Below the pieces are notes generated by a model. It worked only from the letters and a program-made list of their open reading frames with translations, was not told the origin of the DNA and made no database searches. A stretch of 43,163 bases of DNA from Patescibacteria group bacterium (lineage in GTDB: Bacteria > Patescibacteriota > Minisyncoccia > Phycocordibacterales > Zambryskibacteraceae). A program made the translations under genes and the position numbers. Numbering within the stretch: position 1 is the first letter of the stretch; the number at the start of each line of letters is the position of its first letter. Location of the stretch: positions 1 through 43,163 of the forward strand of contig JBBUBA010000022.1 of assembly GCA_038058485.1 (NCBI GenBank). The letters are read 5' to 3'. This document shows positions 1 to 43,163 of this stretch, one piece after another.

Positions 1-55
1 CTCCTTGCGGAACCAGTTCCTAAAACTGGCGTGTCTACCATTTCACCACCCGCCC
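1..55 (-). tRNA. tRNA-Leu(TAG), 5' part only, cut by window edge
   Basis: Reverse complement reads GGGCGGG-TG-GTG..CAC-G-CCAGT-TTTAGGA-ACTGG, followed by the start of a long variable arm (TTCCGCAAGGAG). The anticodon loop has T33, TAG and G37. Confidence 0.8.
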
Positions 56-205
56 ATTCTGACCCTATTGTGGTCACAGATAATTTCCTCGCCGTCGCTC
101 GAAAATTTCCGCGACCCCGACTCGGCTGTTTCGCATTCTAGCGAAACATGCCTCCGTCTCGCACAAGCCACAGGAAACAGCAGCAGTGCAGTTTCCCTGT
201 GCTTG

Positions 206-278
206 TGCGCCCAGTTGGATTCGAACCAACGACATTCCGCTTAAGAGGCGGCTACTCTACCACCTGAGTTATGGGCGC
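206..278 (-). tRNA. tRNA-Lys(CTT)
   Basis: The 73-nt reverse complement folds by hand into a cloverleaf. Acceptor GCGCCCA/TGGGCGC, anticodon loop CTCTTAA, T-arm GTTGG-TTCGAAT-CCAAC, discriminator A. No encoded CCA. Confidence 0.92.
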
Positions 279-287
279 GCGAGGCTT

Positions 288-316
288 ATTATCGCAGAGA
301 TTATCGCTTTTTTCAA
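288..316 (-). promoter_or_regulatory. putative promoter of tRNA-Lys (TTGAAA-17-GATAAT)
   Basis: On the minus strand TTGAAA, a 17-nt spacer and GATAAT end 9 nt before the tRNA 5' end. Confidence 0.45.
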
Positions 317-323
317 TATATGT

Positions 324-352
324 TTGACTTTGTAGTTTTTCTGTGATAGAGT
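324..352 (+). promoter_or_regulatory. putative promoter TTGACT-17-TAGAGT (cassette A, gene 1)
   Basis: Hexamers with a 17-nt spacer, back to back with the tRNA-Lys promoter and about 40 nt upstream of the ORF. Confidence 0.5.
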
Positions 353-391
353 CGCAAACAGACCTAGTATCTTGACTTCTTACATGCGGCC

Positions 392-1399
392 TTGCCGCGG
401 GGGTGGAACTTGACTGGGCTCATCATAGCAACACTCTTTTTCATCGGACTCGCGATTGCAATCAGAGTCCTCGCAACCTTCAACCTTCTGTGGACCTTCG
501 TCCCGGCCAACACCTTTGCCTTCGTTACAGGCAAGGGCAATGAGTCGGGCAGCATCGAAAACGGAGGTGGCGGCATTGTGGACATCATCCACAATGTCCC
601 CGGCAAGAGACTGGTGAAGACGAGCCCCGACAAGATGAAGTGGAAGTTCGTCGATGGTGTCGAGAGACGGAGCATCCTGTTCCTGTTCCTCGATGTGATC
701 TGGATCGGCCCATTCAGGACGCTCCGGACCAACAAGATCCATCGCTTCCGCTTCGGGAAAAAGAGTGACGAAGAGGTTGATGAGGACCACCTTATGTCAG
801 GTGATCTCGTCACTAAGTATGTCCCCTTCTCCGGGGAGCAAGCCGTCTCCATCAAGAAGGCCGAAACGAAGAGTATCTTCGGTCTCGACATCATCTTCAA
901 TGTCATTCAGGAGAAGACTCTGCCACTCAAGTCCGTCATCCGACTCGCCGACAGTAGCGCCTTCCTCTCCAGTATGATCAAGGAGAAGGTGATCGGCATT
1001 ACTGGCACGGAGAGTCCAGAGTATTTCCTGAAGGGCCCGGAAGCCAACAAGAAAAAGCTTGTCAAGGCCGCCGAGAAAGTGAGCAAGGCAGCTTTCGAAG
1101 AGCTTGGCACGACCATGACAGAAGTCACCATCGCGGCCCTCGATCCCGATGAGAAGAATCGAGAACTCTTCGAGCTCGATGAGCGGAGGAAGCGTGAGGG
1201 TCAGGCTGACCTCACCAAGGCGACATTCGCGGCAAAAGCCAAGAAAAAGGACAATGACGCCGATGCCGATCGTGTCGAGCGAGTCATCAAGCCCTCAGCC
1301 GAAAACGATCGTACCGTCAAGGTGGCGCAAGCCGAAGCCTATAGGTACAACACGACGGTCACGGTTGTCGGAGCTACTCCGATGACACAGGTTCCGTAA
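392..1399 (+). CDS. membrane-anchored protein, tentatively SPFH/band-7-like, in a GC-rich block
   Basis: Longest frame. TTG start at 392, with an alternative TTG at 410 preceded by GGGGTGG. N-terminal TM helix, then a globular part and a charged K/E/A-rich tail resembling SPFH-family layout by eye. Promoter upstream, hairpin plus T5 downstream. Family call is weak. Confidence 0.6.
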   Translation: MPRGWNLTGLIIATLFFIGLAIAIRVLATFNLLWTFVPANTFAFVTGKGNESGSIENGGGGIVDIIHNVPGKRLVKTSPDKMKWKFVDGVERRSILFLFLDVIWIGPFRTLRTNKIHRFRFGKKSDEEVDEDHLMSGDLVTKYVPFSGEQAVSIKKAETKSIFGLDIIFNVIQEKTLPLKSVIRLADSSAFLSSMIKEKVIGITGTESPEYFLKGPEANKKKLVKAAEKVSKAAFEELGTTMTEVTIAALDPDEKNRELFELDERRKREGQADLTKATFAAKAKKKDNDADADRVERVIKPSAENDRTVKVAQAEAYRYNTTVTVVGATPMTQVP

Positions 1400-1415
1400 C
1401 AGCACTTTGCACCGA

Positions 1416-1444
1416 GGCCAGCCAGAACAATGGCTGGCCTTTTT
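1416..1444 (+). terminator. intrinsic terminator
   Basis: GGCCAGCCA / TGGCTGGCC 9-bp stem, 6-nt loop, followed by TTTTT. Confidence 0.7.
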
Positions 1445-1449
1445 CATAC

Positions 1450-1479
1450 TTGACAAAATGTAATCATTTGTGCTATAAT
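1450..1479 (+). promoter_or_regulatory. consensus promoter TTGACA-18-TATAAT (cassette A, gene 2)
   Basis: Perfect hexamers. GGGGAG SD 8 nt before the ATG at 1530. Confidence 0.6.
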
Positions 1480-1529
1480 ACAAAAAGACATCGGACTATG
1501 AAGTTCTAACCCTAAGGGGAGATCCTTCC

Positions 1530-2240
1530 ATGAGAACGTTCCTCCGGAGCCTCACGGCACGGATAGCGCTCGCCATCACAAACTGGCGATCGGCTCGCAA
1601 GAAGAAGCCCAAGAAGTCCAAGTCTGGGCGCAAGTCGGGCAGGCTCCACATGATCACCCGAACCCAGTGGGTGGTGGCAATCGCCACCTTCATCGTTGTG
1701 GCTCTGATCTCACAGATGGCCTTCGGTGATACCAACTGGATGAGTTTCTTCACGAAACTCGGTCTTGTCGGGCTCGCCATCCTAGCCATCTGGCTCCTGT
1801 ACAAGCTGGTGCAGAAGCCGAGCTGGCGCGAGGTGGGGAGCAAACATGCAGGTGCAGTAGCGATCTGCTTGATTGCGATTGGCGCATTCGTGCTCGTCTT
1901 TCTCTTCATTCGCAATGACATGCGGAAGAGCGAGGAAGCCGAGCGTGCTCGACAAGACCGGATCGCAGAACTTGCGAGGCCACAATACGACACGGTCGTT
2001 GCACAACAATCCACCTGGAGCGATTCCATCGCACCCGGCCCCAACAAGAGGCTCGAGTGGCGGAGGATGAACCCGGTCTCCTACGCGGTCTACTACATGA
2101 CCGCGAGCGGAAACTCCGAGGTGGTCGAGTTCAACAAGAACTCGACCACCTTCCAAGAGATTCCCCCGTTCCTCTGGGTGAAGTTCATCTCGAGGGAGAC
2201 GGAGGCGGCCAGCATTCTGATCACAGAAACCTCCAGGTAA
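1530..2240 (+). CDS. hypothetical membrane protein (basic N-terminus, about 3 TM helices, C-terminal soluble domain)
   Basis: ATG with SD, GC3-rich codons, hydrophobic segments, terminator downstream. No family recognised by eye. Confidence 0.65.
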   Translation: MRTFLRSLTARIALAITNWRSARKKKPKKSKSGRKSGRLHMITRTQWVVAIATFIVVALISQMAFGDTNWMSFFTKLGLVGLAILAIWLLYKLVQKPSWREVGSKHAGAVAICLIAIGAFVLVFLFIRNDMRKSEEAERARQDRIAELARPQYDTVVAQQSTWSDSIAPGPNKRLEWRRMNPVSYAVYYMTASGNSEVVEFNKNSTTFQEIPPFLWVKFISRETEAASILITETSR

Positions 2241-2245
2241 CAAAC

Positions 2246-2283
2246 AGATCCCCGCGAGCCAATTTATCGGCTCTCGGGGATCT
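2246..2283 (+). terminator. GC-rich hairpin, probable terminator
   Basis: AGATCCCCGCGAGCC ... GGCTCTCGGGGATCT, 14 of 15 bp. The T-tract is weak (TCTTTAGTTT). Confidence 0.5.
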
Positions 2284-2298
2284 TTAGTTTGTATTTAT

Positions 2299-2565
2299 TT
2301 ATTGACCGAGGTATGTAGGCTGGCTCACACCGAATGTGCCAAGGACAATACGTATGAGTCCGTAGGCACTAAACATGATGAACATGCCTATAAGCCCGTA
2401 GATAATTTTCTGCTTGCCCTTTTCGCGCTCAGTGCTCTCCCCTGCTTTAGAAATAAACTGGAAAATGCCAAAGAAGAAAACTAGAACGGCTATGGCAAAG
2501 ACAAGGATGATGAGAGGGTTAATGATTGCCACATTAACCTTGTTGAGAAAATTGGAGATATCCAT
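2299..2565 (-). CDS. VirB2/TrbC-like (T4SS-pilin-like) small membrane protein, paralogue 1
   Basis: TM1, short charged loop (AGESTEREKGKQK) and TM2. Aligns by eye with the next three ORFs (FFG..FI...G....KGK..IYG). Confidence 0.65.
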   Translation of the reverse strand: MDISNFLNKVNVAIINPLIILVFAIAVLVFFFGIFQFISKAGESTEREKGKQKIIYGLIGMFIMFSAYGLIRIVLGTFGVSQPTYLGQ

Positions 2566-2580
2566 GAATCTCCAGAATGT

Positions 2581-2940
2581 TTAGAGTCCCGGTACAGATG
2601 GGATACCGCCCGTAACTTGACCACCAGTCTGAACTCCAAGTGAGCCAGCGATGAATCCTACTAGACCCCAAACTGCAACCATGACGAAGAGAGCAATAAT
2701 ACCGTATATCATGATGCTTTTGCCTTCGGCTTTTGATTCCTCATTGCCAGCAGCAAAAATAAACTTCATCAAGCCCCAGAAGAAAGCAAGGAGCGCTAGG
2801 CCGACAACTATAGGAAGGGCCGCAGAGACCAGCCTACTAATAGAGCCAAGCAGAACCTGAAGATTGTTTAAATCTGGAGAGCCTTGGGCTAATGCCAAGC
2901 TAGGAGCGAAAGCGAGGGTGGCGTATAGTAATTTTTTCAT
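2581..2940 (-). CDS. VirB2/TrbC-like pilin paralogue 2 (signal peptide)
   Basis: Start taken at MKKLLYATLAF...ALAQG (signal peptide). Core FFWGLMKFIFAAGNEESKAEGKSIMIYG followed by a second TM. Confidence 0.7.
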   Translation of the reverse strand: MKKLLYATLAFAPSLALAQGSPDLNNLQVLLGSISRLVSAALPIVVGLALLAFFWGLMKFIFAAGNEESKAEGKSIMIYGIIALFVMVAVWGLVGFIAGSLGVQTGGQVTGGIPSVPGL

Positions 2941-3038
2941 GTGTCTAACTAACAAATGTTATTTGTAATATACCGGGAAGGGTATGACTATATGATACCC
3001 CAGAGTTCAGTAACTTCAACACGGCTATCCACTACAAG

Positions 3039-3410
3039 CTAGATGGATGCACTAGATCCTTGATTCCACCAACCTCCTCCTTGTGGTTGATTGACACCAT
3101 CAATACCTAACTCCTTTTGGAAAAATCCGATAATCCCCCAAACTGCTACCATTACAAAGAGGGCAACTAGTCCCCACTTCATTAGATTCTTTCCTTCCTC
3201 GATAGCCTTCTCATCTCCTCCAATCTTGAAGATGAACTTGACGAGCCCCCACATAAAGACAAGTAGAGCCAGACCTGCAACCACTACAATAGCCTGCCTT
3301 GTCAAACTGCCAACAGCAATAATAAGCTCTCCTGTTTTCGTAAGCTGAGCAAAAGTTACTAAAGGAAAAAGCAAAAGCCCTACTGGTAATATGTTTTTGT
3401 ATAATTTCAT
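3039..3410 (-). CDS. VirB2/TrbC-like pilin paralogue 3 (signal peptide)
   Basis: Signal peptide ..TFAQ. Core FMWGLVKFIFKIGGDEKAIEEGKNLMKWG followed by a second TM. Confidence 0.7.
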   Translation of the reverse strand: MKLYKNILPVGLLLFPLVTFAQLTKTGELIIAVGSLTRQAIVVVAGLALLVFMWGLVKFIFKIGGDEKAIEEGKNLMKWGLVALFVMVAVWGIIGFFQKELGIDGVNQPQGGGWWNQGSSASI

Positions 3411-3420
3411 TTAATTTCTA

Positions 3421-3708
3421 TTATTGTCCTGTCGGCAATACCGGTATGCCGAATGGTCTGCTGAAGCCGATGTCTCGGTAAGCAAACCTGATGATCCCCA
3501 CAAATGATAGCATCACAAAGAGAGAAATTAATCCCCATATCATCAAACTCTTACCCTCCTCATGACTCTTAGTGTCGCCAGACTTAGCTATGAACTTCAC
3601 TATCCCCCAGACGAAAATGAGAGTTGCTAGACTAAAGAGTACTGGCAATGCGAGCATAATAAGTCTTAAGAAGATTACTACCAACTCGGATAAATTGCTT
3701 GGAGGCAT
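3421..3708 (-). CDS. VirB2/TrbC-like pilin paralogue 4
   Basis: Core FVWGIVKFIAKSGDTKSHEEGKSLMIWG followed by a second TM. Its ATG overlaps the stop of the upstream gene (TAATG). Confidence 0.7.
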   Translation of the reverse strand: MPPSNLSELVVIFLRLIMLALPVLFSLATLIFVWGIVKFIAKSGDTKSHEEGKSLMIWGLISLFVMLSFVGIIRFAYRDIGFSRPFGIPVLPTGQ

Positions 3709-4157
3709 TATGGTGTCGATCTTAGAGAATCAATAGTGCCAGTAATAACATTAGTTAGTACTACAGCCCCAAGTAATATGGCTGTCCCGATAACGGTATA
3801 GAGGAGAGCCCTCTTGGCTGTCTCAAGTTTGGTCGGATCTCCTTGAGCTGTGACAAAGAGAAAACCAGACCAAATGAAAGCAATCACCGCTACCACGCCG
3901 GCCAAAGGCAAAAGCACTTTCTCTACCACTGCTTTGATAAATTCAGGAAGACTATTCCCAAAATTGAAAGGATTGGGGATGCTAGTGTTCACTCCCTGGG
4001 TGTTTCCCCCTCCATCATTTCCGGCAGTAGGACCTCCTCCATCCTGCGCAGGAGGTGGATCTTGCGGATCATTGGGTAAATCAGCGCGAACCGCAGAAAC
4101 TCCAGCACCAGAAGACAAAATCATCATTAGAACCAAAGTTAGAAAAATTTTTTTCAT
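3708..4157 (-). CDS. VirB2/TrbC-like pilin paralogue 5 (signal peptide, P/G-rich linker)
   Basis: Signal peptide, P/G/D-rich region, then AFIWSGFLFVTAQGDPTKLETAKRALLYTVIG followed by a second TM. Confidence 0.65.
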   Translation of the reverse strand: MKKIFLTLVLMMILSSGAGVSAVRADLPNDPQDPPPAQDGGGPTAGNDGGGNTQGVNTSIPNPFNFGNSLPEFIKAVVEKVLLPLAGVVAVIAFIWSGFLFVTAQGDPTKLETAKRALLYTVIGTAILLGAVVLTNVITGTIDSLRSTP

Positions 4158-4162
4158 CTGTT

Positions 4163-4507
4163 TTATCTAGGTGCTCCTAGAAGCGAGTAACCCTCGTTAG
4201 GTTTAAGTAGCACATTAGTAATAGTATAGACTATGAGCCACGCTGCAAGAACAAAAATGAATCCCTTGAGAACACTCACCGCAGCGTTTTTGGCCTTCTC
4301 TCTTGCTCCAGTATCACCTCCAGAAGTTACAAGAGTGAAGCCAATCCACATGAAGGCGATAGTGGCAAGAATAACGGAGATGACAACCAAATTGTTTATA
4401 ACAGCTACAGCAAGAGCTATGAGGTCATTAAAACCGCAAGGGTGCGCATATTTCGTAGGTTCATCTACTCCGCACACTATCATTGATTCCAAGACGCCAA
4501 AATTCAT
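4163..4507 (-). CDS. VirB2/TrbC-like pilin paralogue 6
   Basis: AFMWIGFTLVTSGGDTGAREKAKNAAVSVLKG followed by a second TM. Its start overlaps the stop of the upstream gene by 4 nt (ATGA). Confidence 0.6.
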   Translation of the reverse strand: MNFGVLESMIVCGVDEPTKYAHPCGFNDLIALAVAVINNLVVISVILATIAFMWIGFTLVTSGGDTGAREKAKNAAVSVLKGFIFVLAAWLIVYTITNVLLKPNEGYSLLGAPR

Positions 4508-5796
4508 TTAATTTGAGTTAAAAGAGCATTAAGAGACGTGTTAGCACTTCCGACAGCTTCCTCAAGCCTAGACCTTCCAGAGGTTACAGCTTCAACCATG
4601 TCAGAAAAGATTTTGGCAGTTTTAATCGAATCTGGGTCAAGCCACCCGGCTGACTGAAGGGCCGCTCCATAGAACACAAAACCAGCCGAGTCAGTTGGCT
4701 TTGTAGATAAGAGATCTCGTCTAGCTGGGATAAGCGGATTGGCAGAAGAGAGAGCTTTGGCACTCTCTTTGGAAACTAACTTCAAGGCGCCAGCTAGAGC
4801 GCTAGCAGGGTCTTTGGTACTCCTGACTATGGCAATACCATAAAGCCTGCCGAAAGTCATAACTTTGTTTGACACTCTCGACTGTGGTACAGGAGCAATA
4901 CCTATATCCATTGTGGGGTTCTTAGCTTTGAGTACTGGTAACTCGCTGGCAAATCCTAGATACATAGCTGACTTACCACTAGTGAAGTGAGTGTCAGCAT
5001 TGGTCTGCGAACGATTCCACGAGTAATAAGCTTTCTGGGGATTAGCAAATTGAGTATAGAACTCGAGAGCCGATATGGCTGGGGCTTGTAATCCCCCAGA
5101 GACGTTCTCCAACATAACCGAACGAATTGTCCCCCCCGAATAGGCTGTAATTTGTGTGCCGGCTTGAAGCATGAGAAGGCTCAAAATTTCTTTAACGTGT
5201 GGAATGTTCTTAGCTTCTCCCAGAGCCATGGCTGTTTGAGTAATGTTTCCTGCTCCATCCTTAATCGTAAGCTTTGAGATGTAATCATAGATTTGGTCCC
5301 AATAAACCGGCGGAGCCGCTAAAGAAGATTTGGCTAAAAGATCTCTGTTCCAGTACATAACCATCGGGTCCACATACATAGGAAGAGCAAAGACACCAAG
5401 AGATGTTTCGAATAACTCCCCTTCTTTAATAAAAGTCGATGCGTAATCCGCGGATCGTACACTAAGCGGTGGGATAATTGTGAGCTTATCCTTGTCCTTC
5501 AAAAGGTTACTTGCCGGAATAATAATAAGGTCGGGCCCCTTACCAACAGCTAGCGCTTCGGTAAAATCACTTGAGAGTTTGTCCGCCGACTTCTCTGTGT
5601 AATTCATGGTCAGCGACTCATCATTGGCGATGCCAGTACTAGTCAGCAGATTGCTAAAGTCGTACACGCTCAAGCTCCCCCAAACATTTAAGTTGACCTT
5701 CGCCACACTACTGCCACGATTTCTGGAGAAAAGGATGACGGCGAGTAGTATGAAGGCTCCGAAGACAACTAGGAGAACAATCTGAAATTTGGACAT
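4504..5796 (-). CDS. membrane-anchored extracellular solute-binding-protein-like protein (family 1 SBP-like)
   Basis: N-terminal TM anchor, then a roughly 400-aa domain resembling sugar-type ABC SBPs by eye (..PDLIIIPA.., ..MYWNRDLL.., ..YYSWN..). No permease or ATPase is adjacent. Confidence 0.5.
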   Translation of the reverse strand: MSKFQIVLLVVFGAFILLAVILFSRNRGSSVAKVNLNVWGSLSVYDFSNLLTSTGIANDESLTMNYTEKSADKLSSDFTEALAVGKGPDLIIIPASNLLKDKDKLTIIPPLSVRSADYASTFIKEGELFETSLGVFALPMYVDPMVMYWNRDLLAKSSLAAPPVYWDQIYDYISKLTIKDGAGNITQTAMALGEAKNIPHVKEILSLLMLQAGTQITAYSGGTIRSVMLENVSGGLQAPAISALEFYTQFANPQKAYYSWNRSQTNADTHFTSGKSAMYLGFASELPVLKAKNPTMDIGIAPVPQSRVSNKVMTFGRLYGIAIVRSTKDPASALAGALKLVSKESAKALSSANPLIPARRDLLSTKPTDSAGFVFYGAALQSAGWLDPDSIKTAKIFSDMVEAVTSGRSRLEEAVGSANTSLNALLTQIK

Positions 5797-5806
5797 ATGG
5801 CTTTTA

Positions 5807-6391
5807 TTATTGTAGTGGTTTCTTCAAGATTAGACCATAGTGGTGTTCCCCAGCTCCAAATCCGCGCTCAAAGACGAATCCTGCTTTTTCAAAAAGTTTT
5901 TTACTATCAGCTTCTGTAAGTGGAGCTAGTTCTCGGCTCAACTTCTTGTTGGTAATGACAGAGAGGTCCGACCACTCCACAATGCAAACCTTACCTCCCA
6001 GCTTCAAAATCCTTTTAGCTTCCTCTACCGCCCCACTCAAATCGTTCAACTGGTACAAAATATTTGAAAATACTACCCCATCAGCGAAACCATCTCGCAG
6101 TTTAGTGCCATTCCTCTTTTGGACATCACCATTTATTACTTCAATATTATCTTGCCCTGACCGAATAGATTCGTTCTTAAGTTTAGCTAGTATATCTTCA
6201 TTAAGATCAACTGCCACGACCTTGCCCGTCAAACCAAGGACTGTAGAAAGGGCTAGCGAGTAATGCCCAGCTCCACTCGCGAGATCTACTACCTTTTGCC
6301 CGGGAATAAAGCCGAATTCCAAAACATTCTTTTTGGGGTCGGAAAACATGACTCTATTATACAGGATTTGAGCCATAATCTGAGCCACCAT
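5807..6391 (-). CDS. class I SAM-dependent methyltransferase
   Basis: Motif I VVDLASGAGHYS, with a later DGVVFSNIL. The ORF is open to 6463, but I prefer the ATG at 6391 (alternative 6349) because the upstream codons run into the cassette B promoter. Confidence 0.7.
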   Translation of the reverse strand: MVAQIMAQILYNRVMFSDPKKNVLEFGFIPGQKVVDLASGAGHYSLALSTVLGLTGKVVAVDLNEDILAKLKNESIRSGQDNIEVINGDVQKRNGTKLRDGFADGVVFSNILYQLNDLSGAVEEAKRILKLGGKVCIVEWSDLSVITNKKLSRELAPLTEADSKKLFEKAGFVFERGFGAGEHHYGLILKKPLQ

Positions 6392-6397
6392 TTCTGC

Positions 6398-6426
6398 TTG
6401 ACAAAATAGATATCTGGGTGTATGAT
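6398..6426 (+). promoter_or_regulatory. promoter TTGACA-17-TATGAT (cassette B)
   Basis: Hexamers with a 17-nt spacer. GGGAG SD 6 nt before the ATG at 6462. Confidence 0.55.
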
Positions 6427-6461
6427 TAAACGAGTACTGAACCTTCACAAGGGAGTATGCC

Positions 6462-6893
6462 ATGAAAAACCATCACCCCGACCGCGGATATATCATCCGC
6501 TTGTCGGCCACCATGACTGTGATGTTGGGGCTCATGTTGAGCATCAACATCTACGAGGTCGTGGCCCAGACTCCGCGGCAGGAAGTCCAGATGCGGATCA
6601 TGGCCCAGACGGCTGGGACGAACGGACCGATGACGGTGCGCTCGGATTCCGGCAGCCTGCGAACCCTTACCGTCGTTGGGGGCCAGATCTTCAGGATCAC
6701 CCTCCAGTCGGTTGGCGCCTCTGCATGCCAGATGAACTCCCCCTTCGTGGGTGGCGTGCCCACGAACTGGACGAGTGAGGGTAATCCGGGCGAACGGTTA
6801 TACCCCGCTCCCGGCGGCAAGACGATCATCAAGTTCGCCTGCACCAACATGGTGCAGAGCGCCCAAGACAGTGTCGTCATCTCCCGACAATGA
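6462..6893 (+). CDS. secreted/anchored single-domain protein related to the repeat domain of the 28182-30338 surface protein
   Basis: N-terminal hydrophobic segment. SACQMNSP...NPGERLYPAPGGKTIIKFACTN..AQDSVV parallels TACQMSPS...NPFYPSTSTPVTITITCTNG..ASDTVV. The block is GC-rich (68 of 120 GC over 6481-6600 by hand). Confidence 0.65.
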   Translation: MKNHHPDRGYIIRLSATMTVMLGLMLSINIYEVVAQTPRQEVQMRIMAQTAGTNGPMTVRSDSGSLRTLTVVGGQIFRITLQSVGASACQMNSPFVGGVPTNWTSEGNPGERLYPAPGGKTIIKFACTNMVQSAQDSVVISRQ

Positions 6894-6914
6894 ACGCCCA
6901 CGCGGCGTAGAGCA

Positions 6915-6948
6915 AAGCCCCGAGCGACACATCGCTCGGGGCTTCTTC
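6915..6948 (+). terminator. intrinsic terminator of cassette B
   Basis: GCCCCGAGCG / CGCTCGGGGC 10-bp stem followed by TTCTTC. Confidence 0.6.
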
Positions 6949-6970
6949 ACATCAAAATTCCATAAGTAAA

Positions 6971-8572
6971 TCAGGCTGCGGCTTTTTCTTCCGTTTGAAG
7001 CAAGTGTCTAAGTCGATTTTTGACAACCTGTTCGATGCGATTAATATATTCTGTATGCCCAGGGAGATCTCCAGAACTATGGAAAACCTTATCCGGATTT
7101 GTAGTTCCTTGAGATTTTCCCCGACCTTTTATTTCTAATGGTAATCTTCCTCTGTAGTACAAAACTTTAGATGGGCGAAGTCCTGGATTATGTTTGAAAA
7201 CATTTTCCCAATATTCTTGGCTAGTTACGGTTGATTCAGGCCTCATAAATACCTCTCCAGCTCTTTCATAAGACTTTTTAAAAAATAGTTCTACAGTCTC
7301 GATATCCAAATACATCAAATTCCCATCTTCTTGAAAAAACTCGAGAAAGACTTTCTTGGAATCAAAACCGAGTCTTTTAATAAATTCTTCTGATGGATCA
7401 AAGCTCCAACCTTTTTCATTTCTTATGACTCTCAGTTCTTTAAGAGCCAGGAGAACATCTTTTTCATTTCTTCTTACAAAATTCATTTGCTCTAAAATCC
7501 TTGGATTGGGCACGGGTTTGCCTTTAGCATCCAGAACATATTGGGAGCCGCTTACTGGGTCTACCTCTATATTCTCTGGAATACATACCAACCCAGCATT
7601 CACAGGAATCCCTCTTCCTTCGTTCCATACAAAAACATCATTGTCATAGTCCTCTCGCTCGTTACCAGTTTTCTGAAGTTCTTCTTCTGGAGCTCGCGCT
7701 TTACTTCTGTGAAAATAATTCTTTGAAACGAATTCGGCTGGATAGTAGAAATAAATGTCATAGCCTCGTTCCGCTCCATACATTTTTCCCAACACTTCAT
7801 TAAACCCGAAGTGTACTGAAGAAAGTTCTGCGGCAGGTCTTCCTTCCGCACTCAACTCTGTTCTTTCAATACCCTCCCAAATATCATCTACTATTTTTTC
7901 ATTTGATATTTGTGGGTTCAGCATTCTTAGAACTTCGATACTTTTCTTCAAATATCCGTCAATGTGTGGATTTCCTGACTCTAATCCACTAAGGTAAGAG
8001 ACCAGTTTCTTCTCTTTCAATATCTCAACAAAATTATTATGGAATTCTCCATCTCCCATTGATCCATACCCAGATGTAGAAGAGAAGCTTTTCTCTCGCA
8101 CTCCTTGCCTTGTAACATGAGACACAAAATTACCTGAAAGCCGTTTGAGAAGGATTAAATAATTTTCGAGATTCATTTCCGTCATCGCTTCCTCCGAAAG
8201 ATACTTTTCCTGTTCTTCTGGAGTGAGGGGTGACCTTTCAAGTACTTTCGCAAGCTCTCGCTCGAATCTTTCTTGGGCCTCCTTAATTAATTCTTCTTTC
8301 TTCTTACCCGCCACTTCGGCTAGTTTCGTTTCAAGTTCTTTGAGATATTGTCTTTCGAAAACGCGGTCAAAGAGACTTTCATGAAGTCTTTCGTATATCT
8401 CTTTAGCTCGATAGTCCTCTAAGAGCTCACTCCCCTCGAGTTCTTTGCCAGATGTCTTGAGTTTTCGTATCTTTCGAATTCTTTGGGCTGTCTCGTCTCT
8501 TAGTTCTGGGGCTAGTTCTTTTGAAAATCTTCTTTTTAAATTTTCGGGAGGAATTTCTGGTGCTTCAAACAT
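6971..8572 (-). CDS. hypothetical protein, 533 aa, charged coiled-coil-like N-terminus, no family recognised
   Basis: Long uninterrupted frame with backbone-like composition. No TM helices. No motif I can name. Confidence 0.7.
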   Translation of the reverse strand: MFEAPEIPPENLKRRFSKELAPELRDETAQRIRKIRKLKTSGKELEGSELLEDYRAKEIYERLHESLFDRVFERQYLKELETKLAEVAGKKKEELIKEAQERFERELAKVLERSPLTPEEQEKYLSEEAMTEMNLENYLILLKRLSGNFVSHVTRQGVREKSFSSTSGYGSMGDGEFHNNFVEILKEKKLVSYLSGLESGNPHIDGYLKKSIEVLRMLNPQISNEKIVDDIWEGIERTELSAEGRPAAELSSVHFGFNEVLGKMYGAERGYDIYFYYPAEFVSKNYFHRSKARAPEEELQKTGNEREDYDNDVFVWNEGRGIPVNAGLVCIPENIEVDPVSGSQYVLDAKGKPVPNPRILEQMNFVRRNEKDVLLALKELRVIRNEKGWSFDPSEEFIKRLGFDSKKVFLEFFQEDGNLMYLDIETVELFFKKSYERAGEVFMRPESTVTSQEYWENVFKHNPGLRPSKVLYYRGRLPLEIKGRGKSQGTTNPDKVFHSSGDLPGHTEYINRIEQVVKNRLRHLLQTEEKAAA

Positions 8573-8581
8573 TGTTTTAAA

Positions 8582-11074
8582 TTACAAACAGATGAGCGAC
8601 GCGAGACTATCTCCTTCGCGGAGCTTCATGATGCGAACTCCTTGGGTAGAACGGCCAAGGATTGGAATTTCCTTGAGGTCCACACGAACAACTTGAGATT
8701 TTTTTGAAATTGCTACCACTTCCGATTCTTCTTCCGTCACAATTTGACTCCCCATCACCACACCAGTTTTAGTTGTAACTTTGGAAGTCAGAATTCCGCT
8801 TCCTCCCCTACCTTGGATTTTATATTCACCTATTTCTGTGCGCTTACCATAACCGTTGGCCGAAATAACTAAGAGGCAAGAACTCTTCCACTCTGGTTTT
8901 ATAACGTGCGCCGCCACTACCTCATCCCCGCCCGAACGACCGTTCGGTCGGGCGGGTTTTTTATCCAATTTAATCGCGCGGACTCCACCAGCCGCTCGCC
9001 CCATCTCACGAATATCAGAATCTTTAAATCTGATAGACATACCTTCTTTGGTAACCAGAGAGATTGTATCGCCCTTTTGGGCATGTCCTACTGCAATGAG
9101 TTTGTCGTTAGCATCAAGACGAATGGCAATGATGCCACTGGCCCGAACATCATGGAAGGATTGGGCCGAGACACGCTTTCCCACTCCATCTTTTGTCACC
9201 ATGAAGAGCGACCCCTCGATATTCTTTTGTTCTTTAGGCATGGCGAGAATCGAGGTGACTTTCTCATCATCACTTAGAGAAATGAAGTTCATGATGGACT
9301 TACCTCTCGTGGCGCGCTTCCCTTCCGGGATGTCATACATCTTTATTTGGTAAGCCTTACCCTTATCAGTGAAGAAGAGAAGGTCTGAGTGGGTAGAAGC
9401 TGTCAGGAAAATGGTTACAAAATCTTCTTCTTTGGTATCCAAATCAATCACTCCCACTCCTCCTCTTTTTTGCTTTTTATATTCGTCAGGATTTGTGCGC
9501 TTAACGTACCCACCAGAAGTCAAGACCAGGGCTTGCTCTTCGTCTGGGATAAGATCCTCGACCGAGATAACCTTGGCTCCACCCTTAACTACCTTAGTTC
9601 TTCTCTCATCACCGAATTGATCTTGGACCCTGATAAGTTCATCTTTTATAACTCCTCTAATTTTTTTCGGGGAAGAAAGAAGGTCTTTAAGGTTCTCTAT
9701 GAAAAACTGTGCTTCTTTGAGCTCATCTTCAACTTTTTGCCTCTCAAGTCCGGCCAGTTTTTGCAAACGCATCTCAAGAATGGCGTTGGCCTGAAGTTCG
9801 GAGAATTTATACTGCTTCATGAGCGCTGTGCGAGCGTCATCAACAGTCTTGGAGGCTCTAATGAGCTTTACTATCTCATCGATGTGATCAAGAGCCTTCT
9901 TGAGCCCAAGCAAGATGTGTTCTCGCGCCTCGGCTTGTTTAAGATCAAAAGCACTGCGTCTCTTGACCACTTCCTCGCGATGCTTGACGAATTCCATAAG
10001 CATCGACTTCAAACTCATTGTCTGTGGCACACCATCAACCAGCGCCACCATGTTGACGTGGAAAGTTTCCTCAAGTTGCGTGTGTTTGTACAAAGCATTT
10101 AAAACTTTTTGTGGTTGACTACCTTGTTTTAAATCAATAGCGATACGAATGTCTTTAGTCGATTCGTCACGAAGAGCTTTGATGCCTTCGACTCTTTTCT
10201 CACGTACAAGGTCGGCAATTTTTTCAATCAGATCAGCTTTGTTCACCCTATAAGGGATTTCTGAAATGATTATTTGATTTCCACTCTTCCCTTCTTCAAC
10301 AATTTCTGAAACTCCTCGCATCAATATCCCTCCACGACCAGTGGCGTAAACATGGGCGATGTCCCTTTGATTAAAAATGATTCCTCCAGTTGGAAAGTCA
10401 GGGCCCTTCACAAACTCAAGAAGGTCTTCGGTAGTCGCTTCCGGATCATTGATAAGAAGGATAACCGCATCCACCACTTCGTTAAGATTGTGTGGAGGAA
10501 TGTTGGTGGCCATACCAACGGCAATACCCAAAGTACCATTCAAAAGAAGGTTGGGAGCGGCGCTCGGCAACACTACAGGTTCCTTTTTGGTACCGTCGTA
10601 ATTGGGACGGAAATCTACCGTATCTTTTTCTATATCGGCCAAAAGTTCTCCGGACAACTTACTCATCTTGGCCTCTGTGTATCTGTAGGCCGCCGCTCCA
10701 TCACCATCGATAGAACCAAAGTTTCCTTGGCCGATGACTAATGGGTACCGAGTGGAGAAATCTTGAGCGAGCTTAACCATCGCATCATAAACGGAAGCAT
10801 CTCCATGTGGGTGATACGAACCAAGCACCTCTCCAACGACAGTGGCCGACTTCCGAGTCTTCGACGAAGCCGAAAGACCGATTTGATTCATAGCGTAGAG
10901 AATGCGACGATGCACTGGTTTCAACCCATCGCGGACATCAGGGAGAGCACGGTCGGTAATAACCGACATGGCATAGTCGATGAAAGACTCCTTCATCTCG
11001 CTCACTATCGAACGTGAGACTACCCGCCCACCGGACTCGGCGGGCAAGCTTTGTTTATGTTCACTATTTGCCAT
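8582..11074 (-). CDS. gyrA: DNA gyrase subunit A
   Basis: [20 protein letters not shown] and GNFGSIDGD motifs, plus C-terminal beta-pinwheel repeats. 830 aa. Confidence 0.97.
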
Positions 11075-11327
11075 CTGAAATTAATTTCTCCAGAGATTTC
11101 CAAGATGATCTAATCCCCTCAAAAGCTCCAGCAATGGATGACGATTCAACTGTCGCTGCTAGATTAACAGGACCAGTAGAATCTTTCGCAATTTGTGGTT
11201 CGCCTCCAAATCTGACAAAAGACCAGATAGCAAATATAGCAAGGGTTACGCCACCAGAAGCAAGGATAGCAAAGCGCTTCTTGTGAGAAGGGGTCTTGGT
11301 ATGAAGTTCTCTTAAATATTTACGCAT
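11064..11327 (-). CDS. small single-TM protein
   Basis: 87 aa with a basic N-terminus and one TM helix. Overlaps the gyrA start by 11 nt. Confidence 0.5.
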
Positions 11328-11345
11328 GTTATTTAATTTTTTATT

Positions 11346-11885
11346 CTACTCTTCCTTTAATACTACTATTTCTCCCTCCTTGCCATCTAGGTCTTTCTTT
11401 TTTACCACGAGTTTGTCGAGTGGCTTTATGTCATCCTCGCCCGTCTCCTTCAAGAACTTCTTTAGAGTTTCTGGAGTGTAACTGGTGGGGATGATGATGG
11501 CCGGTTCAAGTGAGACCGCCAACTTGTAATTAGATACTGGGGCGAAGAGTATGTCTATATCCTCAAGTTGTCCAAGAGTCTCTGACGACAATTCTGAATC
11601 GGTGAGAGACCCTAGGAAACAGAGATTGACTCCCTCAAAGTTCAAAACATAAACCGTGTTTATCTTTTTATCATTTGTATAAGAAAGAAGACCTTTGACG
11701 GAAATGTCTTTTATTTCGTACTCGCCTGGACCACTTATGACAAATCCTGACTTATCGGAAGTTTCCTCGTGTCCAACGTTAAAAAGAGTGATGTCGGCTG
11801 AAATTTTTGATTTTGGGTTAATGACAAGAGAGAGCTCTCCTTGAGAAACCTTGAAGGAATCATCACCCTGAAATGTGATTACCAT
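11346..11885 (-). CDS. hypothetical protein, possibly a degenerate MBL-fold/UPF0173-like protein
   Basis: Start taken at MVITFQGDDSFKV. A TTGTAT-17-TAAAAT box ends 7 nt before this ATG (leaderless-like). The HxHxDH motif is not evident. Confidence 0.5.
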   Translation of the reverse strand: MVITFQGDDSFKVSQGELSLVINPKSKISADITLFNVGHEETSDKSGFVISGPGEYEIKDISVKGLLSYTNDKKINTVYVLNFEGVNLCFLGSLTDSELSSETLGQLEDIDILFAPVSNYKLAVSLEPAIIIPTSYTPETLKKFLKETGEDDIKPLDKLVVKKKDLDGKEGEIVVLKEE

Positions 11886-12156
11886 TAGCCCTATTTTAGC
11901 ATATTTGAGGCTAAAATACAAGTATTTGGTCTTTGTTCTCTTTTGTGTTAAGGTTGCTTTCATGGGCAATCTGGCCTGCCTGCTATCGAGCAGGAATTAA
12001 TAATCTCCTGTTTCGTTACCCCTCAAGGTTCGGCAACCACTGAAGCAACCCGAGGACCGAAACAGGCTCAAAAATTTGTCATTATTTGGAATTGGAAAGA
12101 AAGTAGTAGGGGTAGAGGAAACTAAAGCAGACATTGTTGTGCCTGTTTTCTCGTTC

Positions 12157-13206
12157 ATGGGCAAGCTTGTGGAAAAGTCCCCTGCTCCGCCTAAAGTTGA
12201 TGACGTGATAGAAGGTCCTGTCCTCTCTATAGACAAGGGGGCAGTCTACATTGACCTTCCACCATTTGGCACAGGTATTATCTACGGTCGCGAGTTTATG
12301 AATGCTCGTGACATTATCAAGAAAATAAATGTTGGTGACACTGTCGCGGGCAAAGTAGTCAGTATCGGTGGAGAAGATGGCTATATTGAGATCTCTCTCA
12401 AGGAAGCACGTCAAGCTCTCATCTGGAGCGAAGCCGAAGACGCTATCCGAGAAAAGCGAATCTACGATCTGCCAGTGACCGATGCTAACAAGGGTGGACT
12501 CATCCTCAATTGGCAAGGTATTCAAGGTTTCCTCCCAGCCTCACAACTCAAACCAGAACATTATCCAAGAGTAACAGACGGCGACAAGGACAAAATCTTG
12601 GATGAACTTAGGAAACTGGTTGGAGAAAAACTTTCTGTCACTATCATCGGCGCCACACCAAAGGAAGGAAAACTCATCTTCTCTGAAAAGTCCCCGGAAA
12701 CAAAAAGCAAAGAAAACATTATTCAGAAATACACTTTGGGTGATGAACTGACTGGAGAAGTTACTGGCCTTGTAGACTTTGGTGTCTTTATCAAACTTGA
12801 GGAAGGTCTTGAGGGGCTGGTACATATCTCCGAGATTGATTGGGGCTTGGTAGAAAATCCAAAAACGATGTTTAGAATTGGAGAAAAAGTCAAAGTAAAG
12901 ATAATAGAAATCAAAGACGATAAAATCTCCCTCTCCATCAAGGCACTAAAAGAAAATCCTTGGAAGGATGCCTCAAAGAATTACAAAAAAGATGATGTGG
13001 TAGAAGGTGTCATCATCAAATACAACAAACATGGTGCTCTGGCTTCAATAGAAGAGGGTGTAGCGGGATTAGTACACGTCTCTGAATTTGGTTCTGAAGA
13101 AAAGCTTCGTGAGACTCTTGAGATGGGCAAATCCTACCCGTTCAAAATCACTCTTTTTGATCCGAAAGAGCAGAAAATGGCTCTCTCGTACGTGGAAAAG
13201 AAATAG
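12157..13206 (+). CDS. rpsA: 30S ribosomal protein S1 (four S1 domains)
   Basis: Repeated S1-domain pattern (G..V.G.V......G..V.L....G..H.SE). The frame is open from TTG at 12076, but I prefer the ATG at 12157 (MGKLVEK..PKVDDVIEG). Confidence 0.85.
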   Translation: MGKLVEKSPAPPKVDDVIEGPVLSIDKGAVYIDLPPFGTGIIYGREFMNARDIIKKINVGDTVAGKVVSIGGEDGYIEISLKEARQALIWSEAEDAIREKRIYDLPVTDANKGGLILNWQGIQGFLPASQLKPEHYPRVTDGDKDKILDELRKLVGEKLSVTIIGATPKEGKLIFSEKSPETKSKENIIQKYTLGDELTGEVTGLVDFGVFIKLEEGLEGLVHISEIDWGLVENPKTMFRIGEKVKVKIIEIKDDKISLSIKALKENPWKDASKNYKKDDVVEGVIIKYNKHGALASIEEGVAGLVHVSEFGSEEKLRETLEMGKSYPFKITLFDPKEQKMALSYVEKK

Positions 13207-13336
13207 GAACAGCTTCTAGGTTTCAGCTGCTAGCTTCTAGCTTTAATTTTTCTATCTAAATACTGGCTACGTTGAAACAATGCTATAGCGTTTCTACAAC
13301 GTATTATTGGATTTTTTAAATTTCTAAATTTTAGGC

Positions 13337-13361
13337 ACCACAGAGGATCCTCCTATGGGGT
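13337..13361. repeat. left copy of a perfect 25-nt direct repeat ACCACAGAGGATCCTCCTATGGGGT
   Basis: Identical 25-mer at 14648-14672. Confidence 0.95.
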
Positions 13362-13699
13362 TAATCGTGATTTCTTTCTAAAACTCGATGAATGGTACTC
13401 TTAGCAACTTTGGTTCCTTGTCTTTCTAGTTCTAGATGTATCGCTTCAATACATCTCTTATTTTTTCTTCTTATATCTAGAATCTTTTCTTCCAGCTCTC
13501 GTGGTATTTTTCCTGGAACGCTCTTCGGAACAGGAGATTGAGTGAGTATCGGCACATCTCCAACCTTCTTAGCTTTCCTAACCCACTTCATGATAGCTGT
13601 GTGGTGACACCCGGTGTACCTAGCGATCTTTCTGGCACTCCAGCCCTCGAAATACAGTCTGGCAACATCCCTCCTAATCCGAGGCATGTTCTTATTCAT
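13361..13699 (-). pseudogene. IS481-type transposase, N-terminal HTH part only (no DDE domain)
   Basis: MNKNMPRIRRDVARLYFEGWSARKIARYTG..ILTQSPVPKS..EEKILDIRR..STIHRVLERNHD resembles IS481-family N-termini. The frame stops exactly at the left repeat. Confidence 0.6.
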
Positions 13700-13766
13700 G
13701 ATGTATGACATTACTCGATAATAAATCACCAAAGCGGTGCCAAGGTGGTGGAGGATTACGTACCAC

Positions 13767-13795
13767 TTGACAGAACAAACTAAGTATGATAGTAT
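13767..13795 (+). promoter_or_regulatory. promoter TTGACA-17-TAGTAT (cassette C1)
   Basis: Hexamers with a 17-nt spacer. AGGAGA SD upstream of the ATG at 13875. Confidence 0.5.
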
Positions 13796-13874
13796 GGAAA
13801 GGTAGTTCTTTGGCAGTATCCCGGCCGAGAGGCCACTCACAAAACCCGAGAGGGTTAACCAGGAGACTGGCTCC

Positions 13875-14279
13875 ATGTTCGAAATTCCGGATGACATCGC
13901 GGCACAACTCCGACTGGGTTCGAAGAACCTTGATCGGATGAGTGGAGACATCAACGATACCGTCAGAATAGTCTTCGGTCTCATCAACATCTTCACTCTC
14001 GATGATGTTGGGATTATCATCAAGACCCAGGATTTAATCTGGACGATACGTGGTAACAAGGGCGAACGATCGATCGAGTTGCTTGAAGTGTCAACGAACG
14101 CGGCAATTCTTTGGAATCAGAGCCCGTGGACAAACAGAGACGTGGGAAGTCGATTGGTCCAGTCTACTCATGAATCTCTGGACCACTTTGTTTCTCAAGT
14201 CTTGAGAGAGTGTCCCATTGTAGTTTCCGGTACACGACACTACAAGGCTCTTATCAGGGCCGCCAAGAAGCAGTTCTGA
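13875..14279 (+). CDS. hypothetical soluble protein, 134 aa
   Basis: ATG with SD. Plus-strand polarity is supported by the promoter and the strong downstream terminator. No family recognised. Confidence 0.55.
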   Translation: MFEIPDDIAAQLRLGSKNLDRMSGDINDTVRIVFGLINIFTLDDVGIIIKTQDLIWTIRGNKGERSIELLEVSTNAAILWNQSPWTNRDVGSRLVQSTHESLDHFVSQVLRECPIVVSGTRHYKALIRAAKKQF

Positions 14280-14287
14280 ATACACCT

Positions 14288-14338
14288 CCGCCCGACGGAG
14301 CCGCCCGGCTCACACGTCGGGCGGTTTCTTTTTTTTCT
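14288..14338 (+). terminator. intrinsic terminator
   Basis: CCGCCCGACG ... CGTCGGGCGG 10-bp stem followed by TTTCTTTTTTTT. Confidence 0.75.
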
Positions 14339-14377
14339 TATTCTCAAATTCTTAAGAACATTGGAATAAAAACCTGA

Positions 14378-14406
14378 TTGACTCGGGAGTTTTTGTTTTG
14401 TAGTGT
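14378..14406 (+). promoter_or_regulatory. promoter TTGACT-17-TAGTGT (cassette C2)
   Basis: Hexamers with a 17-nt spacer. The GTG at 14403 proposed by the ORF track lies inside the -10 box. Confidence 0.5.
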
Positions 14407-14438
14407 CGAGAGAGGCTCCCTCCTACACGGAGAAAGCA

Positions 14439-14615
14439 ATGAGTGAGAATGATGAGCTTCCAACACACCTCTGCCACTACTGTGGCAAAACCTACACAGG
14501 GCCACTCGGCCAGCATGGTTGCGCTGAACAACTCGCGGAAGTAGCGAGGATGAAAGCTCGGAGAGATCGGCGCTATGGCAAGCTAGGTGCCATCAAGACC
14601 GCGAACGAAAAGTAA
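14439..14615 (+). CDS. 58-aa Cys/His-knuckle mini-protein (HLCHYCGK...HGC) with a basic tail
   Basis: ATG at 14439 lies 5 nt after GGAGA. Terminator hairpin overlaps the stop. Confidence 0.5.
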   Translation: MSENDELPTHLCHYCGKTYTGPLGQHGCAEQLAEVARMKARRDRRYGKLGAIKTANEK

Positions 14616-14628
14616 TCGCGGTCTTTTT
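14596..14628 (+). terminator. intrinsic terminator
   Basis: AGACCGCGA / TCGCGGTCT 9-bp stem followed by TTTTT. Confidence 0.65.
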
Positions 14629-14647
14629 CTTTATGATAATTCAGTTT

Positions 14648-14672
14648 ACCACAGAGGATCCTCCTATGGGGT
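14648..14672. repeat. right copy of the perfect 25-nt direct repeat
   Basis: Identical to 13337-13361. Ends 4 nt from the pth stop codon. Confidence 0.95.
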
Positions 14673-14675
14673 AAA

Positions 14676-15164
14676 TTACCCGTTGAATTGGGTTTGGGCT
14701 GATTGGAGACTGTCGGAGATTATAACTTCCACTGCAGTCACGACATTTTTGAAAACTTTTTTGAGGGTTTCCTTTTCGGTTGGAGTAAATTTGCCCAGAA
14801 TGTGTTTTTCTATATCACTCTTCTTCCCTATTCCAATTCTTATCCTAATAAATTCTTTAGTTTTGACGGCACGAATAACAGACTCAAGACCTTTGTGCCC
14901 GCCAGAGCCTCTGTTCCAAGATATTTTCATCGTTCCCACCGGTAAATCTAAGTCATCATGAATGACAATCAATTTCTCGGCTGCCTTCTTACTTTTGATT
15001 ACTTTAGCCACAGCTACTCCCGATTTATTCATAAATGTGTCCTGATGAATAAACTTGGCCTTCACCTCTTTCTTTTCTAGAGCCTCAACTGCCATCTTTC
15101 CCGTGTTGTGACGAGTTAGAACATACTCTTCGCCCGGATTGCCTAGTCCAATTATTGTGTACAT
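14676..15164 (-). CDS. pth: peptidyl-tRNA hydrolase
   Basis: MYTIIGLGNPGEEYVLTRHNTG.. N-terminus. Start taken at this Met rather than 15182. Confidence 0.9.
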   Translation of the reverse strand: MYTIIGLGNPGEEYVLTRHNTGKMAVEALEKKEVKAKFIHQDTFMNKSGVAVAKVIKSKKAAEKLIVIHDDLDLPVGTMKISWNRGSGGHKGLESVIRAVKTKEFIRIRIGIGKKSDIEKHILGKFTPTEKETLKKVFKNVVTAVEVIISDSLQSAQTQFNG

Positions 15165-15194
15165 CTCTGTATTGTAATACAATGTCCGAAAATT

Positions 15195-15779
15195 ATGGAA
15201 CCGAATACCACCCCTGCTCCTGTTCCAGAGAAAGAAACAAGTTTTTGGAAGGAATTAGTGAAGCTGGCAGTGATTGCCGTGGTTATCATTATTCCCTTTC
15301 GTCTTTATATCGCACAGCCATTCGTGGTAGATGGAGCCTCAATGGATCCAACCTTCAGAAACGGGCAGTATCTCGTGGTGGATGAGTTCTCCTACCATTT
15401 TAAGACCCCCATTAGAGGATCTGTGCTTATTTTTAGATACCCTAAGGATCCTAAAAAATATTTCATCAAGAGAGTGATTGGACTTCCAAATGAGCAGGTA
15501 GCAATCAACAATGGGGAGGTCACAATTATAAATACAGATAATCCAAAAGGATTCCTTCTCAATGAACCATACGTAAAACTAACAAAGGACGAAACTGAAA
15601 CTTACATTCTCAAAAGTAAGGAGTACTTTGTAATGGGAGACAACCGCGCTGGCAGTGCTGACTCGAGACTTTGGGGCCCGGTACCAGAGAAAAATATAAT
15701 TGGGCGCCCAATTGCTCGCCTTTGGCCTCTTGGTCTTTGGCCAGGAGTAGAACCAGAATACACAAATGCGTCCCATTAG
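15195..15779 (+). CDS. lepB: signal peptidase I
   Basis: N-terminal TM, catalytic-Ser box DGASMDPTF and GDNRAGSADSR box. Confidence 0.9.
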   Translation: MEPNTTPAPVPEKETSFWKELVKLAVIAVVIIIPFRLYIAQPFVVDGASMDPTFRNGQYLVVDEFSYHFKTPIRGSVLIFRYPKDPKKYFIKRVIGLPNEQVAINNGEVTIINTDNPKGFLLNEPYVKLTKDETETYILKSKEYFVMGDNRAGSADSRLWGPVPEKNIIGRPIARLWPLGLWPGVEPEYTNASH

Positions 15780-15847
15780 AAGCTCACTAGTACAAGCTAT
15801 GAAATTAAATCATTATCAGAAAGTAATAAGCACTAGCTTCTAACGGG
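15772..15847. repeat. 76-nt element X bounded by 13-nt inverted repeats CCCATTAGAAGCT / AGCTTCTAACGGG
   Basis: The left arm overlaps the lepB stop. The right arm abuts the ATG at 15848. 15762-15852 matches the reverse complement of 34942-35032 at 86 of 91 positions by hand alignment. Confidence 0.85.
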
Positions 15848-17002
15848 ATGCGCAAAACTGAATTTGATAAGCCTCTTTGGATAGCAGCTCACTTCGGCTT
15901 TGTGCCGATGGAGGCTCCATCAATCTCGGAAGAGGATGTTCGAATGACTAAAGACTGCATGCCTGCGCATGCAGGCGATGAGAAGATTGATAAGGCTTCT
16001 GGTTCACCCCGCCTTGGCGGGGCAAGCCTCATCTGTAACGCTCCAGAGAAGGCTGCCTTTATTCGTCATTGCGTTGAGAAAAAACTGTCAGAATCCCTCT
16101 TCCCTCTTGCTCTATCTTGGCGCAGAGGCCGAGATTATGCACTCGAGCTGGTGGGCTACCCCATAGGAGTGGCCGAGGCCAAACTCATTCGTGCTTCCCT
16201 TTCAATCCTAAACGAAGAAGGTTACAAGGATCTGAAGGTTGAGATAAATTCCATCGGAGACAAAGACTCCATCATGGCCTACGAACGAGAGCTCCACACA
16301 CACCTGCGTAAGGCTGGACATGACTTATCGACCGAACTGAAGAAAATTTTTAAAGAAGATATTTTTGCTTTGGCTAAAGCTCAAGGTGAGGAAGCGGAGA
16401 ATTTGAAGAAAAATATGCCTTCTTCTGTGGCTAGTCTCTCGGCACCGAGCAGAGTGCAGTTTAAAGAAGTCATAGATTATTTAGACGCCTTAAAAATAGA
16501 GTATCGCTTTGCCCCAGAACTCGTTGGACACAAAAATTTATGTTCGGAGACTTTATTCGCAGTGAGAGATGCTGAAAACCGCCTCCTTGCTGGAGGCTAC
16601 AGATATTCAAGACTTTCAAAACGCTTTGGTTTCAAAAAAGAACTTTCCTTAATTGGAGCTACGATTTATGGCGAGAAGAAAATTAAGGATGTCAAAGTCT
16701 ACAAGGAAGCTCCTAGAGCTAGGTTCTATCTGGTGCACCTAGGCCGTGAGGCTAGGATGAAGGCCCTGTCCCTCATAGAGCTCCTGCGCTCATGTCACAT
16801 ACCAATCTATCACTATCTGGGCAGAGATAAGCTTGCAGACCAAATGCAGAGCCCAGAAGCCATACGTACACCGTATCACTTGATTGTCGGACAAAAGGAA
16901 GCTCTCGACAATACTGTCACCATAAGAAACGTTGGCAGTCGTGCTCAAGACACAATTGAAATGGCTCGCCTTCCCGACTACCTCAAGCATTTGCCGATTT
17001 GA
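15848..17002 (+). CDS. HisRS/HisZ-like class II aaRS paralogue (divergent)
   Basis: FGFVPMEAPSISEE resembles motif 1. The C-terminal anticodon-binding-like region reads LIVGQKEALDNTVTIRN. The canonical RYERPQ-type segment is not evident. Confidence 0.55.
   Translation: MRKTEFDKPLWIAAHFGFVPMEAPSISEEDVRMTKDCMPAHAGDEKIDKASGSPRLGGASLICNAPEKAAFIRHCVEKKLSESLFPLALSWRRGRDYALELVGYPIGVAEAKLIRASLSILNEEGYKDLKVEINSIGDKDSIMAYERELHTHLRKAGHDLSTELKKIFKEDIFALAKAQGEEAENLKKNMPSSVASLSAPSRVQFKEVIDYLDALKIEYRFAPELVGHKNLCSETLFAVRDAENRLLAGGYRYSRLSKRFGFKKELSLIGATIYGEKKIKDVKVYKEAPRARFYLVHLGREARMKALSLIELLRSCHIPIYHYLGRDKLADQMQSPEAIRTPYHLIVGQKEALDNTVTIRNVGSRAQDTIEMARLPDYLKHLPI
16974..16998. repeat. left copy of a perfect 25-nt direct repeat CCGACTACCTCAAGCATTTGCCGAT
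   Basis: Encodes the last codons (..DYLKHLPI) of the HisRS-like gene. Identical 25-mer at 17430-17454. Confidence 0.95.
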
Positions 17003-17027
17003 CAAACTCAGTGTAGTATAGTAATAT
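16999..17027 (+). promoter_or_regulatory. promoter TTGACA-17-TAATAT (cassette D1)
   Basis: The -35 box starts directly after the repeat and overlaps the TGA stop. The ATG at 17026 from the ORF track lies inside the -10 box. Confidence 0.55.
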
Positions 17028-17064
17028 GCAAGCAGGCTCGAACTTCACTCAACCGGAGGTTTAC

Positions 17065-17319
17065 ATGGTGTTCATTTTCAAGTCTCTTGGCGTCGCGGGG
17101 TTCATCGCTTTGAGCTTCACCGTGTATGCCCTGGTCGGAGGAATTCTGACTCTCTTCCATGTCGCTCAACACGGCTCCCTGTCACAAGTAGTGATAGTGG
17201 TTGCACTGGATACCATGCTGATTCTGATCATTGTCGGCTTCGTCAAGTTCCTCGTATACGCATGGAAGAATACCGATCGCATCGCATCTGGCAAAATCGC
17301 AACTCCCTTCAGCTCCTGA
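17065..17319 (+). CDS. 84-aa two-TM mini-protein
   Basis: ATG lies 5 nt after GGAGG (AACCGGAGGT context). Two hydrophobic helices. GC3-rich codons. Confidence 0.6.
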   Translation: MVFIFKSLGVAGFIALSFTVYALVGGILTLFHVAQHGSLSQVVIVVALDTMLILIIVGFVKFLVYAWKNTDRIASGKIATPFSS

Positions 17320-17351
17320 CAAAATTGGGAGCTTTTTCATACAAATTTCAC

Positions 17352-17373
17352 AACATACGATATATCGTATGTT
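17352..17373. repeat. perfect 22-nt palindrome AACATACGATATATCGTATGTT
   Basis: Seen directly. Lies between the D1 stop and the right 25-nt repeat, with no T-tract after it. Confidence 0.9.
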
Positions 17374-17429
17374 AATAACTACACGTCATAATTTTGCTAC
17401 CGCACAACATTGACGTATGAGGAATTTCA

Positions 17430-17454
17430 CCGACTACCTCAAGCATTTGCCGAT
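17430..17454. repeat. right copy of the 25-nt direct repeat
   Basis: Followed by A TAA, so ..DYLKHLPI-stop can be read here too. Confidence 0.95.
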
Positions 17455-17514
17455 ATAAATAGCGTATTTACTGAACTCTGCAACATCATATCAGACACTA
17501 ACCGGAGGTAGCAA

Positions 17515-17739
17515 ATGAAAGCTCTTAAGCTCCTCTTCATTATCGGAGGCATGGTGGAGGTTGGAATAATCAGCCTTTCCACCGCCTTCGCTGTGAAAAT
17601 CATCGAGGTAATCACCACTCTCGACAGCTTCACGCTGGTAAGCGTGACCATCATCTGGATACTGATGGTCATGGTCTCCATCGTGTTCGGCTACGTGCTC
17701 TACATCGGTTGGAAAGTGTACAAGAAGATGCCTCGCTGA
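17515..17739 (+). CDS. 74-aa two-TM mini-protein (same architecture as 17065-17319)
   Basis: ATG preceded by AACCGGAGGT, as for D1. Two hydrophobic helices and a basic C-terminus. Confidence 0.6.
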   Translation: MKALKLLFIIGGMVEVGIISLSTAFAVKIIEVITTLDSFTLVSVTIIWILMVMVSIVFGYVLYIGWKVYKKMPR

Positions 17740-17764
17740 ATGCCCGCGAAATGATGCCCCAACT

Positions 17765-17800
17765 AGCCGGGCGAATCTAGTACAGATTCGCCCGGCTTTC
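17765..17800 (+). terminator. GC-rich hairpin, probable terminator
   Basis: AGCCGGGCGAATCT / AGATTCGCCCGGCT 14-bp stem followed by TTCACG (weak T-tract). Confidence 0.55.
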
Positions 17801-17845
17801 ACGTTATTGCAGGCTTAAATATATTGTGTTAGAGTTTCCCGACAA

Positions 17846-18097
17846 ATGGTAAATATTGAAGTAATTAAAGGTCCAAACGAGAACAATTTAAGCGTCCTGA
17901 GACGCTTCCAAAAGCGCGTCCAAGGTGCTGGGATTTTGATAAAAGTCCGTAGCAAGCGCTACAGCGAGAGGGTCAAGAGCGAGAACGTCAAAAGAGCTAA
18001 GACTCTGGCTTATCTCGTGAAAAAAGAAAAAATAAACGAGCTCCTTAAGCTAGGAAAAATGAATGAACTCCAAAAGTTTGGTAAGAAACGCCGATAA
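17846..18097 (+). CDS. rpsU: 30S ribosomal protein S21
   Basis: Short basic protein. ..NLSVLRRFQKRVQGAGILIKVRSKRYSERVKSE.. is S21-like. Confidence 0.75.
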   Translation: MVNIEVIKGPNENNLSVLRRFQKRVQGAGILIKVRSKRYSERVKSENVKRAKTLAYLVKKEKINELLKLGKMNELQKFGKKRR

Positions 18098-18452
18098 TCT
18101 GAAAGACAGAGTTCTCGGCAAAAAGTACGAGCTCTCTTTAGTTTTTTGCAAAGATTCCCTCTCTCGTAAACTCAATCGCATCTACAGAGGTAAGGATAAG
18201 CCAACAAATGTTTTGGCCTTCCCCTTGTCTCCAACTTCTGGAGAAATTTTTATTAATACTAATCGTCTCCAAGATTTTTCTGCCCTAGAACTGTACATTC
18301 ACGCACTTCTACATTTGAAAGGGATGCGACATAGCGCTAAAATGGAGAGCGAGGAAAAAAGACTTCTCAAAATTTTTAATGGCAAGACACACATCAGTAG
18401 GAATCGACATAGGAAGTCACCACATCAAGGCAGTCATAGCCGAAGAGGCTAA
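18063..18452 (+). CDS. ybeY: rRNA maturation endoribonuclease YbeY
   Basis: HALLHLKGMRH matches the H..LHL.G.DH zinc motif. Overlaps rpsU and ftsA at its ends. Confidence 0.75.
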   Translation: MNSKSLVRNADNLKDRVLGKKYELSLVFCKDSLSRKLNRIYRGKDKPTNVLAFPLSPTSGEIFINTNRLQDFSALELYIHALLHLKGMRHSAKMESEEKRLLKIFNGKTHISRNRHRKSPHQGSHSRRG

Positions 18453-19581
18453 AGAGGGAGAACGGATTATCCCCAAAATACTAGGTACCGGCTTTGCTGA
18501 AACTAGAGGACTTCGAAAGGGCTTCATTGTAGATGTTGGGGAGGTCTCGCGAAGCGTTAGAACAGCTCTCGACAAAGCTGAAAAAGCCGCTGGGGTTGAG
18601 GTTAAGCGAGCCTTTGTTTCCGTTGGAGGAATTGGCTTGGGAAGCACTTTAGCTATCGGTTCGGTAGCGGTATCGCGAGCTGATCTTGAAGTTACAAATC
18701 TTGATATCGAAAATGCTCATGAAGCCGCCGAGGCCGTCATTCCGCAAGCTCTCTCACTCAACAGAAAAATAATCAACACTATTCCAGTCGAGGTTAAACT
18801 CGATGGCAAAACAGTTTTGAGTCGACTCGAGGGCATGCGTGGTAGCAAGCTTGATGTAAGAATCCTCTTCGTCACCTGCCTCGAACATCATCTTGAGGAT
18901 CTGATCCGTGCTGTAGAAGGGGCCGGAGTGGAAGTGGTAGATGTGGTGGCGGCTCCTGTAGCGGCCTCCTTCGTTATCCTTTCCAAGAAGCAGAAAAGGG
19001 CCGGATGCCTCCTCGTCAATATTGGAGCAGAGACTACCTCTTTAGTGGTGTTTGAAAATAGTAATCCCCTCTCTCTAGAGGTTCTTGAGATTGGAGGTGG
19101 TGACGTCACAAATGACATAGCCCTCGGGCTCAAAACAACTCTCGAGGAGGCGGAATCTATAAAATTAGGAAGCTTAACCCGCACAGATTATCCAAAAAAG
19201 AAGCTCGACGACATTATAGGCAATCGCCTTTCTGAAATGATGGGACTCATTGATCAACACCTAAAAAAAATTGGGCGTCATCAGCTTCTACCAGCAGGAG
19301 TGATACTGACGGGAGGTGGGAGCGCTCTTTATGGACTTAGGGAATTTGTCGAGGACGAACTTAAACTCCCAGCCAGAATTGGCTCTATCCACTTCGGAGA
19401 TGATGAGAAAATTTCAAATAAAGATTTGCCTTGGTCAACTGCTTACGGTTTAGCTATCTTTGGTTTCAATGCTGATAACGAACAAGGCTCTGTCGGACAG
19501 CACGGTGTAGAAAGAGTAGTGAAGGGAGGACGCAAAGGATTTCTCACCCTTTCACGTTGGATTTCAAAATTTTTACCATAG
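18379..19581 (+). CDS. ftsA: cell division protein FtsA
   Basis: Actin-like ATPase N-terminus VGIDIGSHHIKAVI, GGGDVTNDIA, and a position directly upstream of ftsZ. Confidence 0.9.
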   Translation: MARHTSVGIDIGSHHIKAVIAEEAKEGERIIPKILGTGFAETRGLRKGFIVDVGEVSRSVRTALDKAEKAAGVEVKRAFVSVGGIGLGSTLAIGSVAVSRADLEVTNLDIENAHEAAEAVIPQALSLNRKIINTIPVEVKLDGKTVLSRLEGMRGSKLDVRILFVTCLEHHLEDLIRAVEGAGVEVVDVVAAPVAASFVILSKKQKRAGCLLVNIGAETTSLVVFENSNPLSLEVLEIGGGDVTNDIALGLKTTLEEAESIKLGSLTRTDYPKKKLDDIIGNRLSEMMGLIDQHLKKIGRHQLLPAGVILTGGGSALYGLREFVEDELKLPARIGSIHFGDDEKISNKDLPWSTAYGLAIFGFNADNEQGSVGQHGVERVVKGGRKGFLTLSRWISKFLP

Positions 19582-19811
19582 ATTCTGGAGCTGGTTTGTG
19601 AATATAAAATTCTAAAGAGTAAAAGTCAAACACTAAATTACATTCGAGTACGGCTCTATTGAGGCGTAAATATTAGACTCTGGAGCCATAGTTTTATTTT
19701 GAAAAATCTAACCTGATTCCAAACGGTGTCAACTGTTTCTTTTTATTGAGAGCTCATGTACTATGTTGGCACCTCAAATTTCAGAGGCCATATTCTCACC
19801 TAAACATATTT

Positions 19812-20993
19812 ATGCCACAAGTCAAACCAGCTATTGAAACGTTTGCTCGCATCAAAGTCATTGGTATCGGAGGTTCAGGCAAGAACACTGTGAACCACAT
19901 GATTAATTCGAAGGTTCGCGGAGTTGATTTCATTGCAGTCAACACAGATGCACAAGACTTACATCAATCTCTAGCAAAAAAGAAAGTTCATATCGGCAAA
20001 AATTTGACTCGTGGTCTTGGCGCCGGCATGAATCCGGAACTTGGTAAGCGCGCTGTAGAAGAAACTAAAGAAGAAATTCAAGAGGCCATCAAAGGAGCCG
20101 ATATGGTCTTCGTGGCTTGTGGTATGGGAGGTGGCACTGGTTCAGGCGCCGCTCCAATAATTGCTCGTACAGCTAAAGAAAACGGCTCTCTGACTGTGGC
20201 TGTTGTGACCAAACCATTCTTCTTTGAGGGTGTCCAGCGAATGAGAATTGCTGAAAACGCTATAGAAGAATTGAAGGGCGCTGTTGATGCCATGATTATC
20301 ATCCCCAACGATCGCCTTCTTGCCACAATCGACAAGGAAACGAGCGCCAAGAACGCCTTCGCCATCTGCGACAATATACTGAAGGAGGCTGTCGAGGGCA
20401 TTTCTGACCTCATCACAATGCCAGGGATTATCAATATAGACTTTGCCGATATACGTTCCGTCATGGAAAATGCCGGAGCAGCTCTTATGGGTATAGGAGT
20501 TGGTCAAGGAGATAAGCGAGCCGAGGATGCGGCTAGAGCTGCTATTTCTTCTCCCTTGCTTGAAATCTCTATAAACGGAGCGAAGGGTGTCCTCTTCTCC
20601 ATTGCGGGAGGAGACGATCTCACTATGTTTGAGATTCAGGACGCCGCTAAGGTCATCACCGAGTCGGTGGATCCAAATGCCAAGATTATCTTTGGAACAG
20701 TCCATGACGACAAGCTTAAGAAGGGTGAAGTGAAGATTACTGTCATTGCCTCCAACTTTCCCGAATCACAACAGAAAAAGGTAACTTCCCTCTTTGGTAA
20801 GGAAACATCAGAAGATGAGGATAAATCAAAAAACAAAATTTTTGGAAGTTTCAGTTCTTCGCCAAAAGCCGAGAAGCAAGCCGAACCTTCGCCAATCACA
20901 TTAAAGAAAACAGAGACAGTCCCTGCTCCACAAGAAGACGAGGATGACTGGAACGCCGTCCCCTCATTTCTCCGTAGGTCAAAGTTGAAGTAG
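19812..20993 (+). CDS. ftsZ: cell division protein FtsZ
   Basis: IKVIGIGGSGKN, the GGGTGSGAAP tubulin signature and NTDAQ. Start taken at MPQVKP. Confidence 0.95.
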   Translation: MPQVKPAIETFARIKVIGIGGSGKNTVNHMINSKVRGVDFIAVNTDAQDLHQSLAKKKVHIGKNLTRGLGAGMNPELGKRAVEETKEEIQEAIKGADMVFVACGMGGGTGSGAAPIIARTAKENGSLTVAVVTKPFFFEGVQRMRIAENAIEELKGAVDAMIIIPNDRLLATIDKETSAKNAFAICDNILKEAVEGISDLITMPGIINIDFADIRSVMENAGAALMGIGVGQGDKRAEDAARAAISSPLLEISINGAKGVLFSIAGGDDLTMFEIQDAAKVITESVDPNAKIIFGTVHDDKLKKGEVKITVIASNFPESQQKKVTSLFGKETSEDEDKSKNKIFGSFSSSPKAEKQAEPSPITLKKTETVPAPQEDEDDWNAVPSFLRRSKLK

Positions 20994-21002
20994 AATAGTG
21001 CG

Positions 21003-21926
21003 ATGTATGATTTGATAATAGTAGGCGGGGGTCCCGCTGGGGTATCGGCTGGTGTCTATGCGGCGAGGAAGCGCTTGAAAACTCTGCTTATAACCGAGAG
21101 TTTTGGTGGGCAATCCGTAGAATCTGTGGGAGTTGAGAACTGGATAGGTACTATAAAAATTTCTGGTCCAGAACTGGCTAAAGTGCTTGAGGAACATCTG
21201 AGAGCTTATGCCGGAGACTCTGTGTCCATCAAGACTGGTGCAAGAGTAGAAAAAATAAAAAAAACAAATGAGGGGTTCGAAGTCAATGTAGGAAGCGAAA
21301 ATTTTAAAACAAAAACCGTTTTAATTGCCTCCGGCTCTTCGAGAAGAAAGTTAGATATACCGGGAGCGAAGAAATTTGAGAACAAGGGTATTACCTATTG
21401 TGCCTCCTGTGATGGACCACTATTTAGTGATCAGGATACTGTTGTGATCGGTGGAGGAAACGCTGGCCTTGAGACAGCCGCACAACTTATGGCCTATACG
21501 AAATCGGTAACAATTCTCATTCGAGGAGATAGCACGAAAGCAGATCAAGCCACAGTTGAGAGGATTCTAGCAAATCCAAAGGTTAGAGAAATCACTAATG
21601 CCACACCTGTGGAGATTAGGGGGGATAAGTTTGTAAAATCTATACTTTACAAGAATTCAAAAACTGGTGAGGAGGAGGAAATTATGGCAACTGGTATCTT
21701 TGTCGAGATAGGACTAATCCCTGCTACAAACTTCGTTGAAGAATTGGTTTCTATGAATAATTTCAAACAAATAAAAATTGACCCTCGTACTCAACGCACT
21801 GAAACAAAAGGCATTTGGGCTGCTGGAGATGCCACAGACTCTCTTTATCATCAAAACAATATTGCTTCCGGAGACGCGGTGAGAGCACTCGAGGATATCT
21901 ACTTATATATTCAAACTGGCAAATGA
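21003..21926 (+). CDS. trxB: thioredoxin-disulfide reductase
   Basis: GGGPAG FAD motif, redox CASC(DG), second GGGNAG NADPH motif. Confidence 0.9.
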   Translation: MYDLIIVGGGPAGVSAGVYAARKRLKTLLITESFGGQSVESVGVENWIGTIKISGPELAKVLEEHLRAYAGDSVSIKTGARVEKIKKTNEGFEVNVGSENFKTKTVLIASGSSRRKLDIPGAKKFENKGITYCASCDGPLFSDQDTVVIGGGNAGLETAAQLMAYTKSVTILIRGDSTKADQATVERILANPKVREITNATPVEIRGDKFVKSILYKNSKTGEEEEIMATGIFVEIGLIPATNFVEELVSMNNFKQIKIDPRTQRTETKGIWAAGDATDSLYHQNNIASGDAVRALEDIYLYIQTGK

Positions 21927-21952
21927 AAAGGCGAGCGTTTGTGGCGCTCGCC
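21926..21952 (-). terminator. terminator for the minus-strand cassette E gene
   Basis: GGCGAGCG / CGCTCGCC stem. A TTTT follows it on the minus strand. Abuts the trxB stop codon. Confidence 0.55.
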
Positions 21953-21978
21953 ATGTTTGAAGGTGCAGGTTGCTCTTG

Positions 21979-22551
21979 CTAGAAGTTGTGGTTGAGCCCG
22001 TAGCTCACGACGAGCTTTCTTCCATTGCAACAGTTGTTGGCAACCACAAACCCAAGAGTGACCAGGCTAGCGATTGCCCCAACTACCGGCGCCGCACGTG
22101 CGATTGAGCTCCTCGTGCGTACCTCCGTCTGAGAGCCCGGATTGTTCCGAGTAAACCGCCTGTTCTGGTCTTCGATCCTCGCCGCAGCGACTGCATTGGC
22201 GATGGAGTCACTCCGAGCCATCGAGGCAATGACGATGCGGGCCGTTTGCTGGGCCAGCAGGTCAATGTTGATGGTCCTGGGCAGGTAGATCGTGTCCCGC
22301 CCAAGTGAGAGGGGTCTCACTCCCATACTGCGATTGGTATCCGGACGAAGCGCCGACGTCCTCGGTCTCGTAACCGAGACACGACGAACGGGGCAGGGAC
22401 GGACCTGCAACGTACCACGTACCACCGCCGCATTCCCGGTAGTATCCCGGAAAAAGGAGTAGTAGCACTTGGTCGTTGAGTCAACCTGCGCCACCGACTT
22501 GCTTGGGGAAGCAAACCAGAGACCGATGAGAAACATCATGTTACGGTACAT
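21979..22551 (-). CDS. secreted protein with a C-terminal hydrophobic anchor, R/T/S-rich, GC-rich block
   Basis: Signal-peptide-like N-terminus ..SKSVAQ. C-terminal APVVGAIASLVTLGFVV. GGAGGGG SD. No family recognised. Confidence 0.55.
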   Translation of the reverse strand: MYRNMMFLIGLWFASPSKSVAQVDSTTKCYYSFFRDTTGNAAVVRGTLQVRPCPVRRVSVTRPRTSALRPDTNRSMGVRPLSLGRDTIYLPRTINIDLLAQQTARIVIASMARSDSIANAVAAARIEDQNRRFTRNNPGSQTEVRTRSSIARAAPVVGAIASLVTLGFVVANNCCNGRKLVVSYGLNHNF

Positions 22552-22596
22552 GTCCCCTCCGGAGTTTAGTCCAGTGTGTGGGTTGGTTCTATCGCT

Positions 22597-22625
22597 ACCC
22601 TATAACAAAACCAGCCACTTGTAAA
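22597..22625 (-). promoter_or_regulatory. promoter TTTACA-17-TAGGGT (cassette E)
   Basis: Read on the minus strand, about 45 nt upstream of the ATG at 22551. Confidence 0.45.
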
Positions 22626-22681
22626 GAGCTTGAATTCCCATCCTAATAGACGCATCCCTACTCTGCTAATTACTATGGGTT

Positions 22682-22771
22682 TGGCGGAAGAGGTGAGATT
22701 CGAACTCACGGTAAGGTTTCCCCTACGCCGGTTTTCGAAACCGGTGCCTTCAACCACTCAGCCACTCTTCC
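22682..22771 (-). tRNA. tRNA-Ser(CGA), CCA encoded
   Basis: Reverse complement GGAAGAG..CCGGT-TTCGAAA-ACCGG, a long variable arm, GTGAG-TTCGAAT-CTCAC, then CTCTTCC-G-CCA. Confidence 0.9.
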
Positions 22772-22845
22772 TTCCCTGCAAGCTTGAAAATTCTAAATTG
22801 AAAATTGAAAATTAGCAAGAAATAAGCTATATTTCTTGCGTTATC

Positions 22846-22889
22846 GGCCCTATCGTCCCTGTCTGCGCAGGCAGGTATCGGTTAGGACA
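22846..22889 (+). pseudogene. duplicated 5' fragment of tRNA-Glu (acceptor 5' strand plus D-arm) interrupted by an 18-nt palindrome
   Basis: GGCCCTATCGTC[CCTGTCTGCGCAGGCAGG]TATCGGTTAGGACA compared with the intact tRNA start GGCCCTATCGTCTATCGGTTAGGACA at 23144. Confidence 0.8.
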
Positions 22890-22908
22890 ATTTATAGCTT
22901 TTGTTTAC

Positions 22909-23142
22909 TTGATAAAAAGTCTAGTGTCGAAAACCCCTTGGGTTTATGTTGGGTCTACTGAAGATGTAAACAAGAGACTCAAACAACATAATCTAGGCCA
23001 AGTGTTTTCTACAAAAGGCCGATTGCCTTATAAACTAATCCATAGTGAGAAATATCAAACACTTAAAGAAGCTAGATCTAGAGAGAAAGAAATTAAAGGA
23101 TCTAGAATTCTGAAAGAAAGTTTGGTAAGAAAATATATTTAA
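22909..23142 (+). CDS. GIY-YIG nuclease family protein (small URI-domain type)
   Basis: ..WVYVGSTEDVNKRLKQHN.G....TKGRLPYKL..SE......A..REKEIKG. The TTG start is uncertain. The frame is open from 22816, and the GIY-like strand FVYLIKS lies partly upstream of the called start. Confidence 0.75.
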   Translation: MIKSLVSKTPWVYVGSTEDVNKRLKQHNLGQVFSTKGRLPYKLIHSEKYQTLKEARSREKEIKGSRILKESLVRKYI

Positions 23143-23143
23143 C

Positions 23144-23215
23144 GGCCCTATCGTCTATCGGTTAGGACACAAGCTTTTCAAGCTTGGAAGCAGGGTTCGA
23201 CTCCCTGTAGGGTCA
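23144..23215 (+). tRNA. tRNA-Glu(TTC)
   Basis: Hand-folded cloverleaf. Anticodon stem-loop CAAGC-TTTTCAA-GCTTG, T-arm AGGG-TTCGACT-CCCT. Starts 1 nt after the GIY-YIG stop. Confidence 0.9.
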
Positions 23216-23219
23216 TCGC

Positions 23220-23765
23220 ATGAAGGAACTTGATAAAAGTATAAAAAGGAAATACTCATTTTCAGAATATAACCCCAACTGGAAACTCCAGTTTTCTATT
23301 TTACGAGATTTTATTCTGGAGGTATTTGGAGATAAGGCTATTAAAATTGAACATGTTGGAAGCACTTCGGTTGAAGGCATGAAAGCAAAACCCTTGATTG
23401 ATGTTCTAGTCATTGTAAAGAAAATGGAATCTTTCCAAGAACAAAAAGACAAGATGACTAAAGCTGGATACGAGTGGGGAGAAAACTACATCGCCCCTAA
23501 TACACTTCTCTTCTTTAGATTGGGTCTTGATGGAGAGAAGCTCGACAACATACATATATGCGAAGAGGATTCGCCAAAAGCACGCCAGTTTATTGTTGTG
23601 AGAGATTATCTAAGAACCCACACAGAGAGGGCAAGAGAGTATTCGGATTTGAAGCAAAGGAATGCAGAACTTTATCCTGATGATTACCCAGCTTATCGGA
23701 AAGCTAAATACTCGTTTTTACAGCAATTAGAGAAAGAGGCATACGGATGGGCAGAAACGAAATAA
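23220..23765 (+). CDS. GrpB-family protein
   Basis: IEHVGSTSVEGMKAKPLIDVLV and HICEEDSP..FIVVRDYLR are typical of the GrpB (UPF0157) family. Confidence 0.75.
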   Translation: MKELDKSIKRKYSFSEYNPNWKLQFSILRDFILEVFGDKAIKIEHVGSTSVEGMKAKPLIDVLVIVKKMESFQEQKDKMTKAGYEWGENYIAPNTLLFFRLGLDGEKLDNIHICEEDSPKARQFIVVRDYLRTHTERAREYSDLKQRNAELYPDDYPAYRKAKYSFLQQLEKEAYGWAETK

Positions 23766-23769
23766 AATT

Positions 23770-24312
23770 ATGAAATTCTTTATCGGCATTGTTCCTCCAT
23801 TGGCTATTAAAGAAAAAATCTTTGAGTTCCAGAAAAGCTTCCCTTCAAACAAAGTTCCGTATTTTAATGAACCGCATATAACCTTGAAAGTTCCGAGCGG
23901 ATTATCTGAAGACAAGGCTTGGCTTGCCCCACTGATGACACTTGTCGGAGGTCATGCGCCATTTGAAATCAAGCTTGATGGACTAGATGGGTTTGAAAAC
24001 AAAGTGCTTTTTTTGAAACCCGTTTTTTCAGAAGGGCTTATGAGTCTACATAACAAATTAGTTGCACTTTTGAATCCTAATATGGAGGCCAGAGAGAAGT
24101 TTTTTGAAGGGTCCTTGTTTCATCCTCACCTTACACTTGGAGAAACTACTTGGGGTGAAATGACCACAGAAGAACTGGAGGAAATGCGAAAGAAAGCCGA
24201 AACAGAATTTTATACCATACCGCCGTTCCTAGTTACTTTCGTCCGGCTTTATCAGAAAGATACTGATGATGGGTTTTACCAGAAACTCCTCGACATTCCT
24301 CTTAAAATATAG
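23770..24312 (+). CDS. 2H-phosphoesterase / 2'-5' RNA ligase (LigT)-like protein
   Basis: Two H-x-T/S-x motifs: PHITLKV and HPHLTLGE. Confidence 0.75.
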   Translation: MKFFIGIVPPLAIKEKIFEFQKSFPSNKVPYFNEPHITLKVPSGLSEDKAWLAPLMTLVGGHAPFEIKLDGLDGFENKVLFLKPVFSEGLMSLHNKLVALLNPNMEAREKFFEGSLFHPHLTLGETTWGEMTTEELEEMRKKAETEFYTIPPFLVTFVRLYQKDTDDGFYQKLLDIPLKI

Positions 24313-24345
24313 TTCCAATCTTCCTGTTTTATGAGTTCGGAAATC

Positions 24346-24370
24346 CCTGCCTGCCAACCCGGCAGGCAGG
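24346..24370. repeat. GC-rich hairpin CCTGCCTGCC-aaccc-GGCAGGCAGG followed by TATAAT
   Basis: 10-bp stem. Related GCAGGCAGG motifs occur at 22858-22875, 25085-25103 and 11979-11994. Confidence 0.8.
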
Positions 24371-24457
24371 CAGTATAATGGGTTCGCAAAAAGAAACTCC
24401 GGCAGGAGTGAGCGAAAAATGTTGAGAAGTTTGATATAATTTTTGTTCATTAAACAC

Positions 24458-25012
24458 ATGTCAGAACTTTTACCAAAAAGAATCTTTTTTACAAAAGGAG
24501 TCGGGGTTCATAAGGAATACTTAACTTCGTTTGAACTAGCCCTCCGTGATGCCGGAGTAGCTCCATTTAATCTCGTCTCGGTGTCAAGCATCTTTCCGCC
24601 CAATTGCAAACGGGTGTCTCGAGAGGAAGGACTTAAATATTTGAAACCGGGATCAATAGTACATTGTGTTTTAGCGCGTCTTGCAACCAATGAACCTAAT
24701 CGCCTGGTAGCGGCTTCGATTGGTGTAGCCATGCCATCGGATCCCAATCAATATGGGTATCTTTCAGAGCACCATCCTTTTGGTGAGACCGAGACAAAAG
24801 CGGGTGAATATGCGGAAGACCTTGCAGCGACCATGCTTGCCACAACTCTTGGCATTGAATTCGATTCAAATACAGCTTGGGACGAGCGAGAACAACAATA
24901 TAAGGCCTCCGGCAAAATTATCAAAACTTCTAATTTCACTCAATCCGCTCAAGGTAATAAAGACGGTCTTTGGACAACTGTTTTAGCTCTTGGGGTATTT
25001 GTAATGGAATAA
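24458..25012 (+). CDS. pdaD: pyruvoyl-dependent arginine decarboxylase
   Basis: ..[12 protein letters not shown]......[10 protein letters not shown]....NLV.VSSIFPP with the Ser-Ser self-cleavage site. Alternative start at 24443. Confidence 0.85.
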
Positions 25013-25037
25013 TTTAGGGAGTTTTTAAGAATTAGTA

Positions 25038-25067
25038 TTAATATCAAGGTTCTTAATATCAAGGTTC
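25038..25067. repeat. perfect tandem duplication, 2 x 15 nt, TTAATATCAAGGTTC
   Basis: Seen directly. Lies downstream of pdaD and upstream of the cassette F promoter. Confidence 0.9.
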
Positions 25068-25123
25068 GATCTCGATATTTTAATCCGGCGGGCAGGCAGT
25101 ATATATAGGTCACATTCAGAAAC

Positions 25124-25153
25124 TTGACACGAAATGCAGATCTGGGTTACCAT
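25124..25153 (+). promoter_or_regulatory. putative promoter TTGACA-18-TACCAT (cassette F leader)
   Basis: Perfect -35 box and weaker -10 box. The spacer resembles that of the cassette B promoter (..AGAT(AT)CTGGGT..). Confidence 0.4.
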
Positions 25154-25282
25154 ACCTAAGTAAACATATGAAATCTCTCTCAAGAAAGACATCTGTTTGG
25201 TTCGCTTATTTTGCCCATTTTGAAACCCGAAATCGGGGGATTTTCTCTATCTTGTAAACACTAAAATTTTGAAGGATACGAA

Positions 25283-25308
25283 ACGACCCCCATTTGGGGG
25301 TCGTTTTT
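25283..25308 (+). terminator. intrinsic terminator/attenuator within the leader of the 25414 gene
   Basis: ACGACCCCC / GGGGGTCGT 9-bp stem followed by TTTT. Confidence 0.7.
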
Positions 25309-25413
25309 GTTTGGGATTTGCTCACAAAATCTTGCTAGCAGATCCCAGGTAAACAACCTGGTCGAGAGACAGCCTCTTGAAGTTCTTTATAAACTACAGA
25401 ACAAGGAGGGGGG

Positions 25414-26169
25414 ATGAAATACGATAGAGTGGCGAAGCGAGCGGTTGTCAAACTCCGAGGAGCGAGCTTAGAGGCTTTTAACTTCATCGAGAACCTTGAA
25501 AGTGCTGAACTCAACGCCATTCCCGAACTTTGCTCGGCCTTGAGCTCACCAGTCATCTCGCTCGTCGGATTTTCCTGCGCTTTCGGTGGTGGAGACGAGA
25601 AGGATATCACCATCATTGAGCGCGGATTCTTCGAGAAGAGAACGAGAGCAAAGACGGAGGAGCTCGTGAGCTCTCTTCGAGGTCTTGGTAAAGAAGTCAA
25701 AATGACTATCTTTATTGAGGATCTCGAACTTCGCCGAGTGTGGGGATGGTCAAGAAGTCAGGAAGAGATCACAGCTGAGTGCGAGTTCCAGATTGAACTC
25801 GCAAGAGAGAGCGGAGAAGTTCCACCAGGTGTAGATGTGAGACTATGGTCTACCGTCGAACCTGATGCCGTCTCCGCTGGCTCTGCTACACATGAAGAGG
25901 TTCTTGTGTGGGCTAGAGAATCTGGCCAATCTCGCATTCTTGATATCATCGCTCGTCATCGCCAAACATATCCGAGAAACAAGGGAGTGAGTTTGGCGAG
26001 TTTGCGAGCAACATCGGTGACGGGCCTCGCGGGCTACAGTCTCGTGGGCGAAGCTCTTGAGATTCTCTACCCAGACAGCATTCTCGTCCAGCCGGCTCAC
26101 CCTTGGAGAGATCACTTGATGGGATACCGGCGCAAACGTGTCCTACCCATCATCCATCCATGGAGATAG
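25414..26169 (+). CDS. hypothetical soluble protein, 251 aa, GC-rich block
   Basis: Strong SD (AAGGAGGGGGG) directly before the ATG, GC3-rich codons. No family recognised by eye. Confidence 0.65.
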   Translation: MKYDRVAKRAVVKLRGASLEAFNFIENLESAELNAIPELCSALSSPVISLVGFSCAFGGGDEKDITIIERGFFEKRTRAKTEELVSSLRGLGKEVKMTIFIEDLELRRVWGWSRSQEEITAECEFQIELARESGEVPPGVDVRLWSTVEPDAVSAGSATHEEVLVWARESGQSRILDIIARHRQTYPRNKGVSLASLRATSVTGLAGYSLVGEALEILYPDSILVQPAHPWRDHLMGYRRKRVLPIIHPWR

Positions 26170-26171
26170 GT

Positions 26172-26228
26172 ATGAGACACCGCACTCTGAATCGTTGTTG
26201 TGGAGGTGTTGCGGCCTACAACTCATGA
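26172..26228 (+). CDS. 18-aa Cys-rich mini-peptide MRHRTLNRCCGGVAAYNS
   Basis: The ATG lies 2 nt after the upstream stop and 5 nt after GGAGA. Shares MRHRxxxRCCGG with the next small ORF, with mainly synonymous codon differences. Confidence 0.45.
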   Translation: MRHRTLNRCCGGVAAYNS

Positions 26229-26267
26229 GATTCCAAATCTACGAACGAATTGGAAGGAGGTGATGAC

Positions 26268-26576
26268 ATGAGACATAGGAGCTTTACTCGCTGTTGCGGA
26301 GGGCTCCCTCTGCACTGTTCTGTGGAACGAGATCCAACCGGCGAGGTCTACCCCTCGCCGGTTTTTTTCTTTTTAAGACCCTTCACGAAGAGGGTCCCTC
26401 CGATAATCATAACCACTGCTCCAATTATTGGTACGAACAAACCTATAAATATTGAGCCATTACTTGGCTTCAGGGTTGAACCGAACAAGACTAATAGGGC
26501 GGTCACTGCAGTGTTCATTGGCCACAAAATAAGGATGAAGTTTCGATATGGTAAACGACTAAGTCCAGCGCCGTAA
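26268..26576 (+). CDS. second MRHRSFTRCCGG... mini-ORF, 3' end uncertain
   Basis: Strong SD GGAAGGAGG. The frame stays open through the terminator at 26336-26368 and then runs antisense to the DedA-like gene. Only the 5' portion is likely meaningful. Confidence 0.3.
   Translation: MRHRSFTRCCGGLPLHCSVERDPTGEVYPSPVFFFLRPFTKRVPPIIITTAPIIGTNKPINIEPLLGFRVEPNKTNRAVTAVFIGHKIRMKFRYGKRLSPAP
26336..26368 (+). terminator. intrinsic terminator of cassette F
   Basis: CCGGCGAGG / CCTCGCCGG 9-bp stem followed by TTTTTTT. Its 3' half also encodes the last codons (TGEG-stop) of the convergent gene. Confidence 0.75.
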
Positions 26577-27016
26577 GCCAGCACTTCAGGGATGGCAAAT
26601 AAAGTAAGGCAGGCTTGAAAAAATCCCTTGACATCTCCCACATGTTCAACGATACGATTCACAAGAGATTCTTCTTTATTTGAAATTAACTTGTTTACAA
26701 ATTTTCTACCAAAAAACCTGCCGATATAAAAAGCAATGGTATAACCAAGAAAATCACCAATAGCCACATAGACTATGCCGGGCCAAAATCCGAAGAATAG
26801 CCCTACTAGCGGGTAGAGCGGAGAACCGGACAGAGGAGCAATAACTATGGTTGAAACCTTGAGGAAAATAAAAACAAGTGGAGCCCAAACACCTGCCCCC
26901 TCAACCCACACACGAAGAGTACTTATATCGAATATTAATGCTATACCAACTATTAGTAGAATGGTGATACCAACTCCCACTAAATTTAACTGCTCTGTTG
27001 GTTTCTTTTCTTCCAT
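26348..27016 (-). CDS. DedA/VTT-domain (TVP38/TMEM64-like) membrane protein
   Basis: Multi-TM protein with ..SGSPLYPLVGLFFGFWPG..GDFLGYTIAFYIGRFFGRKF.., typical of the SNARE-associated/DedA family. Confidence 0.75.
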   Translation of the reverse strand: MEEKKPTEQLNLVGVGITILLIVGIALIFDISTLRVWVEGAGVWAPLVFIFLKVSTIVIAPLSGSPLYPLVGLFFGFWPGIVYVAIGDFLGYTIAFYIGRFFGRKFVNKLISNKEESLVNRIVEHVGDVKGFFQACLTLFAIPEVLAYGAGLSRLPYRNFILILWPMNTAVTALLVLFGSTLKPSNGSIFIGLFVPIIGAVVMIIGGTLFVKGLKKKKTGEG

Positions 27017-27062
27017 CTAGGACAGTGTAGCAAGTTCTGATATTATGTCTTCTTTGAAGCCT

Positions 27063-27135
27063 GCGCGGTTAGCTCAGTTGGTAGAGCATCCCCTTGACGT
27101 GGGGAGGGTCAGAGGTTCGAGTCCTCTATCGCGCA
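27063..27135 (+). tRNA. tRNA-Val(GAC)
   Basis: GCGCGGT-TA-GCTC..GAGC-A-TCCCC-TTGACGT-GGGGA..AGAGG-TTCGAGT-CCTCT-ATCGCGC-A. Confidence 0.92.
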
Positions 27136-27138
27136 CTT

Positions 27139-28185
27139 GTGAAAATTCTTGCTATAGAAACTAGTTGCGATGAGACGGCGGTAGCCATACTTGAGTGTAA
27201 TGGGTCACTTCCCTTACCGACTTTTAAAGTGCTAGGGAATTCCTTAATGTCACAAATTCAAATTCATGAAAAGTATGGGGGTGTTTACCCGATGCTGGCA
27301 AAGCGAGAACATATAAAAAACCTTCCCATTTTGCTTGAAAAGACTTTAGTGGAATCAGGAATCAAGAATCACGAATCAAATGAGATAGATTATATAGCAG
27401 TCACAGCAGGCCCTGGGCTCGAACCAGCACTCTGGACAGGCATAACTTTTGCCGAGGAACTTGGAAGAAAGTTTAGCAAGCCAGTCCTTCCAATAAACCA
27501 CATGGAGGGGCACCTCATGTCTTTCCTGTTCAATGCCACGAAATCTTTGATGCTACCCGCTATCGCCCTTCTTGTTTCAGGGGGGCACACTGAACTTGTG
27601 CTCATGGAGAGCTTTGATAACTACAAGATTATAGGTAAAACTCGAGACGACGCCGTTGGAGAAGCTTTTGACAAAACGGCCAGACTTTTAGGCTTCCCAT
27701 ACCCCGGAGGGCCAAAAATTTCTGGACTGGCAGCCAGAGATAGAAGCAAGAATCAGGAATCGAGATTCAAGTTTCCTCGACCAATGCTCAAAACCGATGA
27801 TTTCGATTTTTCATACTCCGGTCTTAAAACTGCGGTTCTATATGCAATGAGAAAGCTTGAAAAAGTTGATGAAGAGATTAAAGAAAATCTGGCTAGAGCT
27901 TTTGAAGACGCTGCCATAGAACCACTAATAGAAAAGACTAGGAAAGCTACAGAAAAATATTCAGCAAGAAGTATCATCATTGGAGGAGGCGTATCGGCAA
28001 ACACTTACCTACGAAGTGAGCTTAAAAAGCTATGTGAGGAAAATGGTTTGGAATTTCAAATGCCAGAGAGAGCTATAACCACAGACAACGCCATCATGAT
28101 CGGTATCGTGGCTTATGTCCGCTCACTCACTAATCGTCTACCAGAGAAAACTACTATAGCCGCCAAAGGCAACCTTAGCCTCTAA
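27139..28185 (+). CDS. tsaD: tRNA N6-adenosine threonylcarbamoyltransferase TsaD
   Basis: (V)KILAIETSCDETAVAI.., HMEGH, GGVSAN. GTG start right after tRNA-Val. The upstream part of the ORF-track frame overlaps the tRNA. Confidence 0.9.
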   Translation: MKILAIETSCDETAVAILECNGSLPLPTFKVLGNSLMSQIQIHEKYGGVYPMLAKREHIKNLPILLEKTLVESGIKNHESNEIDYIAVTAGPGLEPALWTGITFAEELGRKFSKPVLPINHMEGHLMSFLFNATKSLMLPAIALLVSGGHTELVLMESFDNYKIIGKTRDDAVGEAFDKTARLLGFPYPGGPKISGLAARDRSKNQESRFKFPRPMLKTDDFDFSYSGLKTAVLYAMRKLEKVDEEIKENLARAFEDAAIEPLIEKTRKATEKYSARSIIIGGGVSANTYLRSELKKLCEENGLEFQMPERAITTDNAIMIGIVAYVRSLTNRLPEKTTIAAKGNLSL

Positions 28186-30338
28186 AAAATCTCCTCTTTT
28201 TCGTCTATTTTACTCTCCTCTATTACTATTGTTGATCCCTCGATTGTAGAAACATTACCTTTAGGAGAGAAGATGACCCAAGCTACTGAGAAAATGAGAA
28301 CGACAATGAGGGGGAGGATGAGACAATATTCATTCAAAATGTAGGAAGCGGCAATGGCTCCAAGAAGACCAAGGACAAGAGTGCTCCATCCGACAATGAA
28401 TCTCTTAAGGACATTTTCAGATGTATCAGTATAAAGGACATTCTTAAGAATGGCCCCAAGAAGATAAAGGACAGACAGAATTAAAGCAAATTCGTAAAGA
28501 CACTGAAGTTTATCCCTTAAACTATCTGGCGTAGTCAGGATAGCTGAAGCCAGATTTCTCAAATTTTGTCCTTTATTGATTGGCTCCGCTATTGCCAAAG
28601 TTGAAGTGGAGGTTATGGGCACTAGGGCCGTTAACACCTCTGTAGAAGTGCTGGTCTGGTACCCAACAATCGGTAGTCCGACTCCTCCGCCACTCTGGAG
28701 TAGAGCTCGGTAAACATCAATTTCGTGTTGTTGTTCGGGCGTTATTGCAACATTGTTTCCACAATAGATTTCGTTGACCTTCTTTAGAGTCAGAATGTAA
28801 GCATAGTGAGTGGGAGCTGTCTCGCCCCAAGGAGTAAGTATCTCGTCTTTGTACTTATCCTGGAAGTTCCCAACTGCATCATAGGTAGCTTGATCAAAGA
28901 CACCATTGATAGTCACTGCATCATAGCCCATATAAACCTTAAGGAAGGACTGAAGCTTCATTACCTCTATAGGATCGTTATTGAAATCGATCCTCATGTA
29001 ATCATTTACTAAAGGACAAGCAAATGGAATGGATGGAGGGGGAGAAGAGTGTCTACGACCACTTCCACCACCGCCTCCGCCACCGCTTGGAGGTGTCACG
29101 GGTGACGGTGGAGGAGTGATAGCTAGATCAATCACCACTGTATCACTCGCATTAACTGTACCATTGGTACAGGTGATAGTGATGGTGACAGGAGTTGATG
29201 TAGATGGATAAAAGGGATTACCTGATGCAATTGGAGAACTCGTTCCAACGAGACCTATACCGGAGACTACAGAAGGGCTCATCTGACATGCAGTCGAATT
29301 TGTTGAGGTCCAGGAAAGGATATAGACATCACCAGTCATGAGCGTAATTGGCCCATCGGAACCATTGGCCTTAATATCTACTATCGGTGTGGTAGTCGTC
29401 CCAATGTTTGCAAGATTTATTGTAACAGAATCACTTGCAGTTGTAACTCCATCCGTACAAGAAACCGTAATCGTTATTGGGGTGGTAGTTGAAGGATAAA
29501 ACGGGTTACTAGAGTCTATAGGAGCCGAACTTCCTATAAGAGACATTCCTGACACTATCGCTGGATTCATCTGACATGAAGTGGAATTTAATGATACCCA
29601 AGAAAGAGTATATGTTCCGCCAGGGATCAGTGTAATGGGACCATCAGAGCCGTTGGCTTTGACATCTATTGAGGGAGTGCTAGTCGATCCAACTAATTGC
29701 ACTACCACTGTATCACTCGCATTAACTGTGCCATTAGTACAGGTGATAGTGATGGTGACAGGAGTTGATGTAGATGGATAAAAGGGATTACTCGAATCTA
29801 TCACTGAACTCACGCCATTAAGCGTCACACCAGAAACAGTAGGACTCACCTGTTGGCAGGCGGTGGAATTGGTAGAATTCCAAGTATAGGTGTATGTGCT
29901 TCCAGAACTCAAAGTAACAGGACCATCGGAACCATTAACCTTCACATCGATTGTTGGTGGAGTAATAGGAGCTGGCAAAATAACTATCACGCTATCGGAC
30001 AAACTGGCTCCTCCTGCATCAATACAAGTAACGCTAAAGGTCGTGCTTCCACCAATTGCAGGATAAGAAGCATCTCCAGGAAGAACGGTGAAGGATGCAG
30101 ATGGTGACAACCCAGAAGAAGTCGGCGCAGTTAGCTGGCAGGCAATTGCATCAACTGTAGTCAAACTTACTGTAAAAGGTTGAGTTGAAGTTGAGAGGGT
30201 CAATGAATCCTGATTATCTGCTTTTATATCAACAGACAGAGCTGCTAAAGCAGAGCTTGGAGCAAAACAAAAAAACATAACCACAGCCGTGGAGATAATG
30301 AATAATTTTCTGTAAATTTGGCTTTTGATTAAGCTCAT
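28182..30338 (-). CDS. large secreted surface protein with about 5 Ig-like repeats, a poly-Gly/Pro linker, a peptidoglycan-binding-like domain and C-terminal TM helices
   Basis: Signal peptide MSLIKS..SSALA. Repeated unit ..VDIKANGSDGPITL..Y.LSW.S.NSTACQM.P..SG......NPFYPST..PVTITI.CT.G...ASD.V. Also LQSFLKVYMGYDAVTINGVFDQATYDAV. Confidence 0.8.
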   Translation of the reverse strand: MSLIKSQIYRKLFIISTAVVMFFCFAPSSALAALSVDIKADNQDSLTLSTSTQPFTVSLTTVDAIACQLTAPTSSGLSPSASFTVLPGDASYPAIGGSTTFSVTCIDAGGASLSDSVIVILPAPITPPTIDVKVNGSDGPVTLSSGSTYTYTWNSTNSTACQQVSPTVSGVTLNGVSSVIDSSNPFYPSTSTPVTITITCTNGTVNASDTVVVQLVGSTSTPSIDVKANGSDGPITLIPGGTYTLSWVSLNSTSCQMNPAIVSGMSLIGSSAPIDSSNPFYPSTTTPITITVSCTDGVTTASDSVTINLANIGTTTTPIVDIKANGSDGPITLMTGDVYILSWTSTNSTACQMSPSVVSGIGLVGTSSPIASGNPFYPSTSTPVTITITCTNGTVNASDTVVIDLAITPPPSPVTPPSGGGGGGGSGRRHSSPPPSIPFACPLVNDYMRIDFNNDPIEVMKLQSFLKVYMGYDAVTINGVFDQATYDAVGNFQDKYKDEILTPWGETAPTHYAYILTLKKVNEIYCGNNVAITPEQQHEIDVYRALLQSGGGVGLPIVGYQTSTSTEVLTALVPITSTSTLAIAEPINKGQNLRNLASAILTTPDSLRDKLQCLYEFALILSVLYLLGAILKNVLYTDTSENVLKRFIVGWSTLVLGLLGAIAASYILNEYCLILPLIVVLIFSVAWVIFSPKGNVSTIEGSTIVIEESKIDEKEEIF

Positions 30339-30500
30339 GTTTGCTTGTGTCCCCACCCTACGTCTTAAAAACAAAATAGTCAAGGATTTTTGATTATAAA
30401 AGTCATAAGAGACATTTTTACTAATTTTTAGTGTTTTTGTCCTTTATAATTAAAAGTCCTTTAGAGTTGGGTAGAATTCTTTGTGCTATTATTAAGCCGA

Positions 30501-32591
30501 ATGAATGAGAAATTTCTTACGCCCTATAATCCACTTGACACCGAGTCAAGAATATATTCCATTTGGGAAAAGAGTGGGTACTTCAATCCAGATAATCTAC
30601 CAAACTCCCCTACTCACCCATTTACCATCATCATGCCTCCCACAAATGCCAACGGCTCGCTTCATGCGGGACACGCCTTGGTGATGACAATTGAGGACAT
30701 AATGACCCGCTTCCAAAGAATGCGGGGAAAGAAAGCCCTTTGGCTTCCTGGTCTTGACCATGCTGGATTTGAAACCCAGGTTGTGTTTGAAAAGAAATTA
30801 GAAAAGGAAGGCCGTTCCCGTTTCGATATGAAGAGAGAAGATTTGTACAAAGAGATACTCGACTTCACACTAGAGAATTCAAAAAACATCAAATCTCAAG
30901 TTAAAAGCATGGGGGCTTCATGTGACTGGTCGAGAGAGAAGTTTACGCTCGACAAGGATATCGTGAAGGCTGTTTACAATACTTTTGAAAGACTTTCTAA
31001 GGATAACTTGTTGTATCGGGGAGCCAGAATCATCAGCTGGTGTCCAAAACACAGAACATCATTTTCTGACTTGGAGATCGCAGACGTTGAAAAAATCGAC
31101 GCACTTTACTATCTCAAATATGGGCCATTCATCATCACCACAGCAAGACCGGAAACTAAATTTGGTGACAAATATGTGGTTATGCATCCAAAAGATGCCA
31201 GGTACAAAAACTACGAGCACGGACAGAAGCTTAAACTCGAGTGGATAAACGGGCCAATAACGGCAACTGTCATCAAGGATGAGGCTATTGATATGGAATT
31301 TGGGACAGGAGTGATGACTATTACTCCTTGGCACGATCAAACAGATTTTGATATTGCAGAAAGACACAAGATCGATAAGGAGCAAATCATTGATGATGCA
31401 GGAAAATTACTCCCTATAGCTGGAGAATTTACTGGAATGAAAATAGTTGAAGTTCGACCAAAAATAATCGAAAAACTTAAAGCAAAGGGCTTAGTAGATA
31501 AAATTGATGAATCTTATAAACATGTGGTAAAAACTTGCTATAAATGCGGGACTGTCATAGAACCTCAAATAAAAAGCCAGTGGTTTATAAGAATGAAGCC
31601 ACTAGCAGAAAAAGCTCTGCAAAAAATTGAGTCCGAAGAGATAAAATATATTCCCGAGCACTATAAAAAAATCACTACTCATTGGCTAGAGAACATTATT
31701 GATTGGAATATTTCTCGCCAAATTGTCTGGGGCATACCCATACCGGCCAAAATTTGTCAGGACTGCGGAGAAGGCATTGTTGATCTTGAAGACAAGGTCA
31801 CAAAATGCCCTAAGTGTACTGGGAACGTTCGAAGAGATGAGGACACTTTCGATACATGGTTCTCATCTGGACAGTGGCCATACGCGACACTAGAATCTTT
31901 GGGCAAAAAAGACTTGAAAACTTTTTACCCTACCGACGTGATGGAAACAGCTGGAGAAATTATTTTCTTCTGGGTCTCCAGAATGATCATGCTGGGACTC
32001 TATATCACCGGTGAGCTTCCTTTCAAAACTGTGTATCTGCATGGCCTTGTGCTTGATGCCAAAGGACAGAAAATGAGTAAATCTAAGGGTAACGTTATAA
32101 ACCCTCTAGATATCACAGCTAAATTTGGCACAGATGCCTTAAGAATGGGCTTAGTGATAGGTAACACCCCCGGGACATCTTTGGCTTTAGCGGAAGATAA
32201 AATTAAGGGTTACAAAAATTTTGCAAACAAGATTTGGAACATAACTCGCTATGTATTCTCAAGGGAAAATACCGGTGAATTAAAGAAAGGTCTAGTTGAA
32301 GAATTCAATACTTTAGCCAAGGACATTACTACAGACATGGAAAGCTTTCGATTTTATATTGCCGCTGAGAAAATTTACGCCTATATATGGCACAGGTTTG
32401 CAGATGAGATAATAGAGGAAAGTAAAAATAATGGAGAATACAATGCTACTCTTTATTACATCCTTGAGAACTGCCTGAAACTCTTGCATCCCTTCATGCC
32501 ATTTATCACCGAAGAAATCTGGCAAGAAATAAAAAAGGGTGAGAGTATTTTGATGGTTGAGCCTTGGCCTAGCGCACAAGAACACAAATAG
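30501..32591 (+). CDS. valS: valine--tRNA ligase (short form, 696 aa)
   Basis: HIGH-type SLHAGHAL, PGLDHAGFETQ, WCPKHRTSFSDLEI, KMSKSKGN. Confidence 0.9.
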   Translation: MNEKFLTPYNPLDTESRIYSIWEKSGYFNPDNLPNSPTHPFTIIMPPTNANGSLHAGHALVMTIEDIMTRFQRMRGKKALWLPGLDHAGFETQVVFEKKLEKEGRSRFDMKREDLYKEILDFTLENSKNIKSQVKSMGASCDWSREKFTLDKDIVKAVYNTFERLSKDNLLYRGARIISWCPKHRTSFSDLEIADVEKIDALYYLKYGPFIITTARPETKFGDKYVVMHPKDARYKNYEHGQKLKLEWINGPITATVIKDEAIDMEFGTGVMTITPWHDQTDFDIAERHKIDKEQIIDDAGKLLPIAGEFTGMKIVEVRPKIIEKLKAKGLVDKIDESYKHVVKTCYKCGTVIEPQIKSQWFIRMKPLAEKALQKIESEEIKYIPEHYKKITTHWLENIIDWNISRQIVWGIPIPAKICQDCGEGIVDLEDKVTKCPKCTGNVRRDEDTFDTWFSSGQWPYATLESLGKKDLKTFYPTDVMETAGEIIFFWVSRMIMLGLYITGELPFKTVYLHGLVLDAKGQKMSKSKGNVINPLDITAKFGTDALRMGLVIGNTPGTSLALAEDKIKGYKNFANKIWNITRYVFSRENTGELKKGLVEEFNTLAKDITTDMESFRFYIAAEKIYAYIWHRFADEIIEESKNNGEYNATLYYILENCLKLLHPFMPFITEEIWQEIKKGESILMVEPWPSAQEHK

Positions 32592-32599
32592 AAAGACCG

Positions 32600-33286
32600 A
32601 TGACTGATTCACAAACAATACTTTATGCGTTTCTCGGAGGAATCTTGCCTGCATTACTTTGGCTCGCGTTTTGGCTTCGAGAAGACACGAAGAGACCAGA
32701 ACCCAAAGGAAGAATTGCAGAAACGTTTCTAGCGGGAATGTTTGCTGTCCTTCTTGTTTTGCCTTTTCAAAAAATGGTTGCGGGTGTTTTTCCTGGACTT
32801 GGCTTCGTTCCATTTTTACTCTGGGCCTTTATTGAAGAAATTTTTAAATTTGGAGCAGCTTATGCTATAGCTCTACGTTCACAAGATGACGATGAGCCGG
32901 TGGATTCTATCATCTACATGATTACCGCGGCCCTTGGCTTTGTCGCTCTTGAGAATACTCTATTTATTTGGAACCCCTTATTTGAAAACAATGTATCGGT
33001 AGCTTTGCTCACTGGGGGTACGAGGTTCTTGGGTGCAAGCCTACTACATCTCCTAACTTCTGGCGCAATTGGCATAGCTCTGGCCTTTTCGTTTTATAAA
33101 TCAAAAAGTATAAAGATTGTCTACGGAGTAATTGGTCTTGTGGTGGCTATCGCCATACATGTTGCCTTCAACCTGCTTATCCTAAGTAAATTTGGTACTA
33201 GTAGCTTCTCTGTCTTTGCAGTGGTTTGGATCGGAATAGCGTGTTTGCTTCTCTTCTTTGAAAAGGTTAAAACGATTGCGTCATAA
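32600..33286 (+). CDS. prsW: PrsW-family intramembrane protease
   Basis: Multi-TM protein with the FIEEIFKFGAAY (EE..K) motif and a later LLHLLTSGAIG. Confidence 0.75.
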   Translation: MTDSQTILYAFLGGILPALLWLAFWLREDTKRPEPKGRIAETFLAGMFAVLLVLPFQKMVAGVFPGLGFVPFLLWAFIEEIFKFGAAYAIALRSQDDDEPVDSIIYMITAALGFVALENTLFIWNPLFENNVSVALLTGGTRFLGASLLHLLTSGAIGIALAFSFYKSKSIKIVYGVIGLVVAIAIHVAFNLLILSKFGTSSFSVFAVVWIGIACLLLFFEKVKTIAS

Positions 33287-33309
33287 AGATAACCATATAT
33301 AATAATTGT

Positions 33310-33765
33310 ATGAGCAAAAGATCCTTTTTTGAACGTCTGACTGGAGCTGTGAAGTTGGATGAAGATACTGTCTCGCCGGAATCAAGTTCGCTTACTCCTT
33401 CTTCACGCCCAAACATTTTTGAAGCAGAAGAGGAAGAGGGGCAGTTAACTGTGGATGTGTATGAAACCCCAACTGAGATAGTGCTCAAGACTATGGTGGC
33501 TGGTGTTAAACCCGAAGACTTAGATGTGGCTATTAGTCGAGAATCGGTTGCTATCCGTGGAAAACGGGAGGAAGACAGAACCATAGCTAAGGAGGACTAC
33601 TTCCACCGAGAGCTCTACTGGGGCTCCTTCTCTCGCACAGTGGTCCTACCCGCCGAGATAGATGTGGACGAAGCAGAAGCTATAGAAAAATTTGGTCTCT
33701 TGATTCTCCGCCTTCCTAAACTCGACAAAAACAGACAAACCAAGCTCAAAGTAAAAGGCTCGTAA
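33310..33765 (+). CDS. Hsp20/alpha-crystallin small heat-shock protein
   Basis: ..VDVYETPTEIVLKTMVAGVKPEDLDVAI....V.IRG.R.......F.R...LP..ID...A....GLL.L.LPK. Confidence 0.85.
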   Translation: MSKRSFFERLTGAVKLDEDTVSPESSSLTPSSRPNIFEAEEEEGQLTVDVYETPTEIVLKTMVAGVKPEDLDVAISRESVAIRGKREEDRTIAKEDYFHRELYWGSFSRTVVLPAEIDVDEAEAIEKFGLLILRLPKLDKNRQTKLKVKGS

Positions 33766-33804
33766 TCCGTTGTAATTTAACAATTTTCTGCTAGAATCTT
33801 CCCA

Positions 33805-34041
33805 ATGAATCCCGAGGAAAGGCACCTTTTAGAACGCGCTGTAAAGCTCTCTCTAGAAAATAATGAGATCTTGCATAAAATGCGGAGAGCAGCACGTCTT
33901 GCCATTTTTTGGGGAATCATAAAAATAGCCATCTTTGTAGTGCCATTCGTTCTTGGATACATTTATCTTGAACCGTATTTTGGTTCATTCGGTAATACAT
34001 TCAAACAAGCACAAGAAGCTCTGAAAGTTCTCAATCAATAA
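33805..34041 (+). CDS. small membrane protein, 78 aa
   Basis: One or two hydrophobic helices (LAIFWGIIKIAIFVVPFVLGYIYL). No family recognised. Confidence 0.5.
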   Translation: MNPEERHLLERAVKLSLENNEILHKMRRAARLAIFWGIIKIAIFVVPFVLGYIYLEPYFGSFGNTFKQAQEALKVLNQ

Positions 34042-34058
34042 TGTCAGGATAGATAAAT

Positions 34059-34131
34059 GTCAGGATAGCTCAGTTGGTAGAGCATTCCCCTGAAGAGGGA
34101 AGGGTCGGCGGTTCGAACCCGCCTCCTGACA
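34059..34131 (+). tRNA. tRNA-Phe(GAA)
   Basis: GTCAGGA-TA-GCTC..GAGC-A-TTCCC-CTGAAGA-GGGAA..GGCGG-TTCGAAC-CCGCC-TCCTGAC-A. Confidence 0.92.
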
Positions 34132-34215
34132 CAAGGTGTGGATAAACTGGGGAAAAGATGTGGAAAGCCGTGTACAAACTAATTTTGTGCTCTCAGCCCG
34201 AACCTCACTAAATAC

Positions 34216-34290
34216 TGGTGCCACCGACAGGAATTGAACCTGTATCTAGACGTTAGGAGTGTCTTGTTCTATCCGTTGAACTACGGCAGC
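34216..34290 (-). tRNA. tRNA-Arg(CCT), CCA encoded
   Basis: Reverse complement GCTGCCG..AGACA-CTCCTAA-CGTCT..CAGG-TTCAATT-CCTG..CGGTGGC-A-CCA. One mismatch at the base of the anticodon stem. Confidence 0.8.
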
Positions 34291-34311
34291 AGAAATTATG
34301 TGAATATAACA

Positions 34312-34554
34312 CTATCCTGCAATCTCGAGAAGGTTAGCTATCTTCCTCTGATCAAAGCCGATAACCAAATCCTTGTCATCTATTACTATCACTGGGACAC
34401 CGAGTTGACCAGACCTTTCCATCATCTCGGCACGCTTAGCGGTATCGGAAGCAACATTGTAGTCATTAAAAGCTACGTTGTTGGTAGCAAAAAAATCTTT
34501 AGCCATGTGGCAAAAGTGACAGGTGGGGGTTGAATATATTTCTACTTTTTTCAT
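34312..34554 (-). CDS. glutaredoxin-like protein (NrdH/YruB type)
   Basis: MKKVEIYSTPTCHFCHMAKDFF.. CxxC active site, then GVPVIVIDDK. Confidence 0.8.
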   Translation of the reverse strand: MKKVEIYSTPTCHFCHMAKDFFATNNVAFNDYNVASDTAKRAEMMERSGQLGVPVIVIDDKDLVIGFDQRKIANLLEIAG

Positions 34555-34565
34555 AATTGGCTTTG

Positions 34566-34946
34566 TTATCGGGAGATTATAGCATTCCAAAATCGCTTCC
34601 ACCAAGGCAAATCTTCTGTTGTAGTTGTTGACTCAAGCTGTGGGCGGTCGACTATCACAGCGACCCGCTCGCCTTCACGAGCTACATTAAATTTTGATTT
34701 TATCTCTTCTTCAACCCCAGATTCGGTACCGAGCTTACTCGTTTCCCTAAGCAGAATTTGTTCCCGTTCGGCCAGTGCTGAAGCCCTAAGAGCCAAAGCT
34801 TCGGCCTCGTGAGATGTCTCCCTTTCCTTGAGTACCAAAAAGTAGGTACCCCTAGCTAGTGCCCCAGTAATAATAAGGAGAAGAACCAAGGCCGGTAGAG
34901 AGTAGAGCCTCTTTTTTAATCTTTGTCTATGCTCAAGTTCACGCAT
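34566..34946 (-). CDS. FtsB/DivIC-like septum formation initiator
   Basis: Single TM followed by a coiled coil, then ..EEEIKSKFNVAREGERVAVIV.. typical of the family C-terminus. Confidence 0.55.
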   Translation of the reverse strand: MRELEHRQRLKKRLYSLPALVLLLIITGALARGTYFLVLKERETSHEAEALALRASALAEREQILLRETSKLGTESGVEEEIKSKFNVAREGERVAVIVDRPQLESTTTTEDLPWWKRFWNAIISR

Positions 34947-35022
34947 CCCGTTAGAAGCTAGCGCTTATTACTTTCTTATAATGATTTAATTTCACGGCTT
35001 GTACAAGTGAGCTTCTAATGGG
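34947..35022. repeat. 76-nt inverted-repeat element Y (inverted copy of X)
   Basis: CCCGTTAGAAGCT ... AGCTTCTAATGGG. Abuts the ATG of the FtsB-like gene (minus strand). Confidence 0.85.
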
Positions 35023-35046
35023 ACGCATTTGTTTTTCTATGCTAAC

Positions 35047-35163
35047 ATGACTTTTATGCTATTCGAAAAACGCCACAAACAAAAAATAAAGACTGTCTGG
35101 ATTATCCTTTGTGTCCTCATCATCATCTCGATGGTGCTTCTCTACACCCCATTCTGGCAGTAG
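35047..35163 (+). CDS. 38-aa single-TM mini-ORF MTFMLFEKRHKQKIKTVWIILCVLIIISMVLLYTPFWQ
   Basis: ATG and stop are seen. Its last 83 nt are repeated at 35877-35959, but that copy has no start codon. Confidence 0.35.
   Translation: MTFMLFEKRHKQKIKTVWIILCVLIIISMVLLYTPFWQ
35081..35163. repeat. 83-nt direct repeat, copy 1
   Basis: 77 of 83 positions identical to 35877-35959 by hand alignment. Confidence 0.9.
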
Positions 35164-35876
35164 CTTACTAATCTTTGTCCAACACCGAGTGTTGACCAAT
35201 TTCTTCTATAACTTCCTTTGCAGTACTGCTTGAAACAAATCTTCCATACTGATCTTTACTTTTAAATTGCTCGAGAATAATCTCTGGCTTCAGCAAACTT
35301 CCCCATCTATTTTTATTCATGTAGTCCTCAAAGCTCGACCAAGAATAATCGCTCCACTTTTCAGGGTTTTTGTGAACATAAGCTGATAAATATAGAAGTT
35401 GCTTATCATCCACAATGTGGACAGCTTGATATGGCCCTTGAAAAACGTGCCCTGATTTTTGATATTTTGTATTGTAATATTTTGTATAACTATTCAGAAC
35501 TCTTTGCATGTATCTGGCAATTCCCTTGTCATCAATTTCTTTAACAACTAGATGGAAGTGATTCGGCATCAAACAATAGGCCGTTAGTTCAACGAATCGC
35601 TTTTTGATAATTTTTACTAAATCTTCAGCATCTATGGCAGACACTCGGTGTTGACCAAAAGCTTTCGCCATTCGCCCAACATGCAAAAAGTTTATAGGCG
35701 ACTGAAAAGCAATTATCAGAAATAGAAATCTATAAAAATCGCTTCGATCATGAAAAATATTTTGTTTATTAACTCCTCTGTTATAAAGATGGTATATCTC
35801 GCCTGGAGCAATTCTTATTTGTCTCATTGCTTTATTATAAGGTCAACACTCGGTGTTGACCAGTTGGGGTTATTGT
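35164..35876 (-). mobile_element. IS200/IS605-like (RAYT-type) element between 83-nt direct repeats
   Basis: A single HUH/Y1 transposase gene. Related hairpins (GGTCAACAC-TCG-GTGTTGACC and variants) lie at 35841-35861, 35640-35653 and 35180-35194. Confidence 0.65.
35168..35827 (-). CDS. Y1 (HUH) transposase, IS200-like / REP-associated tyrosine transposase family
   Basis: ..YHLYNRG..AYCLMPNHFHLVVKE..GHVFQGPYQAVHI..LLYLSAYVHKNP. The HUH motif is HFH. Confidence 0.8.
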   Translation of the reverse strand: MRQIRIAPGEIYHLYNRGVNKQNIFHDRSDFYRFLFLIIAFQSPINFLHVGRMAKAFGQHRVSAIDAEDLVKIIKKRFVELTAYCLMPNHFHLVVKEIDDKGIARYMQRVLNSYTKYYNTKYQKSGHVFQGPYQAVHIVDDKQLLYLSAYVHKNPEKWSDYSWSSFEDYMNKNRWGSLLKPEIILEQFKSKDQYGRFVSSSTAKEVIEEIGQHSVLDKD

Positions 35877-35959
35877 AAAAAATAAAGACTGCGTGGATTG
35901 TCCTTTGTGTCCTCATCATCATCTCGATGGTGCTCCTCTACACCCCCTTCTGGAAGTAG
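35877..35959. repeat. 83-nt direct repeat, copy 2
   Basis: See copy 1. Ends 1 nt before the lepA stop codon. Confidence 0.9.
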
Positions 35960-37753
35960 TTATTTATCGGACCGAATCATCTTTAAAAATACGTCTTGGG
36001 GGATGTTGACTGTCCCGCATGCTTTCATCTTTTTCTTGCCTTTTTTCTGCTTTTCACGAAGCTTCATTTTGCGAGTGATGTCTCCCCCATACATATGTTG
36101 AGTCACATCCTTCTTCATCCCTGAAAGACTCCTGGAAGAGATAATTCTACCAAGGGCTTTACCTTGAATCTTTAAGCTAAACATTTGGCGAGGCAGAATT
36201 TTAGAGAGTTTTTCCACAGCTGATTCTGCCTCACCTTCCACTTGTCTTCTTGAAACCACTTTAGCAAAGGCAGCGACCGGTTCGTCTGCTACTAGAATAT
36301 CGAGTCTTGTTACATCCGCATCTCTCTCCCCCACGATGTCGTAGGAAATAGATGCAAAGCCAGAAGTGACACTTTTCAACTTATCAAAGAAACCTCGCAT
36401 TAGCTCTCGAAGTGGCATCTGAAGCGAGAGAGATGTTCTGTCGGCAAGGCTCTGTGTGTCCCCCACTTCCGCCTCATGCTCATATAAAAGTTTTAATATC
36501 TCACTCAAAAATGAAGGTGGAGTTATTATTTTTGCCTCTACCCACGGTTCGCGAACGCTCTCTACCAAATGCTCTTCTGGGAAAAAAGATGGAGTGTATA
36601 TAGTTTCAATTTTTCCGCTTCTCAAGGTTACGTTGTATGTGATGCTCGGCAAAGTGATGATAAGAGGTAAATCAAATTCGCGTCTTAATCTTTCAGAAAT
36701 AATTTCAAGATGGAGCATTCCTAAAAATCCACATCTAAAACCTCTGCCGAGTACTCCCGAAGACTCTTCTTCAAACGAAAAGGATGAGTCAGAAAGCTTC
36801 AAACGTAAAAGGGCTTGGCGAAGTTGAGTAAAGTCATCCTGACTCTCTGGATAAATAGAAGCCCAAACTACAGGACGAGCCTTTTGATACCCAGGCAGAG
36901 GTTCGTGAGTATCAGAGATAGCTGAAACAGTATCACCAACGGAAACAATTCCCGGTTCTTTGATGCCCGTTACGATGTAACCAGTCTCTCCTGCATTCAA
37001 ACTTTCAGCCGGAGTCTCCACGGGGGCAAAGTAGCCAACTTCAAGTGCTTGGAACTTTTTATTTGCTACTTTAAAAATAAGCTGGTCACCCTTTTTGACA
37101 CTTCCAGCCACAGCTCTGACGAAGACTATCACTCCTCTATGTTCAGAATATTTGAAATCAAAAACCAAAGATCTAAAGAGAGCCCCGTCAGTCGCGAATT
37201 TCCCTCCTTGACCGTGAGCGGGTGACGGGACTTTCTTGATAATCTCTTCCAGTAACTCTTTAACTCCTTCACCAGTTTTTCCTGATACCATCATGATATC
37301 TTCTTCGTGCACATTAAGTAGGGCTACAATTTCTTTTTTAACCACTGCAATCTGAGCTAGTGGAGAGTCTATTTTAGATATGACAGGGATAATGGTGAGT
37401 CCTGCATCCTTGGCCATGCCTAGAGTTGTGAGAGTCTGAGCCTGTACGCCTTGGGTGGCATCCACCAAAAGAATTGACCCTTCTACGGCTTTAAGAGCTC
37501 TAGAAACTTCGTAAGAAAAATCTATGTGCCCTGGAGTATCAATTAAATTTAAGGTGTAATCTCCATATTTCATCCTGACGGGTTGCATCTTGATAGTAAT
37601 GCCCCTCTCTCGTTCAAGTTCCATTGAGTCGAGAACTTGTTCTTTCATTTTTCTTTTCTCTATCGTCCCAGTTAACTCAAGCATCCTATCTGCCAGTGTA
37701 GACTTACCATGATCAATATGCGCAATGATAGAGAAGTTTCTTATTTTATCCAT
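35960..37753 (-). CDS. lepA: translation elongation factor 4 (LepA)
   Basis: IRNFSIIAHIDHGKSTLADR, DTPGHIDF and the LepA C-terminal domain. 597 aa. Confidence 0.95.
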   Translation of the reverse strand: MDKIRNFSIIAHIDHGKSTLADRMLELTGTIEKRKMKEQVLDSMELERERGITIKMQPVRMKYGDYTLNLIDTPGHIDFSYEVSRALKAVEGSILLVDATQGVQAQTLTTLGMAKDAGLTIIPVISKIDSPLAQIAVVKKEIVALLNVHEEDIMMVSGKTGEGVKELLEEIIKKVPSPAHGQGGKFATDGALFRSLVFDFKYSEHRGVIVFVRAVAGSVKKGDQLIFKVANKKFQALEVGYFAPVETPAESLNAGETGYIVTGIKEPGIVSVGDTVSAISDTHEPLPGYQKARPVVWASIYPESQDDFTQLRQALLRLKLSDSSFSFEEESSGVLGRGFRCGFLGMLHLEIISERLRREFDLPLIITLPSITYNVTLRSGKIETIYTPSFFPEEHLVESVREPWVEAKIITPPSFLSEILKLLYEHEAEVGDTQSLADRTSLSLQMPLRELMRGFFDKLKSVTSGFASISYDIVGERDADVTRLDILVADEPVAAFAKVVSRRQVEGEAESAVEKLSKILPRQMFSLKIQGKALGRIISSRSLSGMKKDVTQHMYGGDITRKMKLREKQKKGKKKMKACGTVNIPQDVFLKMIRSDK

Positions 37754-37830
37754 CCCGTTAGAAGCTCATGCTTATTAATTGCCTAGTAATATAGTTTGTT
37801 TTTTTCATGTCAGAGGTTGCTTCTAACGGG
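37754..37830. repeat. 77-nt inverted-repeat element Z (same arms as X and Y, different core)
   Basis: CCCGTTAGAAGC ... GCTTCTAACGGG. Abuts the lepA ATG. Shares TAATAAGCAnnAGCTTCTAACGGG-ATG with X and Y. Confidence 0.8.
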
Positions 37831-37849
37831 ATCCATGAGACCTTGAACG

Positions 37850-39526
37850 CTACACGATTTCTGGGTTCTCGGCAATAGCTTTAACTCCACTGAATTTCTG
37901 ATGTATGGCTTCCCAGAACTCCTTTAGTTCTCTCGACTTCAAAAGCCACAATACCAGTATGCCCGTGAGAATCCCCAAGATACCTGCCAAGAAACCTTGT
38001 AGAAAAATTCCCCAAAGTTTTTCAAGATTAAAGACTCTAGCAAAAATATTGAGACCTACATAAGAACCAAGCCCGACAAAAACTGAAGCGGCAGATGATA
38101 CAAGTAACGTGTGATATGTATCACTCGAAAATTTACCAAAATCTTTTTCAAATTCTCTCCAATGAATAACGGCGTTAACAATAGTTCCTAGAGAGTAACC
38201 GAGAGGAAGCATTAAGACAACAGTCCCTGGTAAATTATCAACTTTGAGAAGCGCTCCTATAAAGTAAGCGAAGGTGGGCCACGCGTAATAAAGCTTGACG
38301 GCTCCATAAGTCAGGAGCATGAGAAGTCCGGCTGACAGAGTATTTATAATTAGCGGTTTTTTAGTATGTCCTGCTGAATAAAAAGCTCTAACAAATAACA
38401 AGATTAAACTTTGGGCCAAAACAGAGACAGAAAAAAGGGCGAGCGCTGCAGCGGTGAGACGAGTATCATTCCAATCAAAACGCCCCGTACCCAACAGCAC
38501 TCTAACAATCTGCGCTCTAACTACGATAAAGAGAGCCATGACAGGCAAAGACCAGAAGATGATGTGTCTAACAGTTAGAGACATCTGCTCGACGAAAGCC
38601 CCAATATTATTGCTCGAAAAGTGTCTTGAGAGAGTTGGGAAAGCAGCGAGAGAGTAAGAAACCCCGATAACCACTAGAGGTACCGAGGAAATGTTGAAGG
38701 CAAAAGAATATATTGAAATTGATCCAGCAGTCATAAGAGAAGCTAGCGAAACCAAAAAGAGAGTAGCGACATGGTTCATAGAAAGAGTGAGTGTGCGAGG
38801 AAAAGACAAACTAACGACGCGCCTTATAGATGAGAAATCAAAGAGTGGCTTAAATCGAGGAAAAAGTCCAAGCCTAAAAACGTACGGCAACTGTATAGCC
38901 ATGTGGAGAAGGGACCCAAGAACTACACCTATTGCTACTCCAATTATGCCCAGGCGACTAGAGAGACCAACGATTCCCAAAATAATTCCGGCGTTATACA
39001 AGACTGGAGCAAAGGCATAAATTAAGAAACGATTGTAGGCCTGGGTCATAGAACCAAGAAGATTCGACACACCAAGAAAAATTGGCGAGAGAAGAAAAAT
39101 CCTAGAAAGCAGAATGACTTGTTCAAGAGCTTCCCCAGAAAAACCCTTGAAAAGAATTGGAGATAATTTTGGAATCAGAAAAAAAGCGAGGACAGAAACA
39201 AAAAATATAAGATAGGCGAAGAAGGAGAAGATGTCATCAAGAAATTTTTTGACTTCTTCTTTACCTCCACTTTCTTTTTCAATTATAAAGGGAACAAGAA
39301 CAGAGAGTGAAACGATTGAGGCAACAGCAACAAAGAGAAAGTCGGGGATGCGAAAGGCTGCGTAGTAGATGTCTAAGTTTGTTCCTGCTCCAAAGAAGTG
39401 TGCCAGTAATCTATCACGCAGAAAAGCCAGTATCTGGGAAAGAATGGAAAAGAAAGCCAGAAGAAACGCAGCTTGATGAAGTCTATTAGTCTCCTTGTAG
39501 AAGAAATTGAAAATCGTCCGAACCAT
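37850..39526 (-). CDS. murJ: lipid II flippase MurJ (MviN family)
   Basis: About 14 TM helices. N-terminus ..LSQILAFLRDRLLAHFFGAGTNLDIYYAAFRIPDFLF. Confidence 0.88.
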   Translation of the reverse strand: MVRTIFNFFYKETNRLHQAAFLLAFFSILSQILAFLRDRLLAHFFGAGTNLDIYYAAFRIPDFLFVAVASIVSLSVLVPFIIEKESGGKEEVKKFLDDIFSFFAYLIFFVSVLAFFLIPKLSPILFKGFSGEALEQVILLSRIFLLSPIFLGVSNLLGSMTQAYNRFLIYAFAPVLYNAGIILGIVGLSSRLGIIGVAIGVVLGSLLHMAIQLPYVFRLGLFPRFKPLFDFSSIRRVVSLSFPRTLTLSMNHVATLFLVSLASLMTAGSISIYSFAFNISSVPLVVIGVSYSLAAFPTLSRHFSSNNIGAFVEQMSLTVRHIIFWSLPVMALFIVVRAQIVRVLLGTGRFDWNDTRLTAAALALFSVSVLAQSLILLFVRAFYSAGHTKKPLIINTLSAGLLMLLTYGAVKLYYAWPTFAYFIGALLKVDNLPGTVVLMLPLGYSLGTIVNAVIHWREFEKDFGKFSSDTYHTLLVSSAASVFVGLGSYVGLNIFARVFNLEKLWGIFLQGFLAGILGILTGILVLWLLKSRELKEFWEAIHQKFSGVKAIAENPEIV

Positions 39527-39551
39527 TGCTATTTAACTGTACTCTTCTTGT

Positions 39552-41882
39552 CTATTGCCCGCTTATTGGGGGCTTTGTTTTGGAAGCTGGCTCACTTGGA
39601 ACATCTGAGAGAGCTCCCCTGCCAGCTCGGAGATTAGCGAGCACCTCAGCAACAGCCGTGTTGTCTGGATTGGTCTTAACTAAATCTTCAAACTGCTTCA
39701 AGGCTTCTGATTTCTGACCCAATTTGTCTAAGGACAAGCCTAGGTAATACTTGGCATTGGCATAATCGGGAACAATCTCAAGAGCTTTTTTCAAGGCATC
39801 TGTTGCTCCGCTGTAGTCTCTATTCGAATATTTTAGGAGCCCGAGTTGGAATAACACGCCTGCGTTATTAGGTGAGAGAAAGACCCCTGTCTCGGCTGAT
39901 TCGATTGCTTGTCTCAAATTGTTTTGGCCGATTTCCAACTGTGACAGGAAGAAATACGCATCCGCATAATCTTTTTTCTTGTTTAGAGCCTCAGTAATAA
40001 ACTCCCTAGCTCCTTCAGTGTTCTTGTTATCCAATTCGAGTCGAGCAAATTTAAGGAATATTTCTGGACTTAATGGGTGAAGAGCTTGAGCCGACTGATA
40101 AGCAAATTTTGCACTATCGTAAGCTCCCTCCACTGAAAATGGGCTAGCAACAAGTGACTCATACACATCGCCCAGCGCTACCCAGTTACGGTATGTCGGG
40201 TTCAAGGTGATGGCATTTTGGAGCGCTGCAATACTTGCTGAAAGAGCATTTTGGAAAGTCTGCTGTCGTGACGCGTCTGTGCCTTCTGTACTATTTAGAG
40301 CGTTGTTGGCTCGACTAAGTTCAACTTGAGAAACAGCACTCCAAAATGGGTCGGAAGGAGATGTGGTAACCGCTTTTCCTAACTCACTTTCTATTTCGTC
40401 AAAAGTCCTACCTGAAGTGTTTGAGTAAACTAACGCTCTTTGAAAGTGGGTGGCAGCCACAACCTTCTTCAGAGAAACGAGAGTGAAGGCTCCCATCCCT
40501 ACGATGAGAACCAGCGCCACTAACGCAGAAGCAAAAAGGGACAGCCTGTTTTTGTTGAAGATAAATTCCTTTGGCTCTAGAACCCCTGTGGCCTCGGATG
40601 CCCCCACGAACAACCCTGTGAAGATGAAGGTTAGAGCAAGCATCACTAAAGAAGGAGAATATACAAAACTACCAACCCAAAGGAACAAGGAGATGAGAAA
40701 AGTCGAAGTAAGGAGGAACCTGTCAGATCTGTTCTCCAGATTTTTGGCCAGAGCCCTTATCCCGAGCATGATGAACAGCACGAAGAAAGTTAACCAAGAA
40801 ATTATGCCGATAAAACCCATAGTGGCAAAAGCTGTGGGCAAGAATCCAAATCCAAATGGGAAAGCCGTGCTCCAGAAAGGAGTGATGTTTGTCTCCGCCG
40901 GTTTGTACAGAAACCATTCGCGATCAAAGGTGTTCGGGCCAGAACCAAATACTGGATTAACGGACAAGACTTTCTTCATCACGCTTACGGTGGCGGTTAG
41001 ATTTGGTCTGACATCACTATTTGTGACCTTAGTTATCTCCATAACTCTTGTGGAAATATCCTTTGAACCTATTTTAGGATTGAAAACAAAGATAAGGGAC
41101 ACAACCATTAGGAGGACAGCCATACGAACTCCGTTACGCTTACCAAGTGAGGTGCCCTCATGCCTTTCAACTGTAGCGAAATAAAGAATCAAGACTATTG
41201 AGGAGCCGAGGGTCAACATCCAAGTGGTTTCAAAATTCACAACGATGAGAAGGACAAGAGACAAGACATAGAAGACCCCCATAAAAACTTTAAGTCGGTT
41301 GGAGAGTGGCAACATCTCAATCGCAAAAGTGGTGAGAAGTGCCAAAAGTCCAAAGGCCATAGCCAAATCTGTCCAAGCCCCAACAGGGTTACCCATGTTG
41401 CCAAAGAAGGTGTTTAGGGTTAGCCATGAACCTCCCGATAGTACCTTCGCCAAAACAAAGAGAGCCACCACCGCCAGAGAAGAAAAGAGGGCAGTAAGGG
41501 TCATAACAAGTTTGGAACGATCTCTAAACAGATAGGCTGAAGCAAAGAAAAGAATTGAAAAAATAACAATTGATCCAGCTGTTCCTGCCTCAAGTGCGTA
41601 TCCAAACAGAGAAAGTGTCGGGGAACTACCAACTAGAGCAGAGACAATGTACACCACTGGCAGTACAAAGGCTCCCCACAGCAAAAGATTCCCGGGGAAT
41701 GAAATTCTTCTGTGCTTTATTAGATAGATAATTATCGTCAAAAAAATAATAACAGCCCCAACAACTAACAAAAGTACCTTTGCTAAACCAAGGGGCACAA
41801 TTTGAGTAGGAAGAAAAAACAAGGGCAAAAGGAATATAAGTGACAAACCAGCAAAGAAGCCTACCTTAGTTAATTGAGACAT
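39552..41882 (-). CDS. O-antigen ligase (Wzy_C)-like polytopic membrane protein with C-terminal TPR repeats
   Basis: Many TM helices over about 480 aa, then repeated A..YY.LG......A...F..AL...P (TPR-like) units. Confidence 0.7.
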   Translation of the reverse strand: MSQLTKVGFFAGLSLIFLLPLFFLPTQIVPLGLAKVLLLVVGAVIIFLTIIIYLIKHRRISFPGNLLLWGAFVLPVVYIVSALVGSSPTLSLFGYALEAGTAGSIVIFSILFFASAYLFRDRSKLVMTLTALFSSLAVVALFVLAKVLSGGSWLTLNTFFGNMGNPVGAWTDLAMAFGLLALLTTFAIEMLPLSNRLKVFMGVFYVLSLVLLIVVNFETTWMLTLGSSIVLILYFATVERHEGTSLGKRNGVRMAVLLMVVSLIFVFNPKIGSKDISTRVMEITKVTNSDVRPNLTATVSVMKKVLSVNPVFGSGPNTFDREWFLYKPAETNITPFWSTAFPFGFGFLPTAFATMGFIGIISWLTFFVLFIMLGIRALAKNLENRSDRFLLTSTFLISLFLWVGSFVYSPSLVMLALTFIFTGLFVGASEATGVLEPKEFIFNKNRLSLFASALVALVLIVGMGAFTLVSLKKVVAATHFQRALVYSNTSGRTFDEIESELGKAVTTSPSDPFWSAVSQVELSRANNALNSTEGTDASRQQTFQNALSASIAALQNAITLNPTYRNWVALGDVYESLVASPFSVEGAYDSAKFAYQSAQALHPLSPEIFLKFARLELDNKNTEGAREFITEALNKKKDYADAYFFLSQLEIGQNNLRQAIESAETGVFLSPNNAGVLFQLGLLKYSNRDYSGATDALKKALEIVPDYANAKYYLGLSLDKLGQKSEALKQFEDLVKTNPDNTAVAEVLANLRAGRGALSDVPSEPASKTKPPISGQ

Positions 41883-41933
41883 TTTTTAATAAAAATAAAT
41901 TACCTTTTAATTACCTCTATATTTTATCATAAC

Positions 41934-41964
41934 AAAACCGTCCCGGTAAAACCGGGACGGTTTT
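41934..41964 (-). terminator. terminator of rnpB (A4-hairpin-T4, bidirectional shape)
   Basis: ACCGTCCCGG / CCGGGACGGT 10-bp stem flanked by AAAA and TTTT. Confidence 0.7.
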
Positions 41965-42401
41965 GGATGCCTATAAGCCGAATTCTGTATCCCTCGCTAA
42001 AGCTCGGGACGATAATCATTTATCTGGTCCCTCGCTCGCGCTCGGGATCTAGCGGCACTCCCCGTGAGATAGTGAGCTCTTGCGAGCTTATCTCACGGGG
42101 CACGGCCTTGCATTCAGGTAAGGATTTTGTCGTTTCACTCCGGATTCACCCCGCCGAGGCGGGGCAAGACCGGCTTCGTCACTGTTCGCACCTCTAAGAT
42201 TACTCTCGGCAGGCGTTACCTGCTACCCTTCCAATTTTGTTCACCTCAAGGGACACAAAATTGAGAATCCCGAACAAAGTGAGGGACTAGCCTTTCGCTT
42301 TGCTCAAGACGCTCGTTTTTATAATCACCTGCGGTGAACAAAAATGGCGAATGTTCGGACTTTCCTCCCCACCAAAATAGGTAGAGCGATTATCCGGCAC
42401 C
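41965..42401 (-). ncRNA. rnpB: RNase P RNA, bacterial type A-like (about 437 nt)
   Basis: The reverse complement contains GGGGAGGAAAGUCCGAAC (CR-I), ..GGUAACGCCUG.., ..AGAUAAAUGAUUAUC.. and ACAGAAUUCGGCUUAUAG (CR-V). 5' GGUGCC pairs with 3' GGCAUC (P1). A TATAAT box lies 7 nt upstream. Confidence 0.88.
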
Positions 42402-42490
42402 TTCTTTATTATACCACACTAATCAGCTGTCAACAAACTGGGTATGAGCAACTTTTTTTCTTTGATACAATATTTGATACAATATAATGT

Positions 42491-43163
42491 ATGCGTAAAT
42501 CGCTGTTACTCTTTCTCCTTCCTCTCTTCCTCCTCTCTTTTTTCTTCCTTCCCATTCCATCTTTAGCAGCTACCCCTTCGACAAGCTCAGGGCAAGTCCC
42601 CACCCTAGCTGAACTTCAAACTCAGATACAATTGCTACTGAAGCAAATCCAAGCTGTGCAAGCTCAAAAGGCTGGTAATACAGCTTCCTCTGCTACTTCT
42701 TTCGGAACCTTCACCCTAGATATGCAGTTTGGTTCTTCTGGAAGTCAGGTAGCTACCCTTCAACAGTTTCTGGTATCTAAAAAGTATATGGTTATGCCTC
42801 CTGGAGTAGCTTTTGGATACTATGGACCTTTGACTAGAGGTTCGGTCATTAAGTTTCAGACTGGTAATGGTGTCTCTGGTACAGGGATTGTTGGACCCTT
42901 AACTAGAGCTAGACTTAATGCTTTGGGTGGTCCTTCGGGAGTACCCTCAGGATCTTTGATCCCTTCGGCAAGCTTAGGATCTTCGAGTGGAGGAGGACGC
43001 TCTCGAGCTATCTCTATACCTAGTACCACTAATCCTTCTTATCCTGCTCCAAGAGTTACCTTGGTCAGTAGTGCATACAACATCTCTCTAGGTCAGTCTG
43101 TGACTTTGTCTTGGACTACTGGAGACACTTCTTCTTGTGGCGCATCTCAAGGCTGGAGTGGTT
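42491..43163 (+). CDS. secreted peptidoglycan-binding-domain protein with Ig-like repeat, 5' partial (runs off the window)
   Basis: Signal peptide MRKSLLLFLLPLFLLSFFFLPIPSLAA. ..VATLQQFLVSKKYMVMPPGVAFGYYGPLTRGSVIKFQ.. resembles PG_binding_1. ..VTLSWTTGDTSSCGAS.. resembles the 28182-30338 repeat. Not in the ORF track because no stop is reached. Confidence 0.7.
   Translation, partial: MRKSLLLFLLPLFLLSFFFLPIPSLAATPSTSSGQVPTLAELQTQIQLLLKQIQAVQAQKAGNTASSATSFGTFTLDMQFGSSGSQVATLQQFLVSKKYMVMPPGVAFGYYGPLTRGSVIKFQTGNGVSGTGIVGPLTRARLNALGGPSGVPSGSLIPSASLGSSSGGGRSRAISIPSTTNPSYPAPRVTLVSSAYNISLGQSVTLSWTTGDTSSCGASQGWSG

Follow-up and report, generated by a model that had tools for sequence, protein, structure and literature searches.

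How did six short blocks (A to F) of apparently self-contained genes come to lie between the housekeeping genes of a groundwater Parcubacteria (CPR/Patescibacteria) bacterium, and was a dedicated capture system at work? The blocks are found in a chromosome segment of 43,163 nucleotides (here, the window) that carries six T4SS_pilin genes and a housekeeping set whose order, gyrA-MBL-S1-pth-lepB-hisS-orf83-ftsA-ftsZ-trxB, is kept across the clade. The same order was found at 21 loci from genomes and 80 from metagenomes; core GC3 within the clade spans 0.31 to 0.81. In the window, backbone GC3 averages 0.40 (standard deviation, 0.065; 37 backbone genes). Backbone core genes almost never possess a Shine-Dalgarno (SD) motif; in many of them a leader is lacking, and the -10 box sits 4 to 10 nt ahead of the ATG.

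Relative to same-size windows outside the blocks, block A (GC 0.542, z = 6.7), block B (0.583, z = 5.3), and block E (0.568, z = 5.2) are strongly GC-rich, and block F (0.492, z = 3.0) is moderately so; with z-scores of 2.0 (C; GC 0.472) and 1.5 (D; GC 0.468), blocks C and D as a whole are not significantly GC-rich. The deviant composition claimed in the original prediction, whose hand counts of 68/120 and 25/60 GC were reproduced exactly, thus holds for A, B, and E, less strongly for F, and not for C and D as whole blocks, although the ORFs of the latter two are GC3-rich. GC3 is 0.81 in B, 0.77 in A2, 0.75 in D2, 0.71 in A1, 0.69 in E, 0.64 in D1, 0.56 in C134, and 0.52 in F. Codon periodicity is strong in the block ORFs (for example, GC1/2/3 of 0.52/0.48/0.81 in B), and both G- and C-ending codons are elevated. 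The codon usage (RSCU) of the blocks correlates with that of housekeeping genes in L024 and L012, two high-GC relatives (r = 0.81 to 0.83), the preference for CTC-Leu included, compared with r = 0.53 for a Desulfobacteraceae control and r = -0.16 for the window's own backbone.

The blocks also possess expression signals of their own. As predicted, block genes are SD-led and backbone starts are not: GGAG, GAGG, or AGGA lies 4 to 17 nt upstream of 9/10 block genes versus about 1/36 backbone genes (Fisher's test, 9e-8), given a chance rate of the motif within block sequence of 0.136. The SD-bearing leaders are 25 to 45 nt long, and the expected hairpin terminators were found in every block unit. 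Scanning for matches to the consensus recovered TTGACA-type promoters for A1, A2, B, C134, D1, and F, and the promoter of E was read by eye; of those originally proposed, the one assigned to F has a doubtful role. Most block genes code for envelope or secreted proteins; F, a predicted cytoplasmic, enzyme-like protein, departs from the original description of the products.

The junctions are real. Five contigs from separate samples and assemblers (L022, L026, L027, L030, and L031) are 100% identical to the window across the left junction of block A and all of C and D, so the blocks are not an assembly artifact; the junction between tRNA-Lys and block A is reproduced at 100% in L022. In block D, a perfect 25-nt repeat constitutes the 3' end of a HisRS-like gene (16974 to 16998, +) and recurs at 17430 to 17454 (+), ahead of that gene's original Ile-stop context. 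Between the copies lies the D1 unit, consisting of a promoter (TTGACA-17-TAATAT; 16999 to 17027, +) whose first bases give the HisRS-like gene a new last codon and stop, a gene with SD GGAGG for an 84-aa two-TM membrane protein (17065 to 17319, +), a terminator (17311 to 17333, +), and a perfect 20-nt palindrome, ACATACGATATATCGTATGT, that is unique in the window (17353 to 17372). D2, a 74-aa two-TM membrane protein with SD GGAGG (17515 to 17739, +), ends in a hairpin (17765 to 17797, +). The interval 16999 to 17815 is missing exactly in L001, L028, and L029 (L001 junction, 4522/4524).

Block C is a composite: next to a transposase stub whose GC is host-like, it holds one unit of higher GC and a small gene that is ancestral. 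The edge repeats originally reported at two blocks exist here as well, in the form of a 29-nt direct repeat whose copies differ at one position and share a perfect core of 25 nt (13337 to 13365, +, and 14648 to 14676, +, the right copy abutting the pth stop codon). The IS481-like stub (13361 to 13711, -; GC3 0.40) retains only the HTH N terminus (116 aa; Pfam HTH_32/HTH_38/HTH_23), and its homologue P0022 extends into the DDE/rve region. The GC-richer unit comprises a promoter (TTGACA-17-TAGTAT with TG; 13767 to 13795, +), the orphan 134-aa ORF C134 with SD AGGAG (13875 to 14279, +), and a strong terminator of 13 pairs plus T8 (14297 to 14328, +). C134 is missing in the sibling L001, but the gene for a small Cys-rich, zinc-ribbon-like protein (14439 to 14615, +) is shared with it (66% amino acid identity to L001 455 to 595, same locus) and hence lies outside the recent insertion. 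In L005, S1 and pth are separated by only 71 bp, an empty site, and in L001 the same gap holds a different 431-aa unit (GC3 0.79, TTGACT..TATAAT, GGAGG, hairpin) adjoined by an HTH stub. By these sequence comparisons, D1, D2, and C134 appear to have arrived after the split from the sibling, with which nucleotide identity is ~85%.

The claim that the blocks are insertions stands for these three, with empty sites in L001 and L005, and fails for A and E, which have positional orthologues in relatives and are therefore ancestral by the standard that the original prediction set for itself. Block A, whose left neighbor is tRNA-Lys(CUU) (205 to 278, -; ARAGORN and Rfam), contains A1, an SPFH/Band-7-like membrane protein (410 to 1399, +) with a TG-extended promoter-like site (TTGACT-17-TAGAGT; 324 to 352, +) and a terminator hairpin with a T-run (1421 to 1446, +), and A2, a multi-TM membrane protein (1530 to 2240, +; SD GGGGAG at 1516 to 1521) with a 12/12 consensus promoter with TG (1450 to 1479, +) and a terminal GC-rich hairpin read from the sequence (2247 to 2282, +). 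Homologues of A1, two of them with PF01145, are confined to Parcubacteria/Minisyncoccota and are syntenic beside the pilin array in L023, L024, L063, L076, L081, and L083; in relatives, too, the T4SS-pilin/SBP cluster adjoins A1/A2, at 30 to 49% amino acid identity. L023, the closest of the compared relatives both by A1, which follows the core phylogeny, and by SBP, carries a weak homologue of A2 in the corresponding position.

E (21979 to 22551, -) has a signal peptide, a hypervariable middle, and a C-terminal Cys-containing TM anchor, and is accompanied by a promoter (TTTACA-17-TAGGGT; 22597 to 22625, -), SD GGAGG at ~22555 to 22560, and a terminator (21930 to 21952, -); tRNA-Ser(CGA) (22682 to 22771, -; ARAGORN and Rfam) is its neighbor. 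Across a subclade, positional orthologues of E lie downstream of trxB. E has 39% amino acid identity to L001, compared with 81% for trxB and 95% for ftsZ, and a single true homologue turned up among 1.84e9 representative proteins. The ends of E are conserved at 93 to 95% nucleotide identity and the center is unalignable, a mosaic that implies recombination. Judged by position and relatedness, A1/A2 and E appear to be long-term residents of their own loci.

B, a secreted single-domain protein (6462 to 6893, +) with an 11/12 promoter (TTGACA-17-TATGAT; 6398 to 6426, +) and a terminal hairpin (6915 to 6944, +), corresponds to a single ~95-aa, two-Cys repeat unit of the native surface protein encoded at 28182 to 30383 (30 to 35% identity to four repeats; BLASTP E ~2e-9). 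The B-type domain is also present in orthologues from relatives. The same SBP-gyrA gap holds an AT-rich (GC3 0.32), SD-less, lineage-specific orphan of 533 aa (6971 to 8572, -) with no Pfam match and no tblastn match in ~100 related loci; in most relatives, SBP lies directly beside gyrA. F, a 251-aa predicted cytoplasmic protein with GC 0.52 and SD AAGGAGG (25414 to 26169, +), ends in a terminator of 11 pairs plus a T-run (26336 to 26363, +). Its promoter-like site (25124 to 25153, +) is doubtful in role, since 260 nt separate it from the start downstream and two terminator-like hairpins (25226 to 25304, +) intervene; the F loci of L032 and L034 conserve both hairpins, with compensatory changes. 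Homologues of F occur only in Parcubacteria, there also as a GC-rich islet, and its predicted fold (AF2 pLDDT 80; Foldseek E 4e-5, TM ~0.5) resembles the class I aaRS catalytic domain, cyclodipeptide synthases, and PvcA/IsnA.

Across about 100 related loci, occupancy is concentrated in particular gaps. The pth|lepB and lepB|hisS gaps never exceed 161 nt (n = 63 to 69), whereas S1|pth is wider than 600 nt in 34/73 loci and hisS|orf83 wider than 300 nt in 25/53, with occupants unrelated to each other across loci; L003 and L008 carry promoter-SD-ORF-hairpin units in hisS|orf83. In low-GC hosts, 19/21 GC-rich gap ORFs are SD-led versus 15/82 other gap ORFs (Fisher's test, 1e-9), and only 4/245 core genes of relatives have an SD. 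Since core genes of high-GC relatives are also SD-free, the SD goes with the class of gene and is no signature of a high-GC donor genome. Gap occupants depart from host composition both upward and downward: those of high-GC hosts are mostly lower in GC, and the gaps of the window also contain AT-rich, lineage-specific genes (the 533-aa orphan, GrpB, LigT, and ArgDC), which the original inventory overlooked.

Somewhat favored among the readings considered is that the blocks are intra-phylum accessory-gene islets, resembling morons, a reading that draws on directly observed composition, signals, synteny, empty sites, gap recurrence, and distribution of block-gene families. [quoted passage not shown] Islands of horizontally transferred genes in groundwater Patescibacteria have already been published, and transfer there is mostly intra-phylum (PMC12455944). 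Searches for a donor or a near-identical block copy in another genomic background found none.

Simple recent transfer does not account for the persistently high GC3 of the resident A1 and E. An unlikely alternative is that composition is intrinsic to the gene class, such that SD-led envelope genes of the clade retain GC3-rich codons, whether by selection or because recombination-prone loci undergo GC-biased gene conversion, and stand out only because the core drifted AT-rich, with no need for a recent foreign origin. The tight coupling of SD and GC3 across the clade and the recombination implied by the mosaic of E fit this alternative, as do the A1 orthologues, which track the core phylogeny and exceed core GC3 in every low-GC host (core to A1, 0.35 to 0.51, 0.38 to 0.59, 0.43 to 0.71, and 0.51 to 0.55 and 0.72), and the E-type genes, with GC3 of 0.59 to 0.78 whatever the host core GC3 (0.41 to 0.75). 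However, the sibling lacks D1, D2, and C134, so that these three at least are newcomers, and gap occupants in high-GC hosts are mostly GC-poorer than the core, as a shared pool predicts. Simple translational selection is further opposed by the rise of both G- and C-ending codons and by S1, expected to be highly expressed, which sits at core GC3. No known process shifts GC3 by +0.3 to 0.4 in vertically inherited bacterial genes, which counts against the intrinsic explanation.

The original model, in which one dedicated system with a recombinase in trans captures promoter-bearing cassettes at many sites, is improbable. The uniform promoter-SD-ORF-hairpin grammar, the perfect 25-nt repeats at two blocks, the reuse of the same gaps by unrelated genes in many genomes, and a RAYT-like Y1 transposase within the window (35168 to 35827) would suit it. 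But the two repeats are unrelated in sequence, a common motif or att-like site was sought at the block boundaries and not found, exact flanking repeats of at least 14 nt occur in only 4/115 occupied gaps, and A and E are ancestral at their own loci. The hairpins are ordinary, mutually unrelated terminators, REP-like palindromes are confined to the surroundings of the RAYT gene, and the search for excised or alternative-site copies of D1 or D2 found none.

Equally improbable is an origin of some blocks as integrative elements that decayed until a single moron-like gene was left in each, whether as remnants of a prophage, ICE, or island or as CIME-like stubs flanked by att sites. D1, between its duplications, restores the last codon and stop like the attL/attR of a 3'-end integrase, tRNA genes adjoin A, E, and the F region, and stubs lie in C (IS481-like) and near the L001 unit (HTH). 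Conversely, there is no integrase or phage gene, and the blocks hold, in line with the original prediction, no recombinase; searches of IMG/VR yielded no relatives of A1, C134, D1, F, or the 431-aa gene of L001; tRNA-Lys has block A on its 5' side; and A and E are positional orthologues. Finally, the idea that the contig is a chimera of assembly or binning, or that structured GC-rich RNA genes were misread as ORFs, would suit the low contig coverage (~5 to 6x) and the GC-rich genome peaks that mark tRNAs and RNase P RNA but is effectively refuted by the five identical contigs, codon periodicity, protein-level conservation of A1, E, and F, and the lack of any Rfam match inside the blocks even at E ≤0.05.

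The original prediction is thus partly confirmed: the self-contained, foreign-looking units with their own expression grammar stand, and the capture system and the insertion of A and E do not. Under the accessory-islet reading, which on balance dispenses with any dedicated capture apparatus, a few permissive intergenic gaps (S1|pth, hisS|orf83, SBP|gyrA, downstream of trxB, and the tRNA-Glu|tRNA-Val interval) would serve as landing pads for accessory genes, and the six blocks would be their GC-richer occupants, single-gene units each with a consensus -35/-10 promoter, an SD leader, a GC3-rich ORF, and an intrinsic terminator. Their source may be a Parcubacteria-wide accessory pool with codon usage like that of higher-GC clade members, from which they would arrive by horizontal transfer between Parcubacteria, probably by the uptake of DNA that then recombines at conserved flanks or short stretches of homology; the 25-bp att-like duplication at the HisRS-like 3' end (D1) and the IS481-like stub beside C134 may be traces of other routes. 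The occupants would thus be of mixed ages, with D1, D2, and C134 recent and A1/A2 and E long resident, the center of E possibly still being remodeled.

GC content along the window peaks exactly at the six blocks that the original prediction set apart from the backbone (A, 317-2290; B, 6392-6950; C, 13337-14672; D, 16999-17800; E, 21927-22630; F, ∼25110-26370), and the hand counts of GC behind that prediction were exact on recount. Compared with same-size windows outside the blocks, the predicted contrast is extreme for A, B, and E (z = 5.2 to 6.7) and moderate for F (z = 3.0), whereas C and D do not differ significantly as whole blocks (z = 2.0 and 1.5). The GC3 of the block open reading frames (ORFs) is 0.81 in B (6462-6893), 0.77 in A2 (1530-2240), 0.75 in D2 (17515-17739), 0.71 in A1 (410-1399), 0.69 in E (21979-22551, minus strand), 0.64 in D1 (17065-17319), 0.56 in C134 (13875-14279), and 0.52 in F (25414-26169), against a backbone mean of 0.40 (standard deviation, 0.065; 37 genes). 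A further GC peak near 42 kb, outside the blocks, is accounted for by a putative divergent bacterial class-A RNase P RNA (41961-42405, minus strand), a full-length model match of 76.9 bits (E = 2e-23) that lies below the Rfam gathering score of 100.

Judging from a tandem array of six T4SS_pilin genes (2299-4507) and the set of housekeeping genes, the window is a Patescibacteria/CPR chromosome; its other genes include those for a solute-binding protein (SBP), gyrA, S1, pth, lepB, a divergent HisRS-like protein, ybeY, ftsA, ftsZ, trxB, tsaD, and valS. A scan of the genome collection with FtsA identified 20 syntenic loci in Parcubacteria MAGs (Zambryskibacteria/Minisyncoccia type), the nearest of which (L001) is ∼85% identical to the window at the nucleotide level, and 80 further loci were added by a metagenome scan with S1. 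Exact-protein look-ups with B and the TTG-start FtsZ returned no match. The source of window-identical contigs is the 0.1-um fraction of Hainich groundwater well H41. Five independent contigs, L022, L026, L027, L030, and L031, which derive from other samples or assemblers (ENA Hainich replicates and Logan assemblies), match the window at 100% identity and jointly cover the junction between tRNA-Lys and block A and all of blocks C and D, which argues that these junctions are not assembly artefacts.

The codon usage of the blocks is uncorrelated with that of the window backbone (r = -0.16) and close to that of housekeeping genes of high-GC clade members (r = 0.81 to 0.83 for L024 and 0.71 to 0.78 for L012), compared to r = 0.53 for a non-Parcubacteria control of similar GC3. 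An unusual preference for CTC-Leu is common to the blocks and the housekeeping genes of the high-GC relatives. Expression-driven codon bias was rejected because G- and C-ending codons both rise in the blocks and because S1, whose expression should be high, has a core-like GC3. That the block ORFs are structured RNAs is ruled out by codon periodicity, by protein-level conservation, and by an Rfam search of positions 1-27200 at a permissive threshold (E ≤ 0.05), which matched tRNAs alone and no family inside the blocks.

The expression signals proposed for the blocks were also recovered. The best matches of a promoter consensus scan lie directly 5' of A2 (12/12), B (11/12), C134, D1, A1, and F, the promoter of E (TTTACA-17-TAGGGT) was identified by eye, and a hairpin closes every unit, followed in several by a T-run. 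Each unit would thereby have its own promoter and factor-independent terminator. A well-placed GGAG-type Shine-Dalgarno (SD) motif precedes 9 of 10 block genes, against a chance rate of 0.136 within block sequence, and ∼1 of 36 backbone genes (Fisher test, 9e-8). Conversely, many backbone genes have a -10 box 6 to 8 nt 5' of the ATG, the signature of leaderless mRNAs. The scarcity of SD motifs and the leaderless signature extend across the clade: among core genes whose starts are well defined, only 4 of 245 have an SD motif, and this holds for low- and high-GC hosts; in the window and ∼100 related loci, a -10 box usually lies 4 to 10 nt before the start codon of trxB, SBP, and pth, which points to widespread leaderless mRNAs. 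In low-GC hosts, with the window excluded, an SD motif precedes 19 of 21 GC-rich ORFs in the gaps between conserved genes but 15 of the 82 other gap ORFs (Fisher test, 1e-9). Because the cores of high-GC relatives are also SD-free, the SD motif marks this gene class and not any donor genome. The 16S anti-SD motif is reportedly absent in about half of Parcubacteria (PMC9297842).

Across all loci, core GC3 ranges from 0.31 to 0.81 while gene order is kept. The junctions pth|lepB and lepB|hisS never exceed 161 nt; S1|pth, hisS|orf83, MBL|S1, and SBP|gyrA are often expanded, with unrelated genes inside. The gap ORFs depart from the GC3 of the host core in both directions, and in high-GC hosts 50 to 75% of the ORFs in the S1|pth, hisS|orf83, and SBP|gyrA gaps have a GC3 more than 0.1 below that of the core. 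Window gaps of this expandable type also hold AT-rich, SD-less, lineage-specific genes, namely the orphan gene o533 (6971-8572), GrpB, LigT, and ArgDC.

Block D is a recent arrival. In L001 and in L028 and L029, from the same samples, the HisRS-like gene is joined directly to orf83, and positions 16999-17815 are missing to the base, so that the sibling has an empty site for D1 and D2 (L001 4522/4524). The direct repeats described at the edges of two blocks both exist; one is 25 nt long and perfect, and the other is 29 nt long with a single mismatch and a perfect core of 25 nt. The perfect 25-bp repeat encloses D1 as a 431-bp insert. Its left copy is the 3' end of the HisRS-like gene, whose last codon (a synonymous one) and stop now come from the insert, restoring the reading frame; past the right copy, the original Ile-stop context of that gene resumes. 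These boundaries are arranged like attL/attR or like the product of a single crossover via short homology. A hypothetical circle junction would read ...GAGGAATTTCA-CCGACTACCTCAAGCATTTGCCGAT-TTGACAAACTC, and a hypothetical D1-empty site ...GCCGAT-ATAAATAGCG. D1 is present in 6/6 contigs that carry D2, and the look-up with D2 found no D1-less variant. A metagenome scan identified no relatives of D1, and no further copies of the 25-nt repeat or of the palindrome at 17353-17372 were found.

Block C is composite, comprising an IS481-like stub, the C134 unit, and a small Cys-rich gene (14439-14615), the only part shared with L001. An empty site exists here too: the C134 unit is absent from L001, and in the related locus L005 S1 and pth lie just 71 bp apart. 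The stub encodes 116 aa of a transposase N terminus, the helix-turn-helix (HTH) part only, at host-like GC; its homologue P0022 extends into the DDE (rve) domain, and no terminal inverted repeats were found for it in the window. It is not an active IS but a remnant. In L001, the S1|pth gap carries a different unit, a 431-aa orphan ORF (978-2273, plus strand; GC3, 0.79) with TTGACT..TATAAT, GGAGG, and a hairpin. This orphan has no Pfam match; its C terminus contains an HPD-bearing, J-domain-like stretch (..CVHPDRLNG..). Divergent from and upstream of it lies a 48-aa HTH stub (660-860, minus strand), a layout that mirrors the IS stub and C134 in the window.

The same comparisons turned against the idea that A and E are insertions: both are positional orthologues found at the same loci in relatives and are old residents. 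The homologues of A1 are confined to Parcubacteria, and in L023, L024, L063, L076, L081, and L083 A1 lies beside the pilin-SBP cluster at the same position; among the related loci compared, L023 is closest to the window by A1 and also by SBP. Block A lies on the 5' side of tRNA-Lys. Across a subclade, trxB is followed, on the opposite strand, by an E-type gene, whose product always has a signal peptide that ends in AQ and, at the C terminus, a transmembrane anchor containing Cys, with a variable region between the two. Between E and its L001 counterpart, conservation covers the promoter/signal-peptide part and the anchor (93 to 95% nucleotide identity over 22027-22106), and the central ∼400 nt are unalignable; E has a single true homologue among 1.84 billion representative proteins. 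Despite long residence, A1 and E-type genes clearly exceed the core in GC3 in all low-GC hosts. Continuing allele import fits the mosaic structure of E, and GC-biased conversion or selection may contribute further. Block B is one copy of a ∼95-aa two-Cys repeat of a native surface protein (28182-30383), and the B/o533 gap (SBP|gyrA) is closed in most relatives. That surface protein (minus strand; 733 aa, secreted or anchored) has at least four tandem ∼95-aa two-Cys domains (29134-29964) and a peptidoglycan-binding domain.

Block F likewise has homologues only in Parcubacteria, and those in L032, L033, and L034 are GC-richer than their neighbors (0.53 to 0.54 versus 0.37 to 0.43). The predicted structure (pLDDT 80) resembles the class-I aminoacyl-tRNA synthetase catalytic fold, cyclodipeptide synthases (CDPSs), and the PvcA/IsnA isonitrile synthases (Foldseek E = 4e-5; TM, ∼0.5), and an LVGFS motif recalls the catalytic serine of CDPSs. 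The leader of ∼230 to 260 nt (25154-25413) is conserved in other Parcubacteria F loci (L032 3550-3855; L034 5720-6012) and contains two terminator-like hairpins with compensatory changes (25226-25239 and 25283-25304) that may form an attenuator. Searched against Rfam, the leader matched no family and gave weak leader-peptide-like matches alone.

Several other features of the window were recorded. A RAYT-like Y1 (IS200/REP-associated) transposase gene (35168-35827; GC3, 0.31) is accompanied by 18-nt REP-like palindromes (35180-35197 and 35841-35858) and bracketed by a pair of 83-nt direct repeats with 93% identity (35081-35163 and 35877-35959); in many relatives, the S1|pth gap holds RAYT homologues. 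The AT-rich, lineage-specific gene for a pyruvoyl arginine decarboxylase (24443-25012) is bracketed by 43-nt direct repeats, 74% identical, with a -10 box (24356-24398 and 25082-25124), and looks like another insertion, with its target promoter apparently duplicated. A ∼100-nt leader/promoter element, 91% identical, precedes the HisRS-like and DivIC-like genes (15762-15861 and 34933-35032) and includes a long-range inverted repeat whose arms could base-pair over the start codon; its 35-nt core (..AGCTTCTAACGGGATG) also occurs upstream of lepA (37744-37785). Between tRNA-Ser and tRNA-Glu lies a gene for a 77-aa GIY-YIG domain protein (22909-23142, plus strand; GC, 0.32), with homologues of 44 to 45% identity in L081 and L083.

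The units are self-contained and located at reusable gaps, some of them recent and all from Parcubacteria-specific families. The pattern is real but is no novel type of mobile system. We infer that the units would arrive by horizontal exchange between members of the phylum, with integration likely into conserved flanks or through short homologies. Traces lie beside some units: D1 has its att-like mark, and C134 adjoins the IS remnant. In groundwater Patescibacteria, islands acquired by horizontal gene transfer have been reported, with exchange mostly within the phylum (PMC12455944). Trans-mobilization by a single capture system, as originally proposed, is not supported: the two repeats are unrelated, the boundaries have no motif in common, no excised or alternative-site copies were seen, and a blastn search of all blocks against 116 loci found no near-identical copy in another background. 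A systematic direct-repeat search identified flanking exact repeats of ≥14 nt at only 4 of 115 occupied gaps; these have no relation to one another, which led to the rejection of a shared att site. As predicted, no recombinase was found among the block products by Pfam, NCBIfam, PHROGs, or PADLOC; these searches also revealed no defence function and, besides a weak SPFH match for A1, matched only the HTH of the IS stub. There were no meaningful PHROG matches in the window, and five IMG/VR scans found no viral relatives of F, the L001 431-aa gene, D1, C134, or A1. A T-DNA-like scheme, with genes adapted to expression in a bacterial host, was set aside because codon usage fits high-GC Parcubacteria, including CTC-Leu, and the signal-peptide/anchor design of the E-type proteins is the clade's own.

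The absence of any nameable counterpart, also claimed originally, is contradicted by close matches to phage morons and to small islets at hot spots. [quoted passage not shown] They are the closest functional counterpart: the blocks, too, are extra genes with their own promoter and terminator and GC unlike that of their neighbors, and the products of both are often small membrane or surface proteins. D1/D2 and C134 lie between genes that are adjacent in relatives; A and E do not, being old residents, and, unlike morons, the blocks are flanked by cellular housekeeping genes (gyrA, S1, pth, lepB, ftsA/Z, and trxB) with no phage genes. The blocks also fit small genomic islets at hot spots: like additive or replacement flexible islands, they are variable, atypical content between core genes, partly tRNA-adjacent and enriched in surface genes, with mostly intraphylum exchange. 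However, the units here are 0.4 to 2 kb long, with one or two genes and no integrase, and their uniform SD-led grammar contrasts with the SD-free, leaderless core. As to a classical island or integrative element, the window shows the 25-bp repeat of D1 at a gene 3' end, block A on the 5' side of its tRNA gene, and no integrase. CIME-type elements, which are att-flanked and integrase-free, resemble D1 alone, an insert bounded by a repeat of a gene 3' end; this is one block only, and neither a cognate integrase nor an excision product was observed in the 43-kb window. Integron cassettes are likewise single-ORF units of unrelated functions that accumulate at reused sites, but the blocks are dispersed and promoter-bearing, and attC, attI, and intI are absent. 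This distinction, drawn in the original prediction, was borne out: the hairpins at the 3' ends are simple terminators with T-runs behind them, unrelated to one another and without a common imperfect inverted repeat, and no window ORF has an integrase domain. MITEs and REPINs are multicopy, and the blocks are single-copy in the window and across the 116 loci.

A broader reading, which we consider tentative and rather unlikely, is that each genome of a large Parcubacteria clade speaks two genetic "dialects." An SD-free, largely leaderless, freely drifting core would coexist with a clade-wide pool of SD-led, host-independently GC3-rich envelope and accessory genes with consensus promoters, moving as single-gene units into a few permissive gaps without an element-encoded recombinase, in effect as cellular morons that spread through uptake of DNA and recombination at short homologies. 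This would be especially odd if the lineage belonged to those Parcubacteria, roughly half of them, that have no 16S anti-SD (PMC9297842).

Most of the interest of the locus lies in how SD use, GC3, and gap location go together throughout the clade, in a CPR genome that is otherwise leaderless and lacks SD motifs. Gene exchange is regarded as the main route of innovation in CPR bacteria, whose genomes are tiny, and the locus offers a concrete, testable picture of how single genes arrive and become expressed in them. A few permissive gaps are reused clade-wide, accessory genes import a complete canonical expression kit into an SD-free, leaderless genome, and the compositional signature lasts even in long-resident genes. 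The finding raises the tractable question of SD use where the anti-SD is often missing, and a simple sequence rule, an SD motif together with high GC3 against a leaderless, AT-rich core, can serve to flag a flexible, probably host-interaction gene set in Parcubacteria MAGs.

Follow-up and report, generated by a model that had tools for sequence, protein, structure and literature searches.

The question raised by this locus is why the same 25-nt sequence stands on both sides of a 1.3-kb block between rpsA and pth. The window, a 43,163-nt Patescibacteria contig from Hainich groundwater well H41, contains ACCACAGAGGATCCTCCTATGGGGT exactly twice, at 13337-13361 and 14648-14672, both on the plus strand. 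The perfect direct repeat reported in the initial annotation was therefore recovered by the window search, and no further copies were found in the whole window at up to three mismatches, with 0 expected by chance. If one mismatch (TAAT/AAAT) is allowed, the repeat reaches 29 nt. The initial annotation had regarded the block as a unit bounded by a duplication, which did not hold, as the DNA between the copies is composite and the 25-mer belongs to a dispersed family of REP-like palindromes. We conclude that the pair is probably located at rearrangement junctions and is neither a target duplication nor an att pair. The 25-mer is probably the repetitive extragenic palindrome (REP) of a system with a REP-associated tyrosine transposase (RAYT, a domesticated Y1 HUH enzyme of IS200/IS605 type), the pair representing two REP copies in a variable rpsA-pth spacer (Table 1), and neither a new long-duplication transposition mechanism nor an assembly problem is needed.

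Table 1. Features of the rpsA-pth region, in positions of the window.
Feature	Position	Strand	Remarks
rpsA (S1 domains), left anchor	12076..13206	+	Domain match; syntenic in relatives
Spacer after rpsA, 130 nt, A/T-rich, non-coding	13207..13336		Weak terminator-like hairpin at 13229-13241
DNA left of 25-mer copy 1	up to 13336		...TTTTAGGC
25-mer copy 1 (putative REP)	13337..13361	+	ACCACAGAGGA-TCC-TCCTATGGGGT; 29-nt unit with the 3' flank TAAT (13362-13365)
IS481-family remnant	13366..13772	-	Left terminal repeat and 5' third of the transposase gene
Promoter-like site, TTGACA-17-TAGTAT (TG-extended)	13767..13795	+	Faces the 134-aa ORF
134-aa orphan ORF	13875..14279	+	Followed by a strong predicted intrinsic terminator at 14297-14328
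58-aa gene module	14366..14647	+	Promoter (TTGACT...), ORF 14439-14615 (CxxC...HGC), terminator hairpin
25-mer copy 2 (putative REP)	14648..14672	+	Orientation as copy 1; 3 nt from the pth stop codon
DNA right of 25-mer copy 2	from 14673		AAATTACCC...
pth (peptidyl-tRNA hydrolase), right anchor	14676..15164	-	Convergent with rpsA

The whole 25-mer is an imperfect palindrome, with 11-nt arms, a 3-nt loop and nine of the 11 arm pairs complementary. The 10-nt palindrome GAGGATCCTC pointed out in the initial annotation is present, but the symmetry that matters spans the entire 25-mer (11 + 3 + 11). At the right copy, the flanking TTT/AAA extends the stem to 14 pairs (-8.9 kcal/mol, z -3.5). The plus strand of the 25-mer folds better than the minus strand (-5.8 compared with -2.5 kcal/mol), therefore it has a strand asymmetry of the kind that IS200/IS605-type enzymes use. 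Both copies are intergenic. The plus-strand flanks following ...GGGGT are A/T-rich (AAAT, AGAT, TAAT and AAAC), and no GT(A/G)G or CGTC head was found in or beside the 25-mer.

The palindrome belongs to a family that is spread over many genomes. GTDB was scanned with one genome per species by using the pattern ACCNCANAGGANNNTCCTNTGNGGT, in which the arms were fixed while the mismatched and loop positions were free. Of the 76 loci identified, about 48 carry the title of a Patescibacteria lineage, and the lineages matched include Vogel-, Zambryski-, Nomura- and Saccharibacteria, Paceibacterota and others. Some genomes contain several copies, such as nine in JACPIA01 and seven in the H41 MAG JBBTUX01, and most copies in related genomes are singletons. 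Both free arm positions were complementary in 70 of the 82 matches, compared with 1 in 16 expected, showing that the arms covary; family members are nearly always perfect palindromes, with a sequence that differs between genomes. Long open frames hold 35% of the family matches and 84% of random positions in the same loci. Elsewhere, REPs in consecutive intergenic spacers also flank ordinary genes, among them rpsB (L053) and an antitoxin-like ORF (L074). The initial annotation had raised the possibility that the 25-mer is a common dispersed intergenic repeat, and its proposed REP check was the appropriate test. A dispersed, mostly extragenic palindrome family with a cognate RAYT was indeed found; as for its abundance, five copies of this REP type were seen in about 68 kb of contigs attributed to the population, of which two are those of the window, two flank the RAYT and one is a variant in L084. 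The classical number of more than 100 copies is probably not reached in this population.

The cognate RAYT was detected in a metagenome scan for the arm combination of the window. Contig 24234 (L087), from the same sample as the window, encodes a 210-aa RAYT with an exact copy of the window's 25-mer on either side, the two copies being in direct orientation. The RAYT locus is also present in L096-L099, from an NCBI MAG and two Logan runs (203/210-aa), one of these runs also holding the pth contig of the window. The coverage of L087 is 4, against 5 for the window contigs. In tetranucleotide composition the 16-kb RAYT contig (L096) correlates with the window at 0.93, which is also the value for one half of the window against the other; the RAYT contig therefore very probably belongs to the same genome, an assignment made from sample, coverage and composition only. 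The L087 RAYT carries the HUH motif NHFHIL and the tyrosine motif YSYIHLNPAKL (YIHLNPAK), and Pfam Y1_Tnp scored above its gathering score for three family members. The only NCBIfam match was NF047646 (REP-associated tyrosine transposase), with 33-43 bits, below the 80-bit cut-off. The RAYT family is very large, with at least 7,869 proteins at E <= 1e-10 among a maximum of 8,000 candidates.

The link between palindrome and transposase recurs in other genomes. Palindrome pairs 680-698 nt apart enclose a Y1_Tnp protein of 210-226 aa in L024, L033 and L038, and a RAYT adjoins the motif in 11 GTDB loci. The downstream palindrome overlaps the RAYT stop codon. In L024, L033, L038 and L100, the REPs on both sides of the RAYT are of other arm types than those of the window. 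The flanking of a Y1 transposase-like gene by palindromes is the signature of REP/RAYT systems (PMC2817692, PMC3333891). The two REPs around the RAYT are direct in this lineage (L087/L096, L100) and in L024, and their loops are inverted in L033 and L038. In the window's population, the RAYT is located between pilin genes and a prepilin peptidase gene, in a type IV pilus operon. In other groundwater genomes the corresponding position is occupied by a RAYT with 70% identity, and the palindromes beside it share the arm types, the 'hybrid' ACCCCATAGGA...TCCTCTGTGGT arms among them. This is the pattern of vertical, single-locus inheritance. RAYTs are known to be single-copy, vertically inherited and syntenic between species (PMC5581495).

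The system can be likened to the REP/BIME and TnpA_REP systems of Proteobacteria (E. coli yafM, Pseudomonas and Stenotrophomonas), most of whose defining features are found here. The repeat is a short (20-40 nt), mostly extragenic hairpin (PMC2817692, PMC3333891, PMC3479197). Its copies, of which there are several, are often at the 3' ends of genes, and it flanks a single Y1 HUH gene with the HUH and Y-x-H-x-N-P-x-[RK] motifs. The arms and the RAYT change together between lineages, and inheritance of the RAYT is vertical, with a locus that stays the same. There are also differences, which stand as counter-points to the likeness. The GT(A/G)G/CGTC head is absent (PMC3733652, PMC2817692), the repeat having instead an 11 + 3 + 11 structure with ACC...GGT ends, and the RAYT-flanking REPs are direct here but inverted in Proteobacteria (PMC2817692). 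The proteins also score below the curated NCBIfam cut-off. The copy number is apparently tens or fewer, compared with hundreds in Proteobacteria, in a Patescibacteria host genome that is presumably about 1 Mb. The REPINs of Pseudomonas fluorescens are similar in being non-autonomous, thought to be copied by the RAYT and identical within a genome (PMC3116915, PMC3337134). A REPIN, however, consists of two inverted REPs with a short spacer that form one long hairpin, whereas the copies here are direct and 1286 nt apart.

The block between the copies is not one insert but composite, with a native 58-aa module, an orphan ORF and an IS481 piece that has its own end at 13772. The initial annotation had described an IS481-type transposase reduced to its 112-aa HTH part, and this was confirmed by the NCBIfam IS481 transposase profile, to which the 112-aa ORF (13361-13699, minus strand) matched at positions 2-105 of 284, covering the HTH part only. 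As also stated there, the ORF meets the left repeat, the last base of its TAA stop codon being 13361. The outer end of the remnant (TGTCAAG) is at 13772 and the DDE/rve part is missing. In another IS481-family copy (L095, 377-781), with 76% nucleotide identity to the remnant, the sequence continues into the rve domain, and a homologue (P0122) reads past ...ERNH into VLRKRSPWKRF.... The IS481 homology breaks at 13366. It is separated from the left REP by 4 nt (TAAT), similar to the flanks of other REP copies (AAAT, AGAT). No remainder of the IS481 element was found to the left of this copy, in 13207-13336, where the minus strand is full of stop codons, and this spacer had no match in the relatives.

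An IS remnant directly against a REP is reminiscent of the insertion sequences that target REPs, such as IS1397 and ISPpu9/10 (PMC1525189, PMC8450116). Insertion of those elements is inside a REP, so that either IS end is bordered by a half-REP or a short duplication. Here, the IS481 remnant meets the REP with its truncated inner end only, and its true terminal repeat is 410 nt away in unrelated DNA. Target-site duplication by the IS481 element was rejected: between the IS end at 13772 and the right repeat there are 875 nt, and the side facing the left repeat is an internal break. The statement of the initial annotation that IS481 cannot account for a 25-nt repeat stands.

The two plus-strand units of 134 and 58 aa, described earlier as having their own promoters and terminators, were found again with predicted signals of both kinds (Table 1). 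The -35 hexamer facing the 134-aa ORF is inside the IS481 terminal repeat, which would make it a hybrid outward promoter. Neither ORF had a match in Pfam or NCBIfam, and a search of 1.84 billion representatives with the 134-aa ORF returned itself and two weak matches. Exact-protein look-ups gave nothing for pth or the 134-aa ORF when each was taken as its longest ORF, while the 162-aa form of pth was matched. Rfam gave a chance-level match only on 13000-15000, no RAYT remnant was detected inside the block (tblastn, E <= 1e-5), and a second copy of the whole block was not found elsewhere.

In the closest relatives found (83-88% identity in pth), pth and rpsA are separated by other content, with no palindrome between the two genes and no true empty site; part of the supposed 'insert' is shared by relatives. 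The single 25-mer copy that the initial annotation proposed to look for in the relatives was not there. In the closest relative (L088/L089, same aquifer), the 58-aa module follows directly after rpsA, and the module of the window is 71% identical in nucleotides and 69% in amino acids to L088 7185-7460. The homology stops at 14647|14648, which is the edge of the right REP, and the module in L088/L089 is followed by a 431-aa ORF and then pth. As relatives carry differing ORFs between pth and rpsA, the spacer is a variable region. Neither edge of the block matches an indel boundary defined by the left REP. Each REP copy is located at a breakpoint, but the pair does not delimit one acquired unit.

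How the two copies came to their positions can be proposed as follows. The window's population very probably carries a pilus-operon RAYT flanked by this 25-mer, with a few further copies scattered in the genome. Two of those copies would have been placed in the non-coding DNA between the convergent rpsA and pth, the right one past the terminator of the native 58-aa gene and 3 nt short of the pth stop codon, and the left one at the point where a decayed IS481-family element is truncated. The identity of the two copies is probably explained by a common master REP, the one flanking the RAYT, rather than by one target-duplicating event. By analogy with TnpA_REP and the IS200/IS605 enzymes, the RAYT could make or move the copies via a single-stranded hairpin. 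Because both copies coincide with breakpoints, REP-associated deletion is suggested, in which REPs would mark deletion or rearrangement joints, either through REP-by-REP recombination or through cleavage by the RAYT and rejoining at the hairpin feet. No near-identical strain with an empty site was found, therefore the order of these events is one that we infer.

A further reading, which we consider unlikely, is that RAYT/REP is an active agent of local remodelling in the ultra-small genomes of Patescibacteria. As both copies are exactly at breakpoints, REP deposition, or cleavage and rejoining by the RAYT between hairpins on the same strand, might then delete or exchange adjacent DNA, and a REP-X-REP segment such as 13337-14672 could be excised by the RAYT.

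Slightly less probable still is the entry of the 1286-bp segment as a whole at a single REP that already existed between rpsA and pth. This could have happened by short-homology recombination with a REP on circular DNA, or by an element that duplicated the palindrome as its target. Perfect, direct and exactly palindrome-sized copies are what such an event would leave, the spacer does vary among relatives, and the G+C content of the block (13337-14672) is somewhat higher than that of its flanks. The proximity of the copies is also suggestive, as few REP copies were seen. However, the right end of the block is formed by the 58-aa module, which has a syntenic counterpart immediately downstream of rpsA in the closest relative, and the extra DNA compared with that relative runs from 13207 to about 14365, which is not bounded by REPs. 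No integrase or recombinase was found within 13362-14647 with Pfam and NCBIfam, and the sole mobile-element gene is the truncated IS481 transposase, with its own end inside the block. Moreover, an empty site was present in none of the six contigs examined with this pth (four places shown). At a low copy number, two copies only 1.3 kb apart are unexpected by chance, which hints at a local link between them; such a link is possible because few REP copies were seen.

Another, even more doubtful reading is that REP-cargo-REP is a non-autonomous IS200/IS605-like (PATE-like) transposon mobilised in trans by the RAYT. The ends of IS200/IS605 elements and PATEs resemble what is seen here in having imperfect one-strand hairpins on both sides of a Y1 HUH gene and no target duplication; in this lineage direct copies of the hairpin border the RAYT, comparable to IS200/IS605 left and right ends, and the strand-asymmetric folding of the hairpin would suit such an enzyme. 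On the other hand, the RAYT unit is not itself mobile but syntenic between species and inherited vertically. Its two hairpins do not differ, whereas the two IS200/IS605 ends differ from each other, each with a specific cleavage tetranucleotide, and no conserved one has been demonstrated for the 25-mer. The cargo also includes native DNA and contains a unique 134-aa ORF, and no second copy of the block was found.

There is only a slim chance that the palindrome is a protein-binding operator or bidirectional terminator whose link to a transposase is incidental. Several palindrome copies in other genomes are 8-12 nt upstream of TGnTATAAT boxes, and the right copy of the window is between convergent genes, where a terminator would be expected. 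REPs are known to be co-opted for operator- and terminator-like roles (PMC3333891). Against this, the flanking of a Y1 transposase recurs in many lineages, with a REP overlapping the stop codon; the sequence varies between genomes while the complementarity of the arms is kept; and no T-run is found 3' of the window copies. The operator reading, which came from the palindromes upstream of -10 boxes, was dropped in favour of a REP after the linkage to the Y1 transposase.

Some familiar recombination systems were also considered and rejected. A dif/Xer site or an integron attC does not agree with a multi-copy sequence that flanks a RAYT, has a 3-nt loop and has no recombinase nearby. IS1202-group elements make 27-28-bp duplications and integrases make attL/attR, and either would look like a block bordered by a perfect direct repeat of about 25 nt. 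Here, by contrast, there is no intact transposase or integrase inside, the repeat is a member of a dispersed family and very probably recurs elsewhere in the genome, and native DNA is included in the block; an integrative element with attL/attR is also contradicted by relatives that lack the 25-mer at this locus and share part of the 'insert'.

An assembly artefact, in which the repeat is a loop through a shared k-mer, is practically negligible: the copies are perfect, the two repeat pairs of the window share the length of 25 nt and coverage reaches only about 5x, but four independent assemblies (L001, L003, L004 and L005) agree at 100% identity over the rpsA-pth region, both copies included. 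These are two ENA assemblies of replicates R1 and R2 and two k=31 Logan contigs from other runs, each spanning both copies. Logan builds from k=31, at which a 25-nt repeat cannot make a loop. The 25-mer was also assembled separately around the RAYT in four further records, and a fifth contig of the region ends inside the block. The concern in the initial annotation that 25 could reflect a k-mer size was therefore excluded.

Returning to the reading that we favour, the 25-mer as a REP, these comparisons indicate that REP-RAYT systems, which have mainly been studied in Proteobacteria, exist in streamlined Patescibacteria. A literature search found no description of REP/RAYT in Patescibacteria. 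A related 25-nt palindrome consensus is common to many lineages, and the orientation of the REPs around the RAYT is atypically direct. If REPs mark deletion joints, they would be relevant to the loss of DNA from tiny genomes, that of decayed insertion sequences included.

The second 25-nt pair of the window, at 16974/17430, is not palindromic and duplicates the final 8 codons of a hisS-like gene. The initial annotation was right that the two pairs are unrelated in sequence; their equal length is a coincidence. A common cause for both was rejected, as one has the size of the palindrome (11 + 3 + 11) and the other is a duplication of the 3' end of a gene. The window also contains a second, distant RAYT (36% identity), which is associated with different palindromes.

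The initial annotation had described the two perfect 25-nt pairs of the window as unrelated in sequence, and this was borne out: the pair at the hisS-like gene is non-palindromic, corresponds to the end of that gene and has no relation to the REP, the 25-nt imperfect palindrome. Its sequence makes up the final 8 codons of the hisS-like gene, and ATAA comes after copy 2, therefore copy 2 would encode the same C-terminus as copy 1. Copy 2 is also similar to the gene end of the closest relative, L088 (CCGATATAG). Compared with L088, the window carries 817 extra nt at the hisS-like 3' end (16999-17815), holding two small 2-TM ORFs of 84/97 aa and 74 aa. This region looks like the insertion of a small gene cassette that duplicated the hisS-like 3' end.

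Coordinates of the repeats, palindromes and transposase gene
Feature	Position	Locus or context
Perfect 25-nt pair	16974-16998; 17430-17454	window, hisS-like gene; discussed with 16999-17815
REP downstream of RAYT	5176-5202	L038, from the genome scan
REP downstream of RAYT	583-609	L074
REP downstream of RAYT	6005-6029	L024, from the genome scan
REP downstream of RAYT	6184-6208	L096, 16-kb contig
Variant REP	3683-3707	L084 (ERZ1292625 contig 5371), same sample as window
Palindrome with extension	864; 590; 436	L008; L023; L027 (Vogelbacteria MAG JACPIA01)
Second RAYT, 219 aa	35168-35827	window, minus strand, within 35047-35959
~100-nt element	15762-15861	window
~100-nt element	34933-35032	window, opposite strand
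~100-nt element	37744-37838	window, opposite strand

For the loci of the RAYT (REP-associated tyrosine transposase) clade, the end of the RAYT gene was always overlapped by the downstream REP in a fixed frame. The overlapping REP encodes the last residues of the RAYT (…TTEDGPLW, …TTQDNPVW) or T-P-stop, the latter when the REP arm is ACCCCATAGG. The variant REP of L084, ACCCCATAGGA-TCC-TCCTCTGTGGT, has both arms as in the window REP and a flipped loop, TCC instead of the GGA expected for the reverse complement, and falls within an open reading frame that belongs to a uvrC-like gene (I-Y-P-I-G-S-S-S-V-V-D). The inverted loop suggests a template switch inside the hairpin. In JACPIA01, a conserved ~40-nt extension (aaataaccyttatttatcaacaacgaggctwagcctcg) comes after the palindrome and finishes in a hairpin of its own; the unit repeated in this genome exceeds the REP in length.

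The second RAYT of the window is distant, being 36% identical to the other RAYT clade. Palindromes of its own, GGTCAACACYSRGTGTTGACC, accompany it at 35180-35197 and at 35841-35862, and a further, incomplete copy lies at 35641. On either side of the whole unit stand direct repeats of 83 nt (35081-35163; 35877-35959) that share 93% identity and correspond to the 3' terminus of a membrane ORF of 38 aa (35047-35163).

The promoter-like site at 13767-13795 is directed toward the 134-aa ORF, and its -35 box, TTGACA, forms the outer extremity of the IS481-family terminal repeat; the site is a hybrid promoter created by the IS. The three copies of the ~100-nt element (79-91% identical), with terminal inverted repeats CCCRTTAGAAGC...GCTTCTAACGGG, sit directly 5' of three different genes: the hisS-like gene, a 126-aa ORF and lepA. 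As the element ends in ...CTAACGGGATG, it supplies the start codon of all three. A MITE-like element is one possibility, a leader/promoter that these genes have in common another. A similar motif, AGCTTCTAG, is found shortly 3' of rpsA (13213-13245).

Between 29134 and 29964, 108-nt direct repeats (separated by 570 nt, identity 90%) and a 51-nt sequence present in three copies (spacing 282-288 nt) all lie within coding sequence, and probably represent one gene with internal domain repeats.

Follow-up and report, generated by a model that had tools for sequence, protein, structure and literature searches.

The window analyzed here is the whole 43-kb stretch (43,163 nt) of an uncultured groundwater Parcubacteria genome. 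It contains a HisRS-like gene whose 3' end is repeated downstream, followed on the same strand by two small genes and an S21-like (rpsU-like) gene (Table 1). The HisRS-like protein matched HGTP_anticodon as its only Pfam family, scored 100 bits against the NCBIfam hisS model (cut-off, 287), and matched HisRS chains in the PDB at an E value of 4e-15. Its C-terminal motif, LPxYLKHLP[IFL], is conserved among the 60 homologues whose C-termini were listed.

Table 1. Features from the HisRS-like gene to the S21-like gene, numbered from the first nucleotide of the window.
Feature	Position	Strand	Remarks
HisRS-like gene	15848..17002	+	384 aa; last 9 codons (PDYLKHLPI) encoded by copy 1
Repeat copy 1 (T1)	16974..16998	+	Gene-attached; blastn homology to the sister species (L002) stops exactly at 16998
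Left end of cassette 1	16999..17027	+	Predicted from promoter consensus; stop codon TGA (17000-17002) inside -35 box TTGACA
Shine-Dalgarno block AACCGGAGGT of ORF-A	17051..17060	+	Contains GGAGG; identical 10-mer before ORF-B at 17500-17509
ORF-A, 84-aa two-helix membrane hairpin, ORFan	17065..17319	+	AlphaFold2 and database searches
Terminator-like hairpin with U-run at the end of ORF-A	17311..17333	+	dG -10.9 kcal/mol, z -2.6
Perfect 22-nt palindrome AACATACGATATATCGTATGTT	17352..17373	.	Fold dG -9.4, z -4.2
Repeat copy 2 (T2) plus A TAA	17430..17458	+	Exact-repeat searches; copy followed by ATAA
Cassette 2	17459..17815	+	Shine-Dalgarno block AACCGGAGGT (17500-17509), ORF-B, strong hairpin (17765-17797); missing in the sister species
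ORF-B, 74-aa two-TM ORFan	17515-17739	+	Self hit only
Resumed sister-species homology (TAAATATATTGTGTTAGAG), S21 promoter-like element, S21-like gene	17816..18097	+	blastn

The repeat is an exact 25-mer (CCGACTACCTCAAGCATTTGCCGAT) that occurs twice in the window. A third copy was not found there with up to three mismatches allowed, and 0 of 100 shuffles reached two matches to the 25-mer. Copy 1 is in frame with the HisRS-like ORF and runs into T TGA, and copy 2, read in the same register, runs into A TAA, such that both end in ..LPI*. A preliminary description of this DNA had reported both the repeat and the paired ..LPI-stop endings, and our reading agrees with it on each. The copies are co-linear through the stop codon and differ there (TTGA versus ATAA), both mismatches falling within the last 4 of 29 positions (P = 6/406 = 0.015). 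Given this mismatch at the stop codon, a slightly different version of the gene tail appears to have come in with the incoming DNA, as opposed to a copy made by fill-in. The ATAA after copy 2 resembles the ATAG of the sister species, whereas copy 1 has TTGA instead. We interpret copy 2 as what remains of the resident gene tail and stop codon after their displacement, and copy 1 as having arrived with, or recombined with, the incoming DNA. Reading of the sequence upstream of 17430 revealed no similarity to the gene, and a relic extending upstream of copy 2 was rejected, as an in-frame comparison shared just an ATG, with no homology. No inverted repeat or dyad-symmetric core was seen on reading the 25-mer, which was also unstructured in folding.

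The period of the repeat is 456 nt, and the unique DNA between its copies (cassette 1, 16999-17429) amounts to 431 nt. A promoter is predicted at its left end from a TTGACA box (16999-17004), a 17-nt spacer, and a TAATAT -10 box (17022-17027), which together match the consensus at 10 of 12 positions. The -35 box over the stop codon, the -10 box, the GGAGG Shine-Dalgarno (SD) sequence, the 84-aa two-TM ORF, and the 22-nt palindrome listed in the preliminary description were thus all located. AlphaFold2 folded ORF-A into a hairpin of two helices (2-36 and 39-75) with a mean pLDDT of 81.6. Its relatives are scarce: a search of 5.8e9 clusters returned self hits alone, and HMMER over 1.84e9 representatives returned self and one weak match. 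No family in Pfam, PADLOC, or NCBIfam was found for ORF-A or for ORF-B, and the PHROGs collection gave both proteins weak matches to unknown-function families only (E of at least 0.004 for ORF-A). Across ~15 billion proteins, no further copy of the cassette or the ORF-A protein was found, bar one weak match; the idea that the 25-mer or the protein starting at 17065 might recur elsewhere thus found no backing beyond that match. In addition, blastn of the cassette DNA against 50,697 phage and 72,556 plasmid records gave no match, and IMG/VR does not contain the 25-mer; on these grounds, a phage or plasmid origin was rejected.

The ends of cassette 1 (TTGACAAAC... at the left and ...GGAATTTCA at the right) share no terminal inverted repeat, and the cassette encodes no transposase. 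A Pfam scan detected no integrase or recombinase in the cassette or in the 24 window ORFs scanned. With one 84-aa ORF in 431 nt, the insert is indeed too small to carry its own integrase, as had been pointed out. The 22-nt palindrome is probably a protein-binding site, and its 14-nt core (TACGATATATCGTA) recurs in two unrelated Parcubacteria loci, L056 and L065 (3 copies). An integron cassette was considered and rejected: neither junction has GTTRRRY/attC, no IntI was found in the window, and the lone palindrome is a perfect 22-mer that occurs elsewhere as an isolated motif. Judged from its sequence, the cargo is predicted to form a moron-like unit with everything needed for its own expression (a promoter, an SD, the 84-aa two-helix membrane protein, and a terminator), and ORF-A and ORF-B are presumably expressed. 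Phage morons are independent promoter-gene-terminator units inserted between conserved genes. Cassette 1 resembles them in its near-consensus promoter, SD, single small ORF, and terminator placed between two conserved genes, but it is chromosomal rather than part of a prophage, and flanking copies of a host gene tail are not part of what defines a moron.

Cassette 2 follows directly on the ATAA of copy 2 and carries a strong hairpin (dG -27.1, z -5.6). Its far end lacks the 25-mer; a candidate degenerate third copy at 17790-17815 showed 10/26 identities by eye, which we judged to be at chance level. The downstream S21 promoter-like element is an extended -10 (TGT TAGAGT, 17827-17835), and the S21-like gene itself (17846-18097) gave sub-threshold Pfam and NCBIfam matches; the sister species encodes a protein that is 100% identical to it.

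In this sister species (~82-85% nucleotide identity), the site is empty: the gene ends ...CCGATATAG, and the S21 ATG lies 27 nt after the stop. The same empty site (...CCGACTATCTCAAGCATTTGCCGATATAG) is found in L002, L092, and L093, which belong to the sister species and not to the strain of the window. An empty site with rpsU close downstream had been proposed as a test of insertion, and it is present in these relatives almost verbatim; the filled arrangement is accordingly not shared by all relatives. Blastn alignments to the sister species stop precisely where copy 1 ends and start again at 17816, and the extra DNA relative to the nearest relative is 817 nt (16999-17815). Since the sister species lacks all 817 nt, both small two-TM ORFan genes are extra, and not just a 456-bp unit. 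The "456-bp insertion" of the preliminary description therefore stands as an insertion, whereas its size does not: 456 nt is the repeat period, 431 nt is the unique DNA between the copies, and the additional DNA includes a second cassette. It is also because of cassette 2 that the S21 gene begins 391 nt past copy 2 rather than near it.

The arrangement is 100% identical in an ENA contig (L001) and in three Logan contigs (L088, L089, and L090) from three runs (ERR3858120, ERR3858121, and SRR32696708), each of which spans both copies and both junctions. A mis-joined assembly, named earlier as a way in which the insertion could be spurious, is thus at odds with four independent assemblies, and the full arrangement is present in all five contigs of the window's strain. 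We found no donor haplotype (the gene followed by cassette 1, with no copy 2) in the databases searched or in these five contigs, which may reflect limited sampling, nor one in which cassette 2 occurs by itself. When ORF-B and S21 were looked up by exact sequence, every contig returned was either a filled one from the same strain or an empty one from the sister species, with no same-strain haplotype devoid of cassette 1. The two repeats would permit scarless loss of cassette 1 by recombination, and the junction marking its precise loss would be the gene, the 25-mer, and ATAAATAG. A scan of GTDB genomes returned the sister MAG and one 36% relative, and nothing else.

The gap between the HisRS-like and S21 genes was compared across 66 distinct Parcubacteria loci with conserved synteny of the two genes. 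It is empty in 36 of them (24-121 nt) and filled in the other 30 (140-2024 nt), with cargo that is unrelated between loci and includes Y1 transposases. Other cargo, as judged by reading the translations, comprises peroxiredoxin-like, Zn-ribbon-like, HTH-like, lipoprotein-like, and other small ORFs. This mixture of empty and variously filled gaps indicates that the gap is a lineage-wide insertion hot spot.

The footprint itself also recurs. Independently, in L042, a relative with 45% amino acid identity, a 26-nt exact repeat of the same gene tail flanks a Y1 transposase; taken through the stop, this repeat is 38 nt with 5 mismatches, and its copy 2 runs directly into the downstream DNA that is native in relatives. 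The last codon of the L042 relic is an atypical one, for Pro, and some of the mismatches in this relic may therefore represent drift after insertion. The L042 repeat differs in sequence and boundaries from the 25-mer in the window. A single study of the Hainich aquifer is the source of both clear gene-tail cases, i.e., the window and L042. Elsewhere in the window, one insertion of the same general kind has a 29-nt repeat (28/29) immediately after the stop codon of pth, and another has an 83-nt repeat (77/83) spanning the 3' end of a small ORF, including its stop. Besides these, one more repeat-flanked insert has a 60-nt repeat of unrelated sequence. Given the unrelated 29- and 83-nt repeats next to gene ends in the window and the 26-38 nt case in L042, a sequence-independent, homology-guided process fits better than one dedicated att site.

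Collectively, the insertion has the appearance of foreign DNA that entered a widely used hot spot by way of homology, and not of a self-mobile element. We place at about 0.5 the probability that foreign DNA was captured in a homology-guided manner and displaced the resident gene tail. This reading is favored by the empty site in the sister species, the hot spot, the stop-codon mismatches, the footprints in L042 and the window, the lack of an integrase or terminal inverted repeat, and the uniqueness of the cassette. From this arrangement we infer a donor, an order of events, and a recombination pathway. The gap between the HisRS-like and S21 genes is a variable slot in Parcubacteria, and the ancestor of the strain would already have carried cassette 2 right after its stop (...CCGAT ATAA, cassette 2, S21). 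DNA from a related strain, in which the gene ended ...CCGAT TTGA with cassette 1 directly after, would then have entered as a circularised or transforming fragment. Recombination would have used homology in the gene or its tail, with a crossover that fell either inside the 25 identical bases or upstream of them, and an illegitimate joint would have linked the far end of the donor DNA to a point 25 nt before the resident stop. As a result, the gene would read through copy 1 into the Ile-stop of the donor, and the 25 nt that had ended the resident gene would have been pushed downstream as an orphan, together with their stop codon and cassette 2. This outcome preserves one claim of the preliminary description, namely, that the incoming DNA gives the gene a replacement Ile-stop.

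Several observations weaken the capture reading. The donor haplotype was not found, and no recA or competence genes lie within the 43-kb window. There is also no sign of an imported tract in the HisRS-like gene, for which sliding identity to the sister species is flat (0.77-0.89 near the gene 3' end), although a single comparator makes this a weak test. Moreover, 25 nt is at the lower limit for a RecA-dependent crossover, and the variant with a circle would therefore be inefficient; the variant with a homologous anchor and an illegitimate joint requires a joint that chanced to lie within the gene. In favor of capture, members of another Patescibacteria lineage, the Saccharibacteria, have been found to be naturally competent (PMC10187176).

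Among the closest precedents are the C-terminal (3'-end) displacement at rhs/CDI loci and the orphan immunity arrays of T6SS clusters (Jackson 2009, PMC2935791; Kirchberger 2017, PMC5361080), where an intact gene is likewise followed by newly acquired DNA. There, too, a short near-identical repeat of the 3' portion of the gene heads the older displaced downstream genes, the cargo varies among relatives at the locus, and there is no dedicated recombinase. The route proposed for these systems is either homologous recombination through circular intermediates or a combination of a homologous anchor with an illegitimate joint, and T6SS effector-immunity arrays have been attributed to homology-facilitated illegitimate recombination (PMC5361080). 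The present case differs in that the gene is a conserved housekeeping-type aaRS paralogue instead of a polymorphic toxin, displacement involves only 25 nt of conserved tail as opposed to a variable toxin tip, and all variable cargo lies after the stop codon. In addition, the cargo consists of two-TM ORFans with their own predicted promoter and no assigned family, and the host belongs to the Patescibacteria (CPR). In E. coli lacZ, single crossovers of circles with truncated homology yield 109-950 bp target duplications (PMC3240628). Such Campbell-type integration gives the same order of gene, repeat, insert, repeat, and downstream DNA, with a repeat length set by the homology retained on the circle, but those duplications were experimental and made with a plasmid, whereas here the repeat is 25 nt and the donor DNA natural.

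The preliminary description regarded the repeat as the footprint of site-specific integration. In this explanation, cassette 1 would be a non-autonomous integrative cassette mobilized by a tyrosine or serine recombinase acting in trans, from the genome or a helper element; an attP with the last 25 nt of the gene and its stop would have recombined with attB at the gene 3' end, leaving copies 1 and 2 as attL and attR. We consider this unlikely. An exact 25-nt direct repeat does flank the insert, the gene 3' end is regenerated, the sister species has an empty site, and the same gene tail is targeted again in L042. There is also a precedent in staphylococcal SCC elements, which integrate at the orfX/rlmH 3' end, leaving the gene intact between direct repeats, and which include, at the same site, pseudo-SCC forms devoid of ccr (PMC6243372). 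SCC integration, however, requires Ccr serine recombinases and a conserved attB core (TATCATAA within at least 14 bp), neither of which was found here, and the present element is 431 nt rather than kilobases. A pseudo-SCC-like tandem array was rejected on the grounds that there are two 25-mer copies only and that cassette 2 has no repeat at its distal boundary, which likewise speaks against a regular att-bounded array. More specifically, none of the tests points to site-specific integration in particular: no recombinase was found in the cassette or the 24 ORFs scanned, the 25-mer is unstructured and shows no dyad-symmetric core on reading, the L042 repeat has another sequence and other boundaries, and the unrelated 29-, 83-, and 60-nt repeats would demand several different recombinases. 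A cassette and ORF unique across the collections searched are also unlike a circulating element.

Another explanation, which strikes us as quite doubtful, is that Parcubacteria host minimal "tail-copy" cassettes that home to the 3' end of a conserved gene by means of the last 25-80 nt of that gene, which they carry. Such homing may be driven by a trans-acting enzyme, possibly Y1/RAYT-linked, or purely by host recombination and DNA uptake. If this were true, the repeats would make the insertion scarlessly reversible, and the HisRS-like/S21 slot would be a recombinase-free exchange site for small membrane proteins.

It is very unlikely that the repeat is an unusually long target-site duplication, produced by cuts staggered by 25 nt and filled in during transposition, perhaps by a Y1-linked (IS200/RAYT-like) enzyme. 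Direct repeats of variable length (25-83 nt) do flank compact inserts, Y1_Tnp genes with REP-like hairpins occur inside two of the other repeat-flanked inserts, and the repeat in the window is 25/25 identical. IS200/IS605 Y1 transposases, though, are not known to make a target duplication. A gene-tail repeat is absent at 10 of the 12 Y1 genes analyzed, most of which are flanked by palindromic REP-like hairpins only and three of which have no repeat at all. The repeat associated with the REP-like hairpin of this genome (GGTCAACACTCGGTGTTGACC) occurs at 35182-35862 only, and the hairpins of cassette 1 are unrelated; mobilization by the resident Y1/RAYT was therefore rejected. A DDE or other transposon was rejected as well, as the cassette has no inverted repeats or transposase and the two copies remain similar, though with mismatches, beyond the 25 identical nucleotides as far as the stop codon; this is not what a fresh fill-in would produce.

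Local tandem duplication of a unit consisting of the gene tail and a small-TM-gene cassette, followed by divergence or replacement of one copy, is in our view very improbable indeed. The two units do share a layout (25-mer, ~50 nt, AACCGGAGGT, and a two-TM ORF), with an identical 10-nt SD block, 92 versus 85 nt from the 25-mer to the ATG, ORFs of 84 and 74 aa, and marginal similarity between ORF-A and ORF-B (Smith-Waterman z 2.6, global z 2.3). BLASTP, however, gave no alignment of the two proteins, and local similarity between the cassette DNAs was not above shuffles (z 1.2), such that diverged duplicates are not demonstrable; an age sufficient to erase the similarity of the ORFs is also incompatible with 25/25 identity in a non-coding relic. 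Finally, an assembly artefact (a path collapsed or mis-joined at the 25-nt repeat, or a chromosomal path that took in a free circle) is hardly credible: the data are metagenomic, and the window and L042 share their Hainich origin, but the ENA contig and three Logan contigs agree across both junctions, the junction of cassette 1, 25-mer, and ATAA must exist in reads, and a 25-nt repeat is not ambiguous in the Logan assembly if k is 31.

Our data resolve, to the base pair, a footprint of the way in which CPR bacteria, which are ultra-small and probably competent, may gain genes beside essential genes without damage, and they identify one gap, that between the HisRS-like and S21 genes, as used for gene addition across the clade. 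The occurrence of four repeat-flanked insertions near gene ends in ~0.5 Mb of related DNA suggests that capture is a routine route of gene gain. By their predicted signals and folds, the captured genes would encode strongly signalled, lineage-unique two-helix membrane proteins, which makes them candidates for strain-specific surface or host-interaction functions. These findings do not overturn current understanding but extend a mechanism known from toxin loci to the ends of housekeeping genes in Patescibacteria.

The 25-nt sequence CCGACTACCTCAAGCATTTGCCGAT, which forms the tail of the HisRS-like gene, occurs exactly twice in the window (16974-16998 and 17430-17454); no third copy was found there even with up to three mismatches allowed, and 0 of 100 dinucleotide-preserving shuffles gave two matches. 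Copy 1 makes up the nine C-terminal codons (PDYLKHLPI) of the HisRS-like ORF (384 aa, 15848-17002) and runs into T TGA, and copy 2 encodes the identical peptide and a stop, its next bases being A TAA. This pair, each copy leading into Ile-stop, had been noted in the preliminary description together with the TTGACA -35 box, a -10 box, a GGAGG Shine-Dalgarno sequence, an 84-aa ORF, and a palindrome, all of which we found.

HisRS-like homologues come from Parcubacteria/Patescibacteria metagenomes, and the window strain originates from Hainich groundwater. Its closest relative, a sister species sampled as L002 (GCA_964357345.1) and as contigs L092 and L093, which come from the same wells, shares 90% amino acid identity in the HisRS-like protein and 82-85% nucleotide identity over the locus. 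In this relative, the gene ends in ...CCGACTATCTCAAGCATTTGCCGATATAG and the start codon of the rpsU-like gene (S21) lies 27 nt on, which is almost exactly the empty site that had been predicted. A blastn alignment of the two halts at window position 16998 and restarts at 17816, where TAAATATATTGTGTTAGAG pairs with TAGATCTGTTGTGTTAGAG; therefore, the window carries 817 extra nt, made up of a 431-nt insert (cassette 1), then copy 2, then a further cassette (cassette 2). The earlier proposal of an insertion that supplies a replacement 3' end was right, whereas the 456 bp assigned to it make up only part of the additional DNA.

The S21 gene of L002 is preceded by a promoter-like site (4515-4543), with a -35 element (TTGCCG) within the last 25 nt of the HisRS-like gene and, after a spacer of 17 nt, an extended -10 (TGT TAGAGT). 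Its counterpart in the window (17807-17835) pairs an identical -10, at equal spacing, with TTGCAG contributed by the cassette 2 end. The extended -10 is also conserved in three other loci (L042, L015, and L023).

The upstream gene resembles HisRS genes but is not a clear HisRS. Pfam detects only an anticodon-binding domain in its product, the NCBIfam hisS model gives 100 bits (cut-off, 287), and PDB HisRS chains align from residue ~91-99 on, leaving no recognizable class-II catalytic N-terminal match; relative to the 371-aa sister orthologue, the protein has a 13-aa insertion. Since the gene is kept next to S21 across Parcubacteria, it may encode either a HisRS that has diverged or a paralogue serving a different role. 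Upstream of it lies a leader/promoter block of ~91 nt (15762-15852, ending in ...AGCTTCTAACGGGATG), which has a 94.5% identical, inverted copy (34942-35032) upstream of a DivIC-like gene (sub-threshold in Pfam) and a partial copy (37751-37785) upstream of lepA; this block may be a shared regulatory module.

Features of the two cassettes and cargo types found in HisRS-like/S21 gaps
Element	Feature	Position	Remarks
Cassette 1	-35 box TTGACA	16999-17004	Overlaps the TGA stop; 17-nt spacer, then TAATAT
Cassette 1	GGAGG Shine-Dalgarno inside AACCGGAGGT	17051-17060	
Cassette 1	ORF-A, 84 aa	17065-17319	AlphaFold2 two-helix hairpin, pLDDT 81.6
Cassette 1	Terminator-like hairpin	17311-17333	
Cassette 1	Perfect 22-nt palindrome	17352-17373	
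Cassette 2	ORF-B, 74-aa two-TM	17515-17739	
Gap cargo	Peroxiredoxin-like gene		Reverse strand
Gap cargo	IS200/RAYT-like Y1 transposases		
Gap cargo	Small ORFs		Zn-ribbon-like, HTH-like, lipoprotein-like
Gap cargo	Small soluble-protein family	L005, 5152-5406; L094, 4149-4442	Common to both loci

With its near-consensus promoter, Shine-Dalgarno sequence, predicted two-helix membrane protein, and terminator, cassette 1 would resemble a moron-like unit. ORF-A and ORF-B are ORFans: each matched only itself among 5.8 billion clusters, a search of 1.84 billion representatives with ORF-A gave itself plus one weak hit, and neither was assigned to a family in the libraries searched (Pfam, PADLOC, NCBIfam, and PHROGs). 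Phage and plasmid collections contained nothing matching the 817 extra nt, and IMG/VR lacked the 25-mer. Cassette 2 shares the AACCGGAGGT Shine-Dalgarno block of cassette 1, includes a strong hairpin (dG -27.1), and has TAAATA at either end (17456-17461, including the relic stop codon, and 17816-17821). This pair may represent a junction microhomology or target duplication of 6 nt, or may arise by chance in AT-rich DNA.

The palindrome core, TACGATATATCGTA (17356-17369), is conserved across unrelated Parcubacteria. It recurs in the HisRS-like/S21 gap of locus L056 (4458-4471) and, in three copies 77 nt apart (348-361, 425-438, and 502-515), downstream of an 86-aa HTH ORF in locus L065; its 20-mer form was absent from IMG/VR. 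This recurrence suggests a conserved protein-binding site, probably an operator for a conserved DNA-binding protein.

We fetched 97 loci, and in 82 of them (66 distinct) both the HisRS-like gene and S21 were present in this order. Gap length was 24-121 nt in 36 of the distinct loci and 140-2024 nt in the other 30, and the cargo of filled gaps (labeled from translations, except for the Y1 transposases) was unrelated between loci. The gap is a lineage-wide, newly recognized hot spot. Two relatives of 70-72% identity, L005 and L094, share one family of soluble proteins (84-97 aa, ...LPDG[FY]VS..., similarity judged from translations without alignment), which points to vertical retention of some cargo within sub-clades.

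A scan for gene-tail repeats in every filled locus gave one other significant case, L042 (a 45% amino acid relative, also from Hainich), in which the HisRS-like gene tail was duplicated independently of the window. Here, a repeat that is exact over 26 nt, extends to 31 nt when one mismatch is allowed, and at five mismatches reaches 38 nt and takes in the stop codon (1663-1700 and 2455-2492) stands on both sides of a Y1_Tnp gene of 226 aa, which has REP-like hairpins at its borders (GGTCAAAGCCGAGCTTTGACC and a variant). Copy 2 continues into sequence that can be aligned with the native gene tail and downstream DNA of relatives. Within the window, two more inserts flanked by direct repeats sit beside gene ends. 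One repeat, of 29 nt (28/29; 13337-13365 and 14648-14676), adjoins the pth stop (minus strand) on its 3' side and encloses, in its 1311-nt period, an N-terminal fragment of an IS481-type transposase (13361-14059, minus strand) and a Zn-finger-like 58-aa ORF (14439-14615, plus strand). The other, of 83 nt (77/83; 35081-35163 and 35877-35959, in the region 35048-35959), takes in the stop and 3' portion of a 38-aa TM ORF and encloses a 219-aa Y1_Tnp/RAYT-like gene (35168-35827, minus strand), with REP-like hairpins (GGTCAACACTCGGTGTTGACC and variants) near both gene ends and in frame mid-gene (~35641); its copy 2 adjoins the lepA stop (35960). In locus L041, a 60-nt direct repeat (55/60; 636-695 and 1530-1589) that corresponds to the 5' end of a 212-aa gene lies beside a truncated Y1 transposase and may be another recombination scar. 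The repeats of the different insertions have no common sequence.

The two copies in the window are co-linear to the stop codon and differ there (TTGA in copy 1 versus ATAA in copy 2), and the ATAA of copy 2 resembles the ATAG of the sister species. By our own calculation, the probability that both mismatches fall within the final 4 of 29 positions is P = 0.015, and the probability that all five mismatches of L042, some of which could be relic drift, lie outside its 26-nt run is P = 0.0016. Together, the TTGA/ATAA difference and the mismatch placement indicate that the incoming DNA may have brought a slightly different gene tail and stop of its own, immediately followed by cassette 1. The simplest account, to which we assign a probability of about 0.5, is homology-guided capture with displacement of the resident tail. 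A circularized or transforming fragment from a related strain would recombine within the identical 25 nt or upstream of them, its opposite end would join 25 nt upstream of the resident stop, and the resident tail and cassette 2 would be pushed downstream. Such a site-independent process explains why the repeats of the four inserts are unrelated and of different length; presumably only short repeats persist, because long ones would recombine out quickly.

The preliminary description favored classic site-specific integration, which is not the best-supported mechanism. A site-specific recombinase acting in trans, in the manner of pseudo-SCC elements (PMC6243372), agrees with the repeat, the regenerated stop, and the empty site, but is unlikely given that Pfam revealed no recombinase in the cassette or in the 24 window ORFs scanned, the cassette is unique in the collections searched, the L042 repeat differs, the far end of cassette 2 has no repeat, and several specificities would be needed. 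The 25-mer itself is unstructured, with no dyad symmetry noticed by eye. A long target duplication made by a transposase is considerably less probable, as fill-in would not give the mismatch pattern observed; cassette 1 lacks terminal inverted repeats, and none of its hairpins is related to the REP of this genome. Tandem duplication followed by divergence, for which the support consists of the common Shine-Dalgarno block and a similar layout, is more improbable still, as ORF-A and ORF-B show a protein similarity of only z 2.3-2.6 and no BLASTP alignment. An assembly artefact is ruled out for practical purposes by the 100% identity of the window, over both copies and both junctions, to an ENA contig (L001) and to Logan contigs from three runs (L088, L089, and L090).

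Two further features of the window were recorded. Three consecutive small ORFs (2581-4157, minus strand) match T4SS_pilin/TrbC (PF18895, PF04956) and may belong to the conjugation-like type IV system that has been reported in Patescibacteria. A 733-aa ORF (28182-30383, minus strand) with a PG_binding_1 domain has internal direct repeats at 29134-29964 (88-108 nt at 90-98% identity and 51-nt units at 73-75%) and is predicted to encode a repeat-domain surface protein.

The architecture and logic of homology-guided capture have already been described in other systems. Homology-facilitated illegitimate recombination explains effector-immunity arrays of the T6SS (PMC5361080), single crossovers of circles with truncated homology gave target duplications experimentally in E. 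coli (PMC3240628), and one report describes natural competence as demonstrated in Saccharibacteria (PMC10187176). Collectively, the original observation is confirmed and its interpretation partly supported, and the locus represents a new example of a known recombination footprint, in a CPR bacterium, at a housekeeping gene, and in a newly recognized hot spot.

Follow-up and report, generated by a model that had tools for sequence, protein, structure and literature searches.

An operon of Patescibacteria (CPR) joins a 251-aa enzyme, whose family had not been described before and forms a fourth branch of the fold shared by TyrRS, cyclodipeptide synthases and isonitrile synthases, to minute downstream genes for a peptide built around Cys-Gly-Gly, and enzyme and mini-gene are probably an undescribed peptide-enzyme system. 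The case described here comes from a 43,163-nt stretch of DNA, the window, to which all coordinates refer, and the region in question makes up the 3' end of an operon that is compact and self-contained (Table 1). The best reading, to which we would give slightly less than an even chance, is a starvation-induced enzyme with a dedicated peptide substrate.

Table 1. Features of the operon by position in the window; the regulatory elements and the fold are predictions.
Feature	Position	Strand	Description
Sigma-70-like promoter of operon	25124..25153	+	TTGACA, 18 nt, TACCAT; scores 10/12
Leader mini-ORF	25168..25257	+	MKSLSRKTSVWFAYFAHFETRNRGIFSIL, then stop; 29 codons
Antiterminator	25234..25292	+	segment 2 (25234-25254) pairs with segment 3 (25272-25292)
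Leader intrinsic terminator	25282..25308	+	AACGACCCCC-ATTT-GGGGGTCGTT, then T-run
Structured 5' UTR	25309..25413	+	ends in Shine-Dalgarno AAGGAGGGGGG; common to L006
251-aa enzyme, new family	25414..26169	+	ends in TAG; predicted class-Ic aaRS / CDPS / IsnA-like Rossmann fold
Mini-ORF 1	26172..26228	+	MRHRTLNRCCGGVAAYNS, then stop; variant unit, Ala replacing Pro
Shine-Dalgarno of mini-ORF 2	26256..26260	+	GGAGG, 7 nt ahead of ATG
Conserved unit of mini-ORF 2	26268..26315	+	MRHRSFTRCCGGLPLH; past His16 no conservation
Operon terminator	26336..26368	+	11-bp stem (AACCGGCGAGG / CCTCGCCGGTT) and T-run

A sequence-only reading of this DNA had noticed twin mini-ORFs behind the 251-aa gene and had proposed the protein as a candidate partner of the peptides. 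Both points hold in the window and extend to every locus compared. We inspected 12 distinct loci out of about 49 family clusters (50% identity), with enzymes 23-59% identical and differing genomic neighbourhoods, and in all 12 the 251-aa gene homologue is followed directly 3', on the same strand, by one to three mini-ORFs, so that the protein is the peptide's conserved genetic neighbour throughout. The gap between enzyme stop and mini-ORF is 2-45 nt, and at every locus a GGAGG-type Shine-Dalgarno sequence stands 5-9 nt ahead of the mini-ORF start, often formed by the enzyme gene's own terminal Trp-Arg codons (TGG AGG). In the window the first mini-ORF begins two bases past the enzyme stop and is predicted to be translationally coupled to it, GGAG lying within the last codons of the enzyme gene; the second starts at 26268, behind GGAAGGAGG and 39 bases past the stop of the first, reads MRHRSFTRCCGGLPLHCSVERD..., and stays open until a stop at 26574-26576, crossing the terminator hairpin (26336-26363) and its T-run. 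Profile scans for the family returned one locus from GTDB genomes and four from metagenomes, and the enzyme-peptide operon is so far known only from Patescibacteria.

The peptides share a core motif, x-R-x-C-G-G-[LMIV]-P-x-[HYFW], set within a full 15-residue unit, M-x-[RH]-[ST]-[LF]-[NTH]-R-x-C-G-G-[LMIV]-P-[LVA]-[HYFW]; the 8-9 residues ahead of C-G-G are basic or polar (x-R-S-L-N-R-x), and conservation is strongest in the five to six residues before the final aromatic or His residue and ends exactly there. A search for the motif beyond the window, which the sequence-only reading had recommended, found it always beside homologues of the 251-aa gene: the pattern CGG.[PA].[HYFW] occurs 32 times, against 0.35 expected, in 351,886 six-frame residues (the window and 26 loci), and all 32 matches lie just downstream of such a homologue, with none elsewhere in the residues searched. 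The units are multiplied, some being fused within a single ORF in L001 and L008, and those of one locus always end in differing residues (Y,H; Y,F; W,H,Y).

The mini-genes are real, and selection on them is at the peptide level, not on the RNA, because variation at third codon positions is free, and the DNA columns that never change coincide exactly with first and second positions. Entropy at codon positions 1, 2 and 3 is 0.66, 0.32 and 1.45, and within the motif the two Cys codons and every one of the four Gly and four Pro codons are in use. The same conclusion had been drawn earlier from the first 12 codons of the two window mini-ORFs, and that count is reproduced exactly, with eight codons differing and five of these synonymous (CAC/CAT, CGC/AGG, CGT/CGC, TGT/TGC, GGT/GGG). 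That the repeats are instead an RNA repeat, a structured RNA or a chance duplication with no coding function is to us scarcely conceivable. The Cys-Gly-Gly codons of the second window unit can indeed pair with its Pro-Leu-His codons in an 8-bp hairpin (26295-26314), but pairing stands at 78.1% against 78.7% in column-shuffled controls, with one double change; Rfam is without a match to the mini-ORFs; and the pattern of free and invariant codon positions is that of a coding sequence. A hairpin inside the motif was accordingly rejected, being no better than the controls and showing no covariation. A lipobox or lipoprotein reading of the Cys was also rejected, by eye, there being no hydrophobic signal region and no L-x-x-C box.

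The resemblance to double-glycine precursors of bacteriocins or RiPPs, in which a C39 peptidase/ABC exporter would cleave after Gly-Gly and free a variable core, had been suggested for the window peptides and now looks highly improbable. The peptides do contain a Gly-Gly, and beyond it the two window copies differ; they do not, however, 'diverge completely' beyond CCGG as had been claimed, since both keep hydrophobic-x-x-aromatic (VAAY and LPLH). Gly-Gly is embedded in an invariant C-G-G-h-P, and across 16 units the following [LMIV]-P-x-[HYFW] is kept in 15. The supposed core would consist of four conserved residues and a random tail that crosses the terminator, while the supposed leader has 8-11 residues, where the class has about 15-30 in a conserved hydrophobic/acidic pattern with Gly-Gly at positions -2 and -1, and is without an LSxxELxxIxGG-type consensus. 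Neither a C39 peptidase nor a dedicated exporter turns up repeatedly among the genes called in the loci.

The 251-aa enzyme has no family match in Pfam, NCBIfam, PADLOC or PHROGs; 45 family members gave no relevant Pfam match, PDB sequence and profile searches with the family were empty even at E 10, and hhalign of the family against AlbC (query sequence checked against 3OQV) gave a probability of 0.4% and no similarity. Prediction of its structure alone, another of the earlier suggestions, yielded a confident AF2 model of a single 251-aa domain (pLDDT 95.6, pTM 0.91), for which Foldseek returned only PvcA/IsnA, CDPS and TyrRS (E 7e-6 to 1e-3, TM 0.40-0.54). On this model the enzyme has the fold of TyrRS/TrpRS catalytic domains, cyclodipeptide synthases (CDPSs) and the IsnA/PvcA isonitrile synthases. 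Cys55, Trp110 and His248 are invariant, accompanied by Asp103, Glu105, Trp112, Trp145 and Ser146; Cys55 is 100% conserved, its neighbour Ser54 75%. Cys55 belongs to a motif F-S-C-(A/L) at the HIGH site and His248 to H-P-(W/F) at the KMSKS site, neither of the HIGH and KMSKS ATP motifs being present in the family alignment. In the model the conserved residues all fall at the C-terminal ends of the parallel strands, the canonical active-site position and a putative one here. The family is mildly acidic, with a median pI of 6.3.

Among proteins of this fold, CDPSs such as AlbC, Rv2275 and YvmC are like the enzyme in size, about 230-250 aa in one domain, in their class-Ic aaRS-like Rossmann fold, in the absence of ATP motifs, and in the nucleophile candidate that ends the first strand, F-S-C55 in the enzyme as against G-I-S37 in AlbC. 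Foldseek matches of this class (5mlp, 5ocd, 2x9q, 9j61, 3oqv) have E-values of 1e-4 to 1e-3 and TM of 0.40-0.51. The enzyme nevertheless lacks sequence or profile similarity to CDPSs and has an invariant Cys instead of Ser; moreover, CDPS genes are not paired with mini-ORFs, and CDPSs make diketopiperazines from two aminoacyl-tRNAs. One CDPS is known from Parcubacteria (PMC7613923). The best Foldseek E-values belong to IsnA/PvcA/Dit1 (3e59 and 9dh4; 7e-6 to 4e-5), synthases that bind Tyr or Trp, but here TM is just 0.44-0.49 with an rmsd of 8-10 A; the enzyme is unmatched by Pfam DIT1_PvcA, and an IsnB/PvcB-type Fe/2-oxoglutarate oxygenase is absent among the loci's neighbours. Isonitrile synthases also use the amine of a free amino acid, whereas the peptide's only free amine, its N-terminus, is not conserved. 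Class I aaRSs differ in possessing the two ATP motifs and an added anticodon-binding domain. In the papers searched on CDPS-like or aaRS-like enzymes acting on a ribosomal peptide, or on RiPPs in CPR, the system is not described.

The region 25124-25308, directly upstream of the enzyme gene, has the complete anatomy of an attenuator, with an ORF of regulatory codons followed by antiterminator and terminator alternatives. The window's leader ORF is without a Shine-Dalgarno sequence, its codon 11 (25198-25200) specifies Trp, and codons for Phe, Tyr and His form a run within it; in the close clade all seven loci have a leader ORF of 26-29 codons with Trp at codon 11 and flanking Tyr/Phe codons, and synonymous first-position changes between loci (CGA/AGA, TTG/CTG) argue that it is translated. 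TTGAC(N17)TATNAT boxes stand 7-17 nt ahead of the leader ATG in L001, L005, L006, L008, L012 and L014. Segment 2 is the 3' end of the leader ORF and segment 3 includes the 5' arm of the leader terminator; the 2:3 duplex has -16.6 kcal/mol (z -3.0) in the window and -24.6 to -28.9 kcal/mol (z -4.4 to -6.2) in five other loci, and the 1:2 duplex, which holds the Tyr-Trp codons, has a z of about -2.8 in three of six loci. The same terminator hairpin (AACAGCCCCCGAT..GGGGGCTGTT) recurs 20-100 nt ahead of the enzyme start in other loci, and the hairpins of the 5' UTR covary (CCCAGGTAAACAACCTGG in the window, CCCAGACAGGAAGTCTGG in L006). Rfam, in gathering and E-value modes, returned only tRNAs and a sub-threshold Phe_leader on the 5' leader (27.7 bits against 55).

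Taken together, these elements look like an amino-acid attenuator, as predicted from sequence. The leader shares with trpL, pheL and hisL the classical anatomy and the placing of regulatory codons inside segment 1, and differs from them in mixing Trp, Tyr, Phe and His codons, in having no Shine-Dalgarno sequence and in its low Phe_leader score. In the distant relatives L019, L020, L023 and L025 the leader is replaced by an upstream gene for YerC/YecD (TIGR02531), a TrpR-family regulator; YerC is the histidine repressor HisR (PMC9413887). With either an attenuator or a YerC/HisR-type regulator upstream, the operon would be transcribed when the corresponding charged tRNAs or amino acids are scarce, and from this arrangement we infer the direction of regulation: the operon seems to be switched on by a scarcity of aromatic amino acids or histidine.

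At the other end of the operon the terminator is the sole robust element in the folding of 26150-26385, and it is bidirectional, serving also the convergent VTT/DedA gene at 26348-27016 (-). In 11 of the 12 loci a hairpin of related sequence, GGCGAG..CTCGCC, begins 7-20 nt past the aromatic codon. The peptide tail beyond that residue is variable, from 0 to about 85 residues, and often runs through the terminator, the last mini-ORF being without a stop ahead of it in seven of the 12 loci. The same feature had been noticed in the second window mini-ORF and taken as a sign that it may be decaying; the observation stands, but the missing stop recurs in other loci and is therefore not decay. In the window, L019, L020 and L022 the operon is followed by a convergent gene. 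A hydrolase gene follows in L005, L012 and L014; it is absent from five of the 12 loci and has conserved promoter-like boxes to itself (TGACT, 17 nt, TATNNT; read by eye). Read-through control of this gene was set aside on account of these boxes and of its absences. Also in the neighbourhood are an ABC transporter about 1 kb downstream in L008, with no C39 domain on record, and an ABC ATPase upstream in L005.

The mini-ORF might instead be a cis-acting translational sensor, a 3' 'hungry-codon' or arrest element whose free peptide is functionless, and this we consider unlikely. Under scarcity of His-, Tyr-, Phe- or Trp-tRNA the ribosome would pause with the aromatic or His codon in its A site, the nascent R-x-C-G-G-h-P-h would strengthen the pause, and the fate of the operon mRNA would be altered through 3'-end protection or terminator use. 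Conservation that peaks just before one codon and halts at it is what arrest peptides display, and random tails, missing stops and a strong hairpin close behind point the same way. The final residues H/Y/F/W are those in whose codons the 5' leader is enriched; only two loci, the window and L008, have His in the leader, and both possess a His-ending unit as well; every locus with a YerC/HisR-type regulator carries His-ending units; and the differing ends of units within a locus suit a sensor as well. In this amino-acid-level conservation ending at one codon near a hairpin the 3' mini-ORFs resemble TnaC and SecM, from which they differ in lying downstream of the gene, in lacking alternative pairing and in their several copies. 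Known arrest and attenuator peptides precede the gene that they regulate, however, whereas these mini-ORFs lie downstream of the only conserved gene and nothing conserved follows them, the hydrolase, where present, having its own promoter-like boxes. No covarying or otherwise conserved alternative RNA pairing was found around the mini-ORFs, the hairpin lies out of reach of upstream units (window unit 1, L008 a/b), and a hairpin distance of 7-35 nt is too loose for a single steric mechanism. A cis role alone also leaves the strict linkage to the enzyme family unexplained.

The obligatory enzyme would be accounted for, together with all the sensor-type evidence, if its substrate were the peptidyl-tRNA itself. 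The 14-residue peptidyl-tRNA of a ribosome stalled at the last conserved codon for want of its amino acid would be released or extracted, the CDPS-like enzyme would move the peptidyl group onto Cys55, and off-loading, for example by cyclisation via the peptide Cys, would give a starvation-specific peptide signal or effector. We regard this as quite improbable. It explains the irrelevance of tail and stop codon, binding of the acyl-CCA end of tRNAs is common to the nearest folds (CDPS, TyrRS), and the acyl-enzyme of CDPSs is formed on a nucleophile that sits at the corresponding strand end. Yet it is entirely inferential, with no precedent for such an enzyme; efficient drop-off of a 14-mer peptidyl-tRNA is not known, the median pI suggests no obvious global tRNA-binding charge, and sequence similarity to CDPSs is lacking.

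We return to an enzyme with a dedicated peptide substrate. The enzyme would bind the R-x-C-G-G-h-P-x-aromatic motif of the peptide and seat the aromatic or His side chain in its amino-acid pocket, a legacy of the TyrRS/CDPS lineage; the flexibility of Gly-Gly would let the invariant peptide Cys reach the Cys55/His248 site. The enzyme might then modify this Cys covalently, in a reaction of acyl-transfer type, or cleave or cyclise the peptide at the aromatic residue, possibly with aminoacyl-tRNA as co-substrate, as for cyclodipeptide synthases; the tail past the aromatic residue would be dispensable. A short precursor gene that adjoins, and is co-conserved with, a candidate modifying enzyme is a generic trait of RiPP clusters, and it is present at all 12 loci. 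The persistence of this gene order among such divergent enzymes favours a substrate, as do the confinement of the motif to these sites, the GGAGG signal on each mini-ORF, peptide-level selection, the confident model with its Foldseek neighbours, the gathering of conserved enzyme residues at the canonical active-site position, and the attenuator and upstream YerC/YecD regulators; the multiplied and fused units resemble multi-core precursors.

Several observations sit less easily with a peptide substrate. RiPP precursors are rarely as short as this peptide; the surroundings of the loci show no conserved recognition (RRE) domain, protease or exporter; and if transcripts end at the terminator the seven loci with missing stops would give non-stop mRNA and a tmRNA-tagged peptide. 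A starvation-induced product that needs the scarce amino acid is paradoxical, and typical of a sensor, just as the halt of conservation at the aromatic codon is also arrest-peptide-like. The L012/L013 population, moreover, keeps the peptide despite a frameshifting deletion of about 70 codons in the enzyme gene, and the linkage rests on the 12 loci inspected among the roughly 49 clusters.

Known systems offer partial parallels. AgrD is a short precursor with an essential Cys at a fixed distance before a dispensable C-terminal tail, and AgrB is a processing enzyme, an integral membrane protease with an essential Cys/His pair. The likeness lies in the peptide's Cys before a dispensable tail and in the enzyme's Cys/His pair, but the fold of AgrB is unrelated to that of the enzyme, and cyclisation driven by tail cleavage is not general because the L006 peptide is tail-less, its stop codon directly following CGGLPLF. 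A tiny ribosomal peptide beside a dedicated enzyme is found, as here, in PEARL/pearlin systems (TglA/TglB), microcin C (the MccA heptapeptide and MccB) and biarylitides (5-aa precursor), although their enzymes, LanB-like, ThiF/E1-like and P450, do not have this enzyme's fold. The peptides of those three systems undergo their chemistry at a defined C-terminus, whereas the unit described here has its conserved block inside the peptide and an arbitrary tail. PEARLs use aminoacyl-tRNA (PMC12945691).

The peptide of 15-18 residues might also be bound unmodified, as a small subunit, inhibitor or antitoxin-like regulator of the enzyme, which we think very unlikely. Strict gene order and coupled translation would fit stoichiometric partners, and the invariant peptide Cys could complete a metal or active site with Cys55 and His248; one to three copies, tandem fusions, variable tails and non-stop ORFs would nevertheless be odd for a structural subunit.

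To our knowledge, hardly any secondary metabolism has been recognised in the tiny genomes of the Patescibacteria, and very few of their regulatory systems have been characterised. Here an enzyme is invariably paired, in all 12 loci, with 15-codon Cys-Gly-Gly-x-Pro units that rank among the smallest conserved genes known, and the pair is tied to amino-acid sensing by a classical-looking attenuator or, in distant relatives, by a HisR-type regulator. One enzyme and one 15-mer are small enough for direct study in vitro whichever mechanism holds. The outcome may be a new RiPP-like chemistry, a peptide made only on lack of one amino acid, or a new 3' translational sensor; were peptidyl-tRNA the substrate, it would be a ribosome-coupled peptide product triggered by the absence of a single amino acid, and a new activity of the aaRS/CDPS fold. 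Any of these outcomes would bear on how a shortage of amino acids is sensed and answered by obligate symbionts unable to make them.

Comparison of the window with loci L001 to L025, the DNA around homologues of its 251-aa enzyme, firmly establishes a two-gene module of enzyme and peptide, under what looks from the sequence to be amino-acid-responsive control. A word-index search returned seven homologues of the window enzyme at 44-59% identity, and an exhaustive profile search with it gave 49 cluster representatives, almost all of about 250 aa; the sources with names are all Patescibacteria (Yanofskybacteria, Komeilibacteria, Paceibacterota, Saccharibacteria). Linkage to the peptide was counted at 12 distinct loci, from these roughly 49 family clusters, and at all 12 a GGAGG-type site and then one to three units of one peptide follow 2-45 nt past the enzyme stop, also among the distant relatives (L019, L020, L022, L023 and L025), whose enzymes share only 23-44% identity with that of the window. 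Searched in six frames across the window and 26 loci, a regular expression for the peptide core matched 32 times against 0.35 expected, and only at these mini-ORFs.

The window neighbours are CPR-type housekeeping genes (FtsA, FtsZ, TsaD, tRNAs, pyruvoyl arginine decarboxylase and a class-I aaRS), and thirty-nine bases lie between the stop of mini-ORF 1 and the start of mini-ORF 2. Elsewhere in the window, a stretch of 58-60% G+C stands out against about 42% for the genome; the 190-aa minus-strand ORF in it has no match in Pfam or Rfam. The cassette (enzyme gene plus mini-ORFs) has a G+C content of 49-55% against 32-46% in its flanks in 9 of 11 loci, while the proteins are merely 23-59% identical; the raised G+C that moves with it could reflect horizontal spread or a lasting constraint.

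Features of the window and of the compared loci (ellipsis, frame continues; stop, stop codon follows)
Locus	Feature	Position	Strand	Remarks
Window	G+C-rich stretch	21800-22600
Window	190-aa ORF	21979-22551	-	signal-peptide-like start; inside G+C-rich stretch
Window	sigma-70-like promoter TTGACA-18-TACCAT	25124-25153		shared by close clade
Window	leader ORF MKSLSRKTSVWFAYFAHFETRNRGIFSIL stop	25168-25257		29 codons, rich in Trp/Tyr/Phe/His; 26-29 codons across clade; no Shine-Dalgarno site
Window	enzyme ORF, 251 aa	25414-26169	+	stop TAG
Window	high-G+C cassette	25414-26320		equivalents in L001, L005, L006, L008, L014, L019, L023, L025
Window	mini-ORF 1, MRHRTLNRCCGGVAAYNS stop	26172-26228	+	begins two bases past enzyme TAG
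Window	mini-ORF 2, MRHRSFTRCCGGLPLHCS...	start 26268, open to 26576	+	preceded by GGAGG at 26256-26260
Window	terminator hairpin, 11-bp, with T-run	26336-26363		mini-ORF 2 frame passes through it
Window	VTT/DedA gene	26348-27016	-	convergent with operon; same hairpin as terminator
Window	219-aa ORF, IS200-like Y1 transposase domain	35168-35827	-	PF01797, E 1e-8
L001	units VHRSLNRPCGGMPVY and MYRSLNRPCGGVPLF...			fused in one ORF
L005	unit VERNLTRQCGGLPLY...
L006	unit VKFKSFTRSCGGLPLF stop
L008	unit-bearing ORFs VINYLERQCGGLPVWRVR stop and MKHDPNRQCGGLPLHTIGGRTSLNHQCGGLPLYI stop
L012	unit MHRSLNRPCGGIPLFCE stop
L014	unit MHRSLNRPCGGIPLFYE stop
L019	unit MFRTLRRKCGGLPAHRP stop
L020	unit VIRSIHRACGGMPLH...
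L022	unit MYPHPLHRACGGLPYH...
L023	unit MRLWRTHRSCGGMPAH...
L025	unit MKLWRRHYSCGGMPAH...
L001	downstream hydrolase	4994-5593
L005	downstream hydrolase	4468-5067
L007	downstream hydrolase	4918-5547
L008	downstream hydrolase	4999-5595
L012	downstream hydrolase	downstream
L014	downstream hydrolase	1307-1906

The 16 distinct units share the consensus M-x-[RH]-[ST]-[LF]-[NTH]-R-x-C-G-G-[LMIV]-P-[LVA]-[HYFW], in which C-G-G never varies and Pro gives way to Ala in a single unit, the first of the window. The final conserved residue is His in seven units, Tyr in four, Phe in four and Trp in one; conservation ends there, with none beyond. What follows is a tail of 0-3 residues in five loci, and in seven (window, L001, L005, L020, L022, L023, L025) no stop precedes the GC-rich hairpin, often GGCGAG..CTCGCC, that begins 7-20 nt past the aromatic codon in 11 of 12 loci. 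The open end of mini-ORF 2, which the sequence-only reading had put down to possible decay, is therefore a family trait. That reading had also seen a conserved leader ending in Gly-Gly before a variable core, a picture that the alignment reverses, since conserved residues flank the Gly-Gly on both sides; a double-glycine bacteriocin is contradicted by the same alignment and is scarcely tenable.

The selection on the peptide that had been proposed, rather than on an RNA repeat, is borne out by the codon-position pattern. The original count, that 8 of the first 12 codons of the twin mini-ORFs differ and 5 of these synonymously, is correct, and once all 16 units are aligned without gaps, the DNA columns that never vary are precisely codon positions 1 and 2 of Cys, Gly, Gly and Pro plus position 2 of the hydrophobic codon. 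Third positions are all variable: Cys is written with both of its codons, Gly and Pro each with all four of theirs. Averaged over the core, entropy is 0.66, 0.32 and 1.45 at codon positions 1, 2 and 3. Window unit 2 can form a possible 8-bp hairpin in which the Cys-Gly-Gly codons pair with the Pro-Leu-His codons; across the units 78.1% of cells are paired against 78.7% in column shuffles, and the one double change is at chance level. Folding of 26150-26385 gave the terminator as the sole robust element, and Rfam had no match at the mini-ORF region. With conserved pairing no better than in shuffles, the RNA explanation, which the sequence-only reading had listed as a possible refutation, fails, and a repeat selected as RNA, contradicted by the unit alignment, has next to no probability left.

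Searches of Pfam, NCBIfam, PADLOC and PHROGs gave no model for the enzyme, nor did any PDB sequence match it. AlphaFold2 models were made with a 45-sequence alignment (pLDDT 95.6, pTM 0.91) and with 8 sequences (pLDDT 80.4), and with both Foldseek found in the PDB only PvcA/IsnA isonitrile synthases (E 7e-6 to 4e-5), cyclodipeptide synthases (CDPSs) and TyrRS catalytic domains, at TM-scores of 0.40-0.54. Because the matches are limited to these three kinds of protein, the enzyme is predicted to be a class-Ic aaRS-like Rossmann fold, yet a separate family; hhalign against AlbC gave no signal. HIGH and KMSKS are missing, with F-S-C55 and I-I-H248-P-(W/F) in their places. Among 45 sequences conservation is complete for Cys55, Trp110 and His248, at least 90% for Glu29, Phe53, Phe73, Asp103, Glu105, Trp112, Gln116, Trp145, Ser146, Gly212, Leu215, Asp233 and Leu244, and 75% for Ser54. 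Each of the conserved polar residues comes just after the C-terminal end of one of the five parallel strands of the model, a topology that points to a putative active-site cluster there.

In two assemblies of one site (L012 1001-1540, L013 3001-3540) the enzyme gene has lost about 70 codons to a deletion that shifts the frame, Cys55, Asp103, Glu105 and Trp110 among them, while leader, mini-ORF MHRSLNRPCGGIPLFCE with its stop and downstream hydrolase gene are intact; this may be recent decay, or the peptide may matter without the enzyme. The 289-aa gene immediately 5' of the enzyme in L020 (1516-2385) and L022 (1-350) is distantly paralogous to it (hhalign probability 92.8%, E 4e-7), with the F-T-C motif kept and the C-terminal His missing, so that a tandem pair of family members precedes one peptide gene.

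Upstream, the close clade (window, L001, L005, L006, L008, L012, L014) has ordered elements in common: the promoter, a leader ORF starting 7-17 nt after the -10 box, with Trp at codon 11 in 7 of 7 loci inside a Tyr/Phe-rich stretch, and a terminator ending just 20-100 nt before the enzyme start, a distance so short that L008 has no space for a second promoter. Towards its 3' end (..AAT CGG GNG TTG TTT AGA..) the leader ORF is complementary to the terminator 5' arm, and the antiterminator duplex (-16.6 to -28.9 kcal/mol; z -3.0 to -6.2 against shuffles, 6 of 6 loci) forms in folds cut before the terminator 3' arm; pairing of the Tyr-Trp codons with the start of the antiterminator strand is significant in three loci (z about -2.8) and weak in the other three. 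The anatomy is, as predicted from these elements, that of a trp/phe-type leader-peptide attenuator, and transcription of the operon would pass the terminator when charged aromatic tRNAs run short; Rfam gave only Phe_leader, sub-threshold, on the 5' leader. In the sequences compared the leader element (window 25124-25413) occurs solely before this gene family. Between terminator and Shine-Dalgarno site, window 25309-25413 and L006 about 3740-3843 share a conserved segment with covarying hairpins (CCCAGGTAAACAACCTGG against CCCAGACAGGAAGTCTGG, TCGAGAGACAGCCTCTTGA against TCGGAGGAAAGTCCTTCGA), missing from the shorter leaders of L001, L005, L008 and L014, which may be a second regulatory RNA element.

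In L019, L020, L023 and L025 the gene 5' of the enzyme encodes a YerC/YecD-family TrpR-related protein (TIGR02531, E 1e-18 to 1e-20); YerC of B. subtilis is the histidine repressor HisR (PMC9413887). Every unit in these loci and in L022 ends in His. Within the close clade, leader His codons occur only in the window and L008, the two loci of the clade that also have a His-ending unit, and units of one locus always end in different residues (window Y,H; L001 Y,F; L008 W,H,Y). A link between the last conserved codon and the amino acid apparently controlling the operon is suggestive, not proven, in this small and phylogenetically structured sample. In L023 (about 900-945) and L025 (about 2440-2480) the YerC-like gene is followed by a terminator hairpin (AGTCCCTTCTCGAAAGAGAAGGGACT with a T-run), which leaves only about 25 nt to the start of the enzyme, and this clade also seems to need terminator read-through for enzyme transcription.

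A serine hydrolase gene recurs as the next gene 3' of the cassette: five loci have the PF06821 alpha/beta type, L006/L007 a PepE/S51-like one. The hydrolase could serve in peptide processing or amino-acid release.

Conservation that stops exactly at one codon and is strongest just before it, tails that are random and often non-stop, and a codon for the very amino acid to which the operon seems to respond would all suit a sensor better than a product. A purely cis-acting translational sensor we nevertheless think unlikely: no conserved element follows the mini-ORFs, any hydrolase gene there comes with its own promoter-like boxes (TGACT, 17 nt, TATNNT, recognised by eye and conserved in L005, L012 and L014), and upstream units are too distant from the hairpin to act on it. 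A hybrid, in which a ribosome stalls at a hungry codon and its peptidyl-tRNA becomes the substrate of the enzyme, would account for more of the observations than any other model but is without precedent, and we regard it as quite improbable. Our tentative preference, held with a little less than even confidence, is that the peptide would be the dedicated substrate of the enzyme, as in RiPP-like or scaffold-like systems. The two genes are obligately linked in different contexts and translationally coupled, and units are multiplied and fused, all of which argues for a substrate. So do the invariant Cys with its flexible Gly-Gly and the enzyme fold, shared with proteins that bind aromatic aminoacyl groups and, in the case of the CDPSs, use an acyl-enzyme at the same position (PMC12945691).
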